Shown here one piece after another: positions 1-64,000 of a stretch of 64,000 nt of DNA. The notes below the pieces were generated by a model, which was given only the letters and a program-made list of their open reading frames with translations, did not search any database and had not been told where the DNA came from. Within the stretch, counting starts at the first letter, position 1. Every line of letters begins with the position of its first letter. This DNA comes from an uncultured Planctomycetota bacterium (GTDB lineage: Bacteria > Planctomycetota > UBA11346), in NCBI GenBank assembly GCA_903902515.1, contig CAIUVD010000069.1, positions 11,475 to 75,474 on the forward strand, given 5' to 3'. The translations under genes were made by a program, and so were the position numbers.

Positions 1-243
1 CACCCCGGGGGCCATCGCCCGTGCGCGTTGTGGCCAGCGGTATCGGCTGCAGCCCGTGTTACGGCACCGCCCGTCGCGATGCCTGCCGCAATAACCTCTG
101 CATGGGGCAGATTGGCGTCCATCAGGTCATCGCCGCCTGGCAGTCCCTGCACCACGAACCCCGCGCGGTGGCGTGACCGTTTGCGAACCGGAGCCACGTT
201 GGTCATGGGCCATGTGGCTGAGGTGGCAACGGCGTTATCGGGA

Positions 244-1086
244 TCACAACCCGCCGGCCCGCAGCACGTGGCGGTCTATCGGTAAATGATTGTCCGTCAG
301 GCGTAGGACCGCGGTCGTGGGATCCGCCGCCGCCGGGGCCAGGGCCCGACGGATGGCCGTGGCATCGCCGAGGACCTCCGGCCAGACCTCGCCTAGGTCC
401 TCGGGGGCAAAGGTCCCGCAGCGGCCCTGGAGGCTGCGCAGGGGTGCCGCGGGCAGGGCCAGGTCGCCCGCATGGAGGAGCACCACGCGCGCCGCGCAGG
501 GTAGGGATACCGGGTGGGCCAGGTCGCGGGGGGTGACGCCGCAGACCACGCCGTGCAGCACCGTGGGTTCGCGGAAGGCGGACAGGCTGTGGAGCACGAT
601 CTGCAGGTGCTCGGATCCGCCGCGGTCGTCGGTGGCGCGGACGAACAGGGATTCACCAAAGGTTTCGCAGGTCCCGGGGTAGCGCATTTGCAGCACGCCC
701 CGATCGTGGACCTGCACCAGCACGTGGTCGCCGTGGAAGCGAACCAGGAAGCGGGCCACGCCGCCGTCGTCGCGGAAGGTCCGGCAATAGCCGATCCACC
801 ACCCATCGTGGAAACCTTCGCCGCGCACGGCCGGGGCCTGTCGCAGGCGTTCGCGCACCGGGGCCGGGGCGCGATCCACCAGGGCCAGATCGCGCCAGCG
901 GGCGGCCTCGTCCGCTGACAGGCGCAGGGCCTCGGCGAGGGCTGCCAGGTGGGCCTCCGTGGGCAGGCGGCGTCCCGTACGCAGGCGGGAGAGCGTCGAC
1001 GCGGGCAGCCGCGTTTGCGCCGCCAAGTCGATCAGGGACCGGTCGGCAGAGCGTAGGGCGAGATCGAAGGCGACGGCGAAGGACAT
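244..1086 (-). CDS. XRE-family HTH transcriptional regulator with C-terminal cupin-like domain
   Basis: C-terminal ~280 aa of ORF 244..2142(-) begins MSFAVAFDLALRSADRSLIDLAAQTRLPASTLSRLRTGRRLPTEAHLAALAEAL, a classic HTH_XRE helix-turn-helix. Downstream FHDGWWIGYCRTF...FHGDHVLVQVHDRG looks cupin-like. The N-terminal 350 aa of the ORF is Arg/Gly/Pro-rich and antisense to the membrane-protein gene, so was discounted. Start ATG at ~1086. Confidence 0.6.
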   Translation of the reverse strand: MSFAVAFDLALRSADRSLIDLAAQTRLPASTLSRLRTGRRLPTEAHLAALAEALRLSADEAARWRDLALVDRAPAPVRERLRQAPAVRGEGFHDGWWIGYCRTFRDDGGVARFLVRFHGDHVLVQVHDRGVLQMRYPGTCETFGESLFVRATDDRGGSEHLQIVLHSLSAFREPTVLHGVVCGVTPRDLAHPVSLPCAARVVLLHAGDLALPAAPLRSLQGRCGTFAPEDLGEVWPEVLGDATAIRRALAPAAADPTTAVLRLTDNHLPIDRHVLRAGGL

Positions 1087-1102
1087 GGCCTCCAGGATGA
1101 TG

Positions 1103-1200
1103 ATTGCCGATTCCTGGCAATTGCCATGTGGGGATATAGAGAATTTTAGGACCTTTCTCGACATCTTGCCATCCTCGTGCCAAATTTTGGCAATGGTGCC
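1103..1200. promoter_or_regulatory. Divergent promoter/operator region with multiple TGGCAAT half-sites
   Basis: AT-rich 90-bp gap between divergent genes. Perfect palindromes TGGCAATTGCCA (1115-1126) and TGCCAAATTTTGGCA (1178-1192). Further ATTGCC/GGCAAT/GCCAAT copies at 1103-1108 and 1190-1200. Confidence 0.5.
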
Positions 1201-1236
1201 AATTCTCTTCCGGCGACGGCCTACCGCCCGTGGTCC

Positions 1237-2814
1237 ATGCTTCCGGTGTCGGAGCCCACCATGCGCCATGCCTGCCCACCACTCGCCACCCCCTGGTCCG
1301 CCTTCTTCGCCTGGCCTGGCGGGGCCAGTCTTCTCTACCTCGTCAGCGCCGCCTCCCTGTTGGGCGGCGCTGGCCTCGTCCTGGCGCCCGCCGTCGGTCT
1401 GGAGGACAGCGTCCACGAACGTCTGGCCATGGCCGGGACCGTGGCCCTCTACACCGGGGCCCTCCTGGGGGTGGCGACCCTGGTCTGCCACTGGCAGCGC
1501 GACCACGACGATGCTGTGGGGTTGAGCGTGCTGTTGGCCGTCTTCCTGGTGGCCTGCACCGCTCCCCTCAACGTCTTGGCCCTGGGCCGGCCGGTACTGG
1601 TGCCGCTCCTCGCGGGGGCCTGCGTGGTGGGAGCCTTGGGTGTGGCCCGCACCTGGACCCGGCGGGTGGGTGGCCCTCTGCCGTGGCACGTCAACTGTGG
1701 TGCCGGTCTGGTCCTGTTGGGCAGTGCCGCGGCCCCGGCCCTGCTGGCGGTGGCGGCCAGTGTTCATGGCGTGCCGGACCCGGGCCTGCTGCTGCCCTGG
1801 TGGCAGGGTGCCCTGGGGGTCGTGACCCTCGGTATCGTCGTCCTGGCCAGGGGCCTGGGCCGGCCTCTGGCCACCTCCCGGTGGCCGCGCCAGCCCACCA
1901 TCCTCCACGAGGACCTGCGCTGGATCCTGGGCCTGGTAGTCGCCATCGTGGGCACGGCCCAGGTGTGGGTGGCGAGTTACAGTGCCAGCCTGGGCCTGGG
2001 TTTCGTGGACCTGCTCCTGCCCGTGGTGCCCATGTTGGCGGCCCTGGACGGTTTGCTGGCCAACCGCTTCGCCGTCGCTCCCCTTGAGCGGGTCGTGTGT
2101 TGGGCCTGTCTGACGACGTTGCCCATCCTGTGCATCGGCCATGGTGCCCTGCCCTGGAGGGATGCGGGCCTCACCAGCCCGGCCCTGGCCTCAGCCCTGG
2201 GCGCCCTGCGCCTCGTGTGGCTGGCCTGGGAGGCTCGCCACACGGGTCTGGCGGTGATGGGGGTGCTGTGGGCTGCCCTGGCCACCGTGGGCTGGGAGGC
2301 GTCTGAGACTCACCGGGTTTTTCATCCGGTCGCGGCGGGCGGAGTACTGGTGCTGGGCCTGATGGGTGTGGCCTTGGCCCTACGTCAGGTGACCCTGGCC
2401 ATCCTGGCCGCGGCCATCGGCGTAGTGGGCCTCGGGCAGTACCTGGGGTGGTCGGGTGGCGGCGTGTTCATGGCCCTCGGCGGTCTGGTCCTGGCTACCC
2501 ACCTGGCGCTGGGACGGCGTCTTCCCACGCTCCTGTTGGTGGCCGGCAGCGGGGCCCTGGCCCTCGGCCTGCTGGGCTGGGCTAACGCACCGCACCTGAC
2601 GGGTCTGGAGGCCTCCCTGCTGGGGATGGTCGCCGGCGGAGCGGGAATGGTGCGTGATCGCCAGCGCTTGGCATCCTGGGCACCCTTGCTGGCACCGGTC
2701 GTCAAAGCCGGGGCGACCCTTGCCCTCCACCAGCCCGCCTGGGCCGCCGTGGCGGCGGCCTTCGTGCTCCTCGGGGTTGGTGCCCTGCTCAGTCGTCGCA
2801 CGGCTCAGCGGTAA
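1237..2814 (+). CDS. Polytopic integral membrane protein (~12-14 TM helices), function unknown
   Basis: ORF 1177..2814 is highly hydrophobic with regular Ala/Leu/Gly/Val helix-length segments and short charged loops. The tool start at 1177 is a GTG inside the operator palindrome. ATG at 1237 or 1261 is the more likely start. Confidence 0.6.
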   Translation: MLPVSEPTMRHACPPLATPWSAFFAWPGGASLLYLVSAASLLGGAGLVLAPAVGLEDSVHERLAMAGTVALYTGALLGVATLVCHWQRDHDDAVGLSVLLAVFLVACTAPLNVLALGRPVLVPLLAGACVVGALGVARTWTRRVGGPLPWHVNCGAGLVLLGSAAAPALLAVAASVHGVPDPGLLLPWWQGALGVVTLGIVVLARGLGRPLATSRWPRQPTILHEDLRWILGLVVAIVGTAQVWVASYSASLGLGFVDLLLPVVPMLAALDGLLANRFAVAPLERVVCWACLTTLPILCIGHGALPWRDAGLTSPALASALGALRLVWLAWEARHTGLAVMGVLWAALATVGWEASETHRVFHPVAAGGVLVLGLMGVALALRQVTLAILAAAIGVVGLGQYLGWSGGGVFMALGGLVLATHLALGRRLPTLLLVAGSGALALGLLGWANAPHLTGLEASLLGMVAGGAGMVRDRQRLASWAPLLAPVVKAGATLALHQPAWAAVAAAFVLLGVGALLSRRTAQR

Positions 2815-2864
2815 GGCCTTTCTGCTCTCATCTCCCTCTTTCATGCTGTCAGCCGAGTCACCCC

Positions 2865-3341
2865 ATGGATCAGCTTCCCTCCACACCCTGCCCTCTCACC
2901 CCCGTGGAACGCCGCAGTCCATGGTCCACTTGGTGGCAAGCACTCGTTCAAGCCCAGCATCCATCTGTGGGATGGCTCGGTCGACTCGCCCTCTTCGTGT
3001 GGGTCGCGTCCATACCGTCCTTGGCCATCCTCGCGAACCTGGTCGTCAAACAGTTCCATGAGATCGACGGTAACCATGTCGTGGCCCAGGTGCTGCACTA
3101 TGCCTGTTGTTCGGTTTTCTGGCCAACGGTCTTCTTCAGGCCCTACCGCCGTGGTCTGAGCAACGAGGCTTTCGTCGACACGCTCGTGCTTGTCCAAGTG
3201 GTGGTGGTGGTGGTGCTCGCGAGGTCCTACCTCATCAACACCCGCAACGTTCCCATTACCTTTCGGCACCTTTTGCCGACGGCCCTCGTTTTCGCGGCCA
3301 ATTCCGTCATGACCTGGACCCTGGGTATTCGCCACGCTTGA
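2865..3341 (+). CDS. Small hypothetical membrane protein
   Basis: ORF with three hydrophobic segments (LALFVWVASIPSLAILANLVV, VVVVVVLARSYLI, LLPTALVFAANSVMTW). The overlapping antisense ORF 2841..3335 is His/Arg-rich junk. No recognisable family. Confidence 0.35.
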   Translation: MDQLPSTPCPLTPVERRSPWSTWWQALVQAQHPSVGWLGRLALFVWVASIPSLAILANLVVKQFHEIDGNHVVAQVLHYACCSVFWPTVFFRPYRRGLSNEAFVDTLVLVQVVVVVVLARSYLINTRNVPITFRHLLPTALVFAANSVMTWTLGIRHA

Positions 3342-3383
3342 CCACCCGGAGGGGATTCCTGGGTGCTCTCGGGAGCCACGCGG

Positions 3384-4892
3384 TCAGCGAGTGGGCGTTG
3401 TGCGGAACGGTTCCATCAGGTGTCGGGGCGTCAGTCCCTGCCCGAGGATCCACCGGTCCCAGAAGCGATCCGCGACCTCTCCACCCAGGGTGGTCCGCAG
3501 GTGGGTTTGCCAATCTGCGGGGGTGGCCACATGCCAGCGTTGGGCCGTGGCCCAGGAGCGCAGGCAGGCGAGCCAGCGCTCGTCCCCCACCTCGCGCCGC
3601 AGGGCGGCGTAGGCCACCGCGCCACGACCGTACACCTGACCGACGTAGTCCTCCTCCGTGGGCTTCCAGGTGTCTGGGTGGAGGGCCGGGAAGGGACCCT
3701 GGGTGTGGCCATTCACCGCCATCATGACGATCTCCTGCTCCTGCATGCGTCGCAGGGCGTCGCTGCGCTGTTCCAGAAGCCACAGGGTCGTCCAATTGGT
3801 CAGGGATTCATCCAGCCAGGTGGCCCGCAGGGGATCGTTGCCGACGATCTGGTACCACCAGGCGTGGGCCGTCTCGTGGGCGGCGATCATCTCCACATAC
3901 CCCCGTTCGACCTCGGTGGCTACGCTGCAGGCGCCCGCGTCGATGAGGTACAAGCCCGTGGATTCAACACCGCCGGCGCCCTCGCCCAGGGGCGCTACCA
4001 CCACGTCCAATTCCCGGAAGGGGTAGGGGCCGAAGGCGGCGGCGCAGCGGGCCACGGCGGCCGCGGTGGCCTCCCGTAGCAATGAAGTCGCGTCGGCGGT
4101 GGCTGGCGTGGCCCACACCCGGACCTTGATGCCCGCGACCTCCTCCTCGTCGCGAACCCACGGCCCGCCCACCACTACGGTGAGGTTGCGCGTGAAGGGG
4201 CTGACGATGGTCAGGCGGCGGAAGGGCCCCGGTTCGTCCTCCACGGCGGTCACCGTGCCACCGACGGGAAAGGGCCCGCCATCGGGCACCCGCAGGCGGG
4301 CCGTGACGTGGGCCAGGACCGAGCGAGCTGGATCACAGAGGCTCGGGAGCGGATCCACCTGCCAGCGGCCATCGGCCCAGAGGGCCAGGTCCGGGTACCA
4401 GCCATGCAACACCGCGGGGCCATCGGGCTTCTGGCACGCGAGGCCGTGGTAGCCCTCATCCCGGGACAAGGTGTGCCGGAAGGTCGCCGTGCACTGGACG
4501 GAGGCCCCGGGTGCCAGGGGGCGGGCCAGGGACAGGCGCACCCCCAGGCCTTCGGCGATGACCTGGGGCGTGACCTGGCGGCCTTCTACCGAGGCGGCGA
4601 TAACCTCCATCGCCGCTCCATGGTAGGACGACTGATTGGCGTAGGTCGCCAACACCAGGTCCGTGAGGGTCGTGCCGGTGTCGTTGCGCCATACGAGGTC
4701 CATGTGCCCGACGACGGCGGTGCCGTCCCAGGTGGCGTCCACATTGATGCGCGCCGCCGTATTCCACGAATCCCGTTCCGCCGCCCCGGGGGCATGGAGG
4801 GCGGCGGCCCATGGTGGCGGTATCGGTGCGGGGCGCCCGGCGGCCAGGCTTGCTGCCAGCACAAGGACTCCGGTGGCGAGGATGGACTTCAC
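3384..4892 (-). CDS. Secreted M1-family zinc aminopeptidase
   Basis: N-terminal signal peptide MKSILATGVLVLAASLAAG. HExxH zinc motif HETAHAWWYQ followed by WLDESLT (the third zinc-ligand Glu), typical of peptidase M1. ATGA overlap with the upstream SpoU gene. Confidence 0.85.
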   Translation of the reverse strand: MKSILATGVLVLAASLAAGRPAPIPPPWAAALHAPGAAERDSWNTAARINVDATWDGTAVVGHMDLVWRNDTGTTLTDLVLATYANQSSYHGAAMEVIAASVEGRQVTPQVIAEGLGVRLSLARPLAPGASVQCTATFRHTLSRDEGYHGLACQKPDGPAVLHGWYPDLALWADGRWQVDPLPSLCDPARSVLAHVTARLRVPDGGPFPVGGTVTAVEDEPGPFRRLTIVSPFTRNLTVVVGGPWVRDEEEVAGIKVRVWATPATADATSLLREATAAAVARCAAAFGPYPFRELDVVVAPLGEGAGGVESTGLYLIDAGACSVATEVERGYVEMIAAHETAHAWWYQIVGNDPLRATWLDESLTNWTTLWLLEQRSDALRRMQEQEIVMMAVNGHTQGPFPALHPDTWKPTEEDYVGQVYGRGAVAYAALRREVGDERWLACLRSWATAQRWHVATPADWQTHLRTTLGGEVADRFWDRWILGQGLTPRHLMEPFRTTPTR

Positions 4893-5659
4893 CCCCGGTA
4901 TTCCTCGACCACCTCGCCATGGCGATCTTCGCCAAAGGTCTTGGCCACCACGTCCTCGCCCTTGTCGCGGCGGATCCAGCGGTCGTAGGTGGCGATCTGT
5001 TCCTCGGCCGACAGGTCGCCGGGCAGGTTGGCTTCCATCTCGCGCTGGCGCAGGGCATAGACCGAGGTCGCCACCGACACCGACAGATTCAGGCTCTGGG
5101 GGAAGCCGACCATCGGGATCAGGAAGGCGCCATCGGCTCCGGCCACGGCCTCGGGGGAGACGCCGTTGCCTTCGTTGCCGAACACCAGGGCCAGGGGCCG
5201 CTCATCTAGCAGGGGCTTCAACAGGCCTGGCCCGGGAACGGCCCCGGCGGCCAGGTCGCTGACCAGGATGCGGTAGCCGAGGGCCCGCAGTTCGGCATAG
5301 GCGTCGGCGATCGTCGGCTGGATGTGCAAGTCGAGGTACAGGTGGCTGCCCTGGCAGACCTTGGGGTTGAGGCGAAAAGCGTTCTTGGCGGTGGTGACCC
5401 ACACCCGATGGACGCCGAAGGCGTCGCAGGTGCGGACGATGGCGCTGGCGTTGTGGGGATCGAAGCAGTCCTCCACCACCACGGCCAAACGCCCGGTGCG
5501 CCGGGCCAGGACCTGGCGCCAGCGGGCCGCCCGGGCCGGGGTCAGGAGGGTGTCGCCGGGGTGGGGCGGCACGGGGCTTGGAATATCGTTGGGGAGGTCG
5601 GTACTGGCGGAGTGCATGGGAGGACGAAACGTGGTGTCGGATCCACCATGGTCCTCCAT
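4889..5659 (-). CDS. SpoU/TrmH-family RNA 2'-O-methyltransferase
   Basis: Motifs AIVRTCDAFGV and LVFGNEGNGVS with LIPMVGFPQSLNLSVSVA are diagnostic of SPOUT-class SpoU methylases. 4-nt overlap with the downstream M1 peptidase. Confidence 0.85.
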   Translation of the reverse strand: MEDHGGSDTTFRPPMHSASTDLPNDIPSPVPPHPGDTLLTPARAARWRQVLARRTGRLAVVVEDCFDPHNASAIVRTCDAFGVHRVWVTTAKNAFRLNPKVCQGSHLYLDLHIQPTIADAYAELRALGYRILVSDLAAGAVPGPGLLKPLLDERPLALVFGNEGNGVSPEAVAGADGAFLIPMVGFPQSLNLSVSVATSVYALRQREMEANLPGDLSAEEQIATYDRWIRRDKGEDVVAKTFGEDRHGEVVEEYRG

Positions 5660-5699
5660 CCCCCGATGCCAGGAGCAGCGTCTGGTGCGAAGAGCCGCG

Positions 5700-6494
5700 T
5701 CAAAAGGTCACTGCGCACCCCAGGCTGGTCCACACCGCATCTTCCGACGCCACCGACTCCTCCAGCGAACGCTGGCCGTAAACCCCCAGACGGGTCACGG
5801 TGGGCCCCAGGGCCAGGGGCAGGATGAGGCCGGCATCGACGTTGGACCAGCCAGGCTCCACGCCGAAGGCGCCGGTGTGGAAATCAGCCCAGGTCCGCAC
5901 GATCAGCGGTTGCAGGCCCAGGTCGCGCCAGGACTCCGGCAGGGCGATGGCGAGGGTGGCCGAGGGCTCTACCACCGACCCGGCGGCAAATACCCCCGGG
6001 GGATCCGGGGCCCAGTGGAACCAATCCACGGCCACGCCCCCGGTCACCGGACCGGCCGCCAGCAGGGACGGCAGGCCCGCCCCCAGGTTGAACTTCCACT
6101 GGCTGGTGCGGGCGAACGCGAGACCCTCGGCGGCCTGGGCGGGGGTCGCCGACGGGGTCTGGGGCTTCACCACATAGGTGCCATAGCCGTGAAGGTCGAT
6201 GGCCGTGGGGCCGTAGCCGATGATCCGGCCATAGATGGCCCGGAAGGCGATTTCGTCCTTCGACGCCTGATCGCGGTCGGCGGTCACGGACTGCCACACC
6301 AGGAAACGCAGACCGGGGAGGGCCGCATCGACGGTCACCCCGGTTTGCAGGCACGGCCCGTCGGTGACCAGGAACCCGTGGGAGACGAACCGGCTGACGG
6401 CGGTGACCTCGGCCCGGATGCCCAGGGGACGGTCTTCGGCCAGCAGGGCCGCCGCGAGCAGGAGGAGCGGCACGCTCCGGGATGCAGGGCACAT
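5700..6494 (-). CDS. Secreted hypothetical protein, possible beta-barrel (ends in Phe)
   Basis: Signal peptide MCPASRSVPLLLLAAALLA. Alternating hydrophobic/polar strands. C-terminal ...LGCAVTF. Confidence 0.5.
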   Translation of the reverse strand: MCPASRSVPLLLLAAALLAEDRPLGIRAEVTAVSRFVSHGFLVTDGPCLQTGVTVDAALPGLRFLVWQSVTADRDQASKDEIAFRAIYGRIIGYGPTAIDLHGYGTYVVKPQTPSATPAQAAEGLAFARTSQWKFNLGAGLPSLLAAGPVTGGVAVDWFHWAPDPPGVFAAGSVVEPSATLAIALPESWRDLGLQPLIVRTWADFHTGAFGVEPGWSNVDAGLILPLALGPTVTRLGVYGQRSLEESVASEDAVWTSLGCAVTF

Positions 6495-6498
6495 CGGA

Positions 6499-7329
6499 TC
6501 AGTCTTCCACAATCAGGAGATTGGTGACGGTGGCGGCGGCCCGGTGGTCTTCCCAGGACCACACCAGGCGGTTGTCGGCATCGAACTGGACGGCATGGGG
6601 GCCCTGGCCTTCGTGGCCGTGCCCACACCAATTGGCCACCACCACGTCGCCGTTGGCGAGGCGCTGGCAGCCAGAGAACCACAACAGCCGGGCCTGGGGA
6701 TGGGCCTCCTGGCCGCCGAAGCTGCGGACCACGGCCCCCTGGGCGTCCAGTTCGAGGACGCTGACGGCGGCGCCGGTCGAGGCCAGCAGATGGCCATTCG
6801 GCAGGCGCAGGCCGACGTACCCCTTCCCGGGCAGGGGAATGCGGGCCAGCACCTGGCCGTCCTCGCCCACCGACAGCAGCACCTTCGCATCTGACAGGCC
6901 GATGAGGAAACGGCCCGGGCCGTCTTCGCGAACCAGGCGGCCACCTTCCAGGCCCGCCACTGGAATCTCCTGCGGTGCCGTTGCCCCGGGCGCCAGCCGG
7001 AGCAACGCTCCGCTCCGCACGAAGAGGGTGGTGCCGTCGGTCAGGCGACGCGCGCTGCTGATGCCCGTACTGCCGGTCCAGGACCAGACAGGCTTGCCAT
7101 CGGCGAGGGCGTATTCCGTGGCCCCCGTGCCATGACTGACCAGCACCCGGTCGCCGAGGCGCTGGAGGTCGCGGCCTCCGGGGGGAAGGGCGATGCTCCA
7201 GCCCCGGTCGGGGCGGGCCTGGTCCACCAGCACTAGACGGTTGCCGCTGTTATCGAGAACGAGGAAACGGTGCTCAACGGCCAGGAGGGCCAGGGAGGTG
7301 CACCACAGGAGCAGGAGGGAACGGATCAT
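6499..7329 (-). CDS. Secreted beta-propeller repeat protein
   Basis: Signal peptide MIRSLLLLWCTSLALLA. Repeated blade-like segments (LVLVDQ..., LFVRSG..., VLLSVGEDGQVLARI, LLASTGAAVSVLELD, VVVANW, RLVWSWEDHRAAATV). 4-nt gap to the downstream gene, ATGA overlap with the upstream gene. Confidence 0.6.
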   Translation of the reverse strand: MIRSLLLLWCTSLALLAVEHRFLVLDNSGNRLVLVDQARPDRGWSIALPPGGRDLQRLGDRVLVSHGTGATEYALADGKPVWSWTGSTGISSARRLTDGTTLFVRSGALLRLAPGATAPQEIPVAGLEGGRLVREDGPGRFLIGLSDAKVLLSVGEDGQVLARIPLPGKGYVGLRLPNGHLLASTGAAVSVLELDAQGAVVRSFGGQEAHPQARLLWFSGCQRLANGDVVVANWCGHGHEGQGPHAVQFDADNRLVWSWEDHRAAATVTNLLIVED

Positions 7330-9503
7330 CGGGGTGCCTGGGGGACGTGGGGAATGGCGGGTTCGGTGTCATCGATCTGCAGCAGGTAGGCCACCAACTG
7401 GTCCCGTTCATCGGCGGTGAGCGTGCTGGTGACGCCGTGCCGGTCCTCGGGATTGCGGGAGGTCAGAACCTCATGGAGGGTCGCGGCGGACCCGTCGTGG
7501 AGGTACGGGGCGGTGTCCCACAGGCCGCGGAGGGTCGGGGTGTCCAGGCCGTCCAGGGGCTGCCCCCCCAGGCGCGTGCCGGAGGCGGCGGTGATGGTCC
7601 CCACCGCATGACGTTGGCCGAGGGCGCTGTCGGTGAAATCCGGGCCGCCGTGGCACGAGGCGCAGTCGAGGCGCTGGAAGAGGGCTCGGCCGGCCACGGC
7701 CGCCGGGGTCAGGGTTCCCTCGGCCGTGCGGGAGGGGCTGCGGCCCACGCGGTGCAGGCTGGCCAAGTAGGCGCTCAGGGCATCCAGGTCCTGACTGATG
7801 CCGGCCTTGGGTGTGCCCAGCGGCCGGTCATGGCCCTCACGGTGGAAATCGGCATCCGTCATCAGGCCGGTGCCGCCAAACGCCTGGCGGATGTCGTGCT
7901 CGAAGTCCTGGACCTCGTCGAAGTTGGCCGTCCAGTGCAGAGGCCCGTGGCCGGTGCCGCGACGACCCACCAGCGTGATGGTGTTGCGCAGGCCCTCGCC
8001 CCGGTCGCTAAAGTCCCAGGTCAGGCCGTCATGACGTCCGTCCTGATGGCAGGAGGCGCAACTGAGGTAGCCATCGAAACTGAGGGCCGGGTCCTCGGCG
8101 AGGTAGAACAAGCGTTTGCCGCGCAGGACCGCTGGCGGGAGGATTTCCGGCCCGCCGGTGCGGAGCGTGGCCAGGGTCAGGGCCTCGTTGGTGGTGCCCG
8201 CCAAGATGCCCCGCACATCGAGGACCGTCACGGTGCGCGACAGGAAACCTTGGACCCACAACTGCCCACGGTCGTCCAGCACCAGCCCCTGGGGTGCCGC
8301 CCCGACCCCCCGCAGGAGTCCCTGGCGGAGGTTCCCTTCCAGGTCCACCACCTCGACCAGATCATTGCCTTGGCAGGCCACGAAGGCGAGGTCGCCGACC
8401 GGACTGAAGGCCACGGCGCTGGCCATGGCCCGGTTGTCGAGGTCGAGACGGGAGGCGAGGTCCTCCTGAAAGGTGCCCAGGTCGAGCCGGGCCAGGATGG
8501 TGCGGACGGTGTTTTCGGGTGTGAGCGGTTGGCCGTCGCGACGCAGGCCCCGGAGGAGATTCGCCTTGGTGGCAGGGATGAGCGCCAGCCGACCATCAGG
8601 ACTGAGGGCCGGTGCGCCCAGGGCGTTGGGCAGGCCGCGACCGGAGGAGGTGGTGTCCTCCCCCGGATCCGGATCAAGGAGGGCCTCGCCCCGCACCGCC
8701 GCCGTGCGGGGATCCACCTCCACCCCCCGTCCGCCGCCGGCCCCGCTGAAAAAACACGTCACCAGGACGCGACGACCATCGGCGCTCACGGCCACGCCCC
8801 GGGGCTCCCGGCCGACCGCGCCCTCGGCGGCAATGCGGCGGAGCTGGGGATCGACCACCGCCAGCCGCCCGGTGCCCGCCAGGGTCACATACAGCCGCCC
8901 GTCGCCGAAGGCCAGACCGCAGGGCCGCGCCCCGTAGGCGAAAGCCACCGTGCCCAGACGCGCTCCGTCCCGCGCCTGATGCAGGGTCAGGGTGTCATCG
9001 TCCTCGTTGGCGACCCACACTTGGCCGTCCGGGGTCGCCACCACGCTGCGGGGATGGCGGCCCGTGGCGACGACCTGGCGCACCGTGCGGGTGGCTCCAT
9101 CGAGACAGGTCAGGGTATCCTGATCGGGATTCACGACCCACACCGCGTCCTGGGCAGGGTCGAGGGCGATGGGCGAGGACCACGAGGCTCGGCCGGGCAC
9201 GCGGGGATGGTGGATGACCTGCACCACCGTCTTGGACGCGGTCTTGCCACCGTGACGCGCCCGCACGAGCACCCCGTACCGGCCGACGGCGTCAAAGCGA
9301 TGCTCCACGGTGGTGGCCGGGCCGAAGGGCAGGACCGTGCCATCGGCGAAATCCCAAGCGATCTCCATCCCCGGGGGACCCTGGACCGTGAAGCGCGCCA
9401 CCTCCGCTACCGGCACCGGGGCCACGGGGGCCAGGGCGAGGTCGAGGGCCGGAAGGCACGGCGCCAGGACCAGCAACCACCAGCGAACCCGGCGGTGCGT
9501 CAT
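7326..9503 (-). CDS. Secreted multidomain protein: PKD-like domain + YVTN-type beta-propeller + di-heme cytochrome c peroxidase-like domain
   Basis: Signal peptide. N-terminal PKD-like fold (FTVQGPPGMEIAWDFADGTV...). Repeated propeller blades (VWVVNPDQDTLT, VWVANEDDDTLT, RLYVTLAGTGRLAVVD). Two CxxCH haem motifs, CASCHQDG and CASCHGGPDF, in the C-terminal ~300 aa, as in CCP/MauG-family di-haem enzymes. Confidence 0.8.
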   Translation of the reverse strand: MTHRRVRWWLLVLAPCLPALDLALAPVAPVPVAEVARFTVQGPPGMEIAWDFADGTVLPFGPATTVEHRFDAVGRYGVLVRARHGGKTASKTVVQVIHHPRVPGRASWSSPIALDPAQDAVWVVNPDQDTLTCLDGATRTVRQVVATGRHPRSVVATPDGQVWVANEDDDTLTLHQARDGARLGTVAFAYGARPCGLAFGDGRLYVTLAGTGRLAVVDPQLRRIAAEGAVGREPRGVAVSADGRRVLVTCFFSGAGGGRGVEVDPRTAAVRGEALLDPDPGEDTTSSGRGLPNALGAPALSPDGRLALIPATKANLLRGLRRDGQPLTPENTVRTILARLDLGTFQEDLASRLDLDNRAMASAVAFSPVGDLAFVACQGNDLVEVVDLEGNLRQGLLRGVGAAPQGLVLDDRGQLWVQGFLSRTVTVLDVRGILAGTTNEALTLATLRTGGPEILPPAVLRGKRLFYLAEDPALSFDGYLSCASCHQDGRHDGLTWDFSDRGEGLRNTITLVGRRGTGHGPLHWTANFDEVQDFEHDIRQAFGGTGLMTDADFHREGHDRPLGTPKAGISQDLDALSAYLASLHRVGRSPSRTAEGTLTPAAVAGRALFQRLDCASCHGGPDFTDSALGQRHAVGTITAASGTRLGGQPLDGLDTPTLRGLWDTAPYLHDGSAATLHEVLTSRNPEDRHGVTSTLTADERDQLVAYLLQIDDTEPAIPHVPQAPR

Positions 9504-11026
9504 GGGGCGGTCGTAAAACGGCTGGTAAACGTCGTCGCCACGGCGTTGCCGCCGAGGTCGCGCAGACCGCCGGCTGGCACCACCAGTTCATAGGTGGTCC
9601 CCGCAGCCAGGGCTTCGACCGGCGACAGGTTGATGATGCCGGTCTGGTAACTCAGGGCTGCTTCCACCGGAGCACCACCCACGGGACGCAGGAAGACCGT
9701 CGCCGAGGTGAGGCTGCGGTTGTCGAGGGCATCCGTCACCGTCAGGCCGACCCGGCTGGTGCGGGCCTGCTGGGTCGCGCCCGGAGCCGGGATCACTCGG
9801 TTGATGGCCGGGGGCGTGCGGTCCGGATCGGTCCCAGCGGGCAGGAGGTAGCTCCCGTCCCCGTGGTCGCTCGAACTGACGATGAGGTTGGCCAGGGGGG
9901 TACAGAAGTCGTAATCTGCCTTGGGATTCGGCAGCGCAGCCGTCTTCCCGGGCTTCACCTGGGTCAGCACCGGGAAGCCGTCCGGGCGGGTCAGGTCGAC
10001 GAGGGCGAAGTTGGTCGACATGCCGACGTAGGCCCGCCCGTCCTGGATGGCGACATAGCCACCCTGGCCACCGGCGGGACCGCTGTTGCCCAGGTACACA
10101 ATCTGTTCCGGATGGGTCAGATCATAGACGTGCACGGCGTTGTAGGGGGCCAGCACGTCGCGGGTCATCGCGGGCTGGGGCTCCGGGGGCTTCTCGCCTT
10201 TCGCGAGGTTCAGGGGGTTCTTGGAGGCCATGACAAACCGAGTGCCGTTGAACATCCCGGCATAGGCCTTGCCGGTCTGGGGGATCCGGTCCAGGACCAT
10301 GGGCCGCAAGGGATCGGCGATGGAGAGGGTGACCAGGCCGCGATTGCCCTCGACGGCCATCGCCACCAGGAGATTGCCGACGGCAAATAAGGTGGCCGGC
10401 AGGATCCCCCCCAGCTCCGCCGGCGGGATGCGAGCCACCACCACCGGTTTAGCGGGATCCCGCAGATCGACGATGTGCAGGCCCGTATCCAAGCCGCCGA
10501 CGTAGAGGTAGGGGAACTGGAGGGACGTCCACCACGGCGTCTGGCCGTAGTCGCCGCCTTTCATCGGCGGCAGGGGCGTATCCGACAGCAGCGCCGGCGC
10601 CCGGGGATCGCTCCAATCCCACACCTGGATGCCGGCCATGCCCTGGAGGACCGCCAGGCTGCGGCCCTTCCAGGTGGTGAAGCCGATGGTGTGGGCCTCC
10701 CGCAGGTTCCGCGTGGCGGCGTCGTACTGGTGGTGCACCAGTACGGGCTTCCGGGGATCGCTGACATCGAAGAAGCTCAGGTGGCCATCGCCCTTGCCGC
10801 CGTCCTTGGAGCCGATCACCGCCAACCAGCCGTTGTGCATCGCCACCAGACTGTGACCCGAGGGAGCACCGTTGGTCTCGTTAATCTGGCTGATGACCGT
10901 CAGGACCTCGTGGGGCGTGTAGGTTAGGTTGCCGATGCCCGGGCCCTCAGCCGCGACGCCGAGGGTCGCGAGGGCCAGTAGCAGGGTGCCGGAGCGGACG
11001 GGGGTGGGCCGGGAAGGACAGGTCAC
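9500..11026 (-). CDS. Secreted LVIVD-repeat beta-propeller protein with C-terminal Ig-like domain
   Basis: Signal peptide SGTLLLALATLGVAAEG. Repeated segments LHIVDLRDPAKPVV, VHVYDLTHPEQ, ALVDLTRPDGFPV match LVIVD repeats. C-terminal Ig/SbsA-like segment. Start is probably a GTG at ~11026 (13 nt after the upstream stop); the tool start at 11239 is inside the upstream gene. Confidence 0.7.
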   Translation of the reverse strand: MTCPSRPTPVRSGTLLLALATLGVAAEGPGIGNLTYTPHEVLTVISQINETNGAPSGHSLVAMHNGWLAVIGSKDGGKGDGHLSFFDVSDPRKPVLVHHQYDAATRNLREAHTIGFTTWKGRSLAVLQGMAGIQVWDWSDPRAPALLSDTPLPPMKGGDYGQTPWWTSLQFPYLYVGGLDTGLHIVDLRDPAKPVVVARIPPAELGGILPATLFAVGNLLVAMAVEGNRGLVTLSIADPLRPMVLDRIPQTGKAYAGMFNGTRFVMASKNPLNLAKGEKPPEPQPAMTRDVLAPYNAVHVYDLTHPEQIVYLGNSGPAGGQGGYVAIQDGRAYVGMSTNFALVDLTRPDGFPVLTQVKPGKTAALPNPKADYDFCTPLANLIVSSSDHGDGSYLLPAGTDPDRTPPAINRVIPAPGATQQARTSRVGLTVTDALDNRSLTSATVFLRPVGGAPVEAALSYQTGIINLSPVEALAAGTTYELVVPAGGLRDLGGNAVATTFTSRFTTAP

Positions 11027-11039
11027 AGGAAACTCGCGC

Positions 11040-12131
11040 TCACGGGGTTTTGGGGAGTTGGGCGATCCACGCGGCAACGGCATCCACCGCCGGCTGATCG
11101 ACCAGGGCGCGGCCGATTTGGGGCATGCGTTCCTCGGGAACGGTGGAGCGCATGCGGTAATGCACCACGGAGCGAGCGACATCGCCGGGGACGATCGGTG
11201 CGGCACCATCGATCCCCATATCGTTGCGCACCAGGCCACCGATCAGGCCAGTGGCCTCCAGGGGCGTCGTGAAGCGCAGATCCAAGTCGGAGCCGACGCC
11301 CTCCGGGCGATGGCACGACGCGCAGTTGGCATCCAGGTAGGACCGCACCCGACGGGTGAGGTCGGCCTGGGGATCGTCGATGGCGGCCATGGTCGGGGCA
11401 CTCGCCAGGTCGGCGTCCTCCACCTTCCGATTGAAGAGCCCCAGGTGGTTCCAGGTCCGCAGTTGATGGGCGGTGGTGCCATCGGGGTAGGTGAAGGTCC
11501 CGTTGAGCTGAGCCGTCTTAGGTCCCAGGACGTAAGCGGCCGCCGGCGTATGGCAGGTCAGGCAGTTCTCCCGCGAGGGATAGGACCAGGTCTGCGTCCC
11601 GGCGGCGCCACCGGCATCCCGCAGGGCCAGGACCTCTTCAGCGCCATCGGCTGCCACCAAGTCCGCGTCCTGGCCATCGGGACGCCAACGGTAGGTCACG
11701 CCATAGGTGCCGGGCCCGGCGGCATCCAGCACCAAGACTCGGGTCTCTAGCCGCTGCACCCGGTGGCTGGCGGCATCGACCTCGCGCTCGAAGTGCTTGA
11801 TGAAGAGCGTGCCCTGGGGCCACTGGTACTCGCCGGTAGGGCTGAAGCCGATGGTCGTCCCCGTGGGGAGGGCCACCCACCGACGTTTGTTCGCCCCGTC
11901 GGACCACAGGGGCGAAATCATGTCGTAGGGCACCAGGCCCGGGGCCGGGGTTAGGGTCGCCACGTCGGAAAACAGCCCGGTCTGGGAGAGGCGTTCCGGC
12001 AACGGGCCGGTCACGACCGGCGGCATGGCGCAACCGGCGAAGGGCACGCGCCCGGTCATCCCGAACGGTCCCGAGGCCGCCACCAGGGGCACCGTCAGCA
12101 ACAGGACGGGCAGCCATCGGCGCAGGCGCAT
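11040..12131 (-). CDS. PVC-type haem-binding CxxCH domain protein (cytochrome c)
   Basis: Signal peptide MRLRRWLPVLLLTVPLVAASG. CLTCH and CASCH motifs. Resembles the C-terminal haem-binding module normally fused to the GSDH domain in PVC 'haem-binding CxxCH' proteins. Start ATG overlaps the upstream TAA (TAATG). Confidence 0.75.
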   Translation of the reverse strand: MRLRRWLPVLLLTVPLVAASGPFGMTGRVPFAGCAMPPVVTGPLPERLSQTGLFSDVATLTPAPGLVPYDMISPLWSDGANKRRWVALPTGTTIGFSPTGEYQWPQGTLFIKHFEREVDAASHRVQRLETRVLVLDAAGPGTYGVTYRWRPDGQDADLVAADGAEEVLALRDAGGAAGTQTWSYPSRENCLTCHTPAAAYVLGPKTAQLNGTFTYPDGTTAHQLRTWNHLGLFNRKVEDADLASAPTMAAIDDPQADLTRRVRSYLDANCASCHRPEGVGSDLDLRFTTPLEATGLIGGLVRNDMGIDGAAPIVPGDVARSVVHYRMRSTVPEERMPQIGRALVDQPAVDAVAAWIAQLPKTP

Positions 12132-13315
12132 TAGCGCAGCCCTCCCGGGCCGGTGTAGCGGATCCGCCACAACTCGCCGGCGTTCACGGTCATGATTTTC
12201 TCGGCCGGTCCGCCCAGGGGGCCGTTGCGGGCCAGGTACCAGACGGTGCCGTCCGGGGCCACTTCCAGATCCGTGGGGGCGGCGATGCCGGCGGCGAAGG
12301 GGGTCGGCTGCTCGGGCTTGGCCGGGTCGAGGCTCTTGATCCACCCCTTGTAATCGGACCACAGGTAGCGGCCGCGGAAGGACGCCGGGAAGGCCCCCGG
12401 CCCCGGTTTGGCGGGCTCATAGAAATCACCGCCGGTGATGCACACCTTGTCCGTGCGGTAGGCCAGTTCGGCATCCCGGTAGGTTCCCAGGCCGGTCATG
12501 GTCCGGCCCTGGGACGGTCCATCGAAGCCCAGGGTGCCGCCGGGCCAACCGTAGTTGACCACGATGGGTGGAGCGGCGGTGTCGTAGCGGTTGATCTCCT
12601 CGTAGATCTGGCCGGCCTCGATGATGTAGAGCAGACCCGTCGAAGGTTGTACCGCCATGGTCCAGGCGTTGCGGAAGCCCAGACCGACGACTTGGGGCAG
12701 CAGGCTGGGTAGCGTGGGTTGGTCCTTCGGCACCGAGCCGTCGGGTCGAAGCCGCAATAGCTTGCCTTGCAACGTGGTGGGAGCCTGGGCTTGCGGACCG
12801 CGGGTGTTGTCCCCCGTCGAGACATAGAGATTCCCATCCTGTCCGAAGCGAATGCCGCCACCGATGTGGAAGGGCGCCCGCTGGCCTAACTCCGGCAAGG
12901 TGATGATCACCTCCTCTGAAGCCGGATCCGCCACCGAGCCGCGCAGGGTGAAGCGACTGACGCGGTTGTGGGGCTTCGGCTCCTTGGCGGTGTAATAGAG
13001 GTAGAGCCAGCCGTTGCGGGCAAACTGGGGGTCCAGGATCAGGGCCAGTAGCCCCCGTTCGCCCCAAGGATCCACTCGCGCCACGAGGTCCAACACCGGC
13101 GTCGTCTGGAGGGCCCCATCCTTGACCAGGCGCACCAGCCCGGTTTTTTCCAGCACGAACAGCCGCCCATCGGGGGCGAAGGTCATGGTGGTCGGATTGA
13201 GGCCGGTGGCGATGCGCTCCTCCTGGAACCCGTCGGGCAGTTGCGCCGCCGCCAGGGCCACCGGGAGCAGGAGGAGAAGGGAACGGAGACAGGCCGTGAA
13301 GGAGCGGAAAGGCAT
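12131..13315 (-). CDS. Soluble glucose/sorbosone dehydrogenase (GSDH)-family PQQ-type beta-propeller oxidoreductase
   Basis: Signal peptide. Motifs FAPDGRLFVLEKTGLVRLV, GERGLLALILDPQFARNGWLYLYYT, FHIGGGIRFGQDGNLYVSTGD, APDGTVWYL are typical of the GSDH family. Confidence 0.8.
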   Translation of the reverse strand: MPFRSFTACLRSLLLLLPVALAAAQLPDGFQEERIATGLNPTTMTFAPDGRLFVLEKTGLVRLVKDGALQTTPVLDLVARVDPWGERGLLALILDPQFARNGWLYLYYTAKEPKPHNRVSRFTLRGSVADPASEEVIITLPELGQRAPFHIGGGIRFGQDGNLYVSTGDNTRGPQAQAPTTLQGKLLRLRPDGSVPKDQPTLPSLLPQVVGLGFRNAWTMAVQPSTGLLYIIEAGQIYEEINRYDTAAPPIVVNYGWPGGTLGFDGPSQGRTMTGLGTYRDAELAYRTDKVCITGGDFYEPAKPGPGAFPASFRGRYLWSDYKGWIKSLDPAKPEQPTPFAAGIAAPTDLEVAPDGTVWYLARNGPLGGPAEKIMTVNAGELWRIRYTGPGGLR

Positions 13316-13500
13316 GTCATTCCGTCACCGGGGAGCCGGTCATCGTCACGGCGGGCTCTGGGACCGTTCCACGCGCGTGTCACACAAGCGGCCGCCCCGC
13401 GTTTTCGAGGACCGAATTTCCAGGCCGTGGTCAACGGCCTCGACCATGGCCAGTACCAATCCTTCCCTGCCACCGAGAGCAGACGAGGTTCACTGCTCAT

Positions 13501-14026
13501 GCAGGATGACAGGCATCGACCCGAGGAGACCGTCCGCATCACCGCCGTGCTAGCCGAGCAGACGGCGGACTTGCGGCGGTTTCTTGGTTTTCTGCTGCCC
13601 ACCGCCGATGCCGATGATGTCCTCCAGGACCTGACCGTGGCCGTGCTGGAGGATCCTGCCCCGGTGCTGACCGCCCTCCAACCGGGGGCCTACCTGCGGG
13701 GCATGGCCCGCAACCTCGCCCGGCAGCACCGTCGCCGCTTCCGTCGCCACGCCCTTATCGAGGACCTAGCCTGCGCCACCTGGACCCCCCTGGAGACCGA
13801 CGACGACGACCGCGAACGCACGGCCCTGGCCCGCTGCACCAGTACCATGCGTCCGGAAGTCCGGGAGATCATTGCCCTGCGCTATGGCGAAGGGCTCAGC
13901 GCCGAAGCCATCGCACCACGACTGGCCATGAGCAGCAGCGGAGTGCGGATGGCGCTGAAACGCGGCCGAGATGCTCTCCTACGCTGTGTCCAGCAACGAC
14001 TGAAAGACCTGCACCATGGCGAATGA
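13501..14026 (+). CDS. ECF-subfamily RNA polymerase sigma-70 factor
   Basis: Region-2-like LRRFLGFLLPTADADDVLQDLTVAVLE and region-4 HTH REIIALRYGEGLSAEAIAPRLAMSSSGVRMALKRGRDAL. The ATG at 13501 (MQDDRHRPE) is preferred over the tool start at 13241. Stop overlaps the next gene's start (ATGA). Confidence 0.85.
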
Positions 14027-15404
14027 TCCCTGCGCCAATCTGCGTCAACAGGTGTGGTCCGCCCTCGACGGCACCCTCAACGATGAACAGGCGGTGGCCC
14101 TTGCCCGCCATGTGGAGAGCTGCCCGGCCTGCCGGGAGCACTTCGCTGGGGCTGTTCGTCTGGAAGCCCGCCTGCGTCAGGATCCGCCACGGATGGCCAT
14201 CCGTTGGCGATGGTGGGCCTGGGTGGCGGCGGCGGCGAGTCTGCTGCTGGCCCTTGGCACCCTGGCCCTGTGGCCTGCGACCCCCCGGCCGGCCGCCGAC
14301 CAATGGGCGGTCCTAGTGGCTGGGCAGGCCCGGACAGCTGGCGGCGACCTGGGACCCGCCGATGGGCCACGCTTCCACCACAGCCTCCAGACCCTCACGG
14401 AGGTCCGTCTGGCCCTCCCCGATGGCACCCGCTGCATCCTCGCCCCCGGCAGCAGCCTGGCCGTCGATCCGGAACCGCCCCTGGGCCGGGCCCTGCGCCT
14501 GGAAGCCGGCCGCCTGACGGTGCAGGCCACCCGTCAGGATCCCACGGCACCCCGCATCTTCCGGACCCCGGCCGCCACGGTCACCGTGGTCGGGACCCGC
14601 TTCACCCTGGCCCATGCCCCCGCAACGGGCAGTTCCCTGCAGGTCGCAGAAGGCGCGGTCCGTCTGGCCGCCGTCGGTGCGCCGCCGGTCGTGGTCGAAG
14701 ACCGGGAACCGCGCACCATCCCCTGGCCCGCCCCCCAGTCCCTGGCGGCCTTCGCCGCCCCGACTCCGGAGCGCCTGGAGCGGGATACCCAGGGCCGGAT
14801 CACCGCCTGGACCAGTACAGATCCGGTGGTCCACGCCAGGATCAGCCGTGGCCGTGGGTATCCGCGACCGGTCCATGCCCTGGGCCGACCGGCCTTGCAG
14901 TTCTCGGGGCCGGCTGACCACCTCCAGGCCAACCTCCCGAGCCATGACCTTCGTCAGGGCCTGACGCTGCAGGTCGAGGCCTTGCCCGATCTGACCATCA
15001 CCAAGCCCATGACCCTGGTCTCCTACCGCATGCGGGACGGCGCCAGTCTGGACCTCGTGCTTACCCGCCAGCCGGCGGCACATCTGTTGGCTCTGATCCC
15101 GGACCAGGAACCCCTCGTCGTGCCCCTCGGCGAGCAGCCGCCGTCTCCCCTCCGGATCGTCTGCACCTGGGATGCCCATGGGCTGCTGACGCTGCGGACC
15201 CAGGCGGGCTTGGCCCAGGTGCGGACCACCATGGCGCCCACTGGCATGGGTACCGCCCAGATGGTCATCGGCGACCATGGCGGCAAGTCCCTGACCAAAG
15301 GCCAGACCGGATGGACCGGCGCCATTTTCAGCGTGTCGTTGACCGTCGGGACCATCCCCCAGCCCGTGCTGGAAACCTGGTTGGACACCGACACTGCCCC
15401 CTGA
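14016..15404 (+). CDS. Transmembrane anti-sigma factor (zinc-finger ZAS + FecR-like domain + ~250-aa C-terminal sensor domain)
   Basis: HVESCPACREHF zinc-binding anti-sigma motif. One TM helix (WWAWVAAAASLLLALGTLALW). FecR-like segment RLEAGRLTVQA...VVGTRFTL. Long periplasmic C-terminal extension. Co-transcribed with the ECF sigma gene. Confidence 0.8.
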   Translation: MANDPCANLRQQVWSALDGTLNDEQAVALARHVESCPACREHFAGAVRLEARLRQDPPRMAIRWRWWAWVAAAASLLLALGTLALWPATPRPAADQWAVLVAGQARTAGGDLGPADGPRFHHSLQTLTEVRLALPDGTRCILAPGSSLAVDPEPPLGRALRLEAGRLTVQATRQDPTAPRIFRTPAATVTVVGTRFTLAHAPATGSSLQVAEGAVRLAAVGAPPVVVEDREPRTIPWPAPQSLAAFAAPTPERLERDTQGRITAWTSTDPVVHARISRGRGYPRPVHALGRPALQFSGPADHLQANLPSHDLRQGLTLQVEALPDLTITKPMTLVSYRMRDGASLDLVLTRQPAAHLLALIPDQEPLVVPLGEQPPSPLRIVCTWDAHGLLTLRTQAGLAQVRTTMAPTGMGTAQMVIGDHGGKSLTKGQTGWTGAIFSVSLTVGTIPQPVLETWLDTDTAP

Positions 15405-15420
15405 CCCCTCGAAATGTCGC

Positions 15421-16038
15421 CTACGGCAAGACCCGGAACCCCGCCCAGCGGTAGGGGTCCGCCGCCGTGATCACCCCAGCGACCCGTTCGCGGGTGGCGA
15501 CGGTGAATGCCAGACAGGTGGCATGGTCGGCGGTGGCATCGCGCCAGCGGGCTAACCAGTCGAGGGCCGCCTGTTGGTCATCGGCACTCGGGATGACCAC
15601 CGTGAGGTGCTTGGCCAAGGCTAGACGACGGCCCCGTTCGGCGGCAAAGGCTGGATCGGTCCGGCGGGCGAGGTCCGTCAGGGCCGTAGCGACCTCGGTC
15701 GGGGTGGTGATCAGGGCTGGGCGGCGCAGGACCACGGCGGCCCACGCCCGCTGCAGACGGGGATGATCCGGATGCCCACGCCAATGGCGGGCCACCAGGG
15801 CATCGGCGGCCACGAACAGGGTTCCCGACGGCAACGGCGGCGGCTCGGGCACGAGGGTAGCCGGGCCACCATGGATGGCGGTGTCTGCCAGCCAGGGATC
15901 ATCCGTTGGATCTTCGCCCGCCACCACGGCCGCCAACTGGTCGCGGATCAATTCTGCCAGGGATTTTCCCTGGGCCTTGGCATGCCGGGCGGCGCGTTCG
16001 CGGAGGTCCGGAGGCAGGAGGATGGTGGTGCGGTCCAT
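15421..16038 (-). CDS. Single-chain RHH (VapB-like) antitoxin fused to a PIN (VapC-like) nuclease domain
   Basis: N-terminus MDRTTILLPPDLRERAARHAKAQGKSLAELIRDQL is a ribbon-helix-helix CopG/VapB signature. C-terminus ...DATADHATCLAFTVATRERVAGVITAADPYRWAGF resembles the PIN C-terminal conserved block. The ATG shares one base with the upstream Rieske gene's stop (TGATG). Confidence 0.55.
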   Translation of the reverse strand: MDRTTILLPPDLRERAARHAKAQGKSLAELIRDQLAAVVAGEDPTDDPWLADTAIHGGPATLVPEPPPLPSGTLFVAADALVARHWRGHPDHPRLQRAWAAVVLRRPALITTPTEVATALTDLARRTDPAFAAERGRRLALAKHLTVVIPSADDQQAALDWLARWRDATADHATCLAFTVATRERVAGVITAADPYRWAGFRVLP

Positions 16039-16307
16039 CACATGGGGTCCGGGGTCCGGGGTCCGGGGTCCGGGGTCGCGGGAAGTCGGGTCAGCCCTGG
16101 TTGTCCAGGGCCGGCGAGGCACTCGCCGGTGCGCGGGTCGAATACCGCACCGTGCAGGGAGCAGACCAGGTGGCCATCGAACAAACACTGGCCGTCACCG
16201 TAATCCAGGCCGATGCCGACGTGGGGGCAGGAGTTCAGCCAGCGGGCGATCTCGACCCCGTTCTCGCGGATGACGATGGCCTGGCGGCCGTCGGGCAGCG
16301 GGGCCAT
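16038..16307 (-). CDS. Small Rieske [2Fe-2S] ferredoxin-like protein (89 aa)
   Basis: CPHVGIGL...(17 residues)...CSLHGAVFDPRTGEC gives the CxH...CxxH Rieske ligand pattern. The C-terminal 13 residues (ATPDPGPRTPDPM) are encoded by the (GGGGTCC)n repeat. Confidence 0.55.
   Translation of the reverse strand: MAPLPDGRQAIVIRENGVEIARWLNSCPHVGIGLDYGDGQCLFDGHLVCSLHGAVFDPRTGECLAGPGQPGLTRLPATPDPGPRTPDPM
16044..16078. repeat. (GGGGTCC)x5 heptamer minisatellite, G-quadruplex-competent
   Basis: Direct reading GGGGTCCGGGGTCCGGGGTCCGGGGTCCGGGGTCG. Overlaps the 3' end of the Rieske ORF and abuts the PIN gene start. Confidence 0.9.
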
Positions 16308-16323
16308 GTCCTGGACCAACCCT

Positions 16324-16363
16324 TTCGGCTGGTGGACTTCCGGACTTCCGGACTTCCGGACTT
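16324..16363. repeat. (GGACTTCC)x4 octamer tandem repeat ending GGACCCTG
   Basis: GGACTTCCGGACTTCCGGACTTCCGGACTTCCGGACCCTG lies between the nadA stop (16376) and the Rieske start (16307). Its terminal GGACCCTGCCTCA matches the GGACCCTGACTCA terminus of the 28856-28955 array. Confidence 0.85.
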
Positions 16364-16375
16364 CCGGACCCTGCC

Positions 16376-17350
16376 TCATCCGACCGCCAGCATCCGTTCG
16401 ATCGGCAACCGGGCCCGCTCGATGAGGGTGGCGTCGAGGGTAATCTCGGGCCGACCCTCGGCCAGGCAGCGCCACAGCTTTTCGAGGGTGTTGAGGCGCA
16501 TGTGGGGGCAGGTGTTGCAGGACGTGCAGGAGCCGTCCTTGCTGCCCTTCACCGATGCGGGCGCTTCCAGGAACCGGGCCTTGGGCTGGGCCCGGCGCAT
16601 CTGGTGGATGATGCCGGGCTCGGTGACCACCAGATAGGTGCCATCGGCGGCGCCCTTCTTCACGGCTTCCAACAGGGCTTTGGTGCTGCCGACCACGTCC
16701 CCCAGGTCGCGCACGGTGGCGGGGCATTCGGGGTGGACGAGGGTGATGCAGCCGGGGTTGGCCTGCTTGAGGTCGATGATGGCCTGGGCCGAGAACAGCT
16801 CGTGGATTTCGCAGGAGCCTTCCCACAGCACCAGGTCGCGCCCGGTCTTCTGGCGCACGTAGTCGCCCAGGAAGCGGTCCGGGGCGAAAATGATGGGCTG
16901 GTCCTTCGGGATGCTCTCTACCACGGCCACGGCGTTGGAGGAGGTCACGCAGTAATCGGACAGGGCCTTCACCGCCGCCGAGGAATTGACGTAGGTCACG
17001 ACCACGTGCCCCGGGTGGGCGGCGACGAAGGCGGCGAACTCCTTGGCCGGGGCGGAATCCGCCAGGCTGCACCCGGCGGCCAGGTCCGGCAGCAACACCT
17101 GCCGCTGGGGCGAGAGGATCTTCGCGGTCTCTGCCATGAAGTGGACGCCGCAGAAAACGATGATGTCGGCCTTGGAATTGGCCGCCTCGCGGGCCAGTTG
17201 CAGACTATCGCCGATGAAGTCGGCCTGGTCCTGAATCTCGTCGGCCTGGTAGTAGTGGGCCAGGATGACGGCGTTCTTGGCCTTCTTGAGGCGCTGGATC
17301 TCGGCCGCCAGGTCGACGGGCGGGGTCAGGCGGGACAGGGGCAGGATCAT
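16376..17350 (-). CDS. nadA: Quinolinate synthase A
   Basis: Full-length match to the NadA fold: ...VILAHYYQADEIQDQADFIGDSL..., three repeated subdomains, and the CPHM/Cys cluster region (SCTSCNTCPHMR). Confidence 0.95.
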   Translation of the reverse strand: MILPLSRLTPPVDLAAEIQRLKKAKNAVILAHYYQADEIQDQADFIGDSLQLAREAANSKADIIVFCGVHFMAETAKILSPQRQVLLPDLAAGCSLADSAPAKEFAAFVAAHPGHVVVTYVNSSAAVKALSDYCVTSSNAVAVVESIPKDQPIIFAPDRFLGDYVRQKTGRDLVLWEGSCEIHELFSAQAIIDLKQANPGCITLVHPECPATVRDLGDVVGSTKALLEAVKKGAADGTYLVVTEPGIIHQMRRAQPKARFLEAPASVKGSKDGSCTSCNTCPHMRLNTLEKLWRCLAEGRPEITLDATLIERARLPIERMLAVG

Positions 17351-17409
17351 GGGCGGGAACGGTAGGCCCGCCCTTCCGCGCTCAATCGGCGCGCTACGGT
17401 GCCCGCCCC

Positions 17410-18207
17410 GTGGCTACCATCCTCGACCAGATCATCGACCACAAGCGCACCGAGATTGCCCGCCTGCCGGCGGTGGATCGCAAGGCCCTGTCCGAACTGC
17501 CCCCCACCCGGGGCTTCCGCGCGGCTCTTCAGCGGCCCAAGGGCGAACGCATTCGGGTGATTGCCGAGTGCAAGAAGGGCAGTCCCTCCAAGGGGATTTT
17601 CGTCGAGGACTACGACCCGGTCCTGACGGCCTATAAGTACCAGTTGGGCGGCGCGTCCTGCCTGTCGGTGCTGACGGACGAAAAGTTTTTCTTCGGCCAC
17701 GCCGACCACTTGAAGGCCGTCCACGCCCAGGTGTCCCTGCCGGCGATCCGCAAGGACTTCATCATCGACGACCGGCAGATCGCCCAGGCTCGCCAGTGGG
17801 GCGCCGACGCCGTGCTGCTGATTGCTGCCTGTCTGTCGGACGGGCAGATGGAGGACCTCCAGGGCCTGGCCTGGGACCTGGGCCTGGACGTCCTGGTCGA
17901 GGTCCACGACGCCGAGGAGGCGATGCGTGCCCTCAAGATCAAGGCCAACTTGGTGGGCGTGAACAATCGCAATCTCAAGGATTTCAGCATCAGCCTGAAG
18001 ACCACCTACGACCTGCTGCCGGCCCTCCTGGGCGGCGGGCGGGTGGTGGTATCTGAAAGCGGCATCAGCCACCGCGAGCAGTGCCATGAACTGGAGGAGG
18101 CCGGGGTGGACGCCGTGTTGGTCGGTGAGTCGCTTATCACCAGCGACGACCCCTCGGCAGCCCTCGCCAAACTGCGGGGCACCATCGTCCGTGGTACCCT
18201 CGGATAA
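17410..18207 (+). CDS. trpC: Indole-3-glycerol phosphate synthase
   Basis: ILDQIIDHKRTEIA, IAECKKGSPSKG, SVLTDEKFFFG, KDFIIDDRQI, VLLIAACL and ESGISHREQ are canonical TrpC motifs. Confidence 0.95.
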   Translation: MATILDQIIDHKRTEIARLPAVDRKALSELPPTRGFRAALQRPKGERIRVIAECKKGSPSKGIFVEDYDPVLTAYKYQLGGASCLSVLTDEKFFFGHADHLKAVHAQVSLPAIRKDFIIDDRQIAQARQWGADAVLLIAACLSDGQMEDLQGLAWDLGLDVLVEVHDAEEAMRALKIKANLVGVNNRNLKDFSISLKTTYDLLPALLGGGRVVVSESGISHREQCHELEEAGVDAVLVGESLITSDDPSAALAKLRGTIVRGTLG

Positions 18208-18219
18208 GCGGAGGTTCCC

Positions 18220-19092
18220 ATGCGCTTCACCAAGATGCACGGCTGCGGCAACGACTACGTCTACCTCGACGCCTTCGAGGAAACCCTGCCCAAGGACCTG
18301 GCGGGGCTGGCTCGGCGGATCAGCGATCGGCACACCGGCGTCGGCGGCGATGGCATGATCGTCCTCGCCCCACCGACCCCGGCGGCTCGGAAGAAGGGGG
18401 CCCAGGCCCGGATGCGGATGTTCAATGCCGACGGCAGCCAGAGCGAGATGTGCGGCAATGGCATCCGTTGCCTGGCCAAGTTGGCCCATGACCACGGGCG
18501 GATCGAGGGCCGGCAGCAGGTCATCGAAACCGGGGCCGGGTTGTTGACCGTGGATCTGGTCATTAAGCGCGGCTCGGTGGTCGGGGCCAGCGTGCTGATG
18601 GGTCGGCCCCGTCTGGAGCCCGCCGCCGTGCCGGTGAAGCACCCCGGCCCTGGGCCCCGGCTGCCCCTGACCCTGCGGGTCGGTGGCCACACCTGCAAAC
18701 TCCTGGCGGTCGGCATGGGCAATCCCCACGCCGTGTGTTTCGTCGAGGATCCGGACCACTACCCGGTGACGGAAGTGGGGCCCCTGATCGAGCACGACGA
18801 GGCCTTTCCCCGCCGGACCAATGTCGAGTTCGTGTGCCGCTTGGCCGACGAAAAGGGCCTGCCGGTCCTGCGGCAGCGGACCTGGGAACGCGGCAGCGGC
18901 GAAACCCTGGCCTGCGGCACGGGTTCCTGCGCCACCGTCGTGGCCGCGATCCTGACCAAGAAAATCGAGGGCCGCGAAGCCATCGTCCGCCTGTCCGGCG
19001 GCGACCTGCGGATCGCCTGGCCCGCCGATGACCAGTCCGTGCGTATGACCGGCCCGGCGGTCACGGTGTTTACCGGCACCTGGGACGCATGA
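18220..19092 (+). CDS. dapF: Diaminopimelate epimerase
   Basis: MRFTKMHGCGNDYVYLD, MFNADGSQSEMCGNGIRC and the second catalytic Cys region ERGSGETLACGTGSCA. Confidence 0.95.
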   Translation: MRFTKMHGCGNDYVYLDAFEETLPKDLAGLARRISDRHTGVGGDGMIVLAPPTPAARKKGAQARMRMFNADGSQSEMCGNGIRCLAKLAHDHGRIEGRQQVIETGAGLLTVDLVIKRGSVVGASVLMGRPRLEPAAVPVKHPGPGPRLPLTLRVGGHTCKLLAVGMGNPHAVCFVEDPDHYPVTEVGPLIEHDEAFPRRTNVEFVCRLADEKGLPVLRQRTWERGSGETLACGTGSCATVVAAILTKKIEGREAIVRLSGGDLRIAWPADDQSVRMTGPAVTVFTGTWDA

Positions 19093-19727
19093 CCCGGGGT
19101 GACCTGCTCAAGCGCGTGGCCCTCCTGCCCTTGATCATCGGGGCTGGGGTGGCGGGGGCCTATGTTGGTGTCCAGGGCCGCCCGGCCCCCGGGCCCCGGG
19201 TTGCCGATGCCCTGGTGCCCCTGGCCGAAGTGGCCACTGCCCGGGTGGAACTGCGCTCGATTCAGCGGGGAACCAGCGAGGAACATGGTTTGGTGTCCCG
19301 CAATCGGGACGAGGTGCTGATTGCCGTGGTGGTCGGTGGCGACCTCGGCATTCCCCTCGGTGACCTGACGCCGGATCGTTGGGAGGTCCGCGAGGGCGTC
19401 CTGCACATCCGGCTGCCCGCCCCGCGCCTGTTGGCCCCGGGCCTGGCGGTGGATCCGGTCCAGACCCGGGAACTGGAGACCCGCACCACCCGCTGGGAAT
19501 GGACCCGCCGCTTCAGCGATCCCGGCCCCGGCGAGGCGGCGGCCCGCTCCGCCGCCCTGGCCCGGGCGGTGGCCGAGGCCCCGGCGGTGTTCAAACGCTT
19601 GGGCCTGGAGGAGGACCTGCGGGAGACCACCCGCAAGGCCGTGACCAGCCTCCTGCCGCGTCTGCTAGGCCGCCCGGGTCTGCCGGTGGTGGTGGCGTTT
19701 GATGACGATCCCCGGGGGAACGGCTAA
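19089..19727 (+). CDS. DUF4230-like membrane-anchored hypothetical protein
   Basis: N-terminal TM helix. Overall pattern resembles DUF4230. ATGA overlap with dapF. Confidence 0.5.
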   Translation: MTRGDLLKRVALLPLIIGAGVAGAYVGVQGRPAPGPRVADALVPLAEVATARVELRSIQRGTSEEHGLVSRNRDEVLIAVVVGGDLGIPLGDLTPDRWEVREGVLHIRLPAPRLLAPGLAVDPVQTRELETRTTRWEWTRRFSDPGPGEAAARSAALARAVAEAPAVFKRLGLEEDLRETTRKAVTSLLPRLLGRPGLPVVVAFDDDPRGNG

Positions 19728-20278
19728 TGCGCCCCTGGCAATTCCTGGTTGCCCTGGCCCTGGCCTTCGGCGGTGGCTGGTGGCTGGTGCGACCATCGCC
19801 CACCGAGGTCACCGCCACCACCCTGTCCTGGGGCGTGCAGGATCTTCAGGCCATCGGCCACCTTCGCCTGCTGGCGGCCCGCATCAGCGTGTTTGAGAAG
19901 ACCGAGGGTCTTGACCCCCGGCGGCGCTACGCCGGAGTGATCCCCGTGTCCTTGGTCCTGGGCATCGACCTCGCTGGGGCCCGCCTGGTGGAGGAGGCTG
20001 GCCAACGTCGCCTAGTCCTGCCACCCGTGCGGGTGCTGCGGCGGGCCATCGATCCGGATCCCGCGGCCCGCTTCGACTGGGATGCGGCGGGGGACCAGCA
20101 CCTGCCGGGGGACTCCATCAGCCTGCCCCACCTGGCGGAACTTCAGGGCCTGCGGAGTGCCGAGCAGGAGGCCGAGCGCCTGGGCCTGTTCACCAAGTCC
20201 AAGGCCCGGGCCGAGACCCTGGTCAAGGCGTGGCTACGCGCCGGTGGCATGGCCGATGTGGCCGTCGCCTGGCGTTAA
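19727..20278 (+). CDS. Hypothetical membrane-anchored protein (DUF4230-like paralog)
   Basis: N-terminal TM helix MRPWQFLVALALAFGGGWWLV. TAATG overlap with the previous gene. Confidence 0.45.
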   Translation: MRPWQFLVALALAFGGGWWLVRPSPTEVTATTLSWGVQDLQAIGHLRLLAARISVFEKTEGLDPRRRYAGVIPVSLVLGIDLAGARLVEEAGQRRLVLPPVRVLRRAIDPDPAARFDWDAAGDQHLPGDSISLPHLAELQGLRSAEQEAERLGLFTKSKARAETLVKAWLRAGGMADVAVAWR

Positions 20279-20293
20279 GCCGGTGAACCCTCC

Positions 20294-22099
20294 ATGACGG
20301 ATCTTCCGCCCCTTCTGACCCCCATTTCCGACCGCTTGCGAGCCACCAGCCGGGGGGTGGCGCCCCTGCGGCGGCTACTGGCCTTGGTCCGCGTCGAACG
20401 TCGGCGGTTCGCCGTCGCCACGGCGTGGCAGGTTGCCCAATCCCTGGCGGCTCTGCCCTTCGCGGCTTCGGTGCAGTTCCTGTTCGACCACCTGATCCCC
20501 ATGGCCCAGCAGGACCGGGTGTGGTGGCCCCTGGCGGCCTACGCCGTGGCCTTGCTGGTGCTGTGGCCCTGCCAGGGCTGGGTGGCGGTGCGGGCCTATG
20601 CGGCGGCTGGTCTCCTCAACCGCGTCACCGTGGCCCGCCTGCGGCGCATCGTGGTCGATCAGCTGCAGCGGTTGTCGTTGTCCTATTACGCGCGACGCGG
20701 CGCGGGGACGGTGGCCAATCAACTGACCGTCGACATGGGCCGGGTTGAGGGCTTCCTCGGCACGGTTGGCAATGGCTTCGTGCCCAACCTGACCCTCGGC
20801 CTCGGGGCCACGGCGTGGCTGCTGTACACCAACCCGGTGCTGGCGGCGGTGGCCTTCCTCGGGGTGCCAGCCCAGGCGTGGATCCTCCGCCGCATGCAGG
20901 ACCGCCTGGCGGCCCACCAACGCAACGTCCAGCAGGCCGGCGAAGACTTCGCCAGCCGGATCGTCGAGTTCATCAGCGGCATGCGGGTGGCGAAGGGCCT
21001 GGGTACCGAAGACCTGGCGGCCGCTGACCTGGGCCGCTCCATCGAGCGGATCCGCGATGTCGGGATGGAAGCGGCCCTCACTAGCCGCTGGATGAGTCTG
21101 TGGGTCCAGTACGCGTGGTTCGCCAGCAGCACCCTCATCTACACCGTCGGAGCCCTGGGCATCGCCGGGTTCCTCGGGGTCGAGTTTACCGTCGGTCAGG
21201 TGGTGGCCTTCGTCGCCCTGTTCGGCTACGTCCAGGCCGGGGCCGGGGCCGTGACCGGGTTTGTCGATTCCTGGAATGCGGCCCGCCCAGCGATGCTCAA
21301 ATTGGTGGAGGTTCTCGACAGCGACGAGCTGGAGGACTACCTCAGCCCCAAGGCCCCGGTGCGCCTGGAGGGCGGGCTGTCCTTCCGCGCCGTGTCCTTC
21401 CGCTATCCGGGGACCGGCGTCGACGCCCTCACGGACCTGACCCTCGACATTCCCCCGGGCCAGACCATCGGCCTGGTGGGGGAGACCGGGGCCGGCAAAA
21501 GCACCTTCCTCGACCTCGTGCTGGGTTTTCACAAGCCGACCGCCGGGGTCATGACCTATGACGGCAAATCCCTGGCCGACATCGGTCAGCGGCAGTTGCG
21601 CCGCCAATCGGCGGTCATGACGCAGGAGGCCTTCCTGTGGAACACGACCATCAACGAGAACATCCGCCTCGGCCGCCCCGGCGCGAGCGATGCCGAGGTC
21701 ATCGCCGCCGCCGTGAAGGCCCAGGCCCACGACTTCATCAGCCGCTCTGAGCACGGCTACCACACCTCCTGCGGCGAGCGCGGCGGCAAACTCTCGGGCG
21801 GTCAGCGCCAGCGCATCGCCCTGGCTCGGGTCTTCCTGCGCGACCCCCGGCTGGTGGTCCTGGATGAGCCGACCAGCGCCCTGGACCTCGAAACTGAAGC
21901 CAAATTGCAGGAGAAACTCGAAGAACTGTGCGCCGGTCGCACAACCTTCATCGTCGCCCACCGCCTCTCGACCCTCCGCCACGTCGACCGCATCCTGGTC
22001 TTCCGCCAGGGTCGGATCGCCGAGGACGGGGCCCCGGCGGACCTGTTACAACGGGAGGACGGGCTGTTTCGCCGGCTCCACGACCTCCAGGGGTCGTGA
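20294..22099 (+). CDS. ABC exporter, fused permease/ATPase (MsbA-like lipid/multidrug exporter family)
   Basis: Six-TM N-terminal domain. Walker A GETGAGKST, signature LSGGQRQRIALARVF, Walker B LVVLDEPTSALD. Confidence 0.9.
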   Translation: MTDLPPLLTPISDRLRATSRGVAPLRRLLALVRVERRRFAVATAWQVAQSLAALPFAASVQFLFDHLIPMAQQDRVWWPLAAYAVALLVLWPCQGWVAVRAYAAAGLLNRVTVARLRRIVVDQLQRLSLSYYARRGAGTVANQLTVDMGRVEGFLGTVGNGFVPNLTLGLGATAWLLYTNPVLAAVAFLGVPAQAWILRRMQDRLAAHQRNVQQAGEDFASRIVEFISGMRVAKGLGTEDLAAADLGRSIERIRDVGMEAALTSRWMSLWVQYAWFASSTLIYTVGALGIAGFLGVEFTVGQVVAFVALFGYVQAGAGAVTGFVDSWNAARPAMLKLVEVLDSDELEDYLSPKAPVRLEGGLSFRAVSFRYPGTGVDALTDLTLDIPPGQTIGLVGETGAGKSTFLDLVLGFHKPTAGVMTYDGKSLADIGQRQLRRQSAVMTQEAFLWNTTINENIRLGRPGASDAEVIAAAVKAQAHDFISRSEHGYHTSCGERGGKLSGGQRQRIALARVFLRDPRLVVLDEPTSALDLETEAKLQEKLEELCAGRTTFIVAHRLSTLRHVDRILVFRQGRIAEDGAPADLLQREDGLFRRLHDLQGS

Positions 22100-22134
22100 T
22101 GGAGCAACAGGGGTCGCCCGTGCCACGGGGGTCC

Positions 22135-22917
22135 TCAGTCGTAGAACTCCGGATACCGCCGCAGGCGGGCGAAGGCCGTGGGGTCGTGGCCGGTGATGAC
22201 TTTAACGCCCTGATCCCGCAGGTGGCGCATCAGGTTGATGGAGTCGATGGCTTGGGAGGGGTTCTGAACCAGGCCGGGGAGGAGGTCTTCGTCGAGGATT
22301 TCCTCGGTGTAGGCCCCGTCGCCCGTTAGCAGGAAGCGGCCGTGATTCGGCAGGTCCACCAGCAGGGACTGGTGGCCGGGGGTGTGGCCGGGGGTCGGGA
22401 GGATCACCACTCGGCCGTCGCCGAAGAGGTCGCCGCGCGGGTCCTGGGGGCCGTTGAGGAGCACCCAGTCGAGGTCCGGTTTGTCGAAGTCGGCCCGGAT
22501 GTAGGCGCCCTTTTGGAAGAAGTCGGGGACGTAGGCGTAGCGCATCTCCTCCTTCTGGACGATGTAGCGGGCTTTGGGGAAATGGCCGACACCGCCGGCA
22601 TGGTCGAGGTGGAGGTGGGAGAGGATCACATGGGTGATGCGCTCGGCAGCGATCCCCGCCCAGGCCAACTGGCGGACCACGAAATCGTCCTCGGTCATCA
22701 GCGGATCATAGGCCCCGACGACCCCGGCGCCCCAGTGTTTCACCTTGTCCTGGGCGACTTCCAGGGCGTTGCCCGTGTCGTACAGGATCAGGCCCCGGGG
22801 ATGCTCGATGAGGAAGAACGGCACTGGGACCGTGAAATCCACGCCGACGTCCTTGCCCATGGTGAAGAGGTGTTTTTTGCTCTTGAGGGATCCGCATTGG
22901 AAGATCGTCAGTTTCAT
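22135..22917 (-). CDS. Metallo-beta-lactamase-fold lactonase (AHL-lactonase-like)
   Basis: HLHLDHAGG (HxHxDH) motif, GHTPGHQSL and the TGD/H downstream ligands. 260 aa starting MKLTIFQCG. The N-terminal 375 aa of tool ORF 22135..24042 is Arg/Pro-rich junk antisense to the alcohol dehydrogenase gene. Confidence 0.8.
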   Translation of the reverse strand: MKLTIFQCGSLKSKKHLFTMGKDVGVDFTVPVPFFLIEHPRGLILYDTGNALEVAQDKVKHWGAGVVGAYDPLMTEDDFVVRQLAWAGIAAERITHVILSHLHLDHAGGVGHFPKARYIVQKEEMRYAYVPDFFQKGAYIRADFDKPDLDWVLLNGPQDPRGDLFGDGRVVILPTPGHTPGHQSLLVDLPNHGRFLLTGDGAYTEEILDEDLLPGLVQNPSQAIDSINLMRHLRDQGVKVITGHDPTAFARLRRYPEFYD

Positions 22918-22973
22918 GCCGGCTCCGGTCCGGGACGGCGGGGCCGCCCGGTTGAAGTGATGGGTGAGGGGGG

Positions 22974-24095
22974 TCAGAGGATCGCGGCGTAGATGGCGGC
23001 GATCTGGTCGTGGTCGAGGGGCACGTAGTTGTTGCCGAGGAGCCGTTGCTGGGTGTTGATGACGGTTTTGGCGAACTCCGGGATCTGATCGCGGCGCATG
23101 CCGTAGTCGGTCAGGGATTTCTTCGGCAACAGGGCGTCGATCAGGTGTTCGAGGGTCAGCAGGGCGTCGAGGGGTGGGTTCCGGCCCAAGGATTTGGCGA
23201 TCAGTTTTTCGATGTGCCGGATCTTGCCGTCGGGCTTGATGCGTTTGTAGGCCCGCAGGACCGCGCACAGGCAGCGGGAATTGGCCTCGCCGTGGGGGAT
23301 ATGGAAGGTGCCGCTCAAGGGGTAGGAGATGGCGTGGACGGCCCCGACCCCGGTGTTGCCGAAGGCGATGCCGGCGTAATTGCTGCCCAGCAGCATCTCC
23401 CGGGCGATGGTCGGGATGGCGGCGGTCCGGCCGTTGTTGACGAAGTGCAGGAGGTTGTTGAGCAGCAGTTCGATGGCCCGGGTGCTGTACAGTTCTGGGT
23501 ACTCGTGGGAGCGCGGTGCCAGGTAGGATTCGATGGCATGGACGAGGGCGTCGATGCCGCTGGTGACGAAGGCGAACTCGGGCAGGCCGTGGAGGAGTTC
23601 GGGACAGACCACGGCCTCGTTGGCCAGCAGTTCCGGCACCGCGAGACCGATCTTGGTACCGAGGGACGGCACGGCGACGATGGAGATGTTGGTGACCTCG
23701 GAGCCGGTACCGCAGGTGGTGGGGATCAGGACCAGGGATTTCTCGCGGATTGCTGGCGCGGTTTTTTGGAAGATCGCCAGGGTCCGGCCGGATCGCTTGA
23801 GGGTCAGGATTTTGGCGATGTCGAGGACCGAACCGCCGCCAAGGCCGACCACCCGGTCGAAGTCCTGGCGGGCGGCGGCGTCCCACACGGCGTCGATCAT
23901 TTCGTCGGTCGGCTCCCCGGCCCCGAAGTCGTCGATGCAGATGACCCGGGTGGTGTCCGGGATTGCCCCCAGGCGGGCGGCCTGGAGGGCTTTGGCGGTG
24001 AGGATCACGTCCCGTGGTCCCAGGTCGGCCCCGGCCAGCCACTCCTGCCAGCGGTCATAGACGGTGATTTTCGGGGTGAGGGCGAAGGTCTTCAT
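22974..24095 (-). CDS. Iron-containing alcohol dehydrogenase (4-hydroxybutyrate dehydrogenase-like)
   Basis: GGGSVLDIAK glycine-rich NAD motif. Fe-ADH His cluster (AIESY...H, HAISYPLSGTFHIPHGEAN). Start at MKTFALT. Confidence 0.85.
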   Translation of the reverse strand: MKTFALTPKITVYDRWQEWLAGADLGPRDVILTAKALQAARLGAIPDTTRVICIDDFGAGEPTDEMIDAVWDAAARQDFDRVVGLGGGSVLDIAKILTLKRSGRTLAIFQKTAPAIREKSLVLIPTTCGTGSEVTNISIVAVPSLGTKIGLAVPELLANEAVVCPELLHGLPEFAFVTSGIDALVHAIESYLAPRSHEYPELYSTRAIELLLNNLLHFVNNGRTAAIPTIAREMLLGSNYAGIAFGNTGVGAVHAISYPLSGTFHIPHGEANSRCLCAVLRAYKRIKPDGKIRHIEKLIAKSLGRNPPLDALLTLEHLIDALLPKKSLTDYGMRRDQIPEFAKTVINTQQRLLGNNYVPLDHDQIAAIYAAIL

Positions 24096-24099
24096 GGCG

Positions 24100-25485
24100 T
24101 CAGCTCCAGATCTCAAGGTCGGAGGCGGCGGGCTTGTTGATGATGCCCGCGACCCGGGACACATTCATCAGGTGCTTGAAGTCGAGGTTCTCGGAAATCG
24201 AGTTATTGCCCCACGAGCCGCAGCCGAGGGTGGTGGTCGGAGCCAAGCCGTTGGTCAGGGAGCCGCCGGCGGTGGTCGCGCAGGGCTGGTTGACCACCAG
24301 GCGGCTGACCGGCAGTTCGACCCCGGCGTAGGCGATGTGGACTTGGTTCTGGCTGTGGATGCCGGCGGTGTGGCCCGCGCCCTCCATCACCAAGTTTTCC
24401 TTCGCCTTCTCGACGGCGTCCTCGAAGGAGCCGTAGGCCATGATGGCGATCACCGGGCAGAGTTTCTCCTTGGCCAAAACATCCTGGTGGCCGGCACCCC
24501 GGGCCTGGAGGACCACCAGCCGGGTGGTCTCGGGAATGTCGAGCCCGACCAGGGCCCCGATGTGGCGGCACGACTTGCCGACCACGTCCTTGTTGAGGGC
24601 GCCGTTGGGGAACAGCAGGGAACGGAAGACCTCGGTGGTCTCGCCGTCCTCGGTATACCACACCCGGGGCATGGCCTTGAGGATGGCGACGGCCTCGGCC
24701 ATTTTTTCCTCGGGGATGAGGATGAACTGCTCGTGGGAGCAGATGATGCCGTTGTCGAAGGAGGCGCCGATCTCGATTTTGCGCAGGGCATCGGCGAGGT
24801 CCGCGTCGCGGTCGATGATCACCGGCACATTGCCGGCTCCGACTCCGAGGGACGGCCGACCGCTGGAGTAGGCCGACTTGACCATCGCCCCGCCCCCCGT
24901 GGCCACCACCACGTCCACCTGCTTCATCAGGTCCTGGGTGGTGGCGAGGGTGCCGTTGGTCACCACCTGCACGAGGTGTCGGGGCCCGCCATGGCGGACG
25001 ATGATCTCCTGGAAGGCGGCCGTCAGGTGCTCGGCGCACTTCTGGGCCTTGGGGTGGGAGGCGAAAATAATCGCGTTGCCCGCCTTGATGGCGAACATCG
25101 CGTTGCACATCGGGGTGACGATGGGATTCGTGATCGGGGTCACGGCGCCGACCACCCCCATCGGTTTGGCGATGTAGACCAGGGCCTTCTTCGGATCCTC
25201 GTCGATCACCCCCCGGGACTTCTTGCCCTTGAGGCTGTTCCAAATGGCCCGGGACTTACCGATTTTCTTGAGGACCTTGTCCTCGACGTTCCCGAGGCCG
25301 GTTTCCTGGCAGGCCATCTCAGACAGGGGTCGGGCGTGGTCATAGACGTACTTGCCGATGTCGCGGACGATGGCGTCCACCACCTCTTGCGAAGCACTCT
25401 CGAATTCGGCCTGGGCATACCTCGCCTTTGCCACCAGGGAGGAAACGAGGTCGTGGTGATGGGGGGGTGCAGGGGTGTGGGTCAT
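24100..25485 (-). CDS. CoA-acylating aldehyde dehydrogenase (succinate-semialdehyde dehydrogenase SucD / PduP / EutE family)
   Basis: ALDH fold with catalytic Cys region (FDNGIICSHEQ). Lacks the classic ALDH Glu motif, as in CoA-acylating ALDHs. Length ~460 aa. Adjacent to an Fe-ADH, as in sucD-4hbD gene pairs. Confidence 0.8.
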   Translation of the reverse strand: MTHTPAPPHHHDLVSSLVAKARYAQAEFESASQEVVDAIVRDIGKYVYDHARPLSEMACQETGLGNVEDKVLKKIGKSRAIWNSLKGKKSRGVIDEDPKKALVYIAKPMGVVGAVTPITNPIVTPMCNAMFAIKAGNAIIFASHPKAQKCAEHLTAAFQEIIVRHGGPRHLVQVVTNGTLATTQDLMKQVDVVVATGGGAMVKSAYSSGRPSLGVGAGNVPVIIDRDADLADALRKIEIGASFDNGIICSHEQFILIPEEKMAEAVAILKAMPRVWYTEDGETTEVFRSLLFPNGALNKDVVGKSCRHIGALVGLDIPETTRLVVLQARGAGHQDVLAKEKLCPVIAIMAYGSFEDAVEKAKENLVMEGAGHTAGIHSQNQVHIAYAGVELPVSRLVVNQPCATTAGGSLTNGLAPTTTLGCGSWGNNSISENLDFKHLMNVSRVAGIINKPAASDLEIWS

Positions 25486-25789
25486 GATTTTGGGGAGTTT
25501 TGCCACCAACGCCGACTCTCTACAAGATAACAAGATAAGAATGCCCGATTAATGAAAGTGCATGTTCACCATCCCGATTGAACATGGAAAATAGTGCAGA
25601 AACATTCAGGAAACACGCATGAGTGGCCCGTGGCGTGATCGCTTTTGATGGGCGGCGTTGGGCTCCTACCGGCCTGGAATCCATGAAAACCCGGGAGCTA
25701 TACCCGTTGTAATCCCTTGTCTTATCAAGATTATTCTGTAAAAGTATGCTGCGTTGCAGTCCTCGACTTGTCCCCCCAAAGGCGTCCTC
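25486..25789. promoter_or_regulatory. AT-rich divergent control region between the aldehyde dehydrogenase operon and LacI
   Basis: Markedly lower GC than flanks. Inverted repeat CATGTTCA-N10-TGAACATG (~25552-25577). Repeated CAAGATAA / CTTATCAAGATTA elements near both ends. Confidence 0.5.
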
Positions 25790-26842
25790 ATGACCTCGAT
25801 TACTGTGGTTGCCAAGGCGGCTGGCGTGTCCATCGCCACCGTGTCTCGGGTTATCAACCACCTGCCCCAGGTGGCTCCAGATACCGCCGCGGCGGTCCAC
25901 CGGGCCATGGAAGAGGTTGGCTACCGGCCTAATCGGATGTCCCATCGTCGGGCCCGGGATGCGGCGCCCCAGTCTTGGCCAGCGGGGGTGCGTCACGGCA
26001 GCGTCGCCATCCTGTTTCCCGACACCCGGGAGGAGGCCCTGCGGACCGCCCTCAGCGGCCGGTTGGTCCATGGGGTGAATACCGCCCTGTCCCCGGTCGG
26101 CATGACCATCGTCAGCACCCCCCTGACCTATGATGGCGGACTGCCGTCGATGGTCGCCAGCGGGGCGGTGGATGGTCTAATTGTGCGGACGACGGTCCCC
26201 GTGGCCCACTTGGTCGCGGCCATTCCCCCGATGCCCATCGTGTGGCTCCTGGAACTTACCGAATCCTACCTGCCTCGGGGCGATCAGGTGTTAGAGGATA
26301 CCGCCGCCATCGGGCGTCTGGCGGCCCGACAGTTGCTGGCCCGGGGTCACCGCCGCCTGGCGATCCTCAATCACGAGCCCGCCCATCCCAGCTACCAACG
26401 TCGCACGCGGGCGTTCCTTGCCGAGGCCCAGGCCGCCGGAGCCCAGGTCGACGTCCTGGAACCCCCTTCGGCTATCAGCCCCGAGGAGATACCGACCCTG
26501 GTTCAGCGGTTCCGCGATCTGCCGGATCGGCCCACGGGCATGTTGCTGCCGGTCAGTGACGCCGGATTGGTGATCTTCCACCGGGCGCTCATCGACCTTG
26601 GCCTGCGCTCGGGCACGGATCTGGAGATCGTGGCCTGTGCCAATGACCTGTTCTTGCCCGAGGCCCTGGGCCACGGCCTGTTCAACATCAATATCCATCC
26701 CGAAGCCATCGCCCAGGCCGCCGGCGACCTGTTGCTGTGGCGCCTTGCCAACCTCGACGCTCCCCGGCGCCGGGTGCTGATCGAGCCGTCCCTCGACCTG
26801 ACGGCGGCCGGGGACGCCCGCAAGAAGCCCTGGGCGACGTAA
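25790..26842 (+). CDS. LacI-family transcriptional regulator
   Basis: N-terminal HTH MTSITVVAKAAGVSIATVSRVINH. Periplasmic-binding-fold effector domain. Divergent from the catabolic cassette. Confidence 0.9.
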   Translation: MTSITVVAKAAGVSIATVSRVINHLPQVAPDTAAAVHRAMEEVGYRPNRMSHRRARDAAPQSWPAGVRHGSVAILFPDTREEALRTALSGRLVHGVNTALSPVGMTIVSTPLTYDGGLPSMVASGAVDGLIVRTTVPVAHLVAAIPPMPIVWLLELTESYLPRGDQVLEDTAAIGRLAARQLLARGHRRLAILNHEPAHPSYQRRTRAFLAEAQAAGAQVDVLEPPSAISPEEIPTLVQRFRDLPDRPTGMLLPVSDAGLVIFHRALIDLGLRSGTDLEIVACANDLFLPEALGHGLFNINIHPEAIAQAAGDLLLWRLANLDAPRRRVLIEPSLDLTAAGDARKKPWAT

Positions 26843-26893
26843 CCCCGTCGCCCCCCCCTTGCGGCGGCTGGCAGCCGCCATCATCCCCAGCCC

Positions 26894-28756
26894 ATGGCAG
26901 GCTTCCTCGGCGATGATCAGGTGCGGCGCGTCAAGGACGCCATCGACATCGTGCAGTTGATGGGCGAGTACGCGGCCCTGCGCAAATCCGGCAAAACCTT
27001 CGCCTGCTGCTGCCCGTTCCATCAGGAGCGGTCCCCCAGTTGCTACGTCTACCCGGATACCCAGTCCTACTACTGCTTCGGCTGCCAGGCCCACGGTGAC
27101 GCCATCAGCCTGATCCGGGCCAAGGAGAACGTCAGTTTTACGGACGCCCTGGAGTTGCTGGCCCGCCGGGCCGGCATCACCCTGGTCTACGAGAACAGCC
27201 GGGGCAACGACCGGGGCGAGCGCGATACGTTGATCGCCGCCTGCAACTTCGCGACCCAGTTCTACGAGAAATGCCTGTGGGAGGACGACGGTGCCGCTGC
27301 CGCCCGGGCCTACCTGCTGGAACGCCGCCAACTGGCCAAAACCACCTGTGAACGGTTCCGCCTCGGCTGGTCCCCGGGCCGAGGGGCCCTGGTGGATGCG
27401 GCCAAGCGCAAGGGCCTCGACCCCCAGATTCTGGCTCGCCTGGATCTCGCGGTCGAGCGGGATGGCCGCCTGGTGGACCGCTTCTATGAACGGGTGATGT
27501 TCCCGATTTGCGACCGTTTTGGGAATCCCCTGGCCTTCAGTGCGCGCCTGCTGCCGGAGGCGGAAAAAGCCGCCAAGGAAGCCGGTCGTGGCGTCGGCAA
27601 ATACGTCAACAACACCGACACGCCGCTTTACCACAAGGGCAGCACGGTGTTCAACCTCCACCGTGCCCGGACCGTCGCCCGGGATGCCGGTCGATTAATC
27701 GTCATGGAGGGCCCGACGGATGTCATGGCCGCCGACCAGGCGGGCATCGGCGAATGCGTGGCCGTCCTTGGCACCGCCCTGACCCCCGAGCATGCCAAGC
27801 AGCTCGGTGCCCTGGTCGGCGACAAGGGGCGCCTGTTGCTGCTCCTCGACGGCGACCGGGCTGGTCAGACCAATGCCCTCAAAGGCATCCGCACCTGCCT
27901 CGCGGTGGGCGTCCCCGTGCGGGTGGCGATCCTGCCGGATGAGCTCGATCCGTCGGAACTCCTGGCCGAGGGCCCCGGCGGCGTCGCCTCGCCTGAGGCC
28001 AAGGCGACCTTTGAAAAAGTCCTGGCCAGCGCCCGGGCCGACCTCGACCACCTCCTGCGGGCCACGGCCCCCCGGCCCTACGATCTGGCCCGGGACGATC
28101 TGGTGCGGGCGGTGGACGAAATCCTGGCGGTGGTTCGGCCCATGCCCGACGCCGAACAGCGGACCCTGGCCCTGGGCGAGGTCGCCGAGTGGTTCAACCT
28201 CCCCAAGGACCGCCTGGCCAAACGCTTGGCGGAGGGGGCCCCAACGGCCACCGCCGCCGCCTCGCCCGAAGCCGCCGCCCCGCCCATCGAACCTCCGACC
28301 ACCGCCGGCGAAGTGGTCCTCCATCTGCTCGTTGCCCACCCGTCCCTGCGGGCCGTAGCCGCCGACGACCTGGGCCTAGAGCCCAGCCATCTGCCGACTC
28401 CGTGGTCCGACCTCCTCGGTGCCCTCCTGACCCTGCCGGACGCCGACCCCGACGCCCTGTGCGCTGCGGAGGGCGTCGCCACCCACGAGGGCCTCCAGGC
28501 CGCCGTCCGCCGCTGGGCCGCGACGCCCATCGACGCCCGCCTACGGGGCAACACCGCCCCCCGGCCCGAAGGCGACGACCTCCGCCCGGAACTGGAAAGC
28601 CGCATCCGCCAACTGCGCCGGGCGGCCATCGAGCACGACATCCACCGCCTGGGTGCCGAGATCAAGGACGCCGAACGGGCTCGGGATTTTGCGCGCATCA
28701 AGGCGCTGATGGTCGAACGTTCAGAGTACCAGCGGCAGGCGCGGGATTTGGCGTGA
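26894..28756 (+). CDS. dnaG: DNA primase
   Basis: CHC2 zinc finger (CCCPFHQERSPSCYV...CFGCQAHGD). TOPRIM domain (VMEGPTDVMA...LLLDGDRAGQ). Confidence 0.95.
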   Translation: MAGFLGDDQVRRVKDAIDIVQLMGEYAALRKSGKTFACCCPFHQERSPSCYVYPDTQSYYCFGCQAHGDAISLIRAKENVSFTDALELLARRAGITLVYENSRGNDRGERDTLIAACNFATQFYEKCLWEDDGAAAARAYLLERRQLAKTTCERFRLGWSPGRGALVDAAKRKGLDPQILARLDLAVERDGRLVDRFYERVMFPICDRFGNPLAFSARLLPEAEKAAKEAGRGVGKYVNNTDTPLYHKGSTVFNLHRARTVARDAGRLIVMEGPTDVMAADQAGIGECVAVLGTALTPEHAKQLGALVGDKGRLLLLLDGDRAGQTNALKGIRTCLAVGVPVRVAILPDELDPSELLAEGPGGVASPEAKATFEKVLASARADLDHLLRATAPRPYDLARDDLVRAVDEILAVVRPMPDAEQRTLALGEVAEWFNLPKDRLAKRLAEGAPTATAAASPEAAAPPIEPPTTAGEVVLHLLVAHPSLRAVAADDLGLEPSHLPTPWSDLLGALLTLPDADPDALCAAEGVATHEGLQAAVRRWAATPIDARLRGNTAPRPEGDDLRPELESRIRQLRRAAIEHDIHRLGAEIKDAERARDFARIKALMVERSEYQRQARDLA

Positions 28757-28855
28757 GGGGCTTTCGACCTTATTGAAGTCCGGGGTCCGTGGTCAAAGAC
28801 AGGATCACTGCGGTGTTTCCAACGCCGGGGCTATTCCCACGCCGGGGGCCTCGCG

Positions 28856-28955
28856 GGACCCCGGACCCCGGACCCCGGACCCCGGACCTGAAGTGACCCC
28901 GGACCCCGGACCCCGGACCCCGGACCTGAAGTGACCCCGGACCCCGGACCCTGAC
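28856..28955. repeat. Higher-order minisatellite: [(CCCCGGA)x4-CC-TGAAGTGA]x2 + truncated third copy; G-rich (G4-competent) on the minus strand
   Basis: Two identical 38-bp super-units plus CCCCGGACCCCGGACCCTGAC. Ends 1 nt before the ATPase stop codon at 28956-28958. Confidence 0.9.
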
Positions 28956-30140
28956 TCACCGATCCGAACTCGGCATCACCCGCCGCATGAACTGATCGAA
29001 CAACGGCACGGTGAACGCCAGGTCGCCGTGGGCCGGGCTGTAAATCATGCCCTTGGCGATCAGCTTGGCCCGCACGGGACCGACGCTGTTGACCTTCACC
29101 CCCATACGATCGGCGATGACCCCCACCCGCTGAGGTTCCGGCCCCAAGTCAGCCATGGCCCGCAGGAATCGTTTTTCGCTGGGGGTCAGGCGATCAAAGC
29201 GGACGCGGAAGAAGTTCTGGTCGAGGCGCTGTACGGCCACCGGAGTGGCCGCACGGACGACCTCGACCGTGATGTTCGGGGTCGGCGCACTGTTCCAGGC
29301 CTGGTACCCCCATTCCTGGACAAAATAGGGGTAGCCGGTGGTGAAGCGGAAGATCTCCGCCAGGGCTTCGGTGGTGAACGCGGCGTTGGCCGCCCGGGCG
29401 GGATCCTGAAGGGCCCGGGCGGAGTCGGACTGGGACAGGGCCCCGATGTCCGGGAAGGCGAACAGCCGTTCGGCGTAGGATTTCGATTCGCCGGCCAGGC
29501 CCGGCAGGATCGGCAAACCGGCCCCGATCAGCACCAGCGGAAGTTGCCGCTGCTGCATCTTGTGCATGGCCATGATGAGGGCGCCGAGCTCCTTGGCGGT
29601 GAAATACTGGACCTCGTCGATCAGCAGGGCGACGGCGACGCCCCGATCCTGGGCGGCCTCGGCCACCGCCACGAACAGGTGGGGGAGGTCGATTTCGATG
29701 TCGCCACTGTCGGCGGACCCGGTTTCAGGATCCACGTCAAGGGACAGGGACAGGTCCTGGAATTCGACCTTGATGGTGCCAATGAAACTCCGCAGGACCG
29801 ACAGGGCCCGGCGGACCCGATGCCCGGTCCCCGCGAGGCGACTGAGGTCGTAGAGCAGGGACCGGAGGTGGGGGGCCAGGAACGGTCCCAGGGGTTTGCC
29901 TTCGTGGGCTTCAATCAGGATGGCGCGGTAGTCAGCGGACTCTGCCAGACGATGGATCTCATTGAGCAGCACCGTCTTGCCGGTTCCCCGCAGGCCGGTC
30001 AGCAAGAGGCTTTTCTCGGCCTTTCCGGCCTTGATGCGGTGCAGCAGCACATGGGCCTGTTCCAGCACCGGCTGGCGACCGACGAGTTCGGGTGGCGGGG
30101 CGCCGGCACCGGGGGAAAACGGGTTAGCGATGGCATCCAT
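28956..30140 (-). CDS. Orphan AAA+ ATPase (Arch_ATPase/DUF234-like) with C-terminal winged-helix-like region
   Basis: Walker A LLTGLRGTGKTVLL. Walker B ALLIDEVQ. ~150-aa C-terminal domain with helix-rich DNA-binding character. Confidence 0.75.
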   Translation of the reverse strand: MDAIANPFSPGAGAPPPELVGRQPVLEQAHVLLHRIKAGKAEKSLLLTGLRGTGKTVLLNEIHRLAESADYRAILIEAHEGKPLGPFLAPHLRSLLYDLSRLAGTGHRVRRALSVLRSFIGTIKVEFQDLSLSLDVDPETGSADSGDIEIDLPHLFVAVAEAAQDRGVAVALLIDEVQYFTAKELGALIMAMHKMQQRQLPLVLIGAGLPILPGLAGESKSYAERLFAFPDIGALSQSDSARALQDPARAANAAFTTEALAEIFRFTTGYPYFVQEWGYQAWNSAPTPNITVEVVRAATPVAVQRLDQNFFRVRFDRLTPSEKRFLRAMADLGPEPQRVGVIADRMGVKVNSVGPVRAKLIAKGMIYSPAHGDLAFTVPLFDQFMRRVMPSSDR

Positions 30141-30145
30141 AGGGA

Positions 30146-30179
30146 TTGCTACCTGATACTACCTCATTTCAGGTAGCAA
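30146..30179. promoter_or_regulatory. Perfect 11-bp inverted repeat TTGCTACCTGA-N12-TCAGGTAGCAA
   Basis: Seen directly. Lies 6 nt upstream of the ATPase ATG (30140, minus) and ~70 nt upstream of the DUF309 gene (plus). Confidence 0.7.
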
Positions 30180-30247
30180 CGTGTAGCATTGGTTAGGAGT
30201 CCATCGGGCGGAGGGGGTCCGTGGCCTCTCCATCCCCATTCCTGAGC

Positions 30248-30661
30248 ATGCCCAGGGCGATGTCAGTACTCCCTCCCGAGGATCCCTTCCGCCCCGCCCG
30301 CGTCCTCCCGCGCGATGCCGGGTACCCGTCGTCAGACCTCCCACGCCTCCACCACGGGGCCCAATTGTTTGACGCCGGTCAGCCCTGGCATGCCCATGAG
30401 GTCTGGGAGGAGGCGTGGAAGGAGGACCGCAGCGCCCAGCGGGACGCCTGGAAGGGTCTGATCCAGGTGGCGGCGGCTGTCTATCACCTCCAACGGGGGA
30501 ATCCGGGGCCGGTTCCGGCCCTGCTGGTCCGGGCGAGGATCCACCTGGAGGGTCATGGCCACCACCTCAGCCCTGACCCCCAGGCGCTGATTCAGGCCTG
30601 TCGGCGGCTGGAAGCGACCGGCGAGGTTCCGGTCCTGGGGCCCCTGGTGCACCGGGTCTGA
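30248..30661 (+). CDS. DUF309 domain protein
   Basis: HEVWEEAWKE...GLIQVAAAVYHLQRGN matches the DUF309 core. Confidence 0.6.
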   Translation: MPRAMSVLPPEDPFRPARVLPRDAGYPSSDLPRLHHGAQLFDAGQPWHAHEVWEEAWKEDRSAQRDAWKGLIQVAAAVYHLQRGNPGPVPALLVRARIHLEGHGHHLSPDPQALIQACRRLEATGEVPVLGPLVHRV

Positions 30662-30695
30662 CGGGGAAGCCCATTGTCCGCCGCCCCAGCGGCCG

Positions 30696-31055
30696 ATGGT
30701 CGCGGATGTGATCAACAACATCATTTGCCAGGAAGTCTCCGAAAAGCCCCTCGACGGCCTCTTCGAGATGAACATCTACAACGATGACGGCTTCCACGAC
30801 CACCCGCCCTACCGGGCGATCCTGACCTGGCTGGCGGACCACCTCAACGCCATCGGCCATCCCACCGTCCTGACGTTGCCCAAGGTCAAAGAGGACGAGG
30901 ACGAGGTCGATGCTTCCATCACCGTCGATAAAATGACCTTCCCGGTCTATTTCGAAAATTCCCTGGGCTACATCGCCTGGTACTCGTCCCAGCGTGGCAA
31001 CCTGTTGAAAATCGCCCGGCTGATCCACAACGTTCGGCCGCAGATTCCGACCTAG
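30696..31055 (+). CDS. Hypothetical protein
   Basis: 119-aa ORF with good GC3 codon bias. No recognisable motif. Confidence 0.45.
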   Translation: MVADVINNIICQEVSEKPLDGLFEMNIYNDDGFHDHPPYRAILTWLADHLNAIGHPTVLTLPKVKEDEDEVDASITVDKMTFPVYFENSLGYIAWYSSQRGNLLKIARLIHNVRPQIPT

Positions 31056-31186
31056 GGACCCGGCGGGATGCGCGCCCTACGGCAGGATGGTGGGGCATCG
31101 CCGGGGTCGCCTCACGGAACCAGAGGGGGTCGTGCTTGCGGAATTGTGACCTCGTGATCCCGATGTCCTGCGCTCCAATCGCCGGC

Positions 31187-32713
31187 ATGGATACTTTACC
31201 GAGCATGACCGTCCCGTTACTCCCCGGCGAGCGTTGGTGGGGAGGGTGCGTCGACGATGGGTACCAGATGCCATTTGCCTCGGGGTTCCAGCGGGATTTG
31301 CGTTCCCAACAGAATAACCAGGTGATGCCCCTGCTGGTGTCGAGCCATGGCCGTCACCTCTGGAGCGAGACCATCTTCGCGGTCGCCGTCGATGACCAGG
31401 CCCTGACCATCACCGGCGGCGCCCCCGTGCTGGCGGAGCCGGGGGGTGGTCTGCGGGGCGCCGTCCTCGGGGCCGCCCAGGCCTATTTCCCGCCGTCGGG
31501 CATGGTGCCCCATCCCCTGCTGTTCACCCATCCCCAGTACAACACCTGGATTGAGCTGCAGTACGAACAGTCCCAGGAGGGTGTTCTGGCCTATGCCGAA
31601 CGGATCATCGCGGAGGGCTATCCCCCCGGTGTTTTGATGATCGACGACACCTGGCAGCGGGACTACGGCGATTGGCGCTTCGACCACGCGCGCTTCCCGG
31701 ATCCCAAGGCCATGGTGGATCGCCTCCATGCCCTCGGCTTCCTGGTCATGCTGTGGGTCAGCCCCCAGATTTCCCCGAATGGCCGCCTGTACCTTGACCT
31801 GCGGGACCAGGGATTGTTGGTTCGTGACGCGACCGGCGAGCCGGCCATCCGTGCCTGGTGGAACGGCCACAGCGCGATCCTCGACATGACCAATCCGGCC
31901 GCCATCGCCTGGCTGGAGGGGCGTCTGCGGGCCCTGGAAACCGCCACGGGCGTGGAGGGCTGGAAGTTCGATGCCGGGGATTTCAGCCATTACCGTGACG
32001 ATGATCGCATCCATGTGCCGGGACCGGCCGCCAGCCAGACCCAGGCCTGGGCTGCCTTCGCGGAACGCTGGCCCCTCAATGAATTGCGGGCCTGCTGGAA
32101 GATGGGCAACCGTCCCCTGGTCCAGCGTCTGTGCGACAAGTTGCATGTGTGGGAGCCCCTGGGCGGGATCGCCGGATGCGTCCCCAACGTCCTCGCCCTT
32201 GGCCTGCTGGGTCACCCGTTCTCGTGCCCGGATCTCATTGGCGGTGGTGAATACCGCAGTTTCAACGAGCACCGCGATCAATTGGACCAGGAGCTGTTCG
32301 TCCGTCATGCCCAGTTGAGCGCCTTGTTGCCGATGCAGCAATTCAGCGCCGCGCCGTGGCGCTTCCTCGATGCGGCCCACGCCGACCTCTGCCGTCAGGC
32401 GGCCGTGCTGCACACCGCCTTCGGTGAACGGATCGCGGCCCTGGCCAAGGACGCGGCCCGGACGGGCATCCCCATCGTCCGTCCCCTAGCCTGGGTCTGG
32501 GCAGACCCCCGCGCCCTGGCCGTGAACGATCAGTTCCTCCTGGGGGATGACGTGCTGGTGGCGCCGGTGGTGACCAAGGGCGCACGCGCCCGCAAGGTCC
32601 TGGTGCCACCGGGCCGGTGGCGGGAAGCCCGGGGCCAGGAGGTGGACGGACCTGTCGAGGTGGTGGTGGACGCTCCCCTGGACCACCTGCCCCGCTTCAC
32701 CCGGGTCGGGTGA
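31187..32713 (+). CDS. Glycoside hydrolase family 31 (YicI-like alpha-xylosidase/alpha-glucosidase)
   Basis: GVLMIDDTWQ (substrate-binding hIDD.W block) and GWKFDAGD (VKTDFGE-like acid/base block), with the GH31 size and layout. Start is uncertain (MDTLPSM at ~31187 or MTVPLL). Confidence 0.7.
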   Translation: MDTLPSMTVPLLPGERWWGGCVDDGYQMPFASGFQRDLRSQQNNQVMPLLVSSHGRHLWSETIFAVAVDDQALTITGGAPVLAEPGGGLRGAVLGAAQAYFPPSGMVPHPLLFTHPQYNTWIELQYEQSQEGVLAYAERIIAEGYPPGVLMIDDTWQRDYGDWRFDHARFPDPKAMVDRLHALGFLVMLWVSPQISPNGRLYLDLRDQGLLVRDATGEPAIRAWWNGHSAILDMTNPAAIAWLEGRLRALETATGVEGWKFDAGDFSHYRDDDRIHVPGPAASQTQAWAAFAERWPLNELRACWKMGNRPLVQRLCDKLHVWEPLGGIAGCVPNVLALGLLGHPFSCPDLIGGGEYRSFNEHRDQLDQELFVRHAQLSALLPMQQFSAAPWRFLDAAHADLCRQAAVLHTAFGERIAALAKDAARTGIPIVRPLAWVWADPRALAVNDQFLLGDDVLVAPVVTKGARARKVLVPPGRWREARGQEVDGPVEVVVDAPLDHLPRFTRVG

Positions 32714-33544
32714 TCAGGCCCGACGGACGGTGCCCGGGGTATGGCCATACCGCGCGGTGAACGCGCGCAGGAACTGGGAGACCGAACGGTAGCCGACATG
32801 GGTCGCCACCTCCTGAACCAGGGCATTGGGGGCCATCAGCAGCTGCCGGGCTAACTCCAGGCGCCGTTGCCGCAGCCAGGTCGCCGGTGGGATTCCGAGG
32901 GCCTCGCGGAAGGACCGGCTGAGCTGCTCGCGGCTGACGCCCAGATCGCCGGCCACCTCTTCCAGGGTGCTGCTGGTGGTTAGCCGTTTCTCGAAGAGGG
33001 CAATTGCCCGGCGGGCCAAACGGTCCTCCTTGGCGGTGCGGGCGTGGGCGACCGAGGCCAGGATGGTGCTGGCCGCCCGGGCCGAGGCACTGACGTCCCA
33101 CACCACATGGTGATCCCCCGGCCGGTCGGCCAGGTTGGTCAGGATTTCCTCCAAGTCGGTCCCGGCGGGTTCATAGACATGACCGTGACGCTGGATCAGG
33201 TGACCGAGGGCATCCAAGGCCAGATCCCCGGCGATTTCCGCGTAGGCGCAGTGCCACGGAGGGTCGCCCTCCTGGAGGCCATACTCCAGGGAATCCAGCC
33301 CGGTGCGCATGATCATCACCTTGCCCGGCGTGACGAGGTGCTCGGTACCATCGACCATCACCCGGCCCGTCCCCCGCAGGCCGATCTTCACGACCGCCAG
33401 CCGTTCGGTCCGCAGGCGGGGCACGCACCAGTAGGCCCCGGTACGCCCAACCCCGACCGAAGCCTGGCACAGCCGAGGCCAGCCCGGCAGGGGATCCAGG
33501 GTGTCTATCATGAGACTATTGATCTCGTTATGATCGGTGACCAT
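32714..33544 (-). CDS. AraC-family transcriptional regulator (cupin sensor + HTH_AraC)
   Basis: C-terminal AraC HTH (LEEVAGDLGVSREQLSRSFREALGIPPATWLRQRRLELARQLL...VGYRSVSQFLRAFTARYGHTPG). Confidence 0.85.
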   Translation of the reverse strand: MVTDHNEINSLMIDTLDPLPGWPRLCQASVGVGRTGAYWCVPRLRTERLAVVKIGLRGTGRVMVDGTEHLVTPGKVMIMRTGLDSLEYGLQEGDPPWHCAYAEIAGDLALDALGHLIQRHGHVYEPAGTDLEEILTNLADRPGDHHVVWDVSASARAASTILASVAHARTAKEDRLARRAIALFEKRLTTSSTLEEVAGDLGVSREQLSRSFREALGIPPATWLRQRRLELARQLLMAPNALVQEVATHVGYRSVSQFLRAFTARYGHTPGTVRRA

Positions 33545-33630
33545 AACGGGCGATACTTGCGATGGGGGCGAGCGGAGAACAGGCTCCCGAGCTCTTTTGG
33601 CGGCGGTGCATCATCCATGCGCGCGGGCAC

Positions 33631-33646
33631 TTGCGGATCTGCGACC
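33631..33646 (+). promoter_or_regulatory. Conserved motif TTGCGGATCTGCGACC (instance 1 of 7)
   Basis: One of seven copies of consensus TTGCGGATCTGTGAYC. Lies between the AraC gene and the CBM-like gene. Confidence 0.6.
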
Positions 33647-33959
33647 TGACCGGTGTGGGTGGACGCGTGACCTGGATCGAAAACTTCCTCCGGGCGCACC
33701 AACGCCGGGGCGCATGCATCGGGTCACCTTGCCCATGGCGGTGGACGCCGACGGGAAGCCGGAGGACACCGTGGAACTGACCGCAGCCGATCGCTTCAAC
33801 GGCAAGGGTGGTCCGATCCGCAGAAGCGAGGCGGGATCCGCGGGAGGCAGCACCGTTCTTCGCGTGGGTGATGTGGCCAAGCCCTGGCAGGGATTTTGAG
33901 GTGCCCCGTTGCTGAAATGTGATGTGCCCAGGGCGGTAGAGTGGTGTCATCATGATGGT

Positions 33960-34466
33960 ATGCGCACTCTCCTCGCCTCGATCGCTTCCCTCACCCTGAT
34001 CGCTGCCCTGCCGGCCGCCGATGGTCTCCTACCGGACGCCACCACGGTGTTGGCCACGGGTACCGTCGCGAACTGCCAGGTCAGCCTGGTGGATGTCGAA
34101 GGGCGCCAGGGCAAAGTCCTCCGATTCCAGGTCGCGGAGGTGCCGAAGGAAGGCTGGATGTCCCATGCCTACGCCTATGGCATCGAGATCCCGGTAAAGA
34201 CCGGTGAAACCGTGGAGATCACCGGTTGGTCACGCCTGGTCGATGGCCCCGAGGGCGCGATCAAGGTGGATTTGAGCGGGTCTGAACGGCCCTATGACGT
34301 GGCGGTGACGGGGTGGATCACCCCGGTGGCGGAATGGCGCCGGTTCACCATCAAGGGCGTGGCCAGCAAGGACCTGTCTCAAGTTCGCTTCGGTCTCTGC
34401 GTAGGATATCGGAAGCAGACGGTGGAGGTCGCCGAGATCGCCATTCGCAAGGTGGGATCGCCTTGA
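33960..34466 (+). CDS. Secreted carbohydrate-binding-module-like protein (CBM4/9/22-like beta-sandwich)
   Basis: Signal peptide MRTLLASIASLTLIAALPAADG. ~150-aa beta-rich domain with the ...EGWMSHAYAYGIEIPVKTGETVEITGW... pattern typical of CBM_4_9. Confidence 0.5.
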   Translation: MRTLLASIASLTLIAALPAADGLLPDATTVLATGTVANCQVSLVDVEGRQGKVLRFQVAEVPKEGWMSHAYAYGIEIPVKTGETVEITGWSRLVDGPEGAIKVDLSGSERPYDVAVTGWITPVAEWRRFTIKGVASKDLSQVRFGLCVGYRKQTVEVAEIAIRKVGSP

Positions 34467-34523
34467 TCCCCTTGCGCGAGTCACGCTTGATGAGGTAGAC
34501 TCGAACTCTGGTGGGGAGGCGCC

Positions 34524-35261
34524 ATGGACCGCTATGAAAACCCTAAGATCCGCGGGTTCACCCTGATCGAGCTGCTGGTGGTCATCTCGATCATCGCGGT
34601 CCTGGCGGGCATGCTGCTTCCCGCAGTGGGCATGGTCAGGAATTCGGCCAATGCCTCCCGCTGCCTCAACAGTCAGAAGCAGGTGGCCTTGGGTTGCCTG
34701 GGCTATGCCAATGACCAGGAGGGAGTGCTTCCAGCCCTGCGGATGCCCACCACACCGATCGTGACCTTCTGGACCCAGTTGGTGCTTCGGGACTACCTGG
34801 ATGCCGGGATGATCGATGCCAACCGGACCAACTTCGACCGTACCAGCCTCCAGGGCTGTTCCGAATGGAATCGTGCCACGTCTTCCTCCGCGAACCGGGC
34901 CTGGCAGGGTGCCTACGGCTTCAACTCTTCGCCCCTGAGTGAAAACGGGGTCATCAACCTGGCCAACAACGACTACGGACGCAGTGATTTGGCCAATGCC
35001 AAAGCCATCGCCCTGAGCCAAATCACCAAGCAGTCTTCCCGAGTGATGCTGGGCGATGTGCTCAACACCGATGGCACCTCAACCTACCGGATCAATGCCG
35101 TCATCGGTACGGTGACCGAGGCCAGCAACGCGGTGAACGCCACCAGCACCCTGCTCAAGAGTTGGCACACGGAGGGGCGCCAGGTCACCATCACCATGTT
35201 CGATGGTCATGGCGAGAAACGGTCGATCACCCTCGCCGCCGCCGCCATCGTCAATCCCTAG
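34524..35261 (+). CDS. Prepilin-type N-terminal cleavage/methylation domain protein (DUF1559 family)
   Basis: GFTLIELLVVISIIAVLAGMLLPAV class-III signal. C-terminal WHTEGRQVTITMFDGHGEKRS (H-X9-DG-like) typical of DUF1559. Confidence 0.85.
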   Translation: MDRYENPKIRGFTLIELLVVISIIAVLAGMLLPAVGMVRNSANASRCLNSQKQVALGCLGYANDQEGVLPALRMPTTPIVTFWTQLVLRDYLDAGMIDANRTNFDRTSLQGCSEWNRATSSSANRAWQGAYGFNSSPLSENGVINLANNDYGRSDLANAKAIALSQITKQSSRVMLGDVLNTDGTSTYRINAVIGTVTEASNAVNATSTLLKSWHTEGRQVTITMFDGHGEKRSITLAAAAIVNP

Positions 35262-35362
35262 CGCAGGTCCCATGGGTGCCGCGTTCCGGCAGGGTTTGGT
35301 TCCCCACCGGATCGGTTCCTGCACGTAGCGGCAGTTGCCGACATGTCCGCCGGGGCGGGGAC

Positions 35363-35378
35363 TTGCGGATCTGTGATC
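35363..35378 (+). promoter_or_regulatory. Conserved motif TTGCGGATCTGTGATC (instance 2)
   Basis: 92 nt upstream of the second DUF1559 gene. Confidence 0.6.
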
Positions 35379-35469
35379 TGCTGGGGGAACGGGCCAGGTC
35401 CTAGGGTTACCGGTAGCGCCCTCCAGAGGGGCCACGGTTCTCCCATCCCTGTCCTGGAATTGTTCCGCC

Positions 35470-36204
35470 ATGTACTCCGTCAATCCGTCCAAGGGTTTCA
35501 CCCTCATCGAACTGCTGGTGGTCATCTCAATCATCGCCGTGCTGGCGGGATTGCTGATCCCAGCGGTGAATCTGGTGCGGGAGAGCGCCAACGGCATCCG
35601 GTGCATGAGCAGTCAACGCCAGGTGGCGATGGCGATTGTTGGGTATGCCAATGACCAGGACGGGGAACTGCCCGCCTTGTACCTGACCGATACGCCCATC
35701 GCGACCTTTTGGTCCCATCTGATCCTGCAGGATTACCTGGAAGCCGGAAAATCGAATGCCGTGCACACCAATTTTGCCCGCACGCCCATGCAGGGCTGTC
35801 CATCGTGGATGCGGGCGACCCGTCAGGTCCCGTTTCAGGAACGGGCGGGGGCCTATGGCATGAATTCCAACCCCATGTCAGACAACGGTGTCATCAATCC
35901 GATCCACAGCGATTACAAGGTGGGCGGACCCAATGCCCGTCGGATCACCCTCAGTCAGATCACGAAAGCCTCTTCCCGCCTGCTCATCGCCGATGCGATC
36001 AATGCGGATAATACCCCGACCCATCGGCTGAATCCGGTCACGGGGACGGTCACGGAGGCCAGCAATGCGGCCTTGGGGCAGAACTTCGAAACCAAACTCA
36101 GGAGCTGGCATGCGACGGGGCGTCTCATCGCCGTGACCATGTTTGACGGTCACAGCGAGAAACGGAGCATGACGGCGGCTGCGGCCGCCATGACCAACCC
36201 CTGA
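35470..36204 (+). CDS. Prepilin-type N-terminal cleavage/methylation domain protein (DUF1559 family), paralog
   Basis: KGFTLIELLVVISIIAVLAGLLIPAV. C-terminal SWHATGRLIAVTMFDGHSEKRS. Confidence 0.85.
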   Translation: MYSVNPSKGFTLIELLVVISIIAVLAGLLIPAVNLVRESANGIRCMSSQRQVAMAIVGYANDQDGELPALYLTDTPIATFWSHLILQDYLEAGKSNAVHTNFARTPMQGCPSWMRATRQVPFQERAGAYGMNSNPMSDNGVINPIHSDYKVGGPNARRITLSQITKASSRLLIADAINADNTPTHRLNPVTGTVTEASNAALGQNFETKLRSWHATGRLIAVTMFDGHSEKRSMTAAAAAMTNP

Positions 36205-36210
36205 GCGAGG

Positions 36211-37140
36211 ATGTCGATGATCCATACCGGCCAACTTGAGGGCTTCCCCGCCGTGACCCTCAGCAACGGCGAGGTGGAGGCGGTGTTTGTGCCGATGCTC
36301 GGTGGGCGCCTCGCGTCCTTGAAGGCGGTGGGGGGGCGCTCCTGGTGCTTTTCCCCCGGTGACCGGCTCCAGCTTTGGGCCAACCGACCGGGGGATCCAT
36401 TCACCACCGGGACCTTCGTCGGCTTGGATGAATGCCTGCCCACCATCACCGCCTGTCGGGTGGATGGACGTGACCTCCCGGACCATGGTAGTTGCTGGAA
36501 CCATCCCTGGGAGCTTCTGCCGGGCGATGGGGTCGGTCTCGGCCTGGACCTGCCCGATTTGCCCCTGCGCCTGGAGCGCCGGGCGACCCTCCGCGGGACC
36601 ACCCTTCGTCTGGACTATGCGCTGACGAACCGCGGTGATCGGCCCGAGCGCTGGGGCTGGGCCTTCCATGGTCTTTTGGCTTTGGCCCCCGGGGATCGTA
36701 TCGAACTGCCCGGGGTGGAGAGCGTCCGGGTGGCGGCCCAGCGCCTGGCCGAACCCCTGTCCCTCCCGACCTGGGCCTGGCCCTCCCCCCGGCCCGACCT
36801 GCACCTGGATACCCTGGACCTGGGCCCCGGCCCGACCTTCCTCAAGGCCTTCGCCGGCCCCCTGGACGATGGCCATGCCGCCGTGTGGGCCCGGGATGGC
36901 CAGGGACTCGCATTGCGGTGGCCCGCCCAGACCAACCCCTGGTGTGGGCTGTGGCTGTCCCGGGGCGGCTACCTGAATCAGCACACCCTCGCCCTGGAAC
37001 CGACCAACCTGCCCTGCGATAGCCTTGAGATGGCCGGTGACCGGGCGGCGGTGCTGGACCCGGGCGCCACGGCCACCTGGTGGGTGGAGATGTGCCTTAC
37101 CCCTCCACGGAACGACCGCCACCGGTCAGTCGGCGGATGA
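36211..37140 (+). CDS. Aldose-1-epimerase (galactose mutarotase)-like / DUF4432-like protein
   Basis: Beta-sandwich-type sequence with conserved His/Asp/Glu positions. Weak family call. Confidence 0.4.
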   Translation: MSMIHTGQLEGFPAVTLSNGEVEAVFVPMLGGRLASLKAVGGRSWCFSPGDRLQLWANRPGDPFTTGTFVGLDECLPTITACRVDGRDLPDHGSCWNHPWELLPGDGVGLGLDLPDLPLRLERRATLRGTTLRLDYALTNRGDRPERWGWAFHGLLALAPGDRIELPGVESVRVAAQRLAEPLSLPTWAWPSPRPDLHLDTLDLGPGPTFLKAFAGPLDDGHAAVWARDGQGLALRWPAQTNPWCGLWLSRGGYLNQHTLALEPTNLPCDSLEMAGDRAAVLDPGATATWWVEMCLTPPRNDRHRSVGG

Positions 37141-38185
37141 GGGCGGTCTCCTGCGCATCGTAGGGCTGGCCATCCGGATGGAGGATCTCGTGGAACCACG
37201 GCGAGGGAGGGGTGGTCATGGGCGTGATCCAGGTCGTCCATGGATACTCGGTTTGGCAGCGGCCGGCCACCAAACCCCAGTTCCAGGCCGCCACCCGATG
37301 GCGGTGCAGCACCGGTAGGCTGCTGGCAAAGGTCGAACCGGCCCCCCGGGCCATGTACTCGCTGCACCACACGGGACGGCCATGAACCGCCAGGTTGGCG
37401 ATGCAGGCCTCCAGCACCTCGGGGGCCCCGTAGTTATGGAAGCTGAGCACATCACTGGCCTCCACCTGGAGGCGCTGGAGGGGGGACAGGTGGTCGGCGG
37501 CGAAGTCCCCCTGCCAAATGCCAGAGGTCAGGGGTTGGCTGGGGGCGACCTCGCGGGCCCAGGCGAAGACCTGCGCCAGCCGCTCCGTCACCAGGTCGGT
37601 CTTCTCGGCGACGGGGAGGTCGAGGTGCTCGTAGGGTTTGCCGGTGCTGTGGTTTTCCGGCTCGTTCCACAGGTCCCAACCGTGGATGCGGCGGTCCTGG
37701 GCAAAACGGGTCAGAACGCCTTGCACATAGGGCTGCAGGCGGGCGAAGCGCGCCGCGTTCCTTACCACTGCGGCGCCGGGGCTCTGCACCCAGCGGGAAT
37801 TGTGCACCCGGGGGATGGGTTCGGGTTGCGGGCCCGGTTGGGGATCCGGATACCAGCAGGAATCGAAGAAGACGAGGAGGGCACCAATGCCGAGCTCCTC
37901 AGCGATGGTCAGGACCCGGTCGATGCGCTCCAGGAATCCGGCGGGGTCTTGCTCCCAGCACAGGTCGTGGAGGAAGATGCGCATGCTGGTCATGCCCAGG
38001 TCGGCGGCCCAGCCCAGCTCGCGGGCGATGGTGGCCGGATCGAAGGTGGCAGCCTGCCAGAATTCCAGCTGGTTGCTGGCGGTGGAGGGCGTGAAGTTGG
38101 CGCCCACCAGCCAAGGCAGGGACGAGCACCAGGCCTGGGCGCGTTCCGGGGACCAGCGGGTGGCGGAGAGGTGGGGGTGGTTCAT
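37097..38185 (-). CDS. Glycoside hydrolase family 5-like (beta-mannanase/cellulase superfamily)
   Basis: (beta/alpha)8 pattern. WDLWNEPEN (catalytic acid/base NEP). VWCSEYM region as candidate nucleophile Glu. Confidence 0.65.
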   Translation of the reverse strand: MNHPHLSATRWSPERAQAWCSSLPWLVGANFTPSTASNQLEFWQAATFDPATIARELGWAADLGMTSMRIFLHDLCWEQDPAGFLERIDRVLTIAEELGIGALLVFFDSCWYPDPQPGPQPEPIPRVHNSRWVQSPGAAVVRNAARFARLQPYVQGVLTRFAQDRRIHGWDLWNEPENHSTGKPYEHLDLPVAEKTDLVTERLAQVFAWAREVAPSQPLTSGIWQGDFAADHLSPLQRLQVEASDVLSFHNYGAPEVLEACIANLAVHGRPVWCSEYMARGAGSTFASSLPVLHRHRVAAWNWGLVAGRCQTEYPWTTWITPMTTPPSPWFHEILHPDGQPYDAQETALIRRLTGGGRSVEG

Positions 38186-38376
38186 GGCCGTGAACGTGCC
38201 TACCGGGGGGCTGGAATGCCATCGGCACGATCCACCGTTTCCTTCGCCAAATCCACCGCCAAATCCACTCAGAGGTAGGAGAGGACGGTTGTGCTTCCTT
38301 TATCGCAGGCCCTCAGGGCGCAGCATGACTGAGGCTCGCAGTCCATTACGAAGCATCCATCGGGATCCTCCATGCC

Positions 38377-39210
38377 ATGCCTGTCACCGCTGCTGACCTT
38401 CGCGAAATCCATGACATCGGGAGCAAGACCCGGGAATGGCTGGTGGCCGGGGAGTCCATCCCCGCCCTGGCCCGGGCACGGATCGTCATGTGTGGAGTGT
38501 CCCGCTGCCGGTCTGGGTTTCATTTCGTGCGTCATGCCTGGGAGCACAGCCAGTTGCTGCTGGCGCTGGGGCCCGGCGGCGCCTGCCTGATCGACGATGA
38601 TTGGCGAGCCCTGGCCCCGGGAGAGGGCTACCTGACTCCCGCTGGGGTCACCCACGCCTATCGCTGCCTGCCGGATCGGACCTGGTGGCACGTCTGGGCC
38701 ATCCTCCAGGAGCCGGAGGACTGTGATCGTCGGATCACCGCCGAGCGCCCCGTCATCATTCCAGGGGATGGGCGGCCCTTGCACGATGCCGTCCTCAACC
38801 TCCACCGGGAGACCATGGGTGCGGGGGATCCCACCCTGGTGCGGCAGTGGTCGGATCTCGTGGTGGCCTTGCTAAGCCGGCACCTGGCCCCGGTTCAGAC
38901 CGACCAGCGCCTGTGGCGCCTGTGGGAGGAGATCGATGCCGATCTGAGCCAACCCTGGACTCTCGGTGACTTGGCGAGACGGGCAGATCTTGGCCAGGAG
39001 CAGTTGCGTCGGCTGTGCCGGCGTCAACTCGATGCCAGCCCGATGCAGCACCTGACGCGTCTACGAATGCGTCGGGCCGCCGCCCTCCTCGCCAGCGGCG
39101 ACCGCTCGATTGGACAGGTGGCGGAGGCCGTCGGCTATGCCAATGCCTTCGCCTTCTCCACCGCCTTCCGGCGGCACCACGGCGTACCGCCATCCTACCG
39201 GCGAACCTGA
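38377..39210 (+). CDS. AraC-family transcriptional regulator
   Basis: Cupin-like N-terminal domain. C-terminal HTH_AraC (WTLGDLARRADLGQEQLRRLCRRQL...VGYANAFAFSTAFRRHHGVPPS). Confidence 0.85.
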   Translation: MPVTAADLREIHDIGSKTREWLVAGESIPALARARIVMCGVSRCRSGFHFVRHAWEHSQLLLALGPGGACLIDDDWRALAPGEGYLTPAGVTHAYRCLPDRTWWHVWAILQEPEDCDRRITAERPVIIPGDGRPLHDAVLNLHRETMGAGDPTLVRQWSDLVVALLSRHLAPVQTDQRLWRLWEEIDADLSQPWTLGDLARRADLGQEQLRRLCRRQLDASPMQHLTRLRMRRAAALLASGDRSIGQVAEAVGYANAFAFSTAFRRHHGVPPSYRRT

Positions 39211-39231
39211 GTCAGGGACGGGATCCGAGGA

Positions 39232-39247
39232 TTGCGGATCTGTGATC
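39232..39247 (+). promoter_or_regulatory. Conserved motif TTGCGGATCTGTGATC (instance 3)
   Basis: 129 nt upstream of heparinase paralog 1. Confidence 0.6.
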
Positions 39248-39375
39248 CTGCCCTCACCTTGGAGTTGGTGACCCTGGGAGATGTTCCCATTCCGTGTTCT
39301 CCCGGCCTGGTCCTGTCCCCCGGCCGCCATGCCAGCCCCATACCCTTCCCGCGTCATCCCCGACGGAGGCATCCC

Positions 39376-41352
39376 ATGGCCCTGAATTCCCTACGGTCCC
39401 CCCACTTTGCGACGGGGTTCCTCGGTCTCGCCGTGCTCAGCATCGTGGGCTGCGGGACCTCGGGCCCATCGAACACGCGCCCCGCCGCTACGCCACCGTC
39501 GTCCTCGACCGCCGCCGCCCCGGCCACAGCCCCGGTCACCACGGCCGTCGGTAAGGTCGACCCGGCTCAAGCTGCCGACCCCTTGGCCAGTGCCGTGCGG
39601 GGCCACCCCCGCCTGTTCGCGGATCGCCCCACCTTCGAACGCATCGCCCGGAGCACCACGCCCGTGGTCCAGGAATCCCTCCGCATCCTGGCGGCCGAAG
39701 CGGCGTTCCACCGCGACCGGCCCCTGCTTGAGCACCGGGTCGACGGCTTCCGCCTGCTGGCGGTCAGCCGCACCGCCGTGCAGCGCATCGGCAGCCTAGC
39801 GGGTGCCTACCGGCTGTTGGGGGATCAGGCCGCTGGTGAAGCCGCCCGTCGCAACCTGATGGCGATTGTCCGTTTCCAGGACTGGAACCCCCGTCACTAC
39901 CTGGATGTCGGGGAAATGACCCTGGCCGCCGCCCTGGGCTACGACTGGTGCCACGACCTGCTGACGCCCGAGGAACGGCAAGAGGTCCGTGCAGCCATCG
40001 CCACCAAGGGCATTCAACCGTCCTTTGTCGAGCCCCGTCCGGGGAATCTCCATTGGGTCGAGGGACACACCAATTGGACCCAGGTGTGCCATGCCGGTCT
40101 GGTGGCGGGGGCCCTGGTGATCCACGAAGAGGAACCGGACCTGGCCCGGCGGACCATCCAGCGAGCCCTCACGTACCTCCCGAAGGCAGCCGATGGCATC
40201 TATGACCCCACGGGGAACTACCCGGAAGGGACCATGTACTGGGGGTACGGAACCATGTACCACCTCATCGCCGTCGAGGCCCTCCGTTCGGTCCTGGGTG
40301 CGGACGGTGGGCTGGGGCGTCATCCCGGCCTTCTGGCCAGTGGCGAGTTTTTTGCCCATGGTCATGGCCCCACGGGCCAGCCGTTTTGTTACGGCGACAG
40401 TTCCGCCGCCACACCGGGATGGCTCGTCAATGCCGCCTCTCTGGCCTGGTTTGCGCGCGAGAACAGCCGCGCGGCCTTGCTGCCACCGCCGCCCAAGACC
40501 CCCCACAAACCCTCGGACAATGCCGCCCATCGCTTCGCGGCCTTCCTGCCGCTGTGGCTCCAGGACCCGCCCTCTCAGGGTGAGGCCCTGCCCCTGGAGT
40601 GGGTCGGCGGCGGTATTCGCCGGGTGTGGTTCTGTCGGAATGCCTGGAACGATCCCAAGGCCTCCTTTGTTGGGGTCACGGCGGGTTCGCCCGGCGATCA
40701 CCATGGGCACATGGACACGGGCAGCTTCATCTTCGAACAGGGTGGCGTGCGCTGGGCCCACGACCTGGGCATGCATCCCTACGAACCGCTCGAGAAAGCT
40801 GGCCTGAAACTGTGGAGCCTGTCTCAGGACAGCCAACGTTGGACGGTTTTCCGGCTGGGTGCCGAAGCCCACAACATCCTCCGTCTGCCGGGCATCACCC
40901 AAAACGTCACCGGTCGCGCGACCCTGGTCCACCGTTCGGAGGATCCCGCCAATCCCGGGTGTGATCTGGACCTGACCTCGCTCTACACCCCCCAGGCTAC
41001 CCGCGTGTTCCGTCAGGTCCGGTTCCCGGGACGCACCGCCCTGGAGGTGACCGACGAGATCGAGGGGCTGGCCATCACCGGCACCCTGCGCTGGCAGATG
41101 ATGACCCGAGCCAAGGTGGACGTGGCGGCGGACGGCCGGGGGGCGATCCTGACCCAGGACGGTCGGTCCCTGCCCTTGTCGGTCACCGAGCCCGCCCAGG
41201 CCCGGGTGACCATCACCCCGGCCGGTCCCACCCTGCCGTTCGAACGCCAGAACCCGGAGTTCACCCGGGTGGTGGTCGAGGTACCCGCTGAACAGGGCTC
41301 CTCGACGCGGATTCGGGTCCACCTGGGTTCCCTCACCACCGCCAAGGAGTGA
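39376..41352 (+). CDS. Heparinase II/III-family polysaccharide lyase (lipoprotein), paralog 1
   Basis: Lipoprotein signal (LAVLSIVGCGTSG). Hepar_II_III_N pattern DWNPRHYLDVGEMTLAAALGYDWCHDLLTPEE. Alpha/alpha toroid followed by a beta-sandwich C-terminus. Confidence 0.85.
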   Translation: MALNSLRSPHFATGFLGLAVLSIVGCGTSGPSNTRPAATPPSSSTAAAPATAPVTTAVGKVDPAQAADPLASAVRGHPRLFADRPTFERIARSTTPVVQESLRILAAEAAFHRDRPLLEHRVDGFRLLAVSRTAVQRIGSLAGAYRLLGDQAAGEAARRNLMAIVRFQDWNPRHYLDVGEMTLAAALGYDWCHDLLTPEERQEVRAAIATKGIQPSFVEPRPGNLHWVEGHTNWTQVCHAGLVAGALVIHEEEPDLARRTIQRALTYLPKAADGIYDPTGNYPEGTMYWGYGTMYHLIAVEALRSVLGADGGLGRHPGLLASGEFFAHGHGPTGQPFCYGDSSAATPGWLVNAASLAWFARENSRAALLPPPPKTPHKPSDNAAHRFAAFLPLWLQDPPSQGEALPLEWVGGGIRRVWFCRNAWNDPKASFVGVTAGSPGDHHGHMDTGSFIFEQGGVRWAHDLGMHPYEPLEKAGLKLWSLSQDSQRWTVFRLGAEAHNILRLPGITQNVTGRATLVHRSEDPANPGCDLDLTSLYTPQATRVFRQVRFPGRTALEVTDEIEGLAITGTLRWQMMTRAKVDVAADGRGAILTQDGRSLPLSVTEPAQARVTITPAGPTLPFERQNPEFTRVVVEVPAEQGSSTRIRVHLGSLTTAKE

Positions 41353-41371
41353 CGAGGCCGGAGGAGGCTGG

Positions 41372-41387
41372 TTGCGTTTTTGTGACG
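41372..41387 (+). promoter_or_regulatory. Degenerate motif copy TTGCGTTTTTGTGACG (instance 4)
   Basis: 35 nt upstream of paralog 2. Matches the consensus at 11/16 positions. Confidence 0.4.
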
Positions 41388-41421
41388 CTGATCCCTTCGC
41401 GCTTCCTGCAGGCTTGGTGCT

Positions 41422-43866
41422 ATGCCCCACTCCCTGCCGCCCCGTCGTCCCCACCGCGATGACCGCCATCCCGGGGGACGGGGAACCCGTACCGGACTCC
41501 GACGGAGGGCGCCTGCACGGTCCTCCGCCGGAGTCCTGGTCCTGGTCGTCCTGGGGTTGGTGGCCGCCGGGGGCTTGGCCTGGTACCACGCCGGGATGCC
41601 GACCACGATTCCCGAGACCGTGGCCAGGGGGCCCACCGCTCCTGCCGTTCCATCGCCCCCAACTCCGGCTCCAGCCCCACCCTCCGCACCCCGGGCTCCG
41701 GAGCACTCCTCACGTAACGAGCCATCCCTCACCGGGGATGTCGTGGCGCGTCAGGGCGCGGCCCCGGCCAAACCACCGCACGACCCGGAACCACCGTTTC
41801 CGACGCCCGCCTTCGCTCGGGGTCTTCCGCCTCCGGGCACGGTGATGCTCGCGGTCTCGCCGCCTCCCGAATCGCCGGAGGTGCCCATGCCCCCCAGTGA
41901 CGCGACGTCATCGACACCGGCTCCGCCAGCGAGCGAGCGCGCGGAACCGGCAGCATCGGAATCGGGCCCGGTTGCCGCTTCGCCACCGTCGTCCAAGACC
42001 CCGGCAAGCCGGTCGAAAACCCCGGCCTCGGGTGCCGCGTCCGCCGCCAAAGGCCGACGTCTTCAACCGGCCACGCTCTTAGCTAGTGCCGTGCGTGGCC
42101 ACCCCCGCCTTTTCGCGGATCGCGCCACTTTTGACCGCATCGCCCGCAGCACCACGCCCATGGTCCAGGAATCCCTCCGCATCCTGGCGGCCGAGGCGGC
42201 GTATCACCGTGCCCGGCCCCTGCTTGAGTATCGGGTTGATGGCTTCCGCCTCCTGGCGGTCAGCCGCTCCGCCGTGCAACGCATCAGCGGCCTGGCAGGC
42301 GCCTACCGGATGCTGGGGGATCGGGACGCCGGTGATGCCGCCTGTCGCAACCTGATGGCGATCGTTCGCTTCCAGGACTGGAACCCCCGTCACTACCTGG
42401 ATGTCGGGGAAATGACCCTGGCCGCCGCCCTGGGCTATGACTGGTGCTACGACTTACTGACGCCCGAGGAACGGCAGGAGGTTCGCGCGGCCATCGCCAC
42501 CAAGGGCATCGAGCCATCCTTCGTCGAACCGCAACTCTTCTGGGTGGCTGGACACACCAACTGGACCCAGGTGTGCCATGCCGGTCTGGTGGCGGGGGCC
42601 CTGGCGATCTACGAAGAGGAACCGGATCTGGCGCGGCGGACCATCCTGCGGGCGCTCACGTATTTGCCGAAGGCTGCCGATACCATCTATGATCCGTCCG
42701 GAAATTATCCGGAAGGGACCATGTACTGGGGCTACGGGACCATGTACCACCTCATCGCCATCGAGGCCCTCCGTTCGGTCCTGGGGTCGGATGGTGGGCT
42801 CGGGAGTCATCCCGGCCTCCTGGCCAGTGGCGAGTTCTTTTCCCATGGTCATGGACCCACGGGCCAGCCGTTCTGTTATGGCGACAGTTCCCCTGCTACG
42901 CCGGGATGGTTGGTCAATGCCGCCTCGCTGGCCTGGTTTGCACGAGAGAACGGCCGCGCGGCCTTGCTGCCGCCGTCCCCCATGACGCCCCATCGATCTT
43001 CGGAGAATGCCGCCCATCGCTTCGCGGCCTTCCTGCCGCTGTGGCTCCAGGATTCGCCTTCCCAGGGTGCGCCTTTGCCCCTGGAGTGGGTCGGCGGCGG
43101 TATTCGCCGCGTGTGGATGGCCCGCAGCGCCTGGAATGATCCCGAGGCCTCCTTCGTCGGGGTCACGGCGGGTTCCCCCGGCGATCACCATGGCCACATG
43201 GACACGGGCAGTTTCATTTTCGAACAGGGTGGCGTGCGCTGGGCCCACGACCTGGGGATGCATCCCTACGAGCCGTTGGAGAAAGCCGGCCTGAAATTGT
43301 GGGACTTGTCCCAGGACAGCCAACGGTGGACGGTCTTCCGTCTGGGTGCTGAGGCCCACAACATCCTTCGTCTTCCGGGCATCACCCAAAATGTCACCGG
43401 CCGCGCGACCCTGGTCCAACGCTCCGAGCATCCTGCCAGACCCGGATGCGATCTGGACCTGACCTCGCTCTACGCCCCCCAGGCTACGCGCGTGGTCCGC
43501 CAGGTCCGGTTCCCGGGGCGCAGCGCCCTGGAGGTGACGGACGAAATCGAAGGCCTGGCCATCACCGGCACCCTGCGCTGGCAGATGATGACCCAGGCCC
43601 AGGTGGAGGTCGCGCCCGACGGTCGGGGGGCGATCCTGACCCAGGACGGCCGGTCTTTGCCCTTGTCGGTTACGGAGCCCGCCCGGGCCCGGGTCACCGT
43701 CACCCCCGCCGGTCCCACCCTGCCGTTCGAACGGGAGAACCCGGAGTTCACGCGGGTGGTGATCGAGGTTCCCGCCGACCAGGGGTCCTCAACCCGGATC
43801 CGGGTCCTCCTGGGTTCCTCCCCGGCCCCTGGCAGACCAGGGAATAGCGAGCGACGCCCACGCTGA
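41422..43866 (+). CDS. Heparinase II/III-family lyase, paralog 2, with N-terminal TM anchor and ~200-aa Pro/Ala/Ser-rich linker
   Basis: TM segment AGVLVLVVLGLVAAGGLAWY, then a low-complexity PTPAPAPPSAP...linker, then a heparinase core ~80% identical to paralog 1. Confidence 0.8.
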   Translation: MPHSLPPRRPHRDDRHPGGRGTRTGLRRRAPARSSAGVLVLVVLGLVAAGGLAWYHAGMPTTIPETVARGPTAPAVPSPPTPAPAPPSAPRAPEHSSRNEPSLTGDVVARQGAAPAKPPHDPEPPFPTPAFARGLPPPGTVMLAVSPPPESPEVPMPPSDATSSTPAPPASERAEPAASESGPVAASPPSSKTPASRSKTPASGAASAAKGRRLQPATLLASAVRGHPRLFADRATFDRIARSTTPMVQESLRILAAEAAYHRARPLLEYRVDGFRLLAVSRSAVQRISGLAGAYRMLGDRDAGDAACRNLMAIVRFQDWNPRHYLDVGEMTLAAALGYDWCYDLLTPEERQEVRAAIATKGIEPSFVEPQLFWVAGHTNWTQVCHAGLVAGALAIYEEEPDLARRTILRALTYLPKAADTIYDPSGNYPEGTMYWGYGTMYHLIAIEALRSVLGSDGGLGSHPGLLASGEFFSHGHGPTGQPFCYGDSSPATPGWLVNAASLAWFARENGRAALLPPSPMTPHRSSENAAHRFAAFLPLWLQDSPSQGAPLPLEWVGGGIRRVWMARSAWNDPEASFVGVTAGSPGDHHGHMDTGSFIFEQGGVRWAHDLGMHPYEPLEKAGLKLWDLSQDSQRWTVFRLGAEAHNILRLPGITQNVTGRATLVQRSEHPARPGCDLDLTSLYAPQATRVVRQVRFPGRSALEVTDEIEGLAITGTLRWQMMTQAQVEVAPDGRGAILTQDGRSLPLSVTEPARARVTVTPAGPTLPFERENPEFTRVVIEVPADQGSSTRIRVLLGSSPAPGRPGNSERRPR

Positions 43867-43998
43867 GACGCCGCTTGATGAGGACGGTGATGGTGCGCCT
43901 GGGTCGGCCCTTCTCAGGCTTCAGGAAGGGTCAGCTGGGGATGGCATCTCGGCGCATCGGCAGCCTGGCCCCGAGCAAATGCGGAGGAGCCTCGAACC

Positions 43999-44014
43999 TT
44001 GCGGATATGTGACG
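43999..44014 (+). promoter_or_regulatory. Conserved motif TTGCGGATATGTGACG (instance 5)
   Basis: 78 nt upstream of the outer-membrane beta-barrel gene. Confidence 0.55.
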
Positions 44015-44091
44015 CTGCGACGGTGACGTCCCCGGTCACGATGGCGATATCAGCCGCCTCATCCCGAGGTGGCCTCTGCTAGGAAACTTCC

Positions 44092-44802
44092 ATGGGTCGT
44101 ATCTTCACCGTCCTTTGCTCCTCCTGCCTTGCCACTCTCGCCATCGGCGCTGAGGGCATGGCCGCGAACAACCTGCGCCTCAGCGTGGGCGTCGCTCGGG
44201 GCTTCGACATCCCGCAGGAAGAGTTGGACAAGACCACCAACAGTTTAATGGAGGAGTTCGATATCGCGGTCGGGGCCTATGAAACCAACGCCGCCACGAC
44301 GCTGGAGGTCCCGATGCTGTTCGAGCTTCCAGCCCAGGGCCGTTTCCGATTCCTGGCTGGACCGGCGGCATTTTACTCGCGCAATACCAACGACATTCAT
44401 CTGTTCGCCACGGACCTCCTGGGTCCCGATTCCCTCACCGCCAACGGCAGCGATACGATTACCGTCGTGGGTCTCAAGCTGTATGGCGGCGGCCGCTACA
44501 TGGTGCAGGACCAGTTCGCCCTCGAGTTCCTCCCCTACCTGGGGTATGGTCGTACGCGGGTCCAGTCGGAGGGGTCTATTCGCGGCGAGCTGGGTGGGAT
44601 CTCCATCGATGAAAACATGCGGGAGACTTACTCCGGGAATGCCCTCCTGTACGGGGCCACCATGGGCGCGTACTACCTGTCGCCTTCGGGATTCCAGATT
44701 GGCTCACGTCTTGGCTATGCGGGCGGAACGTCCACCGTTGATGACGTCAAATACACGCAAAATGGCGCCTCCCTGTCCCTCGATGTCGGCTGGGGCTGGT
44801 AA
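44092..44802 (+). CDS. Outer-membrane beta-barrel protein (porin-like), C-terminal ...GWGW
   Basis: Signal peptide. Alternating amphipathic strands. Aromatic C-terminal residue typical of an OMP beta-signal. Confidence 0.6.
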   Translation: MGRIFTVLCSSCLATLAIGAEGMAANNLRLSVGVARGFDIPQEELDKTTNSLMEEFDIAVGAYETNAATTLEVPMLFELPAQGRFRFLAGPAAFYSRNTNDIHLFATDLLGPDSLTANGSDTITVVGLKLYGGGRYMVQDQFALEFLPYLGYGRTRVQSEGSIRGELGGISIDENMRETYSGNALLYGATMGAYYLSPSGFQIGSRLGYAGGTSTVDDVKYTQNGASLSLDVGWGW

Positions 44803-44860
44803 GATCAGGACCCTCCTGTACGGGGCGGGCCTCTGATCCGCGCCCGATGAAGACCATCTC

Positions 44861-44901
44861 CTGCCCCAACCATCCGCTCTCGTGGCGGATGGTTGGGGCA
44901 G
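44861..44901 (+). terminator. 17-bp perfect stem-loop CTGCCCCAACCATCCGC-tctcgtg-GCGGATGGTTGGGGCAG
   Basis: Seen directly, ~60 nt after the OMP stop codon. No U-tract, as is common in high-GC genomes. Confidence 0.5.
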
Positions 44902-44976
44902 CAGGGGTCCGCGACCACGTGGCTCAACGGCGGGTCCGGTGCATGGCGCTTGCGTCCGATTTGGCGCGTTCTCCGA

Positions 44977-44992
44977 TTGCGGATCTGTGATC
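44977..44992 (+). promoter_or_regulatory. Conserved motif TTGCGGATCTGTGATC (instance 6)
   Basis: 34 nt upstream of ATG 45026 and 127 nt upstream of ATG 45119 of heparinase paralog 3. Confidence 0.6.
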
Positions 44993-45118
44993 TTGGGCCA
45001 GATCTCCCCGAGCGAAAAGGACACGATGTTACGCCCTCCTGCCCCTGTCCGTAGTTCGTCACCGGGACGTCGCCGTGGTCCCGGATCGCCATCACGCCGA
45101 CGTATTCAGAGGCCCACC

Positions 45119-47077
45119 ATGACCGAGCGATTCCTCCGAGCCTGGCCCTTGGCGTTGGTGGCCGTTGGCCTTGGCACCGTCGGGCTTGTGATCTGGCGCT
45201 CACCGGAAGCGTCGTCCCCGGGCGCGTCTTCGGCTCCGGCCGTCGTCTCGGCTCCGGCCGCAGTTTCAGCCCCAGAGCCCACGTCCCGCGCCGTGGCCAC
45301 CTCCCAGGTGCCCCTCGACACCAACGATCCCCTCGCTCGCGCCGTCCGTGGTCATCCACGGCTCTTTGCGGGGGCCGGGGAGTTTACCCGCCTGGCGGCC
45401 AGCACCGATCCGGCGGTGCAAGAATCCCTGCGGGCTATCGCCGCCGAGGCAGCCTTTCTGCGTCAGCGTCCCCTGCTGGAGCGCAAGGTGGATGGCTTCC
45501 GCCTGCTGGCCGTCAGCCGTGCGGCGGTCCTGCGCGTTGGCACCCTGGCAGCGGCCTACCGCATGCTGGGTGACGGGGCCGCGGGCCAGGCGGCGCGGGA
45601 GAACCTTTTAGCCATCGCCCGTTTCAGCGATTGGAATCCGCAGCATTACTTGGACGTCGGCGAGATGACCCTTGCCGCCGCCCTGGGTTATGACTGGTGT
45701 CATGACCTGCTGACGGCGGAGGAGCGGGCCGAGGTTCGTGCCGCCATTGCCACCAAGGGCATCATGCCCTCGTTCGTGGAACCGGCCCCGTTCTGGGTTG
45801 CCGGTGTGACGAACTGGACCCAGGTGTGCCACGCCGGCCTGGTGGCCGGCGCCTTGGCCATCCACGAGGACGAGCCGGAGCTGGCCCGCCGTACGGTTTT
45901 GCGGGCCCTCCAGTACTTGCCGAAGGCCCAAGACGCCATCTATGACCCCACGGGGAATTATCCCGAGGGCCCCATGTACTGGGGATATGGCACCATCTAC
46001 AGCATCATCGCCAACGAGGCCCTGCGCTCCGTGGTGGGGGATGATGGCGGCCTAGGGCGGCATGCCGGCCTGTTGGCCAGCGGTCAATTCTTCGCCCACG
46101 GCCACGGCGTCACCGGACAGCCCTTCTGCTACGGGGACTGCTCCGCCTCGGCGCCAGCCTGGATGTACAATGCCGCGGGCCTGTCGTGGTTGGCCCGGGA
46201 GAATCGACAGGCGGCCCTCCTGCCGACCCCGCCCCGGCCGATGCTCAAGCCATCGGATGATGTCAATTTGCGCTTCCTGCCCTTCCTGCCCCTGTGGCTT
46301 TTGGATGGACCAGCGCCCGGGGAACCTCTCCCGCTCACCTATGTCGGTGGCGGGCTGCGCCAGGTGTGGATCAGTCGTCAGGCGTGGGGGAATCCTCACG
46401 CCGCCTACGTGGGGGTCACGGCGGGTTCTCCGGGGGATCACCATGGCCACATGGACACGGGCAGTTTCGTTTTCGAGCGGGACGGCGTCCGCTGGGCCCA
46501 TGACCTGGGCATGCACCCCTACGAGCCCCTCGAGAAAGGCGGGGTGAAGTTGTGGGACCTGTCCCAGGACAGCCCGCGGTGGACGGTCTTCCGCCTGGGA
46601 GCCGATGCCCACAACATCCTCCGCCTGCCCGGCGTCACCCAGCGGGTTCAGGGCCGTGCCACGTTGGTCCCGCGCCTGGAAGACCCCGCCTCCCCCGGCT
46701 GCGACCTCGATCTCACCTCCATCTATGCCCCCCAGGCGACCCGCGTACAGCGTCAGGTGCGCTTCCCCGAGCGCACCGCCCTGGAGGTCACGGACCGCGT
46801 TGAGGGCCTAGCGGTGACCGGCACCCTCCGCTGGCAGTTGCTGACCCGTGCTACGGTAACCGTGGATCCCGGTGGTCGGGTGGTGCATCTGCAGGAAGCC
46901 GGCAAGTCCCTCGACCTGACGGTGCTGGAACCGGCGACCGTGCGCCTGACCACGGCCCCGGCGGATCCCTACCTGCCCAGCGAACGCCCCAACCCCGGGT
47001 TCACCCGGGTCGCGGTGGAGGTGGATGGGGTCCAGGGAACGTCGGTGCAGGTGCGAGTCCGCCTCGCCCGGCCGTAA
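45119..47077 (+). CDS. Heparinase II/III-family lyase, paralog 3
   Basis: TM/signal anchor MTERFLRAWPLALVAVGLGTVGLVIW. Same domain order as paralogs 1 and 2. An alternative start at 45026 would add a basic N-terminal tail. Confidence 0.8.
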   Translation: MTERFLRAWPLALVAVGLGTVGLVIWRSPEASSPGASSAPAVVSAPAAVSAPEPTSRAVATSQVPLDTNDPLARAVRGHPRLFAGAGEFTRLAASTDPAVQESLRAIAAEAAFLRQRPLLERKVDGFRLLAVSRAAVLRVGTLAAAYRMLGDGAAGQAARENLLAIARFSDWNPQHYLDVGEMTLAAALGYDWCHDLLTAEERAEVRAAIATKGIMPSFVEPAPFWVAGVTNWTQVCHAGLVAGALAIHEDEPELARRTVLRALQYLPKAQDAIYDPTGNYPEGPMYWGYGTIYSIIANEALRSVVGDDGGLGRHAGLLASGQFFAHGHGVTGQPFCYGDCSASAPAWMYNAAGLSWLARENRQAALLPTPPRPMLKPSDDVNLRFLPFLPLWLLDGPAPGEPLPLTYVGGGLRQVWISRQAWGNPHAAYVGVTAGSPGDHHGHMDTGSFVFERDGVRWAHDLGMHPYEPLEKGGVKLWDLSQDSPRWTVFRLGADAHNILRLPGVTQRVQGRATLVPRLEDPASPGCDLDLTSIYAPQATRVQRQVRFPERTALEVTDRVEGLAVTGTLRWQLLTRATVTVDPGGRVVHLQEAGKSLDLTVLEPATVRLTTAPADPYLPSERPNPGFTRVAVEVDGVQGTSVQVRVRLARP

Positions 47078-47099
47078 GCTCACCAAGCGTGGGGAATCG

Positions 47100-47657
47100 A
47101 TGATACGTCAGATGGCCCACCTGCAGTTGATCACGGACCAGCCCGCAGCGCTGGTGGCGTTCTACACCGGGATCCTGGGTCTTTCCTTGGCCTTTACCGT
47201 GGATGATGACGCTATGCGGTCCTGCACGATGCCTTCAGCCCCACGGGTGGTCGGGAATTGACGGGTCTCCAGGTCGTGACGGGCTCGGATGAGCCTGGGG
47301 TCCATGGGGAGGCTCCCCCATTTCGGGAGGGATGGGATCCTGTGGCAGAGCCGCAGGCATGGCGCCTATCCCACGGTGCGTTTCCACCCCGTTACCACGG
47401 ATGGTATGAGCGGTGTTCAACGTGCGCCCGCCGGCCCTGGGTTCGCCGCCGCCATCGAAGCTCCGGAGAACCTCGAGTACCGGTGCGAGTATCTGCGACT
47501 TGTCGAGGGGCAGGTGCTCTTCTTTCCTATCGCAGGCAACATGCCCTACGGCCAATCCCTCGGCTACGGCAAGAGCTTGATGGACGACATCACGATGGAC
47601 CCGCCTCCGGGCATTCCGATTGACGGCCCAACGCCGTTCCCACGCGCCACCAATTAG
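47100..47657 (+). pseudogene. Frameshifted VOC (glyoxalase/bleomycin-resistance/dioxygenase) family gene remnant
   Basis: MIRQMAHLQLITDQPAALVAFYTGILGLSLAFTVDDDA is a good VOC N-terminus (ORF 47025..47261). The reading frame then breaks. Plausible continuations (GGRELTGLQVV..., ...EAPENLEYRCEYLRLVEGQVLFF...) lie in the other two frames (47258..47623, 47289..47657). Confidence 0.4.
47536..47657 (+). repeat. ~90-120-bp direct repeat, copy A (3' end of the VOC remnant)
   Basis: GGCAACATGCCCTACGGCCAATCCCTCGGCTACGGCAAGAGCTTGATGGACGACATCACGATGGACCCGCCTCCGGGCATTCCGATTGACGG... is ~85% identical to 49466-49585. Both copies are followed by TAGGACACG. Confidence 0.8.
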
Positions 47658-47941
47658 GACACGGCGTCATGCACGCCCGGGAGGCTTGCTAAGGCAGTCG
47701 GGCCACTCCAGGCTTGGTGCCAGAGGGGTCCTGGGGGAACGCCTCGGTGGGCATTGGCGCCCGCAACGGGCGCAGCGACGAACCCCATGCAAGGCCGGTG
47801 TGGTCCTGTTCCTCGGTGATGGGCGGCCGTGATCACGTCGGGTGGATCGTGTCCCTGTGCTGGGATCCTTCGGAAGAGGATTCCATGAACCATGGCGGGA
47901 TCTTCGCGTTTATCTGGAAGTCGACTTTCAGAGGACCGCAC

Positions 47942-48586
47942 ATGATCCGTACCATCGCCATCGCCATCGCCATGCTCCTCCTCCCCGTGCTGGAAGCTGT
48001 CGAGGAATCTGCCCCAAAGATATTCACGATTCACGATGGCCTGGAGAAAGCTTCGCAGCCTCTGCCCACCGTCCCGGCGGAAACCATCCTCCGTGATGTG
48101 GGGGGTGATCGCTTCGAATCCGCCTCTGATGGGACGGGACAGGCCTGGCTCCGGATGCCGCGCGATATCCACCCCGTGGTTCGGGCGGCTCATCTCGCCT
48201 TCGCCGACCATCGACCCCTGGCCCTCAGCCCCGATATCGTGTGGTTGCTAATGACCCAGATGGTGGCGCGCGAGGTCGTGGCCGATCCCGAACGGTTTCG
48301 GGGTATCCTTGTCTCCCATCAGGCAGGCCAGGAGGTGTTGGAAGTCAGGCGCGATGAATTTGTCCTGGGTGCTGCCACCAATGATTGGCCTGGGGTTTTC
48401 GCCGAATTCGAGGAACAGATCGTGGCCCGGGCGCATGATGGCGTGGCGTCCATTTTTTCTCACGCCTTCGCTTCAAGCCAGGCGACCGAGGTGGCGACGC
48501 GTCGGGTAACCCTCATGAAGACGGTCTCGCCCTTCTATCGCTATGAGGTGTACACCGAGTGTGGAATTCCTGAAATTCACCTCTAG
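47942..48586 (+). CDS. Secreted hypothetical protein, probable N-terminal half of a DUF4419-like gene
   Basis: Signal peptide MIRTIAIAIAMLLLPVLEA. Ends ...YTECGIPEIHL then TAG. GC ~55-58%, well below the window average. Confidence 0.5.
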   Translation: MIRTIAIAIAMLLLPVLEAVEESAPKIFTIHDGLEKASQPLPTVPAETILRDVGGDRFESASDGTGQAWLRMPRDIHPVVRAAHLAFADHRPLALSPDIVWLLMTQMVAREVVADPERFRGILVSHQAGQEVLEVRRDEFVLGAATNDWPGVFAEFEEQIVARAHDGVASIFSHAFASSQATEVATRRVTLMKTVSPFYRYEVYTECGIPEIHL

Positions 48587-48622
48587 GAAAGCCCACAGGA
48601 CTGGACCTGGATTCGGACGCAC

Positions 48623-49447
48623 ATGGGTCAGTTCGGAAAGCTTGGATTGGCAAAACGCATGCAGGCTCTCGAACCCGTGATCGACCAATGCGTGCTGGCG
48701 GCCGAAGGTGAGGGAAACCCATATTTTTGGCGGAATTTTTATAAGTATGAGTCCATGTCCGGGCATGACACCACTTCCGGCTGGATCAATCTCTTCTTCC
48801 TCAAGCACGAGGGCGACGTGGTGCCCTTCGACTGGGGGCAGAAACGCAATGAGGCTCCCCAAGAACTTGGCTTCCCGACGCAGGATGGCTTGCCCTACGA
48901 TTTGAACGAGGTGCCCCCGGCGTCGGTGGCGCAGGATTTCCTGTGGTTCTACCTGGGTCAGCGCTTGCCCATGATGTTGCGGGCGGGTTTTCTGGGCATT
49001 GAGCAGGATCCCCAGACGCTGGCCCTGCGCCCCCGTCTGGGATGGCAGGTGTTTGGTGTCCAGGACACGCCAGACCAACGATCCCTCCGGTCGTTTCTTG
49101 GGGATATACGGAGTCTGTGGGAGGTACTCCAGGGCCTCACCTACGACGCGGGCTCGAAATCCTTGCGGCGCGTTGCTCCGGGAGAGGCCTCGTATCTACC
49201 CCGGGAAGCTTGGCTGCTGATGCTGCCCATGATGACGGGTTTGGAGATCGCCGATTTGCCATTTCTCCATGATCATTACGCGGGTAAGAATTTTGATCCG
49301 TTGTCCGACCAGGCATTTTGTCGTGCCCTGGTGGCACTGCCCTCGGTCCGGCGGGTGGTGGCCACCCCGAACCTCTGCACCCCGGAATGTTGGGCCATTC
49401 TGCGCCAGCGTCAGGACTGGAAGCTGGCAGCCCCCGGGGAACCATGA
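48623..49447 (+). CDS. Hypothetical protein, probable C-terminal half of the same DUF4419-like gene (same frame, separated by a single TAG)
   Basis: Both tool ORFs are in the same reading frame (offset 1 mod 3). The 36-nt gap reads ESPQDWTWIRTH in that frame. GC ~52%. Confidence 0.5.
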   Translation: MGQFGKLGLAKRMQALEPVIDQCVLAAEGEGNPYFWRNFYKYESMSGHDTTSGWINLFFLKHEGDVVPFDWGQKRNEAPQELGFPTQDGLPYDLNEVPPASVAQDFLWFYLGQRLPMMLRAGFLGIEQDPQTLALRPRLGWQVFGVQDTPDQRSLRSFLGDIRSLWEVLQGLTYDAGSKSLRRVAPGEASYLPREAWLLMLPMMTGLEIADLPFLHDHYAGKNFDPLSDQAFCRALVALPSVRRVVATPNLCTPECWAILRQRQDWKLAAPGEP

Positions 49448-49465
49448 CCCTTGAGGGACCGTATC

Positions 49466-49585
49466 CCCGGGCAACGGGCCCTACAGCCAATCCCTGGGCT
49501 ACGGCAAGATACTCATGGAGGACATCACGATGGACCCGCCTCCGGGCATTCCGGTCGATGGGCCCCAATTCCTGCCACGGAGTAT
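49466..49585 (+). repeat. Direct repeat copy B
   Basis: GGCAACGGGCCCTACAGCCAATCCCTGGGCTACGGCAAGATACTCATGGAGGACATCACGATGGACCCGCCTCCGGGCATTCCGGTCGATGGG... Translates in-frame to ...GYGKILMEDITMDPPPGIPVDGPQF, versus ...GYGKSLMDDITMDPPPGIPIDGPTPF in copy A. Confidence 0.8.
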
Positions 49586-49805
49586 CAAGCTGGAACACGC
49601 AATTAGCCGATAGAGACCCATAGGACACGTCGGCTTTTGTCGTCCTGGCACCATCTTTCCCAGGGCACCCATCTGATGATGCAAAAACCGCAGGTGTGGT
49701 CCAGCTCCAAGGCGCGTGATGTGACGGCATGGCAGCGCCATGTCGAGTGTCGCGCAACGATGGAGATGGGCCGCAACAGCGGTTTTGGGGATCAACTGAA
49801 GTTGA

Positions 49806-50390
49806 TCAGACGGTAATCCCGGACCCCTTTCGCCGTGCCAGCAGCGCCTGACGCTGGCGGGCCACCGCACCATCTAGGTGGGCCGCCAGATCGTGCAGAC
49901 CCCGGCATACGGGGGGATCCGGTTCGACCCGCTGTCCGTGATGGTGCGGCTCGTCGCCAGCCAGCAGCAGGGATGACACTTGATGGAGGATGGGGAGGGC
50001 CTCACGGCAGCGGTCCCACAGGAGTTTCTGGGCCAGGGCATCCCGCAGGGTAGCCACCAAGTCCGTATCTGAGCACGGCTTCAGCAACAGACGAAACACG
50101 CGCCCTTGATTGATGGCCTTGCTCAGGTTGTGGATGGTGGTGCCACCCGTCAGCATGACGATGACGACTTCGGGATACATGGTATGCAGAATGCCGACCA
50201 AGTCGCTGCCCATCATCTCCGGCATCTGGTCATCCGTTAGTACGACATCGACAGGTTCGACCGCCAGTAACTCCAGGGCCGCCGCCGGAGATTCGGCGAC
50301 CAGGAGGCGAAAATCTGCCTGATCCAGCACGTGGGCCAGCCAGGCACGCACAGCGGCATCATCATCAACGATCAAGACGGTCTGGTACAT
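49806..50390 (-). CDS. Response regulator with CheY-like receiver domain and uncharacterised C-terminal domain
   Basis: MYQTVLIVDDDAAVRAWL...DVVLTDDQMPEMMGSDL...LKPC gives the receiver Asp pocket (DDD...D...K). No DNA-binding domain recognised. Confidence 0.75.
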   Translation of the reverse strand: MYQTVLIVDDDAAVRAWLAHVLDQADFRLLVAESPAAALELLAVEPVDVVLTDDQMPEMMGSDLVGILHTMYPEVVIVMLTGGTTIHNLSKAINQGRVFRLLLKPCSDTDLVATLRDALAQKLLWDRCREALPILHQVSSLLLAGDEPHHHGQRVEPDPPVCRGLHDLAAHLDGAVARQRQALLARRKGSGITV

Positions 50391-50530
50391 AGCATCCTGA
50401 GAGGAGATGGGCGTGTGCGGTGCATGCCCACGCGGTGGGCGGCATGGTGGAGGGAGCATACCTCAGGAAGCCGCCGTGCGGAAGACCACCTCCCTGGGCA
50501 GTGCGCCCACCCCATCTACCATGGCCCGTC

Positions 50531-51394
50531 ATGGTGAACGCCCTCCCCGTGCAGCCTCTCGGCGGACATTGGCGGCCCCAGCGGGCCCGGCGTGAGCTGA
50601 CGCCCCATTGGAACCACGGTCTTGAGGTTGTCGTCATCCGCGCCGGCCGTTTGTGTTGGATGGTGGACGGCGTGCCCGAGGACGTCGCCCCCGGGGATGC
50701 CTTCTTCACGTTGCCGTGGCAACGGCACGGCGGGGTCCAGCCCCTGCAGCCCAACAACGACCTGAGCTTCATCATCCTGCCCCTGGCCGCCGGGCACGGC
50801 CGACAGACGCCGCCGACCGATCTGCGCCTGCACCCGACCCTGGCGGGCGGACTGGCCCCCGCGGCTCAGGGCGAGGCCCTGGCCGTCCTCGCCGGCGCCA
50901 CGCGTCACGCCCTGCCGGCCCCGGCCCTGTTGACGCCCCTCGTGGAGCGTCTGGTGGACGCCGTGGCGGCAGGAACGTCGGCCGTGGTTCCCTCCCTGGC
51001 GGCCTTGGTCCTGTTGGAGATCGCCGCCGCCGTCCGTATCTCCGCCCAGGAACCGGGGCAGGACAGCACCCGGCGTCGGGTGCGGAGCTTCCTGATGACC
51101 TTGCCGGACCGTTGCCACGAACCCTGGACCCTGGCCACCATGGCAGGCCACTGCGGCCTGGCCCGTACGCGCTTTGCGGAATTGGTGGAGGAGGAGACCG
51201 GCGATCCGCCCCGTCGTCTGCTGCTACGCCTGCGGGCGGCACGCTTGGCGGACTTGCTGTCGACCTCCACGCGCTCGGTGTTGGAGCTGTCCCTGGACTG
51301 CGGCTTCAGTTCCGGTGCCCACGCCGCCCGTGTACTACGTCAGTTCCACGGTTGCCCACCGGCGACGTGGCGTCGTCGCGCCACGGGCGGATAG
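50531..51394 (+). CDS. AraC-family transcriptional regulator (cupin + HTH_AraC)
   Basis: Cupin-like N-terminus (GDAFFTLPWQRHGG). C-terminal AraC HTH (WTLATMAGHCGLARTRFAELVEEETGDPPRRLLLRLRAARLADLL...CGFSSGAHAARVLRQFHGCPPATW). Confidence 0.8.
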   Translation: MVNALPVQPLGGHWRPQRARRELTPHWNHGLEVVVIRAGRLCWMVDGVPEDVAPGDAFFTLPWQRHGGVQPLQPNNDLSFIILPLAAGHGRQTPPTDLRLHPTLAGGLAPAAQGEALAVLAGATRHALPAPALLTPLVERLVDAVAAGTSAVVPSLAALVLLEIAAAVRISAQEPGQDSTRRRVRSFLMTLPDRCHEPWTLATMAGHCGLARTRFAELVEEETGDPPRRLLLRLRAARLADLLSTSTRSVLELSLDCGFSSGAHAARVLRQFHGCPPATWRRRATGG

Positions 51395-51443
51395 CATTTA
51401 CCGCCGGCACCCCGGCGGCGACGGTCGTCCGTGACCTGGCATC

Positions 51444-53093
51444 GTGGGGGCCATGACCACCTCCCCCGCACCTGCTCCCCTCACCATCGCCATTCTGGGC
51501 TGCGGCCGACGTACGGGCGCCAAGGAAGGCTGGGCCATTGGCTACGCCCACGCCGATGGCTGGCGCGCCTGCGGCCGCCCGGTCCGGCTGTTGGCGGTCG
51601 ATCCCGATGCCGTGAATCGTGCGGCCTTCGCCCAGCATTTTGCGATTCCGGATGAGGATACCTATACCGATCTCGCCGCCGTGCTGGCGGCGGGGGTGCC
51701 TGATGGCGTCAGCGTGTGTACGTGGCCGGGCCTGCATGTGCCCCTGGCCCTCCAGGCCCTGGAGGCCGGGGTCCGTCGGGTGGTGATCGAAAAACCCGTG
51801 GCCCTCGATCTGGGCCAGGTGCGGCGGCTGACCGAGGTGGCCGATGCCGCCGGGGCCATCGTGGCGGTGGCCCATCAGCGGCGATACGAGGGGAATGTCG
51901 CCGTCCTGCGGGAATTGCTGGGGACCGGGGCCCTCGGGAAGGACCTGCGCCTGACGGCCCGGGTCGGCGATGGGTGGGATATCCTCTCCTGGACCAGTCA
52001 CTGGTTTGATCTTGCGGCGGACCTTTTGGGCGGAGCCCCGGAACGGGTCCTGGCGGGCCTGGCATGGTCCGGCCAACGCCGGTACGGCCATGCGGTCGAA
52101 GACGCCTCGGTGGTGCTGGCCACCTGGAAGGACGGCGCGACGGCGACCTTCCTCACCGGCCCCGGGATGCAGTTCGACGTGGAAGTCGCCGGCACCGAGG
52201 GAATCGCGCGCCTCGTCGGGGGCCACCTGGAACTTTGGGGTCGCCAGGGTAGCCGGGTCCTGCCCACCCCCGCAACCAAGCCCTTCGATCTTCTGATGAG
52301 TGAAGTCGTGGCCGCCGCCGAAGGTGGTCCCGAGCCCCGCTGCAGTTTGCGCCGCAGCGGTATCGGCACCGAACTGTGCTTCGCCGCCCAGGAATCCGCC
52401 CGGCGGCGGGCTTGGGTGGAGTTGCCCCTGCAGGTCCAATTCGCGCCGTTGGAAATCCTGGCTCATCCCACCGTCGGACCCGCCCAGGGGCGGCGAGTCC
52501 TGCTGCTGGCCGATGAGCACTTCGGCAGTGGCGGACGTGCGGGTTTGGCGGCGGCCCTCCAGCGGGTTACGGGACTGGTTCCGCAAGTCATCCACGCCGA
52601 GGAGCGCGGCCTGACCGCCGCCGACCTCGACCACGTCGACGCCGTGGTGATCTACCATACCCAGGAGCATGCCGATGCCGCCACTCAGGCGGCCCTGACG
52701 ACGTGGGTCGAGGGCGGTGGCCGCTTGGCCATCGTGCATGCCGGCCTGGGGGCCTGGCGTCACTGGGACACCTACCGGCAGTGGTGCGGCTGGGTCTGGG
52801 CCTGGGGTCGCTCGACCCATCCCATCGACGCCATGGTCCTCACCACGACCGCAACGGATCCCTTGTCCCTCGGCTTTCGCGAAGCCTGGCTACCTGCGGA
52901 TGAAGCCTTCATCCACCTGGAAGCGACGGCCCCGGTCGAGGTGGGCCTCACCGTCACCATTCCTGCGGGCACCTTCCCGGCAGCCTGGCGCTCCCAGGCC
53001 TGGCCCCAGGTGCGGGCCTGGATGCCGGGTCACCGGGGCGACCTGTGGTCCCTGCCCGTCCAGGAGGCGGGGTTGGCAGCCTTGGTGGGATGA
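51444..53093 (+). CDS. Fusion protein: Gfo/Idh/MocA-family NAD(P) oxidoreductase + ThuA-like (class-I glutamine-amidotransferase-like) domain
   Basis: N-terminal Rossmann fold LTIAILGCGRRTG...EKPVAL. C-terminal LLLADEHFGSGG...VVIYHTQE...GGGRLAIVHAG resembles ThuA/trehalose-utilisation proteins. Confidence 0.65.
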   Translation: MGAMTTSPAPAPLTIAILGCGRRTGAKEGWAIGYAHADGWRACGRPVRLLAVDPDAVNRAAFAQHFAIPDEDTYTDLAAVLAAGVPDGVSVCTWPGLHVPLALQALEAGVRRVVIEKPVALDLGQVRRLTEVADAAGAIVAVAHQRRYEGNVAVLRELLGTGALGKDLRLTARVGDGWDILSWTSHWFDLAADLLGGAPERVLAGLAWSGQRRYGHAVEDASVVLATWKDGATATFLTGPGMQFDVEVAGTEGIARLVGGHLELWGRQGSRVLPTPATKPFDLLMSEVVAAAEGGPEPRCSLRRSGIGTELCFAAQESARRRAWVELPLQVQFAPLEILAHPTVGPAQGRRVLLLADEHFGSGGRAGLAAALQRVTGLVPQVIHAEERGLTAADLDHVDAVVIYHTQEHADAATQAALTTWVEGGGRLAIVHAGLGAWRHWDTYRQWCGWVWAWGRSTHPIDAMVLTTTATDPLSLGFREAWLPADEAFIHLEATAPVEVGLTVTIPAGTFPAAWRSQAWPQVRAWMPGHRGDLWSLPVQEAGLAALVG

Positions 53094-53113
53094 CACCGTG
53101 CGGGTGGTGCTGC

Positions 53114-55105
53114 TCAGGGGCGCAGCACCACCCGCTGGGGTCCTGTCCCCGGCACGGACAGCAGGAACCGGCCACCGTCCGGCGACCAGTGCAGGTCTTC
53201 GGCGCGGGCACCGCCCACTATCGTCGGCGCCCTGGCCGCCCACCCCACGAGCTGGCCGCCATCGGCGAGGTCGATGGCGCAGAGCCCGTCGTGGTGGGTT
53301 ACGGCCTCGATGGCGCCGCCGGAATTCAGCAGGTTCGCCAGCCCGAAAATCGCCAGGCCGTTCTGCACGGGACTGAGGGTCACCACCTCCCATTCCTGGG
53401 GCGCGAGGGTCACGACGAGGCCGCCCAGGGCCACGGTTTTGGTCCGATGGGCGTAGGCCGCCATCGTTCCCTCCCGGGGGGTGGGCAGTTCCGTGGGGCC
53501 CACCGTCAGGGCGGCGGTGGCGCCATCCTGCTGGCGATGGAACACCCCCACCACGGCCCCGTGGCGGTTGCGGTTGACGACCGTCAGCAGGGGGGTGTCG
53601 CCGTACAGGGTGCTGCGCCCCGGGCGACCCGGATCCAGGGCCCGGGGGATGCGCCCGTTCGACATGGCCACGGCCCGCAGGACTGCGGGGTCATGGGCCC
53701 CGGGCTTGTCGGACACGTACACCGGCCCGCCGGACACGGCGCGGGCGGCGGCGTGGTACCACCCCTGGGGATGGCGGGAGTGGAACATGTCCCAGTCGAT
53801 CTGCTGGAAGTGGCCGAACCACAGACCCACGGCGGCATTGGTCCACAGGTGCTGCCCGTGGGAGGCGGGATCGTTGGGCCAGAAATCGTTGGAGCCCCGA
53901 TTGAGATTGGAGTCGCCGGGCAGGTACCAGGTCTCGGTGCCGTGGGACATGCAATTGATGAGGCGGCCCTGGAAGTGCCGGTGGACCGAGTCCTCCAGCG
54001 CGCCGCGGTAGGCGGCGGTGAGCACGACTCGGCCGCCGGTGCCATTGGCGAGGCCCTCGAGCACGGCCTGGGAATCCACCTTCACCCCGTCGACGCCCTC
54101 GTCGGCGAGATGGCGGTGGTAGTCGTCGTAGAAGCGGCGGATCCCGCCCGCATCGGGGCGGGTCACCGCCTGTCCCCACCACTGGTGGTTGGCCAAGGGC
54201 TGGACCTGCAACAAGCCTTGACCGAAACTCCGCGCCACGGCCTGGGCCCCGTAGCCCGGCAGATCGCCGGGATCGATGCCGCCCCAATAGCCCGTGATGT
54301 TGTGCCACACCAGCACGCGATCGACCCCGAACTCGTGCTTGGCCATGCCCACGGTCGGCGTCAGGGAATGGCCGAACTTGGCGTTGGCGCGAAAGGAGGT
54401 CAGACGTTCTTCGCCGCTGGACTGCACTGCCGTGGACTGCCAGCCGTCATCAATGATGAGGAACCGTACGCTCGCGCCGGCCTCCCGCAGGCTGGTAAGA
54501 CCCGCGCGGATCCCCGCCGGGTCTACGGCGTGGTAAAAGGCGTCCCACGTGCACCACCCGAAGCCGTCGATCAGATCCGGAAGGGTCTTGTCGAGGCGCA
54601 GGCGGCACCCTGGCAGCCGTGCGGCCACGGCCTTGGCGCCGTGTTCCAGCAGGTCGTAGGGATCCGTGCCTCGCCCCACGTAGGCCGCCAGGCCACCCTG
54701 GGCACCCTGGAAGGCGTCGCCGGTTTCACCGACCAGCACCAGACCGTTGGCCGAACCCTCCAGCGTGAAGCGCATGCCCCTCTCCAGCAGGGGGACGATC
54801 AGCACCTGCTCACCGTCCTCCAGGTCGAGGAGCAGGAACTGGGTCTCGACGGGCACCTGGGACACGGCGGTGCCCGTGCGCGGGACCATCCACCAAGCGC
54901 CGTCCCGAGCACAGGCCAGGAAGCGCCGTACACCCGGGATGGTGCCGAGACGCCACGTCAGGCGGGTGCCCGGACGAGGGGCCTGGGCCACCAGGAAGGC
55001 GCCGGCACCCGTGGCATCCGTGATGACGGCCAAGCCGGGATCGGGGTTCTCCAGCAAGGGACGACCATCAAGGGACAGGGAAACCGGGGGGCGTTGGATG
55101 GGCAT
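53114..55105 (-). CDS. Glycoside hydrolase family 36-like (raffinose synthase / Sip1 alpha-galactosidase family)
   Basis: GFGWCTWDAFY, FLIIDDGWQ, GVKVDSQ and the overall ~660 aa size match the Raffinose_syn/GH36 signature. Confidence 0.75.
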   Translation of the reverse strand: MPIQRPPVSLSLDGRPLLENPDPGLAVITDATGAGAFLVAQAPRPGTRLTWRLGTIPGVRRFLACARDGAWWMVPRTGTAVSQVPVETQFLLLDLEDGEQVLIVPLLERGMRFTLEGSANGLVLVGETGDAFQGAQGGLAAYVGRGTDPYDLLEHGAKAVAARLPGCRLRLDKTLPDLIDGFGWCTWDAFYHAVDPAGIRAGLTSLREAGASVRFLIIDDGWQSTAVQSSGEERLTSFRANAKFGHSLTPTVGMAKHEFGVDRVLVWHNITGYWGGIDPGDLPGYGAQAVARSFGQGLLQVQPLANHQWWGQAVTRPDAGGIRRFYDDYHRHLADEGVDGVKVDSQAVLEGLANGTGGRVVLTAAYRGALEDSVHRHFQGRLINCMSHGTETWYLPGDSNLNRGSNDFWPNDPASHGQHLWTNAAVGLWFGHFQQIDWDMFHSRHPQGWYHAAARAVSGGPVYVSDKPGAHDPAVLRAVAMSNGRIPRALDPGRPGRSTLYGDTPLLTVVNRNRHGAVVGVFHRQQDGATAALTVGPTELPTPREGTMAAYAHRTKTVALGGLVVTLAPQEWEVVTLSPVQNGLAIFGLANLLNSGGAIEAVTHHDGLCAIDLADGGQLVGWAARAPTIVGGARAEDLHWSPDGGRFLLSVPGTGPQRVVLRP

Positions 55106-55161
55106 GGCGTAGGGGCGGGAGGCGGTGGTGGAGGGGCAGAAGCGGAACCACGAGCGAGGAC

Positions 55162-56427
55162 TCACTCCATGGGCAGGGGCTTCCCATCCCGGGCGGCCAG
55201 GAACCAGGCGTTCCGCACGGGCTGGAAGGGTTCGCGGCCCTTCACGTGTTCTGCCGTGGGCATGATCACCAGGCGTTTCGGTCCGCCCAACTGGTTGAAC
55301 ATGGCGATAACCCCTGCCGGGGGACAGGTGGTATCGATCAGCCCCACCCCCACCAGGACCGGCACCTTCACCCGGGGAGCGAAGTTGACCACATCGTAGT
55401 AGGCGGCGGCCTTCAGGCGGGCCTCCGCCTCAGCCCCAGTCGCTCCGGCGACCCAGTTGGGCCACCCGGGTGCGCGTCCCACGGATGCCCCCGCGTGATC
55501 GCAGCCCGCGGGCACGTCCCCCGTGGCGACGGTGACCGCCGGGTGCAGGGCGGCGGTGACGATGGCCTGCAGGGCGCCCTGACTCCCCCCCGACACCAGG
55601 AAGGTCGCCCGATTCCAATCGGCCCGCGTCGTCAGGTAGTCGGCGGCCCGGTAGCAGGACAGGTACATGCGCAGGAAGTAGCTGGCGTTTCGATCGTTGG
55701 CTCCGATGTGGGAGTAATCTTTCAGGGCGCCCGCCTTCAGGCTGTCATAGAAGGCCTTCTCGCGATCGACCGGCAGGTCGTGGGCCAGGATGTTGAGGGT
55801 CAGCCAGCCGTTCCGTGCTTGGCTCACGGACCAGGCCTTGTCGAGGGGGTACACCCCGGCCCATTGGACCACGAGCTGGGCCGGGCAGGACGCCTCACCT
55901 TTGGGCCGGGCCAGGTAGCCGTTGATGCGGCTGCCGTTGATATTGGCCATGGAGATCTTCCACAAGTCGACCCGGGGGTCATCGCTCGGAACCGACTCCA
56001 GAACCGGATCTGCGGGGATGGTCTGCAGGGTCGCGATCTTGGCCTTCCAGAAGGCATCAAAGTCGGCGGGGGCTGGCGCCGCCGGGGCGATGCGGGGCCA
56101 GTCGACCACCGCTCCTCCCCAGGCGTTGGTCTTTTCGCCCGTGGGAATGGTCAGCAGCAAGGTGCCTGGGCCGGGAAGGCTGGTCTGCACCGTGGCCGTG
56201 CCCTCGACGGGTTGGAGGGTCCCCTGGGCGGCCACCGTGCGGCCGCCGATTTTCACGGTGTAGGTGGGCGCGGCATCAGCCGGGAGACCGGTGATGGTCC
56301 ACGTGACGGTCTCGCCGGCAGCGTAGATGCCGTCGCGGTGATCGGCGGTGATGGTGAGGTCGGCGGCCGCGATGGCGGCGACGAGACTGAGGAGGAAGAA
56401 GGGGCGCATGGTGGTCCTGGGGATCAT
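55162..56427 (-). CDS. Carbohydrate esterase family 7 (acetyl xylan esterase / cephalosporin-C deacetylase-like)
   Basis: Signal peptide MRPFFLLSLVAAIAAA. GGSQGA nucleophile motif, plus Asp/His downstream. N-terminal Ig-like domain. ATGA overlap with the upstream GH27 gene. Confidence 0.75.
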   Translation of the reverse strand: MIPRTTMRPFFLLSLVAAIAAADLTITADHRDGIYAAGETVTWTITGLPADAAPTYTVKIGGRTVAAQGTLQPVEGTATVQTSLPGPGTLLLTIPTGEKTNAWGGAVVDWPRIAPAAPAPADFDAFWKAKIATLQTIPADPVLESVPSDDPRVDLWKISMANINGSRINGYLARPKGEASCPAQLVVQWAGVYPLDKAWSVSQARNGWLTLNILAHDLPVDREKAFYDSLKAGALKDYSHIGANDRNASYFLRMYLSCYRAADYLTTRADWNRATFLVSGGSQGALQAIVTAALHPAVTVATGDVPAGCDHAGASVGRAPGWPNWVAGATGAEAEARLKAAAYYDVVNFAPRVKVPVLVGVGLIDTTCPPAGVIAMFNQLGGPKRLVIMPTAEHVKGREPFQPVRNAWFLAARDGKPLPME

Positions 56428-58079
56428 GGGCGGGGAAGGGCGATGAGGGCGGCCCCGTGGGCCTCGACGGACACGGCGAGGGTCTCGGCGATGGGGCCGA
56501 GATCCCGCTGCCGCCACAGGTCCCGGGCGTGGGATGCCCCACCCGTGGCCAGGGGCAGGGCCTGGCGATGGTCCGCCAGGTTGAACAGACCGAAGACGAG
56601 ACTGCCGTCCGCCAGTTCCTTGCGCCAGATTTCGTACGACCCCGGGGAGGAGGCCACCCGACGGGCGGGTTTCACCGCGGCATCCTGGTTGATGGCCAGG
56701 ACGTCGTCGTTGGTAATGAGGCCCCGGGTGAAGTCGTCCAGTTGGCCCAGATCGCAGGACAGCAGCAGGGGCTGCTGCAGCAGGCACCACAGGCTGACCT
56801 GGAAGTACTGCTCAGCCGGAGTCAGGGGGCTGGGTTTGAAAATGGTGTTGGTGCTATTGGGCACCCCGATGCTGCCGATCTGCAGCATGTCCAGGTCGCC
56901 AAAATGGCCGGGTCCGCTTAACGCATGGCGGCTGACCATGTCCTCGCCAAAGGGCGCCGTGAGGCAGGCCCAGGTCGGTTGAATGTCCTCCGTCAGGCGC
57001 CACAGGTTGGCGTAGCGGACGGCGATGGGATCCTCCGCCGTGGAGTGGCGGGGGGAGAGGCTGAGGACGATGTCCCGGTCCACGGCGCGGAAATCGTCGT
57101 GGAACCGGCGGGTGATGGCCTCGGTCTTGTCGTGGTTGGCCTTCTCGTCCGGGGCGAAGGTGCCATCCGCCCCGCGTACCAGGGGCCATTCCTTCCAGTC
57201 GTACTTCACGAAATCCACGCCCCAGGCGGCGAATTGGCGGGCGTCCCGGTCGATCAGCCACACCGGGCCGATGGCGCACAGGCCCTGGCGGATTCCGCCC
57301 GGATAGCGGCCGAAGTACTGGCCTGGACCTTCACGCTGGTCCACGGGACGGTAATGGGCCGAATAGTCGGCCGCTGCGTTCGGGGCCGAGCCACCGATGT
57401 AACCGGCGTAGGTGCTCATCCAGGGGGTGCTGTACAGGCCCAGCTTCATGCCCTGTCCATGGACGTAGGCCGACAGGGCCGGCATGTCTGGGAACTTCCG
57501 ATTGCCACGGATGGCCAAGGACACGGGGTCACGCTCCCCGGTCCAGCAGTCGTCGATGTTGATGTAGGACCAGCCGTGGGCCACCAGGCCCGCGTCGCGC
57601 ATGGCATCGGCCATCCGGCGGATGCCCGTGTCGCTCACGGACTCGCTGTACACGTACCAGCTGTTCCACCCCATGGGAGGCGTCAGGCAGATGGTGTCGC
57701 CGACGACCATCGCCAGGTCGGCTTCCGCCGTGCCCAGGTGATTGGTGACCTGGAGACGCACGGGCCAGGTTCCGGCTTGGGCTGGGGCCATCCCGGTGAT
57801 GAGGCCCGTGTTTCCGTCGATGGCCATGCCGGCTGGCAAGCCCTGGGCGGCGTAGGTCAGGGCTCCACGGCCCGTGGCCGGGACGGCATAGAGCATCGGT
57901 TTCCCTGGCCGTACGCCGAAGGTCCGTGGGCCGTTGATCCGGGGCTGGGGGCCGGGGACGGGGGTCAGCACGGGCCGGGGATCCCCGGCCGGGAAGGCGG
58001 CGTCATAGGCCGTGAGGATCTCAGCGGCGGGGGCGGCGGTCCAGGCCGCCAAGGTCATGAGCAGGAGGGAACGGATCAT
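56424..58079 (-). CDS. Glycoside hydrolase family 27 alpha-galactosidase
   Basis: Signal peptide MIRSLLLMTLAAWTAAPAA. PPMGWNSWYVY, YINIDDCW and GVDFVKYD are GH27 hallmarks. ATGA overlaps at both ends. Confidence 0.85.
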   Translation of the reverse strand: MIRSLLLMTLAAWTAAPAAEILTAYDAAFPAGDPRPVLTPVPGPQPRINGPRTFGVRPGKPMLYAVPATGRGALTYAAQGLPAGMAIDGNTGLITGMAPAQAGTWPVRLQVTNHLGTAEADLAMVVGDTICLTPPMGWNSWYVYSESVSDTGIRRMADAMRDAGLVAHGWSYINIDDCWTGERDPVSLAIRGNRKFPDMPALSAYVHGQGMKLGLYSTPWMSTYAGYIGGSAPNAAADYSAHYRPVDQREGPGQYFGRYPGGIRQGLCAIGPVWLIDRDARQFAAWGVDFVKYDWKEWPLVRGADGTFAPDEKANHDKTEAITRRFHDDFRAVDRDIVLSLSPRHSTAEDPIAVRYANLWRLTEDIQPTWACLTAPFGEDMVSRHALSGPGHFGDLDMLQIGSIGVPNSTNTIFKPSPLTPAEQYFQVSLWCLLQQPLLLSCDLGQLDDFTRGLITNDDVLAINQDAAVKPARRVASSPGSYEIWRKELADGSLVFGLFNLADHRQALPLATGGASHARDLWRQRDLGPIAETLAVSVEAHGAALIALPRP

Positions 58080-60211
58080 GGGGTGTTTCCAGGGGAGGCG
58101 GAGGGTGCGGGGTGGATCCACAGGCCGAAGCAGCCCCCCGCGACCCACAGGTCGCGGGTCTGCGGATGGACCCGTAGGCAGAAGGCTTCGCGCCCGCCAT
58201 CGCGTTGGCCGTCCGTCAGCGGCTTGGTCACCGACAAGGAGGCCCAGGTATCCCCGCCATCGGTGGAACGCTGCACCGAGACACTGCTGGTGTACCGGTT
58301 GCGGCAGCGTCCGACGTAGACCACCTGCGGATCCAAGGGGTCGATGGCGACGGAGTTGACCCGGGGCACCGTGGGCTCCTGATCTGGAACGAGGTTGGTG
58401 ACCCGTGTCCAGCCGCCCGCGGACCAGCGCCGGAGTTCGCGCTGATCGACCACCACCCACACCTGATCGCCCGCCGGGGTCACCGCCAGATCCTCGATGG
58501 TGCCGGTGATCGGTGCCACCAGACGCCACGAGGCCCCGTGATCCCCGCTCATCACGACGCCCTCGGGGCCGCGACCGTAGAGGTTGCCGACAGCGTCATG
58601 GGCGAAGACCCCGGAACATCCGGCCATCCGTTGCCAGGTCATGCCGCGATCGGTGGTGCGCAGGCTTCCAGCGAAGGCGACCGAGGGCTCCCGGGGGTCG
58701 CCGGTTGCTACTTTGACGCCGTCGTAGGCCTGCCCCGTGCTTGACCAGGTGACCCCGCCGTCGCGGCTGACGCTCAAGATGGGGGAGGAACCCCAGGATT
58801 CCTGTACACCGACGACCATCACCTGGGCATCGATGGCATATCCGCCATAGGTAAAGCCGCCCCAACGGTGGCCCGAAACCGGGGCATAGGTCCAGGTGCG
58901 GCCCCCGTCCCGGGTGACGGCACCGTTGTAATCCTGGCTGCCGATCATCAGCAGATGGGGATCGCGCACGTTGAAGGCCAGTTTTCCGCCAACCAGGAGA
59001 CAGTTGAAGCCGCCGCTGCTGGGGACGAAGGTCCGGCCCCCATCCCGGCTGATGGTCGGGAAATCCCCGCCGCTGGACCAGCACACCTGGGCATCGATGG
59101 GGCTCCAGGTGGGGACGTGCTGTCGCGCATTGGTGGGCAGGAAACTGCTGCGCCCGTCCACGGATGCCGGAAGGACGTTCCGACCTCCGTCATGGCTGAC
59201 GAAGCGGGGCCACTCGTAGTCGTCCGCTTGGTAGTCCCCCTGACGCCAGAAGGCCAGGCGACGGTCATCGACCGGACTCACCCGCACATCCCGCAAGGAG
59301 CCTTTCCCGGGCAGGGAGGACGCCGTGAACAGCATGGTCCACGTGGCTCCGGCATCGTCACTGCGCAGGGCCGCTTCGGGCGTGGTGGCCCAGACCGAGG
59401 TCGGTAGGCGGGGATGCACATCCACCGCCGTGCAGGGGCCGGCGAGGATCCGGGTGAAGGTGGTGCCACCATCCCGGCTCAGCCACAGTCCGGTCGGATG
59501 GGTGGCATAGAGGAGTCCGCCGGCCGGGGCGACGGCGATTTCGCCGCCGGCGAGGTGGGCGGTCCCCGGTAGCACCTGCCAAGTCCGACCACCGTCGTCG
59601 GAACGCCACAGAGCCGGATCCGCCGGAATGGCCTCGGTCCGCCCGGGCCCCGGGGCATCGGTGGCGATGCGGGACCAATAGACCCGTCCGGTCCGGGCCT
59701 GGGCCGCATCCCACGTGGTCGGATCGAACGCCAGTTGGCGACGGAAATCCATGGCTCCGCAGATAGTGGCTGACAGCACCTGACGCCAGGACGCAGCCCC
59801 ATCTTCGCTGAGCCACAGGCCATGCCGGGGCGAGGCCATGGAATTGGCGCCCACCGCCAAGCACCGCTGCGGGTTTCCGGGATCGATGGCCAGGCCCGAG
59901 GTTCCGCGCGGATCGAAACCGACATTGCAGGGTTCCCAGGTCGACCCAGCATCCCGCGACCGCCATAGTCCTCCCACATCGGTGCCATAGAGCAGGAACC
60001 GACCGTTCGTGCTCACGGCGATGGCCCGGTGCCATTGGCCGCCTTCGCCCCCCGGGATCCCGGCCGCCCGCTGCTCGGCGCTCTGCAAAGGTACGGCTCG
60101 CCAGCCCGGTTCGGCGGCGGCGACGTGGACGGTCAGTCCCGTCAGCAGGACCAGGAGCACACCGTGGTGGAGGAGGGACAAGACCCGGGGAAGGTGGCGC
60201 ATGGTCGCCAT
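58076..60211 (-). CDS. BNR/Asp-box repeat glycoside hydrolase (GH74 xyloglucanase-like double beta-propeller)
   Basis: At least 12 Asp-box repeats (SRDAGSTW, SDDGGRTW, SRDGGTTF, SDDAGATW, TRDGGRTW, SRDGGVTW, STDGGDTW...) spread over ~700 aa. Signal peptide. Confidence 0.75.
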   Translation of the reverse strand: MATMRHLPRVLSLLHHGVLLVLLTGLTVHVAAAEPGWRAVPLQSAEQRAAGIPGGEGGQWHRAIAVSTNGRFLLYGTDVGGLWRSRDAGSTWEPCNVGFDPRGTSGLAIDPGNPQRCLAVGANSMASPRHGLWLSEDGAASWRQVLSATICGAMDFRRQLAFDPTTWDAAQARTGRVYWSRIATDAPGPGRTEAIPADPALWRSDDGGRTWQVLPGTAHLAGGEIAVAPAGGLLYATHPTGLWLSRDGGTTFTRILAGPCTAVDVHPRLPTSVWATTPEAALRSDDAGATWTMLFTASSLPGKGSLRDVRVSPVDDRRLAFWRQGDYQADDYEWPRFVSHDGGRNVLPASVDGRSSFLPTNARQHVPTWSPIDAQVCWSSGGDFPTISRDGGRTFVPSSGGFNCLLVGGKLAFNVRDPHLLMIGSQDYNGAVTRDGGRTWTYAPVSGHRWGGFTYGGYAIDAQVMVVGVQESWGSSPILSVSRDGGVTWSSTGQAYDGVKVATGDPREPSVAFAGSLRTTDRGMTWQRMAGCSGVFAHDAVGNLYGRGPEGVVMSGDHGASWRLVAPITGTIEDLAVTPAGDQVWVVVDQRELRRWSAGGWTRVTNLVPDQEPTVPRVNSVAIDPLDPQVVYVGRCRNRYTSSVSVQRSTDGGDTWASLSVTKPLTDGQRDGGREAFCLRVHPQTRDLWVAGGCFGLWIHPAPSASPGNTP

Positions 60212-60248
60212 CTTGGGGCACCACCATCAGCAAAATCCAGGGGCCTGA

Positions 60249-60264
60249 TTGCGGATCTGTGACA
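60249..60264 (+). promoter_or_regulatory. Conserved motif TTGCGGATCTGTGACA (instance 7)
   Basis: In the 87-nt gap between the divergent GH operon (minus) and the beta-helix gene (plus). 35 nt upstream of ATG 60299. Confidence 0.6.
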
Positions 60265-60298
60265 TTACCGATGAGGACCCCGGCCGCAGCATATCGGT

Positions 60299-61945
60299 AT
60301 GCGCCAGCCTCTCCTGCCGAGTGTGGTGATCCTCCTCCTCCTGGTCCTGGGAAGCGGCCTGCTGACAGCCCAGGAATGGTTTGTGGATCCTGGGGGGCGA
60401 GCTCCGGGCAAAGGTTCCTCCCAGGAGCCGTGGGTTTCCTTGGCCGCCGCCGTCGGGCATAAGAACGTTAGCGCAGGAGACACCATCAACCTGCGACCGG
60501 GGATCTACCAGAGCCAGGCCAGGGACGAAATTTACCTCACGAAAGCGCGCCTGACCCTGCGTCCGGATCCATCTCGGTCTGGTCGGGTCATCATTGATGG
60601 GGGGGTACTGTCCCAAGACCTGAGGAACCGTGATGCCGAAGGCAAGCAGAAGCGCATAGCCAACTACGGCCAAACCAAAAGGGTGCTACAAATCACTGCC
60701 AATGACGTGACCATCATGGGTTTGGAGGTCCGAAATGGCTATGTGGGCATTTACAGCAATGCCGCCAACACGCGGATTCTGAAATGTCATGTGCACAATA
60801 TGGCCCAGTCCGCCATCTCCTTGAGCGGAGAAGGGGCGGAGATTGCCTCCTGCATCGTTCACGATGTCGCTTTGTACAACATCGACGGGCAATGCCTGGC
60901 CAAGGACGACCCCACGGACCGAGATAAACGGAAAAAGGTCTATCGCGACGATGGAAGTATGATGACGAATTCGGATGGATCGCCGAAAAACATGGACTGG
61001 CCGGTCGCCATCCGTGTGAACGGTACGTATCCCCAAGATACCAGTAAGCCTCTCGCCCAACTCAACATCAGTAGGAAAGCCCGGGTCCACGACAACCTGC
61101 TATGGAACGCCTGGTGTGAGGGCTTTGGCTCTTATTTCTCAGAAGATGCTCTCTTCGTCAACAACACCGCCTTCAATATTTGGCGGATCGGCTACTACCC
61201 GCAGAACGCCGATCGGGCGGTGCTGGACGGCAATCTTATTTTCTATCGCAATCATGGATTCGATGAGTGGGCGAACCGGGACGGCATCATCTTTAACAAC
61301 GAGCGTCCTCGAGACTACCTCGTTAGCCGACATGGAGCAAAAAATGAGCTTCCAGACACGTCGGGTCTCGTTCTTCGCGGTAACATGGTCCTTGGGGCGA
61401 AATCGGGTCTCAGTTCCCCGACGTGGAAGGATCCGAAGCAACTCAATACCCAGTCCAACACCACCGTCACCATCCGGGGCAACCTGATCGGATTCATTGA
61501 GGACTCAGCCTCGGGTGCCCCTACCTCGGGTATCCATATCGGTACCCATGTTCGTGGAATCACCCGCGTGGAGTGGAACCTGCTGGTGAGTAGTCGAACT
61601 ATGGTCTCGGACTGGAGGTCGATCTTCGCCGCTGCCGATACGACCCGTACGGTGAGGGTCGAGGACAACAATCGGACCGTCTCCCATACGACGGAACCCG
61701 CGTTGGCCGATCTCGCCTCGTTGCAGGACGCCGTGCTGACGAAGGCCACGGCGGTGGCAAACCTTGCTCGAGATGGTTCGGGGCCACGGGATACCGGAAG
61801 TGCCCTGCGCGAGCTCCAAGACGCCGTTGGCAATCTTCGTGCCCCCCTGGTCGGCCTCCTCCGGGATCGGCAGACAACACCTCCCAATTCGGCACCGAGC
61901 ATCCAGTCGACCGCCGCCAATCCACCCGTTGTCACCCTGCCCTGA
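60299..61945 (+). CDS. Secreted right-handed parallel beta-helix repeat protein (pectate-lyase-like polysaccharide lyase/hydrolase fold)
   Basis: Signal peptide. Repeated beta-helix rungs (ITANDVTIMGLEVRNG, NTRILKCHVHNM, EIASCIVHDV, AVLDGNLIF, VLRGNMVLG, TIRGNLIGF). GC ~52-55%, versus ~68% in the flanks. Confidence 0.7.
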   Translation: MRQPLLPSVVILLLLVLGSGLLTAQEWFVDPGGRAPGKGSSQEPWVSLAAAVGHKNVSAGDTINLRPGIYQSQARDEIYLTKARLTLRPDPSRSGRVIIDGGVLSQDLRNRDAEGKQKRIANYGQTKRVLQITANDVTIMGLEVRNGYVGIYSNAANTRILKCHVHNMAQSAISLSGEGAEIASCIVHDVALYNIDGQCLAKDDPTDRDKRKKVYRDDGSMMTNSDGSPKNMDWPVAIRVNGTYPQDTSKPLAQLNISRKARVHDNLLWNAWCEGFGSYFSEDALFVNNTAFNIWRIGYYPQNADRAVLDGNLIFYRNHGFDEWANRDGIIFNNERPRDYLVSRHGAKNELPDTSGLVLRGNMVLGAKSGLSSPTWKDPKQLNTQSNTTVTIRGNLIGFIEDSASGAPTSGIHIGTHVRGITRVEWNLLVSSRTMVSDWRSIFAAADTTRTVRVEDNNRTVSHTTEPALADLASLQDAVLTKATAVANLARDGSGPRDTGSALRELQDAVGNLRAPLVGLLRDRQTTPPNSAPSIQSTAANPPVVTLP

Positions 61946-61955
61946 GGATCCACCC

Positions 61956-62648
61956 ATGCCATGCTTCCTGCGCCTGCTCGCCCTGACCTGCGCCCTGATC
62001 GGCTCTGCTGCCGCTGTCGAAACCCAGCTGCAGGTCACCGCCACGGACGATAATCTTCCACGGGGAAACTTGACCTATACGTGGTCGGTGAGCGCCTTTC
62101 CGGCGGATGCCACCGGTTCGAATCAGGCCCAGATCAGCTCGGCACCCAATGCCGCCTTTCCGACCGCCAATCAGCAGAATCCTCGAGTCGTGCTCCGGGT
62201 CGCGGGAACCTATAAGTTTCGGGTGGAGGTGTACGACGGACACCTGACCACATCGAGTTCTGCGGCCCAAGAAGTCACGGTGGTCGTGAATCCTCCGCCC
62301 AACACGGCGCCCACCCTCACCGCGATCCAAGACCAGTTGATCGCCCGGAATGGCGCCACGGGCGCGCTCCAATTCACGGTCACTGACAACGCCGCCAATC
62401 TCAAGGTGGAATGGGAAACCACCAATGCGACCCTGGTGCCGACATCGGCGGTCGAACTGGCAGGGACTGGCGCCAGCCGGACGATCAAGGTCACTCCCGC
62501 CCGCGACCAAAGCGGTACGGCCACGATCACGGTGAAAGTTACGGATGCGGGAGGACTGACGTCCTCCATCCGGTTCACCTTGACGGTGAATGCTCCGCCG
62601 ACCATCACCCGGACCAGTGCCGCTCAAACCACCCTGACGTTGCCGTGA
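61956..62648 (+). CDS. Secreted tandem Ig-like/PKD-like domain protein
   Basis: Signal peptide MPCFLRLLALTCALIGSAAA. Two ~95-aa beta-sandwich repeats (..TYTWSV..., ..LQFTVTD...). Confidence 0.6.
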   Translation: MPCFLRLLALTCALIGSAAAVETQLQVTATDDNLPRGNLTYTWSVSAFPADATGSNQAQISSAPNAAFPTANQQNPRVVLRVAGTYKFRVEVYDGHLTTSSSAAQEVTVVVNPPPNTAPTLTAIQDQLIARNGATGALQFTVTDNAANLKVEWETTNATLVPTSAVELAGTGASRTIKVTPARDQSGTATITVKVTDAGGLTSSIRFTLTVNAPPTITRTSAAQTTLTLP

Positions 62649-62672
62649 TCACCACTCCCCTGGAGGGTTCCC

Positions 62673-63146
62673 ATGCGTGTGACCCTGTTCTTGATCGGGA
62701 TGGCCCTGCTGGCTCCGATGCCGGTGTCGGCCGAGGTCACCACCACCCTCCAACTTGAGGCTCACGACGACGGTCTTCCGTCGGCTGGGCTCCAGTACCG
62801 CTGGTCGGTACTGGCGGCCCCGTCGGGTGGCCAGGTTCGCTTTACCCCCTCGGCCGAGGACCCGCAGCCCCAGGTGGCTTTCGACCTACCCGGGACCTAT
62901 CGCCTGGGGGTCGACGTCGGTGACGGTCATCTGACCACCCGCGCGTCGATGGAGATCGTGGTGCAGGCTTCATCGACGGTCACGACGCCGGAGGCCACCC
63001 AGGACACCTCCACCACGACGGATGCCGGTGGCGGATGTGGTGGCGGAAGTTCTCTGGCCATTCTGCTCGGGGCCTTGGGTCTGATCGGTTGCCTTAGCCG
63101 CCGCGCTTCGGCAGTTCCCTACCGAGGAACTTCACCACGGCCTTGA
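62673..63146 (+). CDS. Ig-like domain protein with Gly-rich linker and C-terminal TM anchor (PEP-CTERM-like but lacking PEP)
   Basis: Domain paralogous to the N-terminus of the previous gene (DDGLPSAGLQYRWSV...GTYRLGVDVGDGHLTT versus DDNLPRGNLTYTWSV...GTYKFRVEVYDGHLTT). C-terminus GGGCGGGSSLAILLGALGLIGCLSRRAS. Confidence 0.55.
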   Translation: MRVTLFLIGMALLAPMPVSAEVTTTLQLEAHDDGLPSAGLQYRWSVLAAPSGGQVRFTPSAEDPQPQVAFDLPGTYRLGVDVGDGHLTTRASMEIVVQASSTVTTPEATQDTSTTTDAGGGCGGGSSLAILLGALGLIGCLSRRASAVPYRGTSPRP

Positions 63147-63981
63147 GGTCTTCCCAGCAGGGCTTCTTGGCCGGGGGGTTTCGCAGCAAATAGGCGGGAT
63201 GGAAGGTCGGTAGCAGGGGGATGCCCCGCCAGTCCAGCATCTTGCCCCGCTGGGCGGTGATGCCGAGTTTGTCGTCGCCGGTCAGGGCCCGCAGGGGCGT
63301 GTTGCCGAGGGCCACGATGATCTTCGGTCGGATGGCCAGCAACTGCCGGTTCAGGTAGGGCAGGCAGGCGGCGACCTCGCCGGATTCCGGGGTGCGGTTG
63401 CCGGGCGGTCGGCATTTGACGACATTGGCGATGTACACGTCCTCGCGCCGGAACCCCATGGCCTGGATCATGGCCGTCAGCAGTTCCCCTGCCGCTCCAA
63501 CAAACGGCCGACCCTGGACGTCTTCATCGGCCCCCGGACCTTCGCCCACGAACACCAGTTCAGCGGCGGGATTGCCCTCGCCGGGCACGGTGTTGGTGCG
63601 GGTTTGGCACAGCCCGCAGGCCCGGCAGGCGGCGACCTGGGCGGCGATGGAGGTTAGTTCGGAGGCGGGTAATGGGGAGGGGGGAGGGTCGCCCCCGGTC
63701 CGGGGTCCGGGGTCCGGGGTCCGGGGTCTGGCGGGAACGATGATCGGTGGTGGTTCCGGCGTCGGTTCTGGGCTGTGGCTTCGCCCACGAGAGGTCGGGA
63801 GCACCGCTTGAGGATCCAGGAACTCCAGGCCAAAATCCTGGTCCAGGAGCAACTGTTCCCGCAAATCGGCCAACACCGATTCCCGATTATCGGGACCCCG
63901 GACCCCGGACCCCGGACCCCGGACATCATTACCCACCCTGCACCTCCATCCGCCCGCGAGCCGCCCGCCACAGCAGCACAT
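63094..63981 (-). CDS. Family-4 uracil-DNA glycosylase with N-terminal extension containing two (GGGGTCC)n-encoded tracts
   Basis: GEGPGADEDVQGRPFVGAAG and HPAYLLRNP motifs, plus the Cys cluster (CRACGLC...C), are UDG family 4. The N-terminal ~110 aa include VRGPGSGVRGPD and PRTPDPGPRTGG, which are encoded by the repeats. The true start is at or beyond 63981. Confidence 0.75.
   Translation of the reverse strand: MCCCGGRLAGGWRCRVGNDVRGPGSGVRGPDNRESVLADLREQLLLDQDFGLEFLDPQAVLPTSRGRSHSPEPTPEPPPIIVPARPRTPDPGPRTGGDPPPSPLPASELTSIAAQVAACRACGLCQTRTNTVPGEGNPAAELVFVGEGPGADEDVQGRPFVGAAGELLTAMIQAMGFRREDVYIANVVKCRPPGNRTPESGEVAACLPYLNRQLLAIRPKIIVALGNTPLRALTGDDKLGITAQRGKMLDWRGIPLLPTFHPAYLLRNPPAKKPCWEDLKAVVKFLGRELPKRGG
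63691..63722. repeat. (GGGGTCC)x4 heptamer repeat
   Basis: CCGGTCCGGGGTCCGGGGTCCGGGGTCCGGGGTCTGG. Lies inside the UDG N-terminal extension. Confidence 0.9.
63895..63925. repeat. (CCCCGGA)x4 heptamer repeat (opposite orientation)
   Basis: GGGACCCCGGACCCCGGACCCCGGACCCCGGACATC. Inverted relative to the 63691 copy 170 nt away. Confidence 0.9.
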
Positions 63982-64000
63982 TCGCCCCGCGCAGGGCGGC

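Follow-up and report, generated by a model that had tools for sequence, protein, structure and literature searches.

Three consecutive minus-strand genes in a 64-kb window (the whole stretch of DNA that was analysed) are fairly likely to form one catabolic operon leading from gamma-butyrolactone (GBL) through 4-hydroxybutyrate (4HB) and succinate semialdehyde (SSA) to succinyl-CoA (Table 1). The cassette is most likely a rare variant of the GBL breakdown that Agrobacterium is known to carry out, rather than a system of a new kind, and nothing in it overturns current understanding. In the proposed pathway, a cytoplasmic AttM-type di-metal lactonase would open GBL to 4HB, an Fe-dependent 4-hydroxybutyrate dehydrogenase would oxidise 4HB to SSA, and a SucD-type enzyme working in the oxidative direction would convert the aldehyde, CoA and NAD(P)+ to succinyl-CoA via a thiohemiacetal on Cys249. 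Either GBL or free 4HB could be the entry substrate, to be led into the TCA cycle; succinyl-CoA could then yield ATP or GTP via succinyl-CoA synthetase, which would make this an energy-conserving version of the BlcC-BlcB-BlcA pathway.

The sequence itself shows to which families the enzymes belong, which catalytic and specificity residues they keep, that the genes are spaced like an operon, and that the trio recurs in two further lineages; we infer from it the substrates, flux direction, co-transcription and regulation of the cassette. The genes, the gaps of 4 and 56 nt, the divergent region and its inverted repeat all lie where the preliminary description had placed them. The stop codon of the aldehyde dehydrogenase (ALDH) gene is separated from the start of the Fe-ADH gene by 4 nt (TGAcgccATG), with a GGAG 8 nt upstream of the Fe-ADH ATG. 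Consensus scans gave no promoter or terminator match in the operon interior, and no promoter-like or terminator-like site in the 56-nt spacer. The GC3 of the three genes (0.87-0.90) is that of the host genes, which speaks against a recent acquisition. Two further metagenomic lineages, L088 and L091, carry the trio as well, with identities of 71-76% for SucD, 57-58% for Fe-ADH and 73-74% for the lactonase. No transporter gene or source of GBL is evident in the 64-kb window.

Table 1. Positions of the cassette genes, the regulator gene and the intergenic elements in the window
Feature	Position	Strand	Description
Lactonase gene	22135-22917	(-)	260 aa; last gene of operon; Pfam Lactamase_B
Spacer between Fe-ADH and lactonase genes	22918-22973	(-)	56 nt; GGAG 6 nt upstream of lactonase ATG
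Fe-ADH gene	22974-24095	(-)	373 aa; middle gene; Pfam Fe-ADH/ADH_Fe_C
ALDH gene	24100-25485	(-)	461 aa; first gene of operon; Pfam Aldedh
Divergent intergenic region	25486-25789		304 bp; presumed promoters of operon and lacI
Tandem ACAAGATA x2, then GATAAGA	25522-25540	(-)	ACAAGATA pair at 25522-25537
Inverted repeat CATGTTCA-N10-TGAACATG	25561-25568 / 25579-25586		perfect; 76-101 nt upstream of sucD-like ATG
TCTTATCAAGAT	25720-25731	(+)	holds second TCTTATC, sense orientation, 63 nt upstream of lacI ATG
LacI-family gene	25790-26842	(+)	350 aa; Pfam LacI (PF00356) and Peripla_BP_3 (PF13377)

Enzyme assignments

The ALDH is most likely a CoA-acylating succinate-semialdehyde dehydrogenase/succinyl-CoA reductase, an activity predicted from its closest matches and active-site residues. 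Its best PDB match is SucD of Clostridium kluyveri (8CEI; 488 bits, 53% identity), followed at 310 bits by acetaldehyde dehydrogenase, and the match to the non-acylating BlcA reaches only 44 bits. In CkSucD, C242 is catalytic together with the H364-T365 pair, while K70, S243 and T395 open up space for the distal carboxylate and hold it there (PMC10249356). By alignment, all of K66, K70, T112, C242, S243, H364, T365 and T395 of CkSucD are kept in the ALDH, where K70, C242, S243, H364, T365 and T395 correspond to K77, C249, S250, H372, T373 and T404.

The Fe-ADH is most likely a clostridial-type 4-hydroxybutyrate dehydrogenase (4HbD/Hbd, cd14860), again as a prediction. Its best PDB match is Cvir-Hbd2 from C. 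viride (30SM; 333 bits, 45% identity), the next reaching 101 bits, its identity to Agrobacterium BlcB is only 36%, and a member of its identical cluster carries the JGI label '4-hydroxybutyrate dehydrogenase'. The metal ligands of the Asp-His3 site are conserved (D182, H186, H254, H268), as are Y258, N272 and R351, the equivalents of Y256, N270 and R348 in Cvir-Hbd2. Cvir-Hbd2 is selective for 4HB and has Tyr256 where the 5-hydroxyvalerate (5HV) dehydrogenase and most other Fe-ADHs have His; its Arg348, at the tunnel mouth, binds the carboxylate, and 5HV is used more than 100-fold worse than 4HB in this 4HB-selective Hbd family (PMC13495136). Two residues of Cvir-Hbd2 that contact the adenosine 2'-OH of NAD, N34 and Y36, are both Ala in the window enzyme, so its cofactor use is uncertain and its preference may differ; the Asn34 position is Val in the Fe-ADHs of L088, L091 and L009.

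The lactonase is most likely a gamma-butyrolactonase of the AttM/BlcC clade, a putative assignment with a substrate range that is unreadable from sequence because AttM/BlcC and its relatives also hydrolyse many N-acyl-homoserine lactones (AHLs) (PMC5924552). Over its full length it shares 46% identity with AttM of A. fabrum C58, and its best NCBIfam match is the AttM equivalog NF045700, at 297 bits and under the curated cutoff of 390. The best PDB match, 9khq (213 bits), itself scores 416 bits against C58 AttM and is therefore an AttM-family enzyme. It has the complete catalytic set HxHxDH/H/D/Y/H, and no variation occurs among 34 relatives in the residues concerned (H101xH103xD105H106, H178, D200, Y203 and H244). 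The protein falls in a sister clade to NF045700 AttM that is found mostly in anaerobes and MAGs. The order proposed in the preliminary description, lactonase to 4HB dehydrogenase to CoA-acylating SSA dehydrogenase, is thus supported by the matches to AttM/BlcC, Cvir-Hbd2 and SucD and by the residues kept in each.

Related operons and gene neighbourhoods

The closest known counterpart is the blcR-blcABC locus of A. fabrum/tumefaciens (attJ-attKLM, on pAtC58), in which a divergent regulator is likewise followed by genes for an ALDH, an Fe-ADH and an AttM-type lactonase, and in which the Fe-ADH shares its metal ligands and substrate Tyr and Arg with that of the window. Degradation of GBL via GHB and SSA by blcABC is experimentally established, and the inducers of the operon are GBL, GHB and SSA and do not include AHLs (PMC5924552). 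Two components are exchanged, the ALDH and the regulator, and the Fe-ADH subfamily and the genomic setting also differ. BlcA is an NAD-dependent non-acylating SSA dehydrogenase (SSADH) forming succinate, whereas the window ALDH is of the acylating type that would form succinyl-CoA; the Fe-ADH belongs to the BlcB subfamily in Agrobacterium and to the clostridial Hbd subfamily here; the repressor BlcR/AttJ is of the IclR family, while the window has a LacI-family regulator and no BlcR homologue in the 20 kb around the cassette (window 14001-34000); and the blc locus is on a rhizobial megaplasmid, while this one is chromosomal in an uncultured PVC-group bacterium, probably of the Planctomycetota. 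If the assignment is correct, the GBL/GHB catabolism of plant-associated Proteobacteria also occurs in PVC-group lake bacteria, the thioester is conserved as succinyl-CoA rather than discarded, and the cassette is a clear case of non-orthologous replacement of enzyme and regulator with the operon layout conserved. A co-evolved set of lactonase, 4HbD and SucD could also serve the engineering of 4HB, P4HB and 1,4-butanediol and the biosensing of GHB and GBL.

The exact trio is rare, being found at none of the 80 species-representative loci of lactonase relatives. A 4HB-related enzyme is encoded within 5 kb of the lactonase relative at 47 of the 80, in at least four combinations: SSADH with BlcB, Cat2 and/or AbfD, an aldehyde:ferredoxin oxidoreductase (AOR) with Fe-ADH, and SucD with Fe-ADH. 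These 4HB-linked relatives include sulfate reducers, Chloroflexia and Bacillota, which are not known for AHL signalling. The neighbourhoods independently point to 4HB as the product of the clade, and in most of the sampled contexts the neighbours indicate C4 carbon metabolism; the pathway, if true, is a caution against labelling every AttM-like protein a quorum-quenching lactonase. A more general reading, offered as speculation with less than an even chance of being right, is that AttM-clade lactonases serve as entry or salvage enzymes for a widespread, undescribed 4HB/GBL metabolism in anaerobic and uncultured bacteria. Four interchangeable modules would lie downstream (non-acylating SSADH, acylating SucD, tungsten-type aldehyde:ferredoxin oxidoreductase, or CoA-transferase with 4-hydroxybutyryl-CoA dehydratase), and the window would hold the rare energy-conserving SucD version under a LacI-family repressor co-opted for sensing a C4 acid or aldehyde that is not a sugar.

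Direction and substrate of the proposed pathway

The reductive direction is the one for which SucD and clostridial 4HbD are best known, a point against the oxidative pathway, and direction is not fixed by sequence. Reductive or fermentative use of the cassette is unlikely, but it is the alternative that survives best. Succinyl-CoA would be reduced through SSA to 4HB, which a Cat2/AbfD pathway with genes elsewhere in the genome would carry on to crotonyl-CoA and butyrate, and the lactonase would recover, as metabolite repair, GBL formed spontaneously from 4-hydroxybutyryl-CoA. Such spontaneous lactonisation of 4HB-CoA takes place in engineered 1,4-butanediol strains and counts for this alternative, as does the oxygen-stratified lake source indicated by the sample names, in which anaerobes are plausible. 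For both dehydrogenases, moreover, the nearest characterised enzymes come from the reductive pathway. The adjacent sucD and 4hbD genes of C. kluyveri and Porphyromonas gingivalis, of the same subfamilies as those in the window, form the succinate-to-4-hydroxybutyrate arm of succinate/GABA fermentation. These pairs work reductively, whereas the window adds a lactonase as third gene; among about 36 gut-metagenome loci with a SucD-4HbD pair, none has a lactonase nearby. The window is also unlike them in having no CoA-transferase or dehydratase within 64 kb, and neither cat2 nor abfD is present in L088 and L091. However, the gut-metagenome pairs likewise have no Cat2/AbfD in the surrounding 6 kb, which makes its absence nearby weak evidence.

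Ten of the lactonase relatives do adjoin Cat2 and/or AbfD, in anaerobes, the identities of these neighbours having been verified against PDB 3EH7 and 1U8V. At such loci, for example that of the Desulfobacter MAG L015, the lactonase is of the same clade (49-62% identity) and its inferred product is again 4HB, but 4HB would be converted to its CoA ester and then dehydrated, giving crotonyl-CoA, instead of being oxidised, and regulation falls to a PAS/sigma-54 activator; the searched literature yielded no account of this combination of lactonase, CoA-transferase and dehydratase. Against reductive use in the window stand the gene order and divergent regulator of the catabolic blc operon, both of which are copied here, and a dedicated local regulator, which would suit an inducible catabolic operon better than an arm of central fermentation.

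A different substrate for the same chemistry is slightly less probable again. Delta-valerolactone could be opened to 5-hydroxyvalerate and oxidised to glutaryl-CoA, or a substituted or sugar-derived gamma-lactone could be used, which would suit a LacI-type regulator in a polysaccharide degrader. Proteins of the LacI family usually respond to sugars or sugar acids, and glycoside hydrolases, heparinase-like genes and AraC regulators abound in the window; the cassette enzymes, moreover, are only 45-53% identical to characterised ones. The specificity residues argue otherwise, as the Fe-ADH shares the Tyr256-type residue with the 4HB enzymes, in contrast to the His of the 5HV enzyme, and keeps the equivalent of Arg348, and the ALDH keeps the succinyl-specific K70, S243 and T395. 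Genuine 4HB CoA-transferase and dehydratase genes accompany members of the lactonase clade, and the link between the LacI-family gene and the cassette is itself doubtful.

Quorum quenching as the main job, in which the lactonase would inactivate the AHLs of neighbouring cells and the dehydrogenases would be loosely connected (handling, for example, SSA or GABA-derived carbon), is the least probable alternative: the AHL activity of its relatives and the best NCBIfam and PDB names, all 'N-acyl homoserine lactonase', favour it, but the clade is repeatedly tied to 4HB enzymes in organisms that are not known to use AHL signals, the Agrobacterium operon is not induced by AHLs, and AHL quenching feeding the same oxidation steps, as the preliminary description had suggested, is chemically unlikely because its product, N-acyl-homoserine, is not an expected substrate for an enzyme of a highly 4HB-selective dehydrogenase family.

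Divergent region and the LacI-family regulator

The control region had been described as AT-rich, and it is so relative to its surroundings, with 49% GC against about 68% in the window. Consensus scans and an Rfam search gave no sigma-70-type promoter and no Rfam element in the divergent region, and a consensus scan gave no sigma-54-type promoter on the operon strand. The CATGTTCA-N10-TGAACATG pattern is single in the window even at 3 mismatches, with at least one match in 8 of 100 shuffles, and shuffling the 304 bp 1000 times gave 40 sequences that contain a perfect repeat of 8-nt arms around a 0-14 nt spacer. The inverted repeat is real but only marginally beyond chance, and is a candidate regulator site. 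The repeated elements reported earlier were also located: besides the tandem ACAAGATA, the related TATCAAGAT lies at 25723-25731. Read in the operon sense, TCTTATC is 48 nt upstream of the sucD-like ATG, and the GATAAGA/TCTTATC 7-mer has two copies in 64 kb, both inside the divergent region.

The LacI-family protein has an N-terminal LacI HTH and a periplasmic-binding-protein-like effector domain by Pfam, and matches no NCBIfam equivalog at its cutoff. It may repress the operon and its own gene, with SSA or 4HB as effector. Such repression of the cassette is possible but somewhat doubtful. The preliminary description had placed the cassette under this regulator, but beyond adjacency this finds no support: the closest LacI homologues (47-54% identity) adjoin unrelated genes and not such cassettes, and the sister cassettes of L088 and L091 are without LacI, that of L088 carrying a sigma-54 response regulator. 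Nor does the inverted repeat fit as the candidate LacI operator that had been suggested, since its arms lie 18 bp apart from centre to centre, an unusual spacing for operators of the LacI family. The region also has no palindrome of the LacI type, for which a contiguous 14-20 bp operator would be expected; its best contiguous palindrome pairs at 6 of 8 positions, which 288 of 300 shuffles equal. On its other side, the LacI-family gene is followed 51 nt downstream by dnaG.

Enzyme assignments and the likeness to the blc operon

The coordinates assigned to the three cassette genes and the LacI-family gene in the preliminary description were accurate, as were the gaps of 4 nt (TGAcgccATG) between the aldehyde dehydrogenase (ALDH) and the iron-type alcohol dehydrogenase (Fe-ADH) and of 56 nt between the Fe-ADH and the lactonase; both downstream genes have GGAG ahead of the ATG. 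The proposal that the ALDH is CoA-acylating fits its top PDB match, the Clostridium kluyveri succinyl-CoA reductase SucD (8CEI, 488 bits; 53% identity), with an acetaldehyde dehydrogenase next at 310 bits. In alignment the ALDH retains all residues named for that enzyme: the catalytic Cys242, His364/Thr365, Thr112, and the Lys66/Lys70/Ser243/Thr395 set responsible for pocket shape and distal-carboxylate binding (PMC10249356). It is essentially unrelated in sequence to BlcA, the non-acylating succinate-semialdehyde dehydrogenase (SSADH) of Agrobacterium.

The Fe-ADH is probably a 4-hydroxybutyrate (4HB) dehydrogenase, as first described. Its top PDB match is Cvir-Hbd2 (30SM, 333 bits; runner-up 101 bits), which is highly selective for 4HB (2026 paper, PMC13495136), and it keeps all four metal ligands, Asn270, the carboxylate-binding Arg348, and a Tyr where most Fe-ADHs, the 5-hydroxyvalerate enzyme among them, have His. 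The NAD contacts Asn34 and Tyr36 of Cvir-Hbd2 are both Ala, so the cofactor preference is undecided. The predicted metallo-beta-lactamase-fold lactonase is 46% identical to Agrobacterium AttM/BlcC over its whole length, its best NCBIfam model is AttM (297 bits, under the 390 cutoff), and its HxHxDH/His/Asp/Tyr/His set is complete and invariant in 34 relatives.

On pAtC58, the divergent blcR (IclR family) is followed by SSADH, Fe-ADH, and attM, and this operon degrades gamma-butyrolactone (GBL) via gamma-hydroxybutyrate and succinate semialdehyde, compounds that also induce it (PMC5924552). Both systems have a divergent regulator, an ALDH, an Fe-ADH, and a lactonase, but the window has a CoA-acylating SucD rather than a non-acylating SSADH, a clostridial-type rather than a BlcB-type 4HB dehydrogenase, and a LacI-family rather than an IclR-family neighbour. 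By analogy with blcR-blcABC, the cassette would run the same pathway with two parts exchanged: SucD (together with the clostridial-type Fe-ADH) and the LacI neighbour. No natural operon of sucD/4hbD/lactonase composition was found in the literature searched, where coverage was incomplete and the matches were engineered combinations only.

Features of the window, in window coordinates
Feature	Position	Strand	Remarks
Aldehyde dehydrogenase	24100-25485	minus	461 aa
Iron-type alcohol dehydrogenase	22974-24095	minus	373 aa
Metallo-beta-lactamase-fold lactonase	22135-22917	minus	260 aa
LacI-family gene	25790-26842		divergent from cassette
Divergent intergenic region	between ALDH and LacI-family genes		304 bp, 49% GC (window ~68%)
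Inverted repeat CATGTTCA-N10-TGAACATG	25561-25586
Tandem ACAAGATA repeat	25522-25537
TCTTATC copies	25534-25540, 25720-25726
CCCCAAA copies	25489-25495, 25774-25780
LacI-family gene to dnaG	26842-26894		51 nt
Adjoining prepilin-type proteins	34524-36204		two
AraC regulator	38377-39210
Heparinase II/III-like paralogues	39232-47077		three in tandem
NHL-repeat/cytochrome c protein	7326-9503		725 aa

Neighbourhoods of related lactonases and SucD homologues

Neighbours within 5 kb were scored at 80 species-representative genome loci with AttM-like lactonases. SSADH with a BlcB-type Fe-ADH (usually with IclR) was found at 12 of the 80 and a BlcB-type Fe-ADH only at another 12, while 10 had 4HB CoA-transferase and/or 4-hydroxybutyryl-CoA dehydratase (Cat2/AbfD), the identities of which were confirmed against PDB 3EH7 (485 bits) and 1U8V (708 bits). 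A long Fe-ADH of the type at L008 (a Chloroflexia locus) stood by itself at seven loci, with SSADH at two, and with aldehyde:ferredoxin oxidoreductase (AOR) at two; one locus had SucD-type ALDH with BlcB-type Fe-ADH, one had only a window-type Fe-ADH, and 33 had none of the scored types. The lactonase clade is thus repeatedly linked to enzymes with 4HB substrates, an independent argument that the physiological lactone is GBL.

The exact trio was at none of the 80 species-representative loci, but both of the closest metagenomic lactonase relatives (L088 and L091, 73-74% identity) carry it, with SucD 71-76% and Fe-ADH 57-58% identical to those of the window. Scanning JGI metagenome contigs with a SucD alignment gave 80 loci. 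Of these, 36, mostly on gut-metagenome contigs, have the SucD-4HbD pair, and none of the 36 has a lactonase nearby; the stand-alone SucD homologues are from soils. This marks the cassette as real, conserved, and rare. On high-GC soil metagenome contigs (L098-L128), stand-alone SucD homologues are 62-68% identical to the window ALDH, and no conserved neighbours were found for them.

Several other arrangements were seen. In a Desulfobacter MAG (L015:2117-7780) the lactonase directly adjoins Cat2 and/or AbfD, as it does at L011, L012, L014, L020, L021, L023, L029, L031, and L032; these lactonases are 49-62% identical to that of the window, and a PAS/sigma-54 activator is usually present. This arrangement, for which no published description was found in the literature searched, suggests that GBL is used anaerobically by way of crotonyl-CoA, or that GBL formed from 4HB-CoA is recovered. 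The lactonase of Chloroflexia MAGs and of one metagenome contig (L008:3097-7783, L075, L092:244-4988) comes after a tungsten-type AOR and a long Fe-ADH (~430 aa), a third way of aldehyde oxidation within the same three-step logic. The Methylococcus MAG locus (L017:678-5519), with an amino-acid permease, SucD-type ALDH (44% identity), BlcB-type Fe-ADH, and lactonase, is a hybrid of both operon types and the sole SucD-containing locus among the species representatives. In Ca. Caenarcanum bioreactoricola (L009:2500-7777, 28% GC), a thiamine-diphosphate enzyme adjoins the window-type 4HB dehydrogenase ~1.7 kb from the lactonase and may be a succinate semialdehyde source of the 2-oxoglutarate-decarboxylase type.

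Direction and substrate of the proposed pathway

Gene content and order favour an oxidative, catabolic direction for the cassette, because the layout is blc-like, the lactonase lies within the operon, and the 64-kb window has no CoA-transferase or dehydratase genes. A reductive arm with GBL salvage is possible, given that members of the lactonase clade are also found beside Cat2/AbfD in anaerobes. The specificity residues speak against another lactone or hydroxy acid as substrate, and quenching of N-acyl-homoserine lactones is unlikely as the main role on chemical and contextual grounds. A sulfoacetaldehyde reading was rejected because SauS and SarD, both among the NCBIfam matches, were far below cutoff and the SucD and Hbd2 PDB matches were far stronger, with specificity down to single residues.

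Recent horizontal transfer was rejected because the cassette GC3 of 0.87-0.90 is in line with that of host genes. Relatives with NadA of ~80% identity retain only trpC-nadA-Rieske, synteny too eroded to judge cassette insertion. By its NadA relatives the organism belongs to the PVC group, most likely to the Planctomycetota, and the contigs originate from stratified-lake metagenomes.

Regulatory region and other features

The divergent region is AT-rich, as described, but the first reading is weak where it has the LacI-family protein control the cassette. In three look-ups the closest LacI homologues (47-54% identity) had unrelated neighbours, namely prepilin-like genes, a radical-SAM gene, or pectinases, and no 4HB genes. 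No contiguous LacI-style palindrome in the intergenic region was better than in shuffles, and no motif was common to this region and the upstream regions of LacI homologues. The genes upstream of the trio also differ, being a sigma-54 response regulator (NtrC-type activator) in L088 and a hydrogenase-like sensor, then an unannotated ORF, in L091. Both the inverted repeat and the tandem repeat put forward as candidate operators are present. The former is unique in the window, but is suggestive rather than compelling since 4% of shuffled versions of the region contain a repeat of equal quality. An N10-spaced repeat with half-site centres 18 bp apart does not have the usual LacI geometry.

TCTTATC has only two copies in 64 kb, both sense-oriented, one 48 nt ahead of the sucD-like ATG and one 63 nt ahead of the lacI ATG, a small point favouring shared control of the divergent genes. 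CCCCAAA lies just ahead of both start codons, and the two pairs may form a common signature, either regulatory or of a promoter/leader. When aligned in sense orientation, the upstream regions of the two genes share short motifs only. Scans of 21900-27000 for sigma-70 promoters and intrinsic terminators gave no matches, which bears neither way on co-transcription, and the hairpin between convergent stop codons was no better than in shuffles. The NtrC-type activator in L088 prompted a search for a sigma-54 promoter; the operon strand of 25486-25789 gave none, and such matches across the window were no commoner than chance. There was no riboswitch or leader RNA and no tRNA, and Rfam had no match of any kind in 20-29 kb at E <= 0.1, nor window-wide at gathering score.

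The DNA primase gene dnaG follows the LacI-family gene on the same strand, an odd pairing in which read-through transcription is possible. The two adjoining proteins with prepilin-type N-terminal methylation motifs are typical of PVC-group bacteria, and homologues of the window LacI adjoin prepilin-type genes in L095 and L096. The heparinase-like paralogues, preceded by the AraC regulator, are in a neighbourhood rich in polysaccharide degradation (GH31, a raffinose-synthase-like gene, AXE1, BNR proteins). In the 725-aa protein at 7326-9503, NHL repeats occur together with cytochrome c motifs of the di-haem cytochrome c peroxidase/RoxA-like type.

Follow-up and report, generated by a model that had tools for sequence, protein, structure and literature searches.

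A tandem array of G-rich heptamers, arranged in blocks of 38 bp, runs to within 4 nt of the stop codon of an AAA ATPase gene in the stretch of DNA analysed here (the window, 64,000 nucleotides; GC content ~68%). An earlier note on this DNA had compared its end with that of an octamer array next to another stop codon, and suggested that both go back to a common insertion or processing mechanism, for example a miniature element by which stop codons are targeted or created. The locus raises the question of what kind of repeat this is and what its ending represents. We found that the repeat is real and non-random, and that its interpretation as the shared terminus of a mobile element is not supported. 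The compound microsatellite is a real and fairly ordinary one, and belongs to a known class of gene-end heptamer repeats. In our reading, the array is probably a quadruplex-prone heptamer compound simple sequence repeat (SSR), which turns over by slippage, possibly provides a structure at the 3' end of the transcript and contains no element terminus.

The compound repeat and its surroundings

Through TRF analysis, we found that the array at 28857-28951 has a period of 38 with 2.5 copies, 100% matches and a score of 190; a second, degenerate score for the same stretch has a period of 7 (GGACCCC), 12.9 copies and 78% matches. Together with the sequence itself, the period of 38 delimits a compound tandem repeat at 28856-28951 (minus strand), in which a 38-bp higher-order unit built from GGACCCC heptamers is repeated perfectly 2.5 times, as the earlier description of identical super-units had it. 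On the plus strand, (GGACCCC)4 at 28856-28883 is followed by GGACC-TGAAGT-GACCCC and by (GGACCCC)3 at 28901-28921, and then by a second GGACC-TGAAGT-GACCCC, GGACCCC, GGACCC, TGAC and finally TCA at 28956-28958. The linker between the heptamer runs, TGAAGTGA on the plus strand, lies at 28889-28896 and has its second copy at 28927-28934. On the minus strand, which is the sense strand of the ATPase gene, the array reads as (GGGGTCC)n in 2.5 blocks of 38 nt, each composed of exactly four G4-tracts and the linker TCACTTCAGG, and canonical G4 motifs are located at 28859-28883 and 28897-28921. The heptamer-dimer pattern GGACCCCGGACCCC, with at most one mismatch, occurred 18 times in the window compared to an expectation of 0.54.

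The ATPase gene (28956-30140, minus strand; 394 aa), recognised by its ORF and a family match as encoding an AAA_16/AAA_22 ATP-binding protein, carries the array in its 3' untranslated region. The edge of the array is 4 nt from the TGA stop of the gene, and the TCA at 28956-28958 is indeed the ATPase stop to which the array end had been said to run; the junction between them (28952-28958), which reads TGA-GTCA on the minus strand, supplies the non-repeat portion of what the note called a terminal signature. The convergent dnaG gene for DNA primase (26894-28756, plus strand; ORF and family match) ends opposite the ATPase stop, and the array therefore lies inside a 199-bp gap between convergent genes, 28757-28955. 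The named relatives of this DnaG are all labelled Planctomycetota, and several prepilin-type N_methyl proteins are encoded nearby. An inverted-repeat search revealed a short inverted copy of the block, TTGAAG-TCCGGGG-TCCGTGG-TCA, at 28773-28795 on the plus strand (17-22 nt, 86-94% complementary). This copy and the main array form a convergent G-to-C inverted pair, in which the linker-like ends of the 38-nt block are mirrored too. No intrinsic-terminator-like site or promoter was found in a scan of 28500-29200, and no Rfam 15 family matched the whole window at the gathering score.

In CRISPR arrays, repeats of ~24-48 bp alternate with unique spacers of about the same length, and cas genes accompany them. 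The focal array is similar in that direct repeats are parted by short intervening sequence, but a CRISPR array was rejected, in agreement with the earlier note: the linkers are identical and 8-10 nt long, the repeats are themselves microsatellites, and there is neither a leader nor a cas gene nearby (the neighbours are dnaG, the ATPase gene and DUF309). For the focal array, a phase-variable contingency SSR, in which unit changes inside a coding frame or promoter spacer switch expression, was also rejected, as this array follows a stop codon between convergent genes.

Five such arrays are present in the window, each with 4-5 perfectly spaced G4-tracts. The octamer array (GGACTTCC)4.5, with the minus-strand unit GGAAGTCC, lies on the minus strand between the nadA stop and the Rieske core; its existence and its stop-adjacent ending were confirmed, while its coordinates, determined by TRF, are 16334-16369 and not 16324-16363 as given before. 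It ends in GGACCCTGCCTCA, in which the TCA at 16376-16378 forms the stop codon of the minus-strand gene nadA (16376-17350; PF02445, E = 8e-116). Three more arrays were located by TRF. A (GGGGTCC)5.4 array on the plus strand (16044-16082), G-rich on the antisense strand, occupies the Rieske ORF at its 3' end, and 5 nt separate it from the ATG (16036-16038) of the next minus-strand gene, which encodes an RHH-domain protein. Two (GGGGTCC)4.6 arrays are the arms of an inverted pair: one lies ahead of the core of a UDG-like protein (63697-63728, plus strand), and the other, on the sense strand (63893-63924, minus strand), begins immediately behind TAATGA, the stop of a gene on the minus strand that ends at 63926. 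The two arms are perfectly complementary over 31 nt (63698-63728 and 63894-63924) and 165 nt apart, and the region near 63.7-63.9 kb folds with -146 kcal/mol (z = -6.6). Convergent inverted pairs are thus found at two loci in the window. Queries with two alternative starts of the UDG-like protein returned no matching record.

Three of the five arrays are G-rich in sense and lie right after a stop, starting 1-10 nt downstream of it, and the other two are C-rich in sense and lie right upstream of an ORF. The stop-codon adjacency of the arrays is non-random. The runs of G-tracts in the window comprise four of four tracts, one of five, one of two and none of three, a preference for four units that is based on just 5 arrays in 64 kb; in other genomes, the array search itself demanded at least four units.

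The ending at the stop codon in strains and relatives

The 15-nt endings of the ATPase and nadA arrays, CCGGACCCTGACTCA and CCGGACCCTGCCTCA, are identical at 14 of 15 positions and fused to a TGA stop in both cases, which upholds the observation of the earlier note but not its reading of them as the terminus of a stop-targeting or stop-creating miniature element. The two array ends are the only exact matches to GGACCCTGNCTCA in the window. On the sense strand, the junctions read TGA-GTCAGG-GTCC at the ATPase gene and TGA-GGCAGG-GTCC at nadA, identical at 9 of the 10 nt after the TGA and in the same phase; the third stop-adjacent array (63893-63924), whose junction with the gene ending at 63926 reads TAATGA-T-GTCC, lacks the signature. 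Without the repeat unit (GGGTCC) and the TGA stop, the junction reduces to G-N-C-A, with three of four bases in common and in the same phase. By our own rough, post hoc estimate, the chance of such a likeness over three stop-adjacent arrays is ~0.01-0.03, which makes a coincidence somewhat unlikely and speaks against the reading preferred here. The signature is the first, imperfect GGGGTCC unit (AGGGTCC) beside a TGA stop.

Among the 124 (GGACCCC)n arrays listed from other genomes, none ends in TGNCTCA. A metagenome scan for CCGGACCCTGNCTCA returned at least 120 matches; one adjoins a tandem array, and this is a hexamer, whereas the other 119 of the 120 listed adjoin none. These matches are essentially all due to chance, inside unrelated sequence. 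At the focal site, we found neither a target-site duplication nor shared internal sequence. Comparison by blastn of the cores between inverted arrays showed that they are unique to each locus, with no core sequence in common. A miniature or non-autonomous insertion element with defined conserved termini was rejected, the signature being variable among strains and missing from other arrays; one with internal sequence shared among its copies was rejected as well, the inverted-array cores being unique. The note had named the lack of further copies with this ending as a result that would refute it, and by this yardstick the claim of a signature is refuted.

At the ATPase locus, an identical ATPase is encoded by 17 metagenome contigs, several of which end inside the array or within ~115 nt after it. 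The junction is TGAGTCAGGG in the window and in contigs L001, L002 and L006, TGAGTCCGGG in L003 and L004, and TGAGTCGTAGGCC in L005. The minus-strand linkers of L003 and L004 are CACGTCAGGG and CACGTCAGGT, and linkers are hence not invariant. Exactly one 38-bp block is missing from L002 (1.5 compared to 2.5 blocks), a copy-number difference that, like the others, comes from metagenome assemblies and may partly be an assembly artefact. The repeat region thus varies next to a nearly constant coding sequence, and the signature is not conserved.

At the nadA-Rieske region, the octamer array is present in all contigs with an identical NadA. In the syntenic relatives of this region (~88% DNA identity), we found that the nadA-Rieske junction of L129 and L133 contains an array of GGGGTCC heptamers with the same proximal junction, GGATGAGGCAGGGT(C/T)C, and that L135 and L136 have an unrelated 137-nt spacer in place of the array. 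Because syntenic relatives carry a heptamer array with the same junction, the octamer GGAAGTCC is a derived GGGGTCC variant that spread through the array, and the kinship of the two arrays that the earlier note had perceived is real. The signature is inherited by descent at the nadA locus and is variable among strains at the ATPase locus. The C-terminal array of the Rieske ORF is (GGACCCC)5 in the window, L129 and L133, and (GGACCTC)4 in L135, where every unit bears the same change; this concerted change points to turnover by slippage. The GGAAGTCC and GAGGTCC units contain GG runs only. These results show that arrays stay at a site with ~4-5 units while their G4-forming potential can be lost. 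At the RNA level, (GGAAGUCC)4 and (GAGGUCC)4 would be natural non-G4 counterparts of (GGGGUCC)4.

Related heptamer arrays and predicted folding

We scanned one genome per species for (GGACCCC)4, and the counts, which refer to the matches listed, are lower bounds. More than 109 loci with four or more GGACCCC units were found across Acidobacteriota, Actinomycetota, Planctomycetota, Phycisphaerae and others, with many (GGACCCC)4 loci per genome in Thermoanaerobaculaceae (Acidobacteriota), and higher-order periods of heptamer runs were also seen in L019, L039 and L097. In other Planctomycetota MAGs, the arrays end in a conserved AGGGGCAAT. For 129 arrays (the 124 listed elsewhere and the window's five), the strand and position rule gave 47 versus 30 (p = 0.07), a trend obtained with crude ORF calls; with the same crude calls, the counts within 50 nt after stops in other genomes were 27 versus 14 arrays. 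ATGA beside arrays was not significantly enriched across genomes (6 observed versus 3.8 expected).

The known class to which the compound repeat belongs comprises G-rich heptamer SSRs that form quadruplexes, with the unit GGGAATC in Xanthomonas and GGGGA(C/T)T in Nostoc (Rehm et al. 2015, PMC4692102). These SSRs have a 7-nt unit with a G-run, a strong preference for four units and a variable copy number, and are mostly intergenic, located within 50 bp after a stop (sense) or within 50 bp upstream of an ORF (antisense), with some overlapping the stop; convergent inverted pairs are frequent (70-75 cases per Xanthomonas genome), and there is no association with IS elements (PMC4692102). The arrays described here are similar in their tandem 7-nt unit with a run of at least three Gs (GGGGTCC/GGACCCC), in having at least four consecutive G-tracts, with four preferred in this small sample of 5 arrays, and in the strand and position rule, which all five window arrays obey and which elsewhere is a trend only (p = 0.07). 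They also form convergent inverted pairs (28773-28795 with 28856-28951 and 63698-63728 with 63894-63924), as in L133. They differ in the GGGGTCC unit, in the 68% GC of a likely Planctomycetota genome and in the perfect 38-bp higher-order period; moreover, some arrays lie inside called ORF termini, and orthologous arrays lose their G4 potential (GGAAGTCC, GAGGTCC). Quadruplex formation, a trait of the class, is for this repeat a prediction from sequence.

Among other tandem repeats, a statistical excess of heptamer SSRs and G-patterns has been noted in bacteria, G-patterns being strongly over-represented in the planctomycete Isosphaera pallida according to Huang and Mrazek (PMC4060949), and STRR heptanucleotide repeats of the cyanobacterium Calothrix PCC 7601 are cited by Rehm et al. 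(PMC4692102). As far as they are outlined there, both cases resemble ours as tandem heptamers dispersed in the non-coding DNA of particular lineages, and their sequences differ. Marine Beggiatoaceae contain many intergenic sets of tandem TAACTGA direct repeats, for which the report, in outline, proposes a post-transcriptional role (PMC4679880); at the level of a broad comparison, these are unlike the array here in being AT-rich, in lacking G4 potential and in belonging to another lineage. We found no positional or population analysis of heptamer SSRs in Planctomycetota in the published literature, and no report of the exact GGGGTCC/GGACCCC repeat in bacteria.

Using ViennaRNA with G4 energies, we obtained -129.6 versus -110.4 kcal/mol for the ATPase 3' UTR, with one four-layer G4 predicted per block. 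In the predicted MFE structure, the stop-proximal units pair with the inverted copy, and the resulting helix encloses two G4s. The ordinary RNA fold of the focal intergenic region was modestly better than that of shuffled sequences (z = -2.3 and -1.6).

Copy-number differences and the concerted unit change suggest that the arrays arise and turn over by slipped-strand mispairing. The 38-bp period may have come from the duplication of a block of four G-tracts together with a degenerate 10-nt linker, and either slippage out of register or unequal recombination between runs of heptamers could have copied the block. In the transcript of the ATPase gene, each block could fold into a four-layer RNA G-quadruplex, and the stop-proximal units could pair with the short inverted copy ~60-170 nt downstream. 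The outcome would be a bulky 3'-end structure between two convergent genes without a canonical terminator. In enterobacteria, REP/BIME are structured extragenic sequences at gene 3' ends or between operon genes, which can block exonucleases and pause or terminate transcription; RAYT transposases mobilise the REP unit, which is imperfectly palindromic and 35-40 nt long. The possible mode of action is alike, and inverted array pairs here fold into long hairpins, a REP-like trait, whereas the unit is a non-palindromic heptamer. Since the scans found neither an intrinsic terminator nor an Rfam family, a REP-like role as a 3'-end barrier or stabiliser is plausible; alternatively, the structure may be a tolerated by-product without function. 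A strict G4 function is doubtful, because orthologous arrays lack conserved G4 potential.

Alternative origins and implications

The ATPase, judged from sequence comparisons, looks like a cassette that moves horizontally. Its homologs number more than 8000, with 70-74% identity across phyla. Homologs with 70-88% identity, spread over phyla, have unrelated gene contexts (one lies between transposase genes) and share ~75 nt of conserved upstream region. No array was found after the stop in the homolog contexts examined; the ATPase orthologs of the relatives are non-syntenic, and so show only that the gene can move unaccompanied by the array. Gene calls for the closest DnaG relative (89% identity) place DUF309 after dnaG with a 4-nt overlap and no ATPase. 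Through an exact-match search, we found just two exact copies of the 11-mer GGGGTCCGTGG in the window, at 28782-28792 and at 30214-30224 (both plus strand), the latter where the DUF309 gene is called to start. The ATPase gene and the array are bracketed by these two copies. In the relative L133, a 128-nt module, composed of C, (GTCCGAG)4.6, a 52-nt core, (GACCTCG)4.4 and then TTTGCCTTATGA, sits exactly between two genes whose overlap in L129 is ATGA, a tetranucleotide found at both module ends. The module folds as one hairpin (-89 kcal/mol, z = -9.3), and the arms of the inverted pair remain complementary even when the unit variant changes. The site is filled in L133 and empty in L129; entire hairpin modules, with their arrays, can therefore be gained or lost where a stop and a start meet, and slippage alone is insufficient for the first appearance of an array at a site.

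Several origins other than slippage of an SSR in place have to be weighed against these data. It is unlikely that the array is tied to a horizontal acquisition of the ATPase, in which ~1.43 kb of DNA, made up of the array, the ATPase and its conserved upstream region, entered between dnaG and DUF309, whether the array arrived with the segment or formed at the joint, with GGGGTCCGTGG as duplicated target or microhomology. The DnaG relative without the ATPase, the two bracketing 11-mers, the cross-phylum homologs in unrelated contexts and their common upstream region agree with such an event, but homologs elsewhere have no array after the stop, the gene calls by which the DnaG relative is known have sizes that misfit a simple 11-mer-bounded insertion, the 11-mer is itself heptamer-like, a common sequence type in this genome, and the traits of the array family also occur at loci unrelated to the ATPase. 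That arrays in general are the stems of hairpin modules (G-array, core, C-array), gained and lost as units at stop/start junctions as in L133, and that the focal array is one over-grown arm, possibly tied to the capture of the GGGGTCCGTGG-bracketed cassette, we consider distinctly unlikely. A miniature mobile or processed element with GGACCCTGNCTCA as its terminus, inserting at stops or creating them, so that the two window arrays would be independent insertions, is very unlikely. It would account for the nearly identical endings fused to TGA at two loci, the start of three arrays close behind stops, the L133 module between duplicated ATGA where the sister lineage has the ATGA overlap, and the conserved AGGGGCAAT ends in other Planctomycetota MAGs. 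The signature, however, differs among near-identical strains and is absent from the third stop-adjacent array, from the 124 listed arrays and from array contexts in 119 of the 120 listed metagenome matches; the cores are locus-specific, no target-site duplication flanks the focal array, ATGA is not enriched beside arrays, and the nadA junction was inherited by descent along with the heptamer array.

The remaining alternatives concern what the repeat does. The Rieske ORF is called in all contigs from an ATG that overlaps the nadA stop (ATGA) and runs through both arrays; it starts with MRQGP..., relatives retain MRQG and a repeat-encoded tail, and distant Rieske homologs have an N-terminal tail of 12-14 aa. 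In parallel, a GTG overlapping the ATPase stop (GTGA) opens a 42-codon ORF through the focal array (28831-28959; MSQGPGSGV...). That the focal repeat is translated is nevertheless extremely improbable: its 42-aa ORF consists entirely of repeat sequence and has no homolog, the block loss of L002 or the junction change of L005 would shift or destroy it, and a 7-nt period cannot hold a reading frame under copy-number change; the similarity of the peptides (MSQGP and MRQGP) follows automatically from the shared DNA. A serious alternative to a 3'-end function is a neutral microsatellite without effect on expression, placed where it is tolerated, outside coding regions or at their disordered ends; we regard it as possible, if doubtful. 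The drift of the unit sequence with loss of G4 potential at orthologous sites, the unrelated 137-nt spacer that replaces the nadA array in a relative, the variable copy number and the wide spread of such arrays in unrelated high-GC phyla fit neutrality well. Against it, arrays with 4-5 units persist at the same gene junctions across lineages ~12% diverged in DNA, all five window arrays are oriented alike relative to genes, the window lacks short arrays of 2-3 units (apart from one run of two tracts), and the arms of the L133 pair have stayed complementary despite the change of unit variant. A quadruplex-prone heptamer SSR with a possible 3'-end structure is the reading that we prefer.

In practice, arrays of this kind break metagenome assemblies and lead to distorted gene calls, in which ORFs acquire repeat-encoded tails. 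The hairpin modules, if they are what they seem in L133, would be a new intergenic insertion or fold-back process in Planctomycetota and an element acting on transcript ends in both directions. The results indicate that a likely planctomycete lineage carries the same quadruplex-prone heptamer repeat type, with the same placement rules, as Xanthomonas and Nostoc, and they add a clean 38-bp higher-order case organised in blocks of four G-tracts, copy-number variation within a population and orthologous arrays that evolve in concert. In the latter, an array of about four units is kept and the sequence able to form a G4 is not, which bears on whether such repeats work through quadruplexes.

The ATPase gene between dnaG and the DUF309 gene

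In the window, the ATPase gene (28956-30140, minus strand) lies convergent to dnaG (26894-28756) with the DUF309 gene on its far side, and the 38-bp block repeat (28856-28951) stands just 3' of its stop codon. We found that the 11-mer GGGGTCCGTGG has only two exact copies in the window, at 28782-28792 and 30214-30224 on the same strand, which enclose both the ATPase gene and the array. The relative closest in DnaG (89% identity) has no ATPase; there, DUF309 comes after dnaG and overlaps it by 4 nt. The GGGGTCCGTGG pair may mark an insertion joint.

To the 394-aa AAA_16/AAA_22 ATPase, more than 8000 homologs with 70-74% identity were found in the phyla Planctomycetota, Acidobacteriota, Chloroflexota and Proteobacteria. 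The nearest ones (79-88% identity) stand in unrelated gene neighbourhoods, and one near homolog is flanked by rve_3 and IstB transposase genes. When the gene with its upstream region (window 28956-30220) was compared with three loci that carry homologs (L125, L127 and L128), all the ATPase genes compared shared a conserved upstream region of about 75 nt that is richer in AT, with the form GTTGCTACCT..AGGTAGTA..GTAGTAAT; a hairpin lies within it at 30146-30179 of the window. The ATPase gene appears to be a single-gene cassette that spreads by horizontal transfer.

Arrays at gene junctions and inside predicted reading frames

We compared L129 and L133, two relatives that are syntenic at the nadA-Rieske junction, and found that a 128-nt inverted-array module is present in L133 (3945-4072) at a point where L129 (2808-2811) has only the ATGA overlap of the RHH-domain and SpoU methylase genes. 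The module lies exactly between these two genes in L133, with ATGA duplicated, one copy at each end, and is built of (GTCCGAG)4.6, a 52-nt core of unique sequence and (GACCTCG)4.4, the two arrays being inverted. When folded, the insert forms one hairpin (-89 kcal/mol, z = -9.3). L133 also carries, relative to L129, a 163-nt insertion (1828-1990) with REP-like palindromes GCGACCTGGAAGGTCGC in direct and inverted copies, which makes the IGPS ORF, as called, 323 aa long instead of 265 aa.

Between nadA and the RHH-domain gene of the window, a small Rieske [2Fe-2S] protein gene (16038-16379) overlaps both neighbours through its stop and start codons (ATGA and TGATG). Repeat arrays encode both tails of the protein as called, the N-terminal and the C-terminal one, and these tails vary among relatives (MRQGPEVRKSGSPEV versus MRQGPGSEVRGPGSG).

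Perfect inverted arrays of 31 nt each, 165 nt apart, were also found at 63697-63924; they are bordered on one side by a minus-strand gene that ends in TAATGA (63926) and on the other by a family-4-like UDG gene. Should translation of the UDG begin at the GTG at 63876, the second array would be translated as PRTPDPGPRT within a Pro-rich linker; no database record matched this protein with either of two alternative starts.

Array organisation and flanks in other genomes

Higher-order repeats of (GGACCCC)4 runs with fixed linkers were further found in Thermoanaerobaculaceae and Acidobacteriota MAGs (L019, L039 and L097); their periods measure roughly 86, 51 and 66 bp. In some genomes the distinct heptamers GGACCTC, GGACCAC and GGACCCC adjoin one another.

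In the Planctomycetota MAGs UWPOB_PLANC5 and VAR_61_metabat_110, heptamer and octamer arrays have the conserved end CGGAC-AGGGGCAAT, seen at L028, L089 (two sites), L108 and L080, and the array units at L080 are GGACTTCC, as in the nadA array of the window. The next base is often G, making ATG. This flank may represent either the end of a lineage-specific element or a region where translation starts.

Follow-up and report, generated by a model that had tools for sequence, protein, structure and literature searches.

A 16-base motif with the consensus TTGCkGAwnTGTGAyc (also TTGC(G/t)GAwnTGTGAyc) occurs nine times in the 64-kb stretch of DNA analysed here (the window), which probably derives from an uncultured planctomycetal freshwater bacterium; five related metagenome contigs also carry it, ahead of genes that are orthologous or syntenic. 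Judged from its sequence features, the motif appears to be a single asymmetric two-box activator site in the class II position of a heparinase-type polysaccharide-utilisation cluster, an assignment that we favour with moderate confidence. The co-regulation of a polysaccharide-degradation cluster, as proposed in the initial annotation of this DNA, is borne out by conservation in relatives and fixed position, both of which mark the motif as a real cis-regulatory signal. It delimits a regulon of heparinase II/III-like enzymes, prepilin-type proteins, a GH31 enzyme, an outer-membrane protein (OMP) and a beta-helix protein; a single cluster type was sampled, on which a local and a genome-wide regulon are indistinguishable. 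If genome-wide, the motif would define the coordination of glycan degradation in these bacteria. In full-text literature searches, no work on Planctomycetota came up that deals with promoters, transcription starts or how polysaccharide-utilisation clusters are regulated, nor any on leaderless mRNAs in Planctomycetes or on this 16-base motif.

Motif copies and the genes behind them

The initial annotation counted seven copies, all intergenic and all on the plus strand. These are real, and two more (31136 and 33909) bring the number to nine (Table 1). A search allowing up to 3 mismatches returns seven matches, all on the plus strand (31136, 33631, 35363, 39232, 43999, 44977 and 60249), compared with a mean of 0.95 and a maximum of 4 in shuffled controls, none of which reached seven in 100 shuffles. 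The degenerate copy at 41372 and the new copy at 33909 have position weight matrix (PWM) scores of 22 and 18.5 bits, respectively, and the best match beyond the nine copies, at 14.8 bits, lies within dnaG. All nine copies are intergenic, the intergenic share of the window being 9.5% by our own gene list (chance p = 6e-10), and the shuffles and this placement together uphold the view that a chance origin is negligible. Each copy is directed at its downstream gene. The copies span 31–60 kb of the window, and neither the PWM nor the mismatch search found a copy in positions 1–31000, the housekeeping half.

Table 1. Motif copies in the window, the genes behind them and the corresponding sites in related contigs
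Feature	Position	Strand	Sequence	Context	−10-like hexamer	Downstream starts
Motif copy	31136–31151	+	TTGCGGAATTGTGACC	upstream of GH31; overlooked in the initial annotation		GH31 ATG 31187, A at motif position 52
Motif copy	33631–33646	+	TTGCGGATCTGCGACC	divergent region, AraC1 / 61-codon ORF		61-codon ORF 33714–33899; AraC1 start 33544 (− strand), ~87 nt from copy
Motif copy	33909–33924	+	TTGCTGAAATGTGATG	before CBM-like protein gene	CATCAT 33948–33953	ATG 33960 of CBM-like protein
Motif copy	35363–35378	+	perfect	upstream of second prepilin-type (N_methyl) gene	TAGGGT 35402–35407	start codon 35470; predicted leader ~56 nt
Motif copy	39232–39247	+	perfect	22 nt past AraC2 stop codon, before heparinase 1	GACCCT 39270–39275	ATG 39281 of 34-codon out-of-frame ORF; heparinase 1 lipoprotein start 39376, GGAGG ahead of it
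Motif copy	41372–41387	+	TTGCGTTTTTGTGACG, degenerate	20 nt past heparinase 1 stop codon	CAGGCT 41409–41414	heparinase 2 ATG 41422
Motif copy	43999–44014	+	TTGCGGATATGTGACG	upstream of outer-membrane beta-barrel gene	CACGAT 44037–44042	ATG 44092
Motif copy	44977–44992	+	perfect	upstream of heparinase 3		ATG 45026 (motif position 50), in frame; gene-caller start 45119
Motif copy	60249–60264	+	TTGCGGATCTGTGACA	upstream of beta-helix protein gene	CAGCAT 60287–60292	ATG 60299, signal peptide directly after
Main gene block	31187–47077	+		GH31, 61-codon ORF, CBM-like protein, two prepilin-type proteins, aldose-epimerase-like protein, three heparinase II/III paralogues, OMP
AraC gene	32714–33544	−		interspersed in main block
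AraC gene	38377–39210	+		interspersed in main block
Beta-helix protein gene	60299–61945	+		outlying member of motif set
Sites in relatives	L127:2128, L128:8030, L129:4177, L129:5195, L214:263, L219:144, L219:1519

The description of the downstream genes as encoding exported proteins holds for the three heparinase paralogues, the OMP, the CBM-like protein and the beta-helix protein, all of which carry signal or anchor sequences, but not for the GH31 enzyme behind the new copy 31136, which has no signal peptide. Copy 60249 lies within an 87-nt region common to the beta-helix gene and the divergent GH74-like operon; the initial annotation pointed out this divergent GH74/GH27/CE7/GH36 operon, for which there is no correctly oriented copy. 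Copy 41372 overlaps the T-run of a terminator-like hairpin (41356–41373), and terminator-like sites are present at chance level only.

Structure of the site

Across 16 sites, T1, T2, G3, C4, G11 and G13 are invariant, G6, T10 and A14 are each found in 15 of 16, and positions 7–9 are variable. The motif thus consists of two boxes, TTGC (positions 1–4) and TGTGA (positions 10–14), separated by N5 and with box centres about 9 bp apart. It is asymmetric and lacks dyad symmetry in these 16 sites, and its orientation to the downstream gene is fixed in all of them. This is the build of AraC/XylS-type sites, i.e., about 15–17 bp, asymmetric, with two conserved boxes about a helical turn apart. No further conserved position was found up- or downstream of the motif in the 16 sites, and no other shared 8-mer exceeded shuffled controls, either upstream or in the motif–ATG interval. 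A switch of the Dam-methylation type acting through two GATC sites was rejected, GATC being missing in 6 of the 16 copies.

Dimeric AraC regulators such as XylS, AraC and RhaS normally bind two tandem sites. Scanned with the PWM on both strands from offset −60 to +40, the sites show no second tandem copy, and such a single-copy site is compatible only with a monomeric mode of binding (as in MarA, SoxS and Rob) or with a very weak second site.

Spacing to the −10-like hexamer and the start codon

The distances of 34–130 nt to the start codons given in the initial annotation are roughly right but conceal a regularity, an ATG standing 33–35 nt past the motif in six of the nine copies. Considering 14 sites, the A of an ATG falls on motif position 50–52 in 11 (background 0.040, p = 1e-13), and 11 have a hexamer NANNNT beginning 22–23 nt past the motif, at motif positions 38–41 (background 0.109, p = 7e-9). 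The sites are partly homologous (heparinase 1, heparinase 3, L127 and L214 belong together, as do L128 and L129b), and when they are counted as about 10–12 independent groups, the ATG is present in 7 of 10 and the hexamer in 8 of 12. Most of the NANNNT evidence comes from sites with the ATG, only two of the four sites without it having the hexamer, so in principle the hexamer could be an A/T patch related to translation.

The motif-spaced ATGs are either called starts or in-frame upstream starts, and signal peptides start right at them in the CBM-like gene, the beta-helix gene and L219. The motif shows that the gene-caller starts of heparinase 3, L127, L128, the L129 GH42 gene and L214 lie 90–470 nt too far downstream. 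Genes with distant starts (heparinase 1 and the OMP) have a Shine-Dalgarno sequence, which is missing ahead of the position-50 starts of GH31, the CBM-like gene, heparinase 2 and the beta-helix gene. No canonical −35 hexamer is recognisable after the motif, and a simple sigma-70 consensus scan found no promoter at any copy.

By this spacing, the promoters would be leaderless or nearly so and the motif would lie at about −51 to −35, a position set by the putative −10 hexamer and the predicted leaderless ATG. In the mechanism that we propose, each copy would stand immediately upstream of a weak promoter with the −10-like NANNNT, and transcription would begin about 6 nt past the hexamer, mostly at the A of the ATG to give a leaderless mRNA and, in four or five cases, before a 33–95 nt leader with its own Shine-Dalgarno sequence. 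The motif would then be centred near −42.5 with no recognisable −35 hexamer after it, and a single protein bound to the two-box site may act as a class II activator does, by recruiting RNA polymerase. We infer activation rather than repression, as well as the transcription start and the type of protein. The motif predicts transcription starts to a nucleotide or two, and many leaderless mRNAs.

Conservation in related genomes

When the upstream regions of four heparinase genes are aligned, only the motif stands out as an invariant block and the remainder has diverged. The L219 lineage has the same gene order, with GH31 and AraC1 followed by a CBM-like gene that the motif precedes. Seven further stretches (L001–L007) are strain variants with 99.85–100% identity to the window. 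Heparinase orthologues at 55% (L215, L216) and 45% identity (L217, L218) have no motif, and the motif-bearing clade is therefore narrow. The distant prepilin-type relatives L210, L212 and L213 also lack it, as do 1.01 Mb of unrelated heparinase loci used as a negative control, which came from a metagenome scan with a heparinase alignment and whose listed matches are all at or below 42% identity.

An exact-pattern scan of GTDB (596 Gb) returned at least 119 stretches, with about 550 chance matches expected. Among the matches listed, nearly all are single chance matches in unrelated phyla or belong to two unrelated repeat families, in which the same 16-mer sits inside long palindromes in Acidobacteriota (L026, L057, L084) or inside a repeat of about 60 nt on seven contigs of the metagenome-assembled genome JAJFTD01. 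These repeat families of other phyla are unrelated to the motif of the window.

Candidate regulator

The asymmetric two-box build and the predicted position of the motif fit AraC/XylS-type sites, which makes a protein of this type a plausible binder. Locally, AraC1 (32714–33544) would be the best candidate, and a regulator encoded outside the window is equally possible. AraC genes flank copies 33631 and 39232 and the site L127:2128. The idea that AraC regulators of the window read the motif is not supported for all three, which share 23–29% mutual identity and have different recognition helices, AraC3 having no motif nearby. In addition, the motif in L127 is preceded by an AraC gene that is no orthologue of AraC2 (38377–39210), so that conservation links none of the local regulators to the motif. 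The AraC neighbours thus differ between genomes and the cis element is constant, which points to a regulator still to be found. The response regulator at 49806–50459 was rejected as a binder since it has no DNA-binding domain.

Alternative explanations

The constant placement and orientation of the motif with respect to the start codon could also be those of a core-promoter element for a holoenzyme whose alternative sigma factor, of the ECF or another type, is reserved for glycan-utilisation genes. The leading TTGC resembles a −35 hexamer, the motif is limited to one functional gene class and absent from housekeeping promoters, and ECF sigma genes are found in the window (13241–14026) and within the orthologous cluster of L127. 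However, sigma-70-family factors recognise −35 and −10 elements 16–19 nt apart (16–17 nt for ECF factors), and no position 16–19 nt past either box is conserved; the sole enriched element lies 22–23 nt past the motif end, i.e., 32 nt from TTGCGG and about 24 nt from TGTGA. Autoregulation is usual for ECF sigma genes, and no PWM match above 10 bits lies near the ECF/FecR operon (13241–15404), so that the initial proposal of an element for the local ECF sigma fails on both counts. The sigma-fusion (ECF) gene of L127 is, moreover, reduced to a C-terminal remnant in the window, where the motif copies are intact. A sigma-54 promoter has GG-N10-GC at −24/−12 (TGGCAC-N5-TTGC), and this geometry fails on both strands: with TTGC taken as the −12 element, the upstream TGGCAC matches at 1–3 of 6 bases, and in reverse complement the perfect copies have GATCAC in place of GGxxAC and point away from the genes. 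An alternative sigma factor is thus unlikely. It is a long shot that polymerase reads the motif directly, via an alternative sigma or a sigma-like adaptor, as a lineage-specific core-promoter element. If so, one compact −51 to −35 element 22–23 nt from a minimal −10 would drive leaderless mRNAs with a geometry unlike that of any described promoter class, constituting a dedicated "glycan promoter class" used genome-wide in Planctomycetota, to which the local AraC regulators would add substrate specificity.

The conservation and position that argue for an activator would equally suit a repressor operator just upstream of the promoters, e.g., that of a cluster-wide repressor released by a polysaccharide breakdown product; the sign of regulation is not readable from sequence alone, and the window contains a LacI-family gene and other regulators. 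Repressor operators are, however, usually palindromic and usually overlap −35 to +1, whereas the motif is an asymmetric site that stops at the expected beginning of the −35. The −35 region is non-consensus, as is typical of activator-dependent promoters, and the strict co-orientation suits an activator that contacts polymerase and would not be needed by a steric repressor, making repression quite improbable. The fixed distance to the ATG, and the location of several copies (33909, 39232, 41372, L127 and L219b) 1–22 nt past a co-directional stop codon, where read-through is possible, could instead suggest an RNA element, which would bind a protein or the ribosome in a 5′ leader or in intercistronic RNA and direct translation to begin 34 nt downstream at start codons that lack a Shine-Dalgarno sequence. 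Yet for four or five copies the real start is 78–144 nt away and comes with a Shine-Dalgarno sequence of its own, so the spacing is fixed relative to something other than the start codon of the gene; at two distant-start copies the NANNNT is present without the ATG. The window gives no Rfam match at the gathering score, there are no conserved flanks able to form a structure, and primary-sequence conservation in two boxes a helical turn apart is typical of DNA recognition, all of which renders an RNA element very unlikely. Remnants of dispersed REP- or MITE-like repeats with no regulatory role are brought to mind by the identical 16-mer embedded in true repeat families of other phyla. Such an origin is extremely improbable, since the window copies share 16 nt only and have unrelated flanks, there is no inverted partner, the single orientation is always gene-directed at a fixed ATG distance, and the motif is kept at orthologous positions while the genome flanks have diverged.

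Comparison with known systems

The proposed activator site most readily invites comparison with the class II sites of the AraC/XylS family (XylS at Pm, AraC I2, and MarA/SoxS/Rob), which are likewise asymmetric and 15–17 bp long, with two short boxes 5–7 bp apart, GC in box A and a fixed orientation abutting or overlapping a weak −35 region, as the position predicted for the motif would have it. Described monomer sites are TGCA-N6-GGNTA for XylS, TAGC-N7-TCCATA for AraC and GCAC-N7-TAAA for SoxS (PMC4514859), and the MtlR site is AGTGC-N5-AGTAT (PMC5481539). The boxes of the motif, TTGC and TGTGA, match no described member of the family, and the motif is present once per promoter in contrast to the tandem pair of the XylS and AraC dimers. 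In both cases AraC-family genes lie inside the sugar-utilisation cluster, but those neighbouring the motif are divergent and not orthologous beside it, and the binder is only a candidate.

With CRP/FNR class II sites the motif shares TGTGA(TC) and a similar position, its predicted centre being about −42.5 as compared with −41.5. CRP/FNR sites have the form TGTGA-N6-TCACA (class II centre −41.5) or TTGAT-N4-ATCAA, i.e., they are 22-bp palindromes, whereas the motif is a 16-bp asymmetric element with TTGC upstream, direct rather than inverted. The CRP-like site considered in the initial annotation is rejected here, as there is no second half-site, TCACA at motif positions 21–25 matching at 0–3 of 5 bases in 16 sites.

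The PIP-box of Xanthomonas HrpX and the hrpII-box of Ralstonia HrpB, both AraC-family regulators, are direct repeats of the form TTCGB-N15-TTCGB that control type III secretion genes, the mRNAs of which are not typically leaderless. As with the motif, these short activator boxes precede a −10-like YANNNT by a constant distance (about 30 bp), and they too define a regulon and were found by comparative genomics.

In the leaderless promoters of high-G+C bacteria, e.g., mycobacteria, a −10 element of the TANNNT type is followed, about 6 nt from its end, by an ATG at which both transcription and translation start, with no Shine-Dalgarno sequence and no conserved −35. The motif promoters share this spacing between hexamer and ATG and the lack of a Shine-Dalgarno sequence and of a conserved −35, and differ in having an extra 16-bp element at −51 to −35 and in being confined to one functional gene set.

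Motif copies and their anatomy
A 16-nt sequence, TTGCkGAwnTGTGAyc, recurs in the window. It is a genuine cis-regulatory element, conserved and specific to one clade, with precise promoter geometry. A search with TTGCGGATCTGTGAYC allowing up to three mismatches returned seven matches, all on the plus strand (see table), versus a mean of 0.95 and a maximum of four in dinucleotide-preserving shuffles, bearing out the initial annotation's view that the repetition exceeds chance. Scored by a weight matrix derived from the copies, the degenerate copy TTGCGTTTTTGTGACG reaches 22 bits and a ninth copy, TTGCTGAAATGTGATG, 18.5 bits; the best non-copy match in the window, within dnaG, scores 14.8 bits. 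The seven copies claimed initially are thus real, but their number is nine, the copy at 31136 having been overlooked and that at 33909 added. That all copies are intergenic and on one strand holds for all nine (intergenic share of the window 9.5% in our own gene list, probability 6e-10), and each is directed towards its downstream gene. Window positions 1-31000, with housekeeping and other functions (NadA, IGPS, DapF, an ABC transporter, DnaG, a LacI regulator and an ECF sigma/FecR pair), contain no copy.

Among 16 sites, T1, T2, G3, C4, G11 and G13 are invariant, and G6, T10 and A14 each occur in 15. Positions 7-9 are variable, A predominates at position -1, and Y-T/G is weakly preferred at positions 17-18. 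The motif shows no dyad symmetry, no second copy at any offset and no other common word upstream or downstream, and some copies lack GATC.

Coordinates of motif copies and other features (window coordinates unless a contig, L, is named)
Feature	Position	Sequence	Remarks
Motif copy	31136		mismatch search
Motif copy	33631		mismatch search
Motif copy	33909	TTGCTGAAATGTGATG	weight matrix
Motif copy	35363		mismatch search
Motif copy	39232		mismatch search; heparinase 1
Motif copy	41372	TTGCGTTTTTGTGACG	weight matrix; heparinase 2
Motif copy	43999		mismatch search
Motif copy	44977		mismatch search; heparinase 3
Motif copy	60249		mismatch search
Motif copy	L127:2128	TTGCGGTTCTGTGACC	before heparinase gene, 1 nt 3' of AraC stop codon
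Motif copy	L214:263	TTGCGGTTCTGTGATC	before heparinase gene
Motif copy	L128:8030	TTGCTGATTTGAGACC	before heparinase gene
Motif copy	L129:4177	TTGCGGAAATGTGAAC	before prepilin-type gene
Motif copy	L129:5195	TTGCTGATATGAGACC	before GH42 gene
Motif copy	L219:144	TTGCGGAAACGTGATC	before CBM-like gene
Motif copy	L219:1519	TTGCGGAATTGTGCGG	before second prepilin-type gene
Common module	L128:8079	MSSTNRSVPPRG	heparinase
Common module	L129:5244	MPSAIRSVPRRG	GH42
nadA (-)/indole-3-glycerol-phosphate synthase (+) starts	17351-17409		59 nt apart
Out-of-frame ORF	39281-39385		34 codons
Terminator-like hairpin plus degenerate motif copy	41356-41387		3' of heparinase 1
Duplicated segments	39567-41331, 42063-43818		heparinase 1, heparinase 2
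Sigma-fusion remnant	47186-47597		C-terminal part
Intact sigma-fusion gene	L127:4796-6424		542 residues
Split DUF4419	47714-48586, 48623-49447		profile positions 1-135, 162-302
Response regulator	49806-50459
Acidobacteriota palindromes	L026:5258-5396; L057:4431-4566, 1823-1964; L084:2557-2723		among the matches listed

Spacing to a -10-like hexamer and ATG
The new result here is a fixed spacing. A hexamer with A second and T sixth begins at motif position 38-41 in 11 of 14 sites (CATCAT, TAGGGT, GACCCT, CAGGCT, CACGAT, CAGCAT, GATCAT, TAATGT, TAGGCT, TAGAAT and GAGCAT; background 0.109, p=7e-9), and an ATG has its A at position 50-52 in 11/14 (background 0.040, p=1e-13). When homologous upstream regions are counted once, the ATG is found in about seven of ten groups and the hexamer in eight of 12, and both spacings are still far beyond chance. 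The geometry is motif (1-16), 22-23 nt, NANNNT, 5-6 nt, ATG.

This ATG is the called start of the GH31, CBM-like, heparinase 2 and beta-helix genes, of the prepilin-type gene of L129 and of the CBM-like gene of L219, and in the three secreted proteins checked the signal peptide starts at the ATG itself. For heparinase 3, the genes of L127, L214 and L128, and the GH42 gene of L129, it is an in-frame upstream start, the gene caller having preferred a later ATG with a Shine-Dalgarno sequence. No Shine-Dalgarno sequence precedes the position-50 starts of the GH31, CBM-like, heparinase 2 and beta-helix genes; one is present for the distant starts of heparinase 1 (+144) and the outer-membrane protein (+93). 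Upstream of heparinase 1, the position-50 ATG opens a short out-of-frame ORF that ends across the predicted heparinase 1 start (39376, GGAGG before it). The equivalent ATG of heparinase 3, L127 and L214 is in frame, with a conserved N-terminus MxRPP. Heparinase 1 may have undergone a 2-nt frame change, or a leaderless upstream ORF may be coupled to its main start. Elsewhere in the window, TACGGT lies 9 nt before the GTG start of the indole-3-glycerol-phosphate synthase gene, which, together with the proximity of the nadA start, suggests that very short or absent leaders may be general here.

Conservation and genomic setting
The window derives from a freshwater metagenome, and BUCK21 lake scaffolds, like MAG GCA_903882295.1, carry identical genes. 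Among named homologues, those closest to NadA (72-75% identity) and to the prepilin-type proteins belong to Planctomycetota, which is therefore the probable phylum of the source. Orthologous contigs of other metagenomes carry the motif at matching places (heparinase 60-71%, prepilin-type 56% amino-acid identity), and when four homologous heparinase upstream regions are aligned, it is the sole invariant block. Heparinase orthologues of 55% and 45% identity lack it, as do three loci around distant prepilin-type relatives and 80 distant heparinase loci among the matches listed (1.01 Mb total); the motif is therefore specific to a narrow clade. Every motif-positive locus found is a version of one cluster type. 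In two related genomes, different enzymes (heparinase in L128, GH42 in L129) have a homologous promoter and N-terminal module behind a TTGCTGATwTGAGACC variant, suggesting an exchange of promoter-plus-signal modules among genes.

Behind the motif copies lie genes for a GH31 without signal peptide, for a secreted CBM-like protein and, after it, two prepilin-type (N_methyl) proteins, for three heparinase II/III paralogues, for a beta-barrel outer-membrane protein and for a beta-helix protein, as well as a 61-codon ORF; two AraC genes are interspersed. Neither AraC3, the third AraC gene (cupin domain), nor the GH74-like/GH27/CE7/GH36 operon has a correctly oriented copy. Heparinases 1 and 2 stem from a recent tandem duplication (87.6% nucleotide identity; 89% amino-acid identity, covering the catalytic part) that begins about 190 nt within the genes, leaving promoters, N-terminal anchor and linker regions outside, so the motif copies were not simply copied along. 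Heparinase 2 has an N-terminal extension of about 210 residues with a membrane helix and proline-rich linker. The T-run of the hairpin behind heparinase 1 makes up the central part of the degenerate copy, and terminator-like hairpin and next promoter element thus overlap.

Downstream lies a remnant (58-66% amino-acid identity) of the C-terminal part of a protein that is a fusion of ECF sigma domain, membrane segment and C-terminal domain, and whose gene is intact in the orthologous cluster of L127; the adjacent glyoxalase gene is cut down to 53 codons in the window. The DUF4419 gene, a single 499-residue gene in L127, is split in two, either by a frameshift that made it a pseudogene or by faulty assembly.

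Among the matches listed, the identical 16-mer also turns up inside repeats that are unrelated, in Acidobacteriota and in MAG JAJFTD01 ('bacterium bin.10'). The Acidobacteriota examples are imperfect intergenic palindromes of 130-165 nt, with GATTGCG/GATCTGT-type heptamers and the 16-mer inverted at both ends, and look like a REP-like family unrelated to the window motif. In JAJFTD01, a dispersed repeat of about 60 nt on at least seven contigs (L018, L040, L050, L074, L089, L107 and L125, among the matches listed) consists of a hairpin, GGTCCnGGaTCTGyGAyCCnGGACC, then CACCTC-TTGCGGATCTGTGATCCGCT, the 16-mer being part of a second small palindrome (GCGGATC/GATCCGC).

Promoter reading and alternatives
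The host phylum's transcription signals are essentially undescribed, and we found nothing in the literature on Planctomycetes promoters, leaderless mRNAs or the motif. NANNNT followed by ATG at this spacing resembles a -10 hexamer and a leaderless start; a transcription start predicted at or near the ATG would place the motif at about -51 to -35. With this type of start, the remaining copies (33631, 35363, 43999, 39232 at heparinase 1, and L219:1519) would yield leaders 33-95 nt long. Motif positions 16-22, where the -35 hexamer should be, are non-consensus. Class II activator sites have this layout (asymmetric, two boxes, one orientation, a poor -35 at the end), and the motif is probably an activator site at leaderless promoters.

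A repressor operator is less probable, as asymmetry, position and the poor -35 favour activation. The initial annotation had also noted a single CRP-like half-site, and a CRP/FNR site is ruled out by the missing second half-site; a sigma-54 promoter fits neither strand, and a dispersed repeat is contradicted by the position and orientation of the copies. One of its suggestions, a promoter element of the local ECF sigma, fails for lack of a partner element 16-19 nt away and of any copy before the ECF operon. The same two points, and the reduction of the L127 sigma-fusion gene to a remnant in the window, speak against an ECF or other alternative sigma in general; a non-canonical promoter class has a low probability. 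Against an RNA element, no structure-forming flanks are conserved, Rfam gives no match, and it is the putative transcription start, instead of the start codon of the gene, to which the spacing is held.

Candidate activator
Identity among the three AraC proteins of the window is 23-29%, both of their recognition helices differ, and no motif lies near AraC3. In L127, the AraC gene before the motif is not orthologous to AraC2 (38377-39210, +), and L214 instead has an AraC3 orthologue; the motif is kept while the adjoining AraC genes change, which argues for one clade-wide factor. AraC1 (32714-33544, -) is the best local candidate: a promoter with the motif lies divergent to it, and the L219 lineage has the same order of GH31, AraC1, motif, CBM-like gene and prepilin-type genes. 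A regulator encoded beyond the window is equally likely. Having no DNA-binding domain, the response regulator was rejected as binder.

From its class II layout and AraC/XylS-like build, we infer that the motif is the docking site of one activator, putatively of the AraC/XylS family, which would switch on the whole cluster. AraC/XylS monomer sites consist of a four- or five-base box A with GC, five to seven bases and a five- or six-base box B (PMC4514859), and XylS binds such boxes via two helix-turn-helix motifs, then contacts RNA polymerase (PMC5481539); the motif has the same build as these monomer sites.
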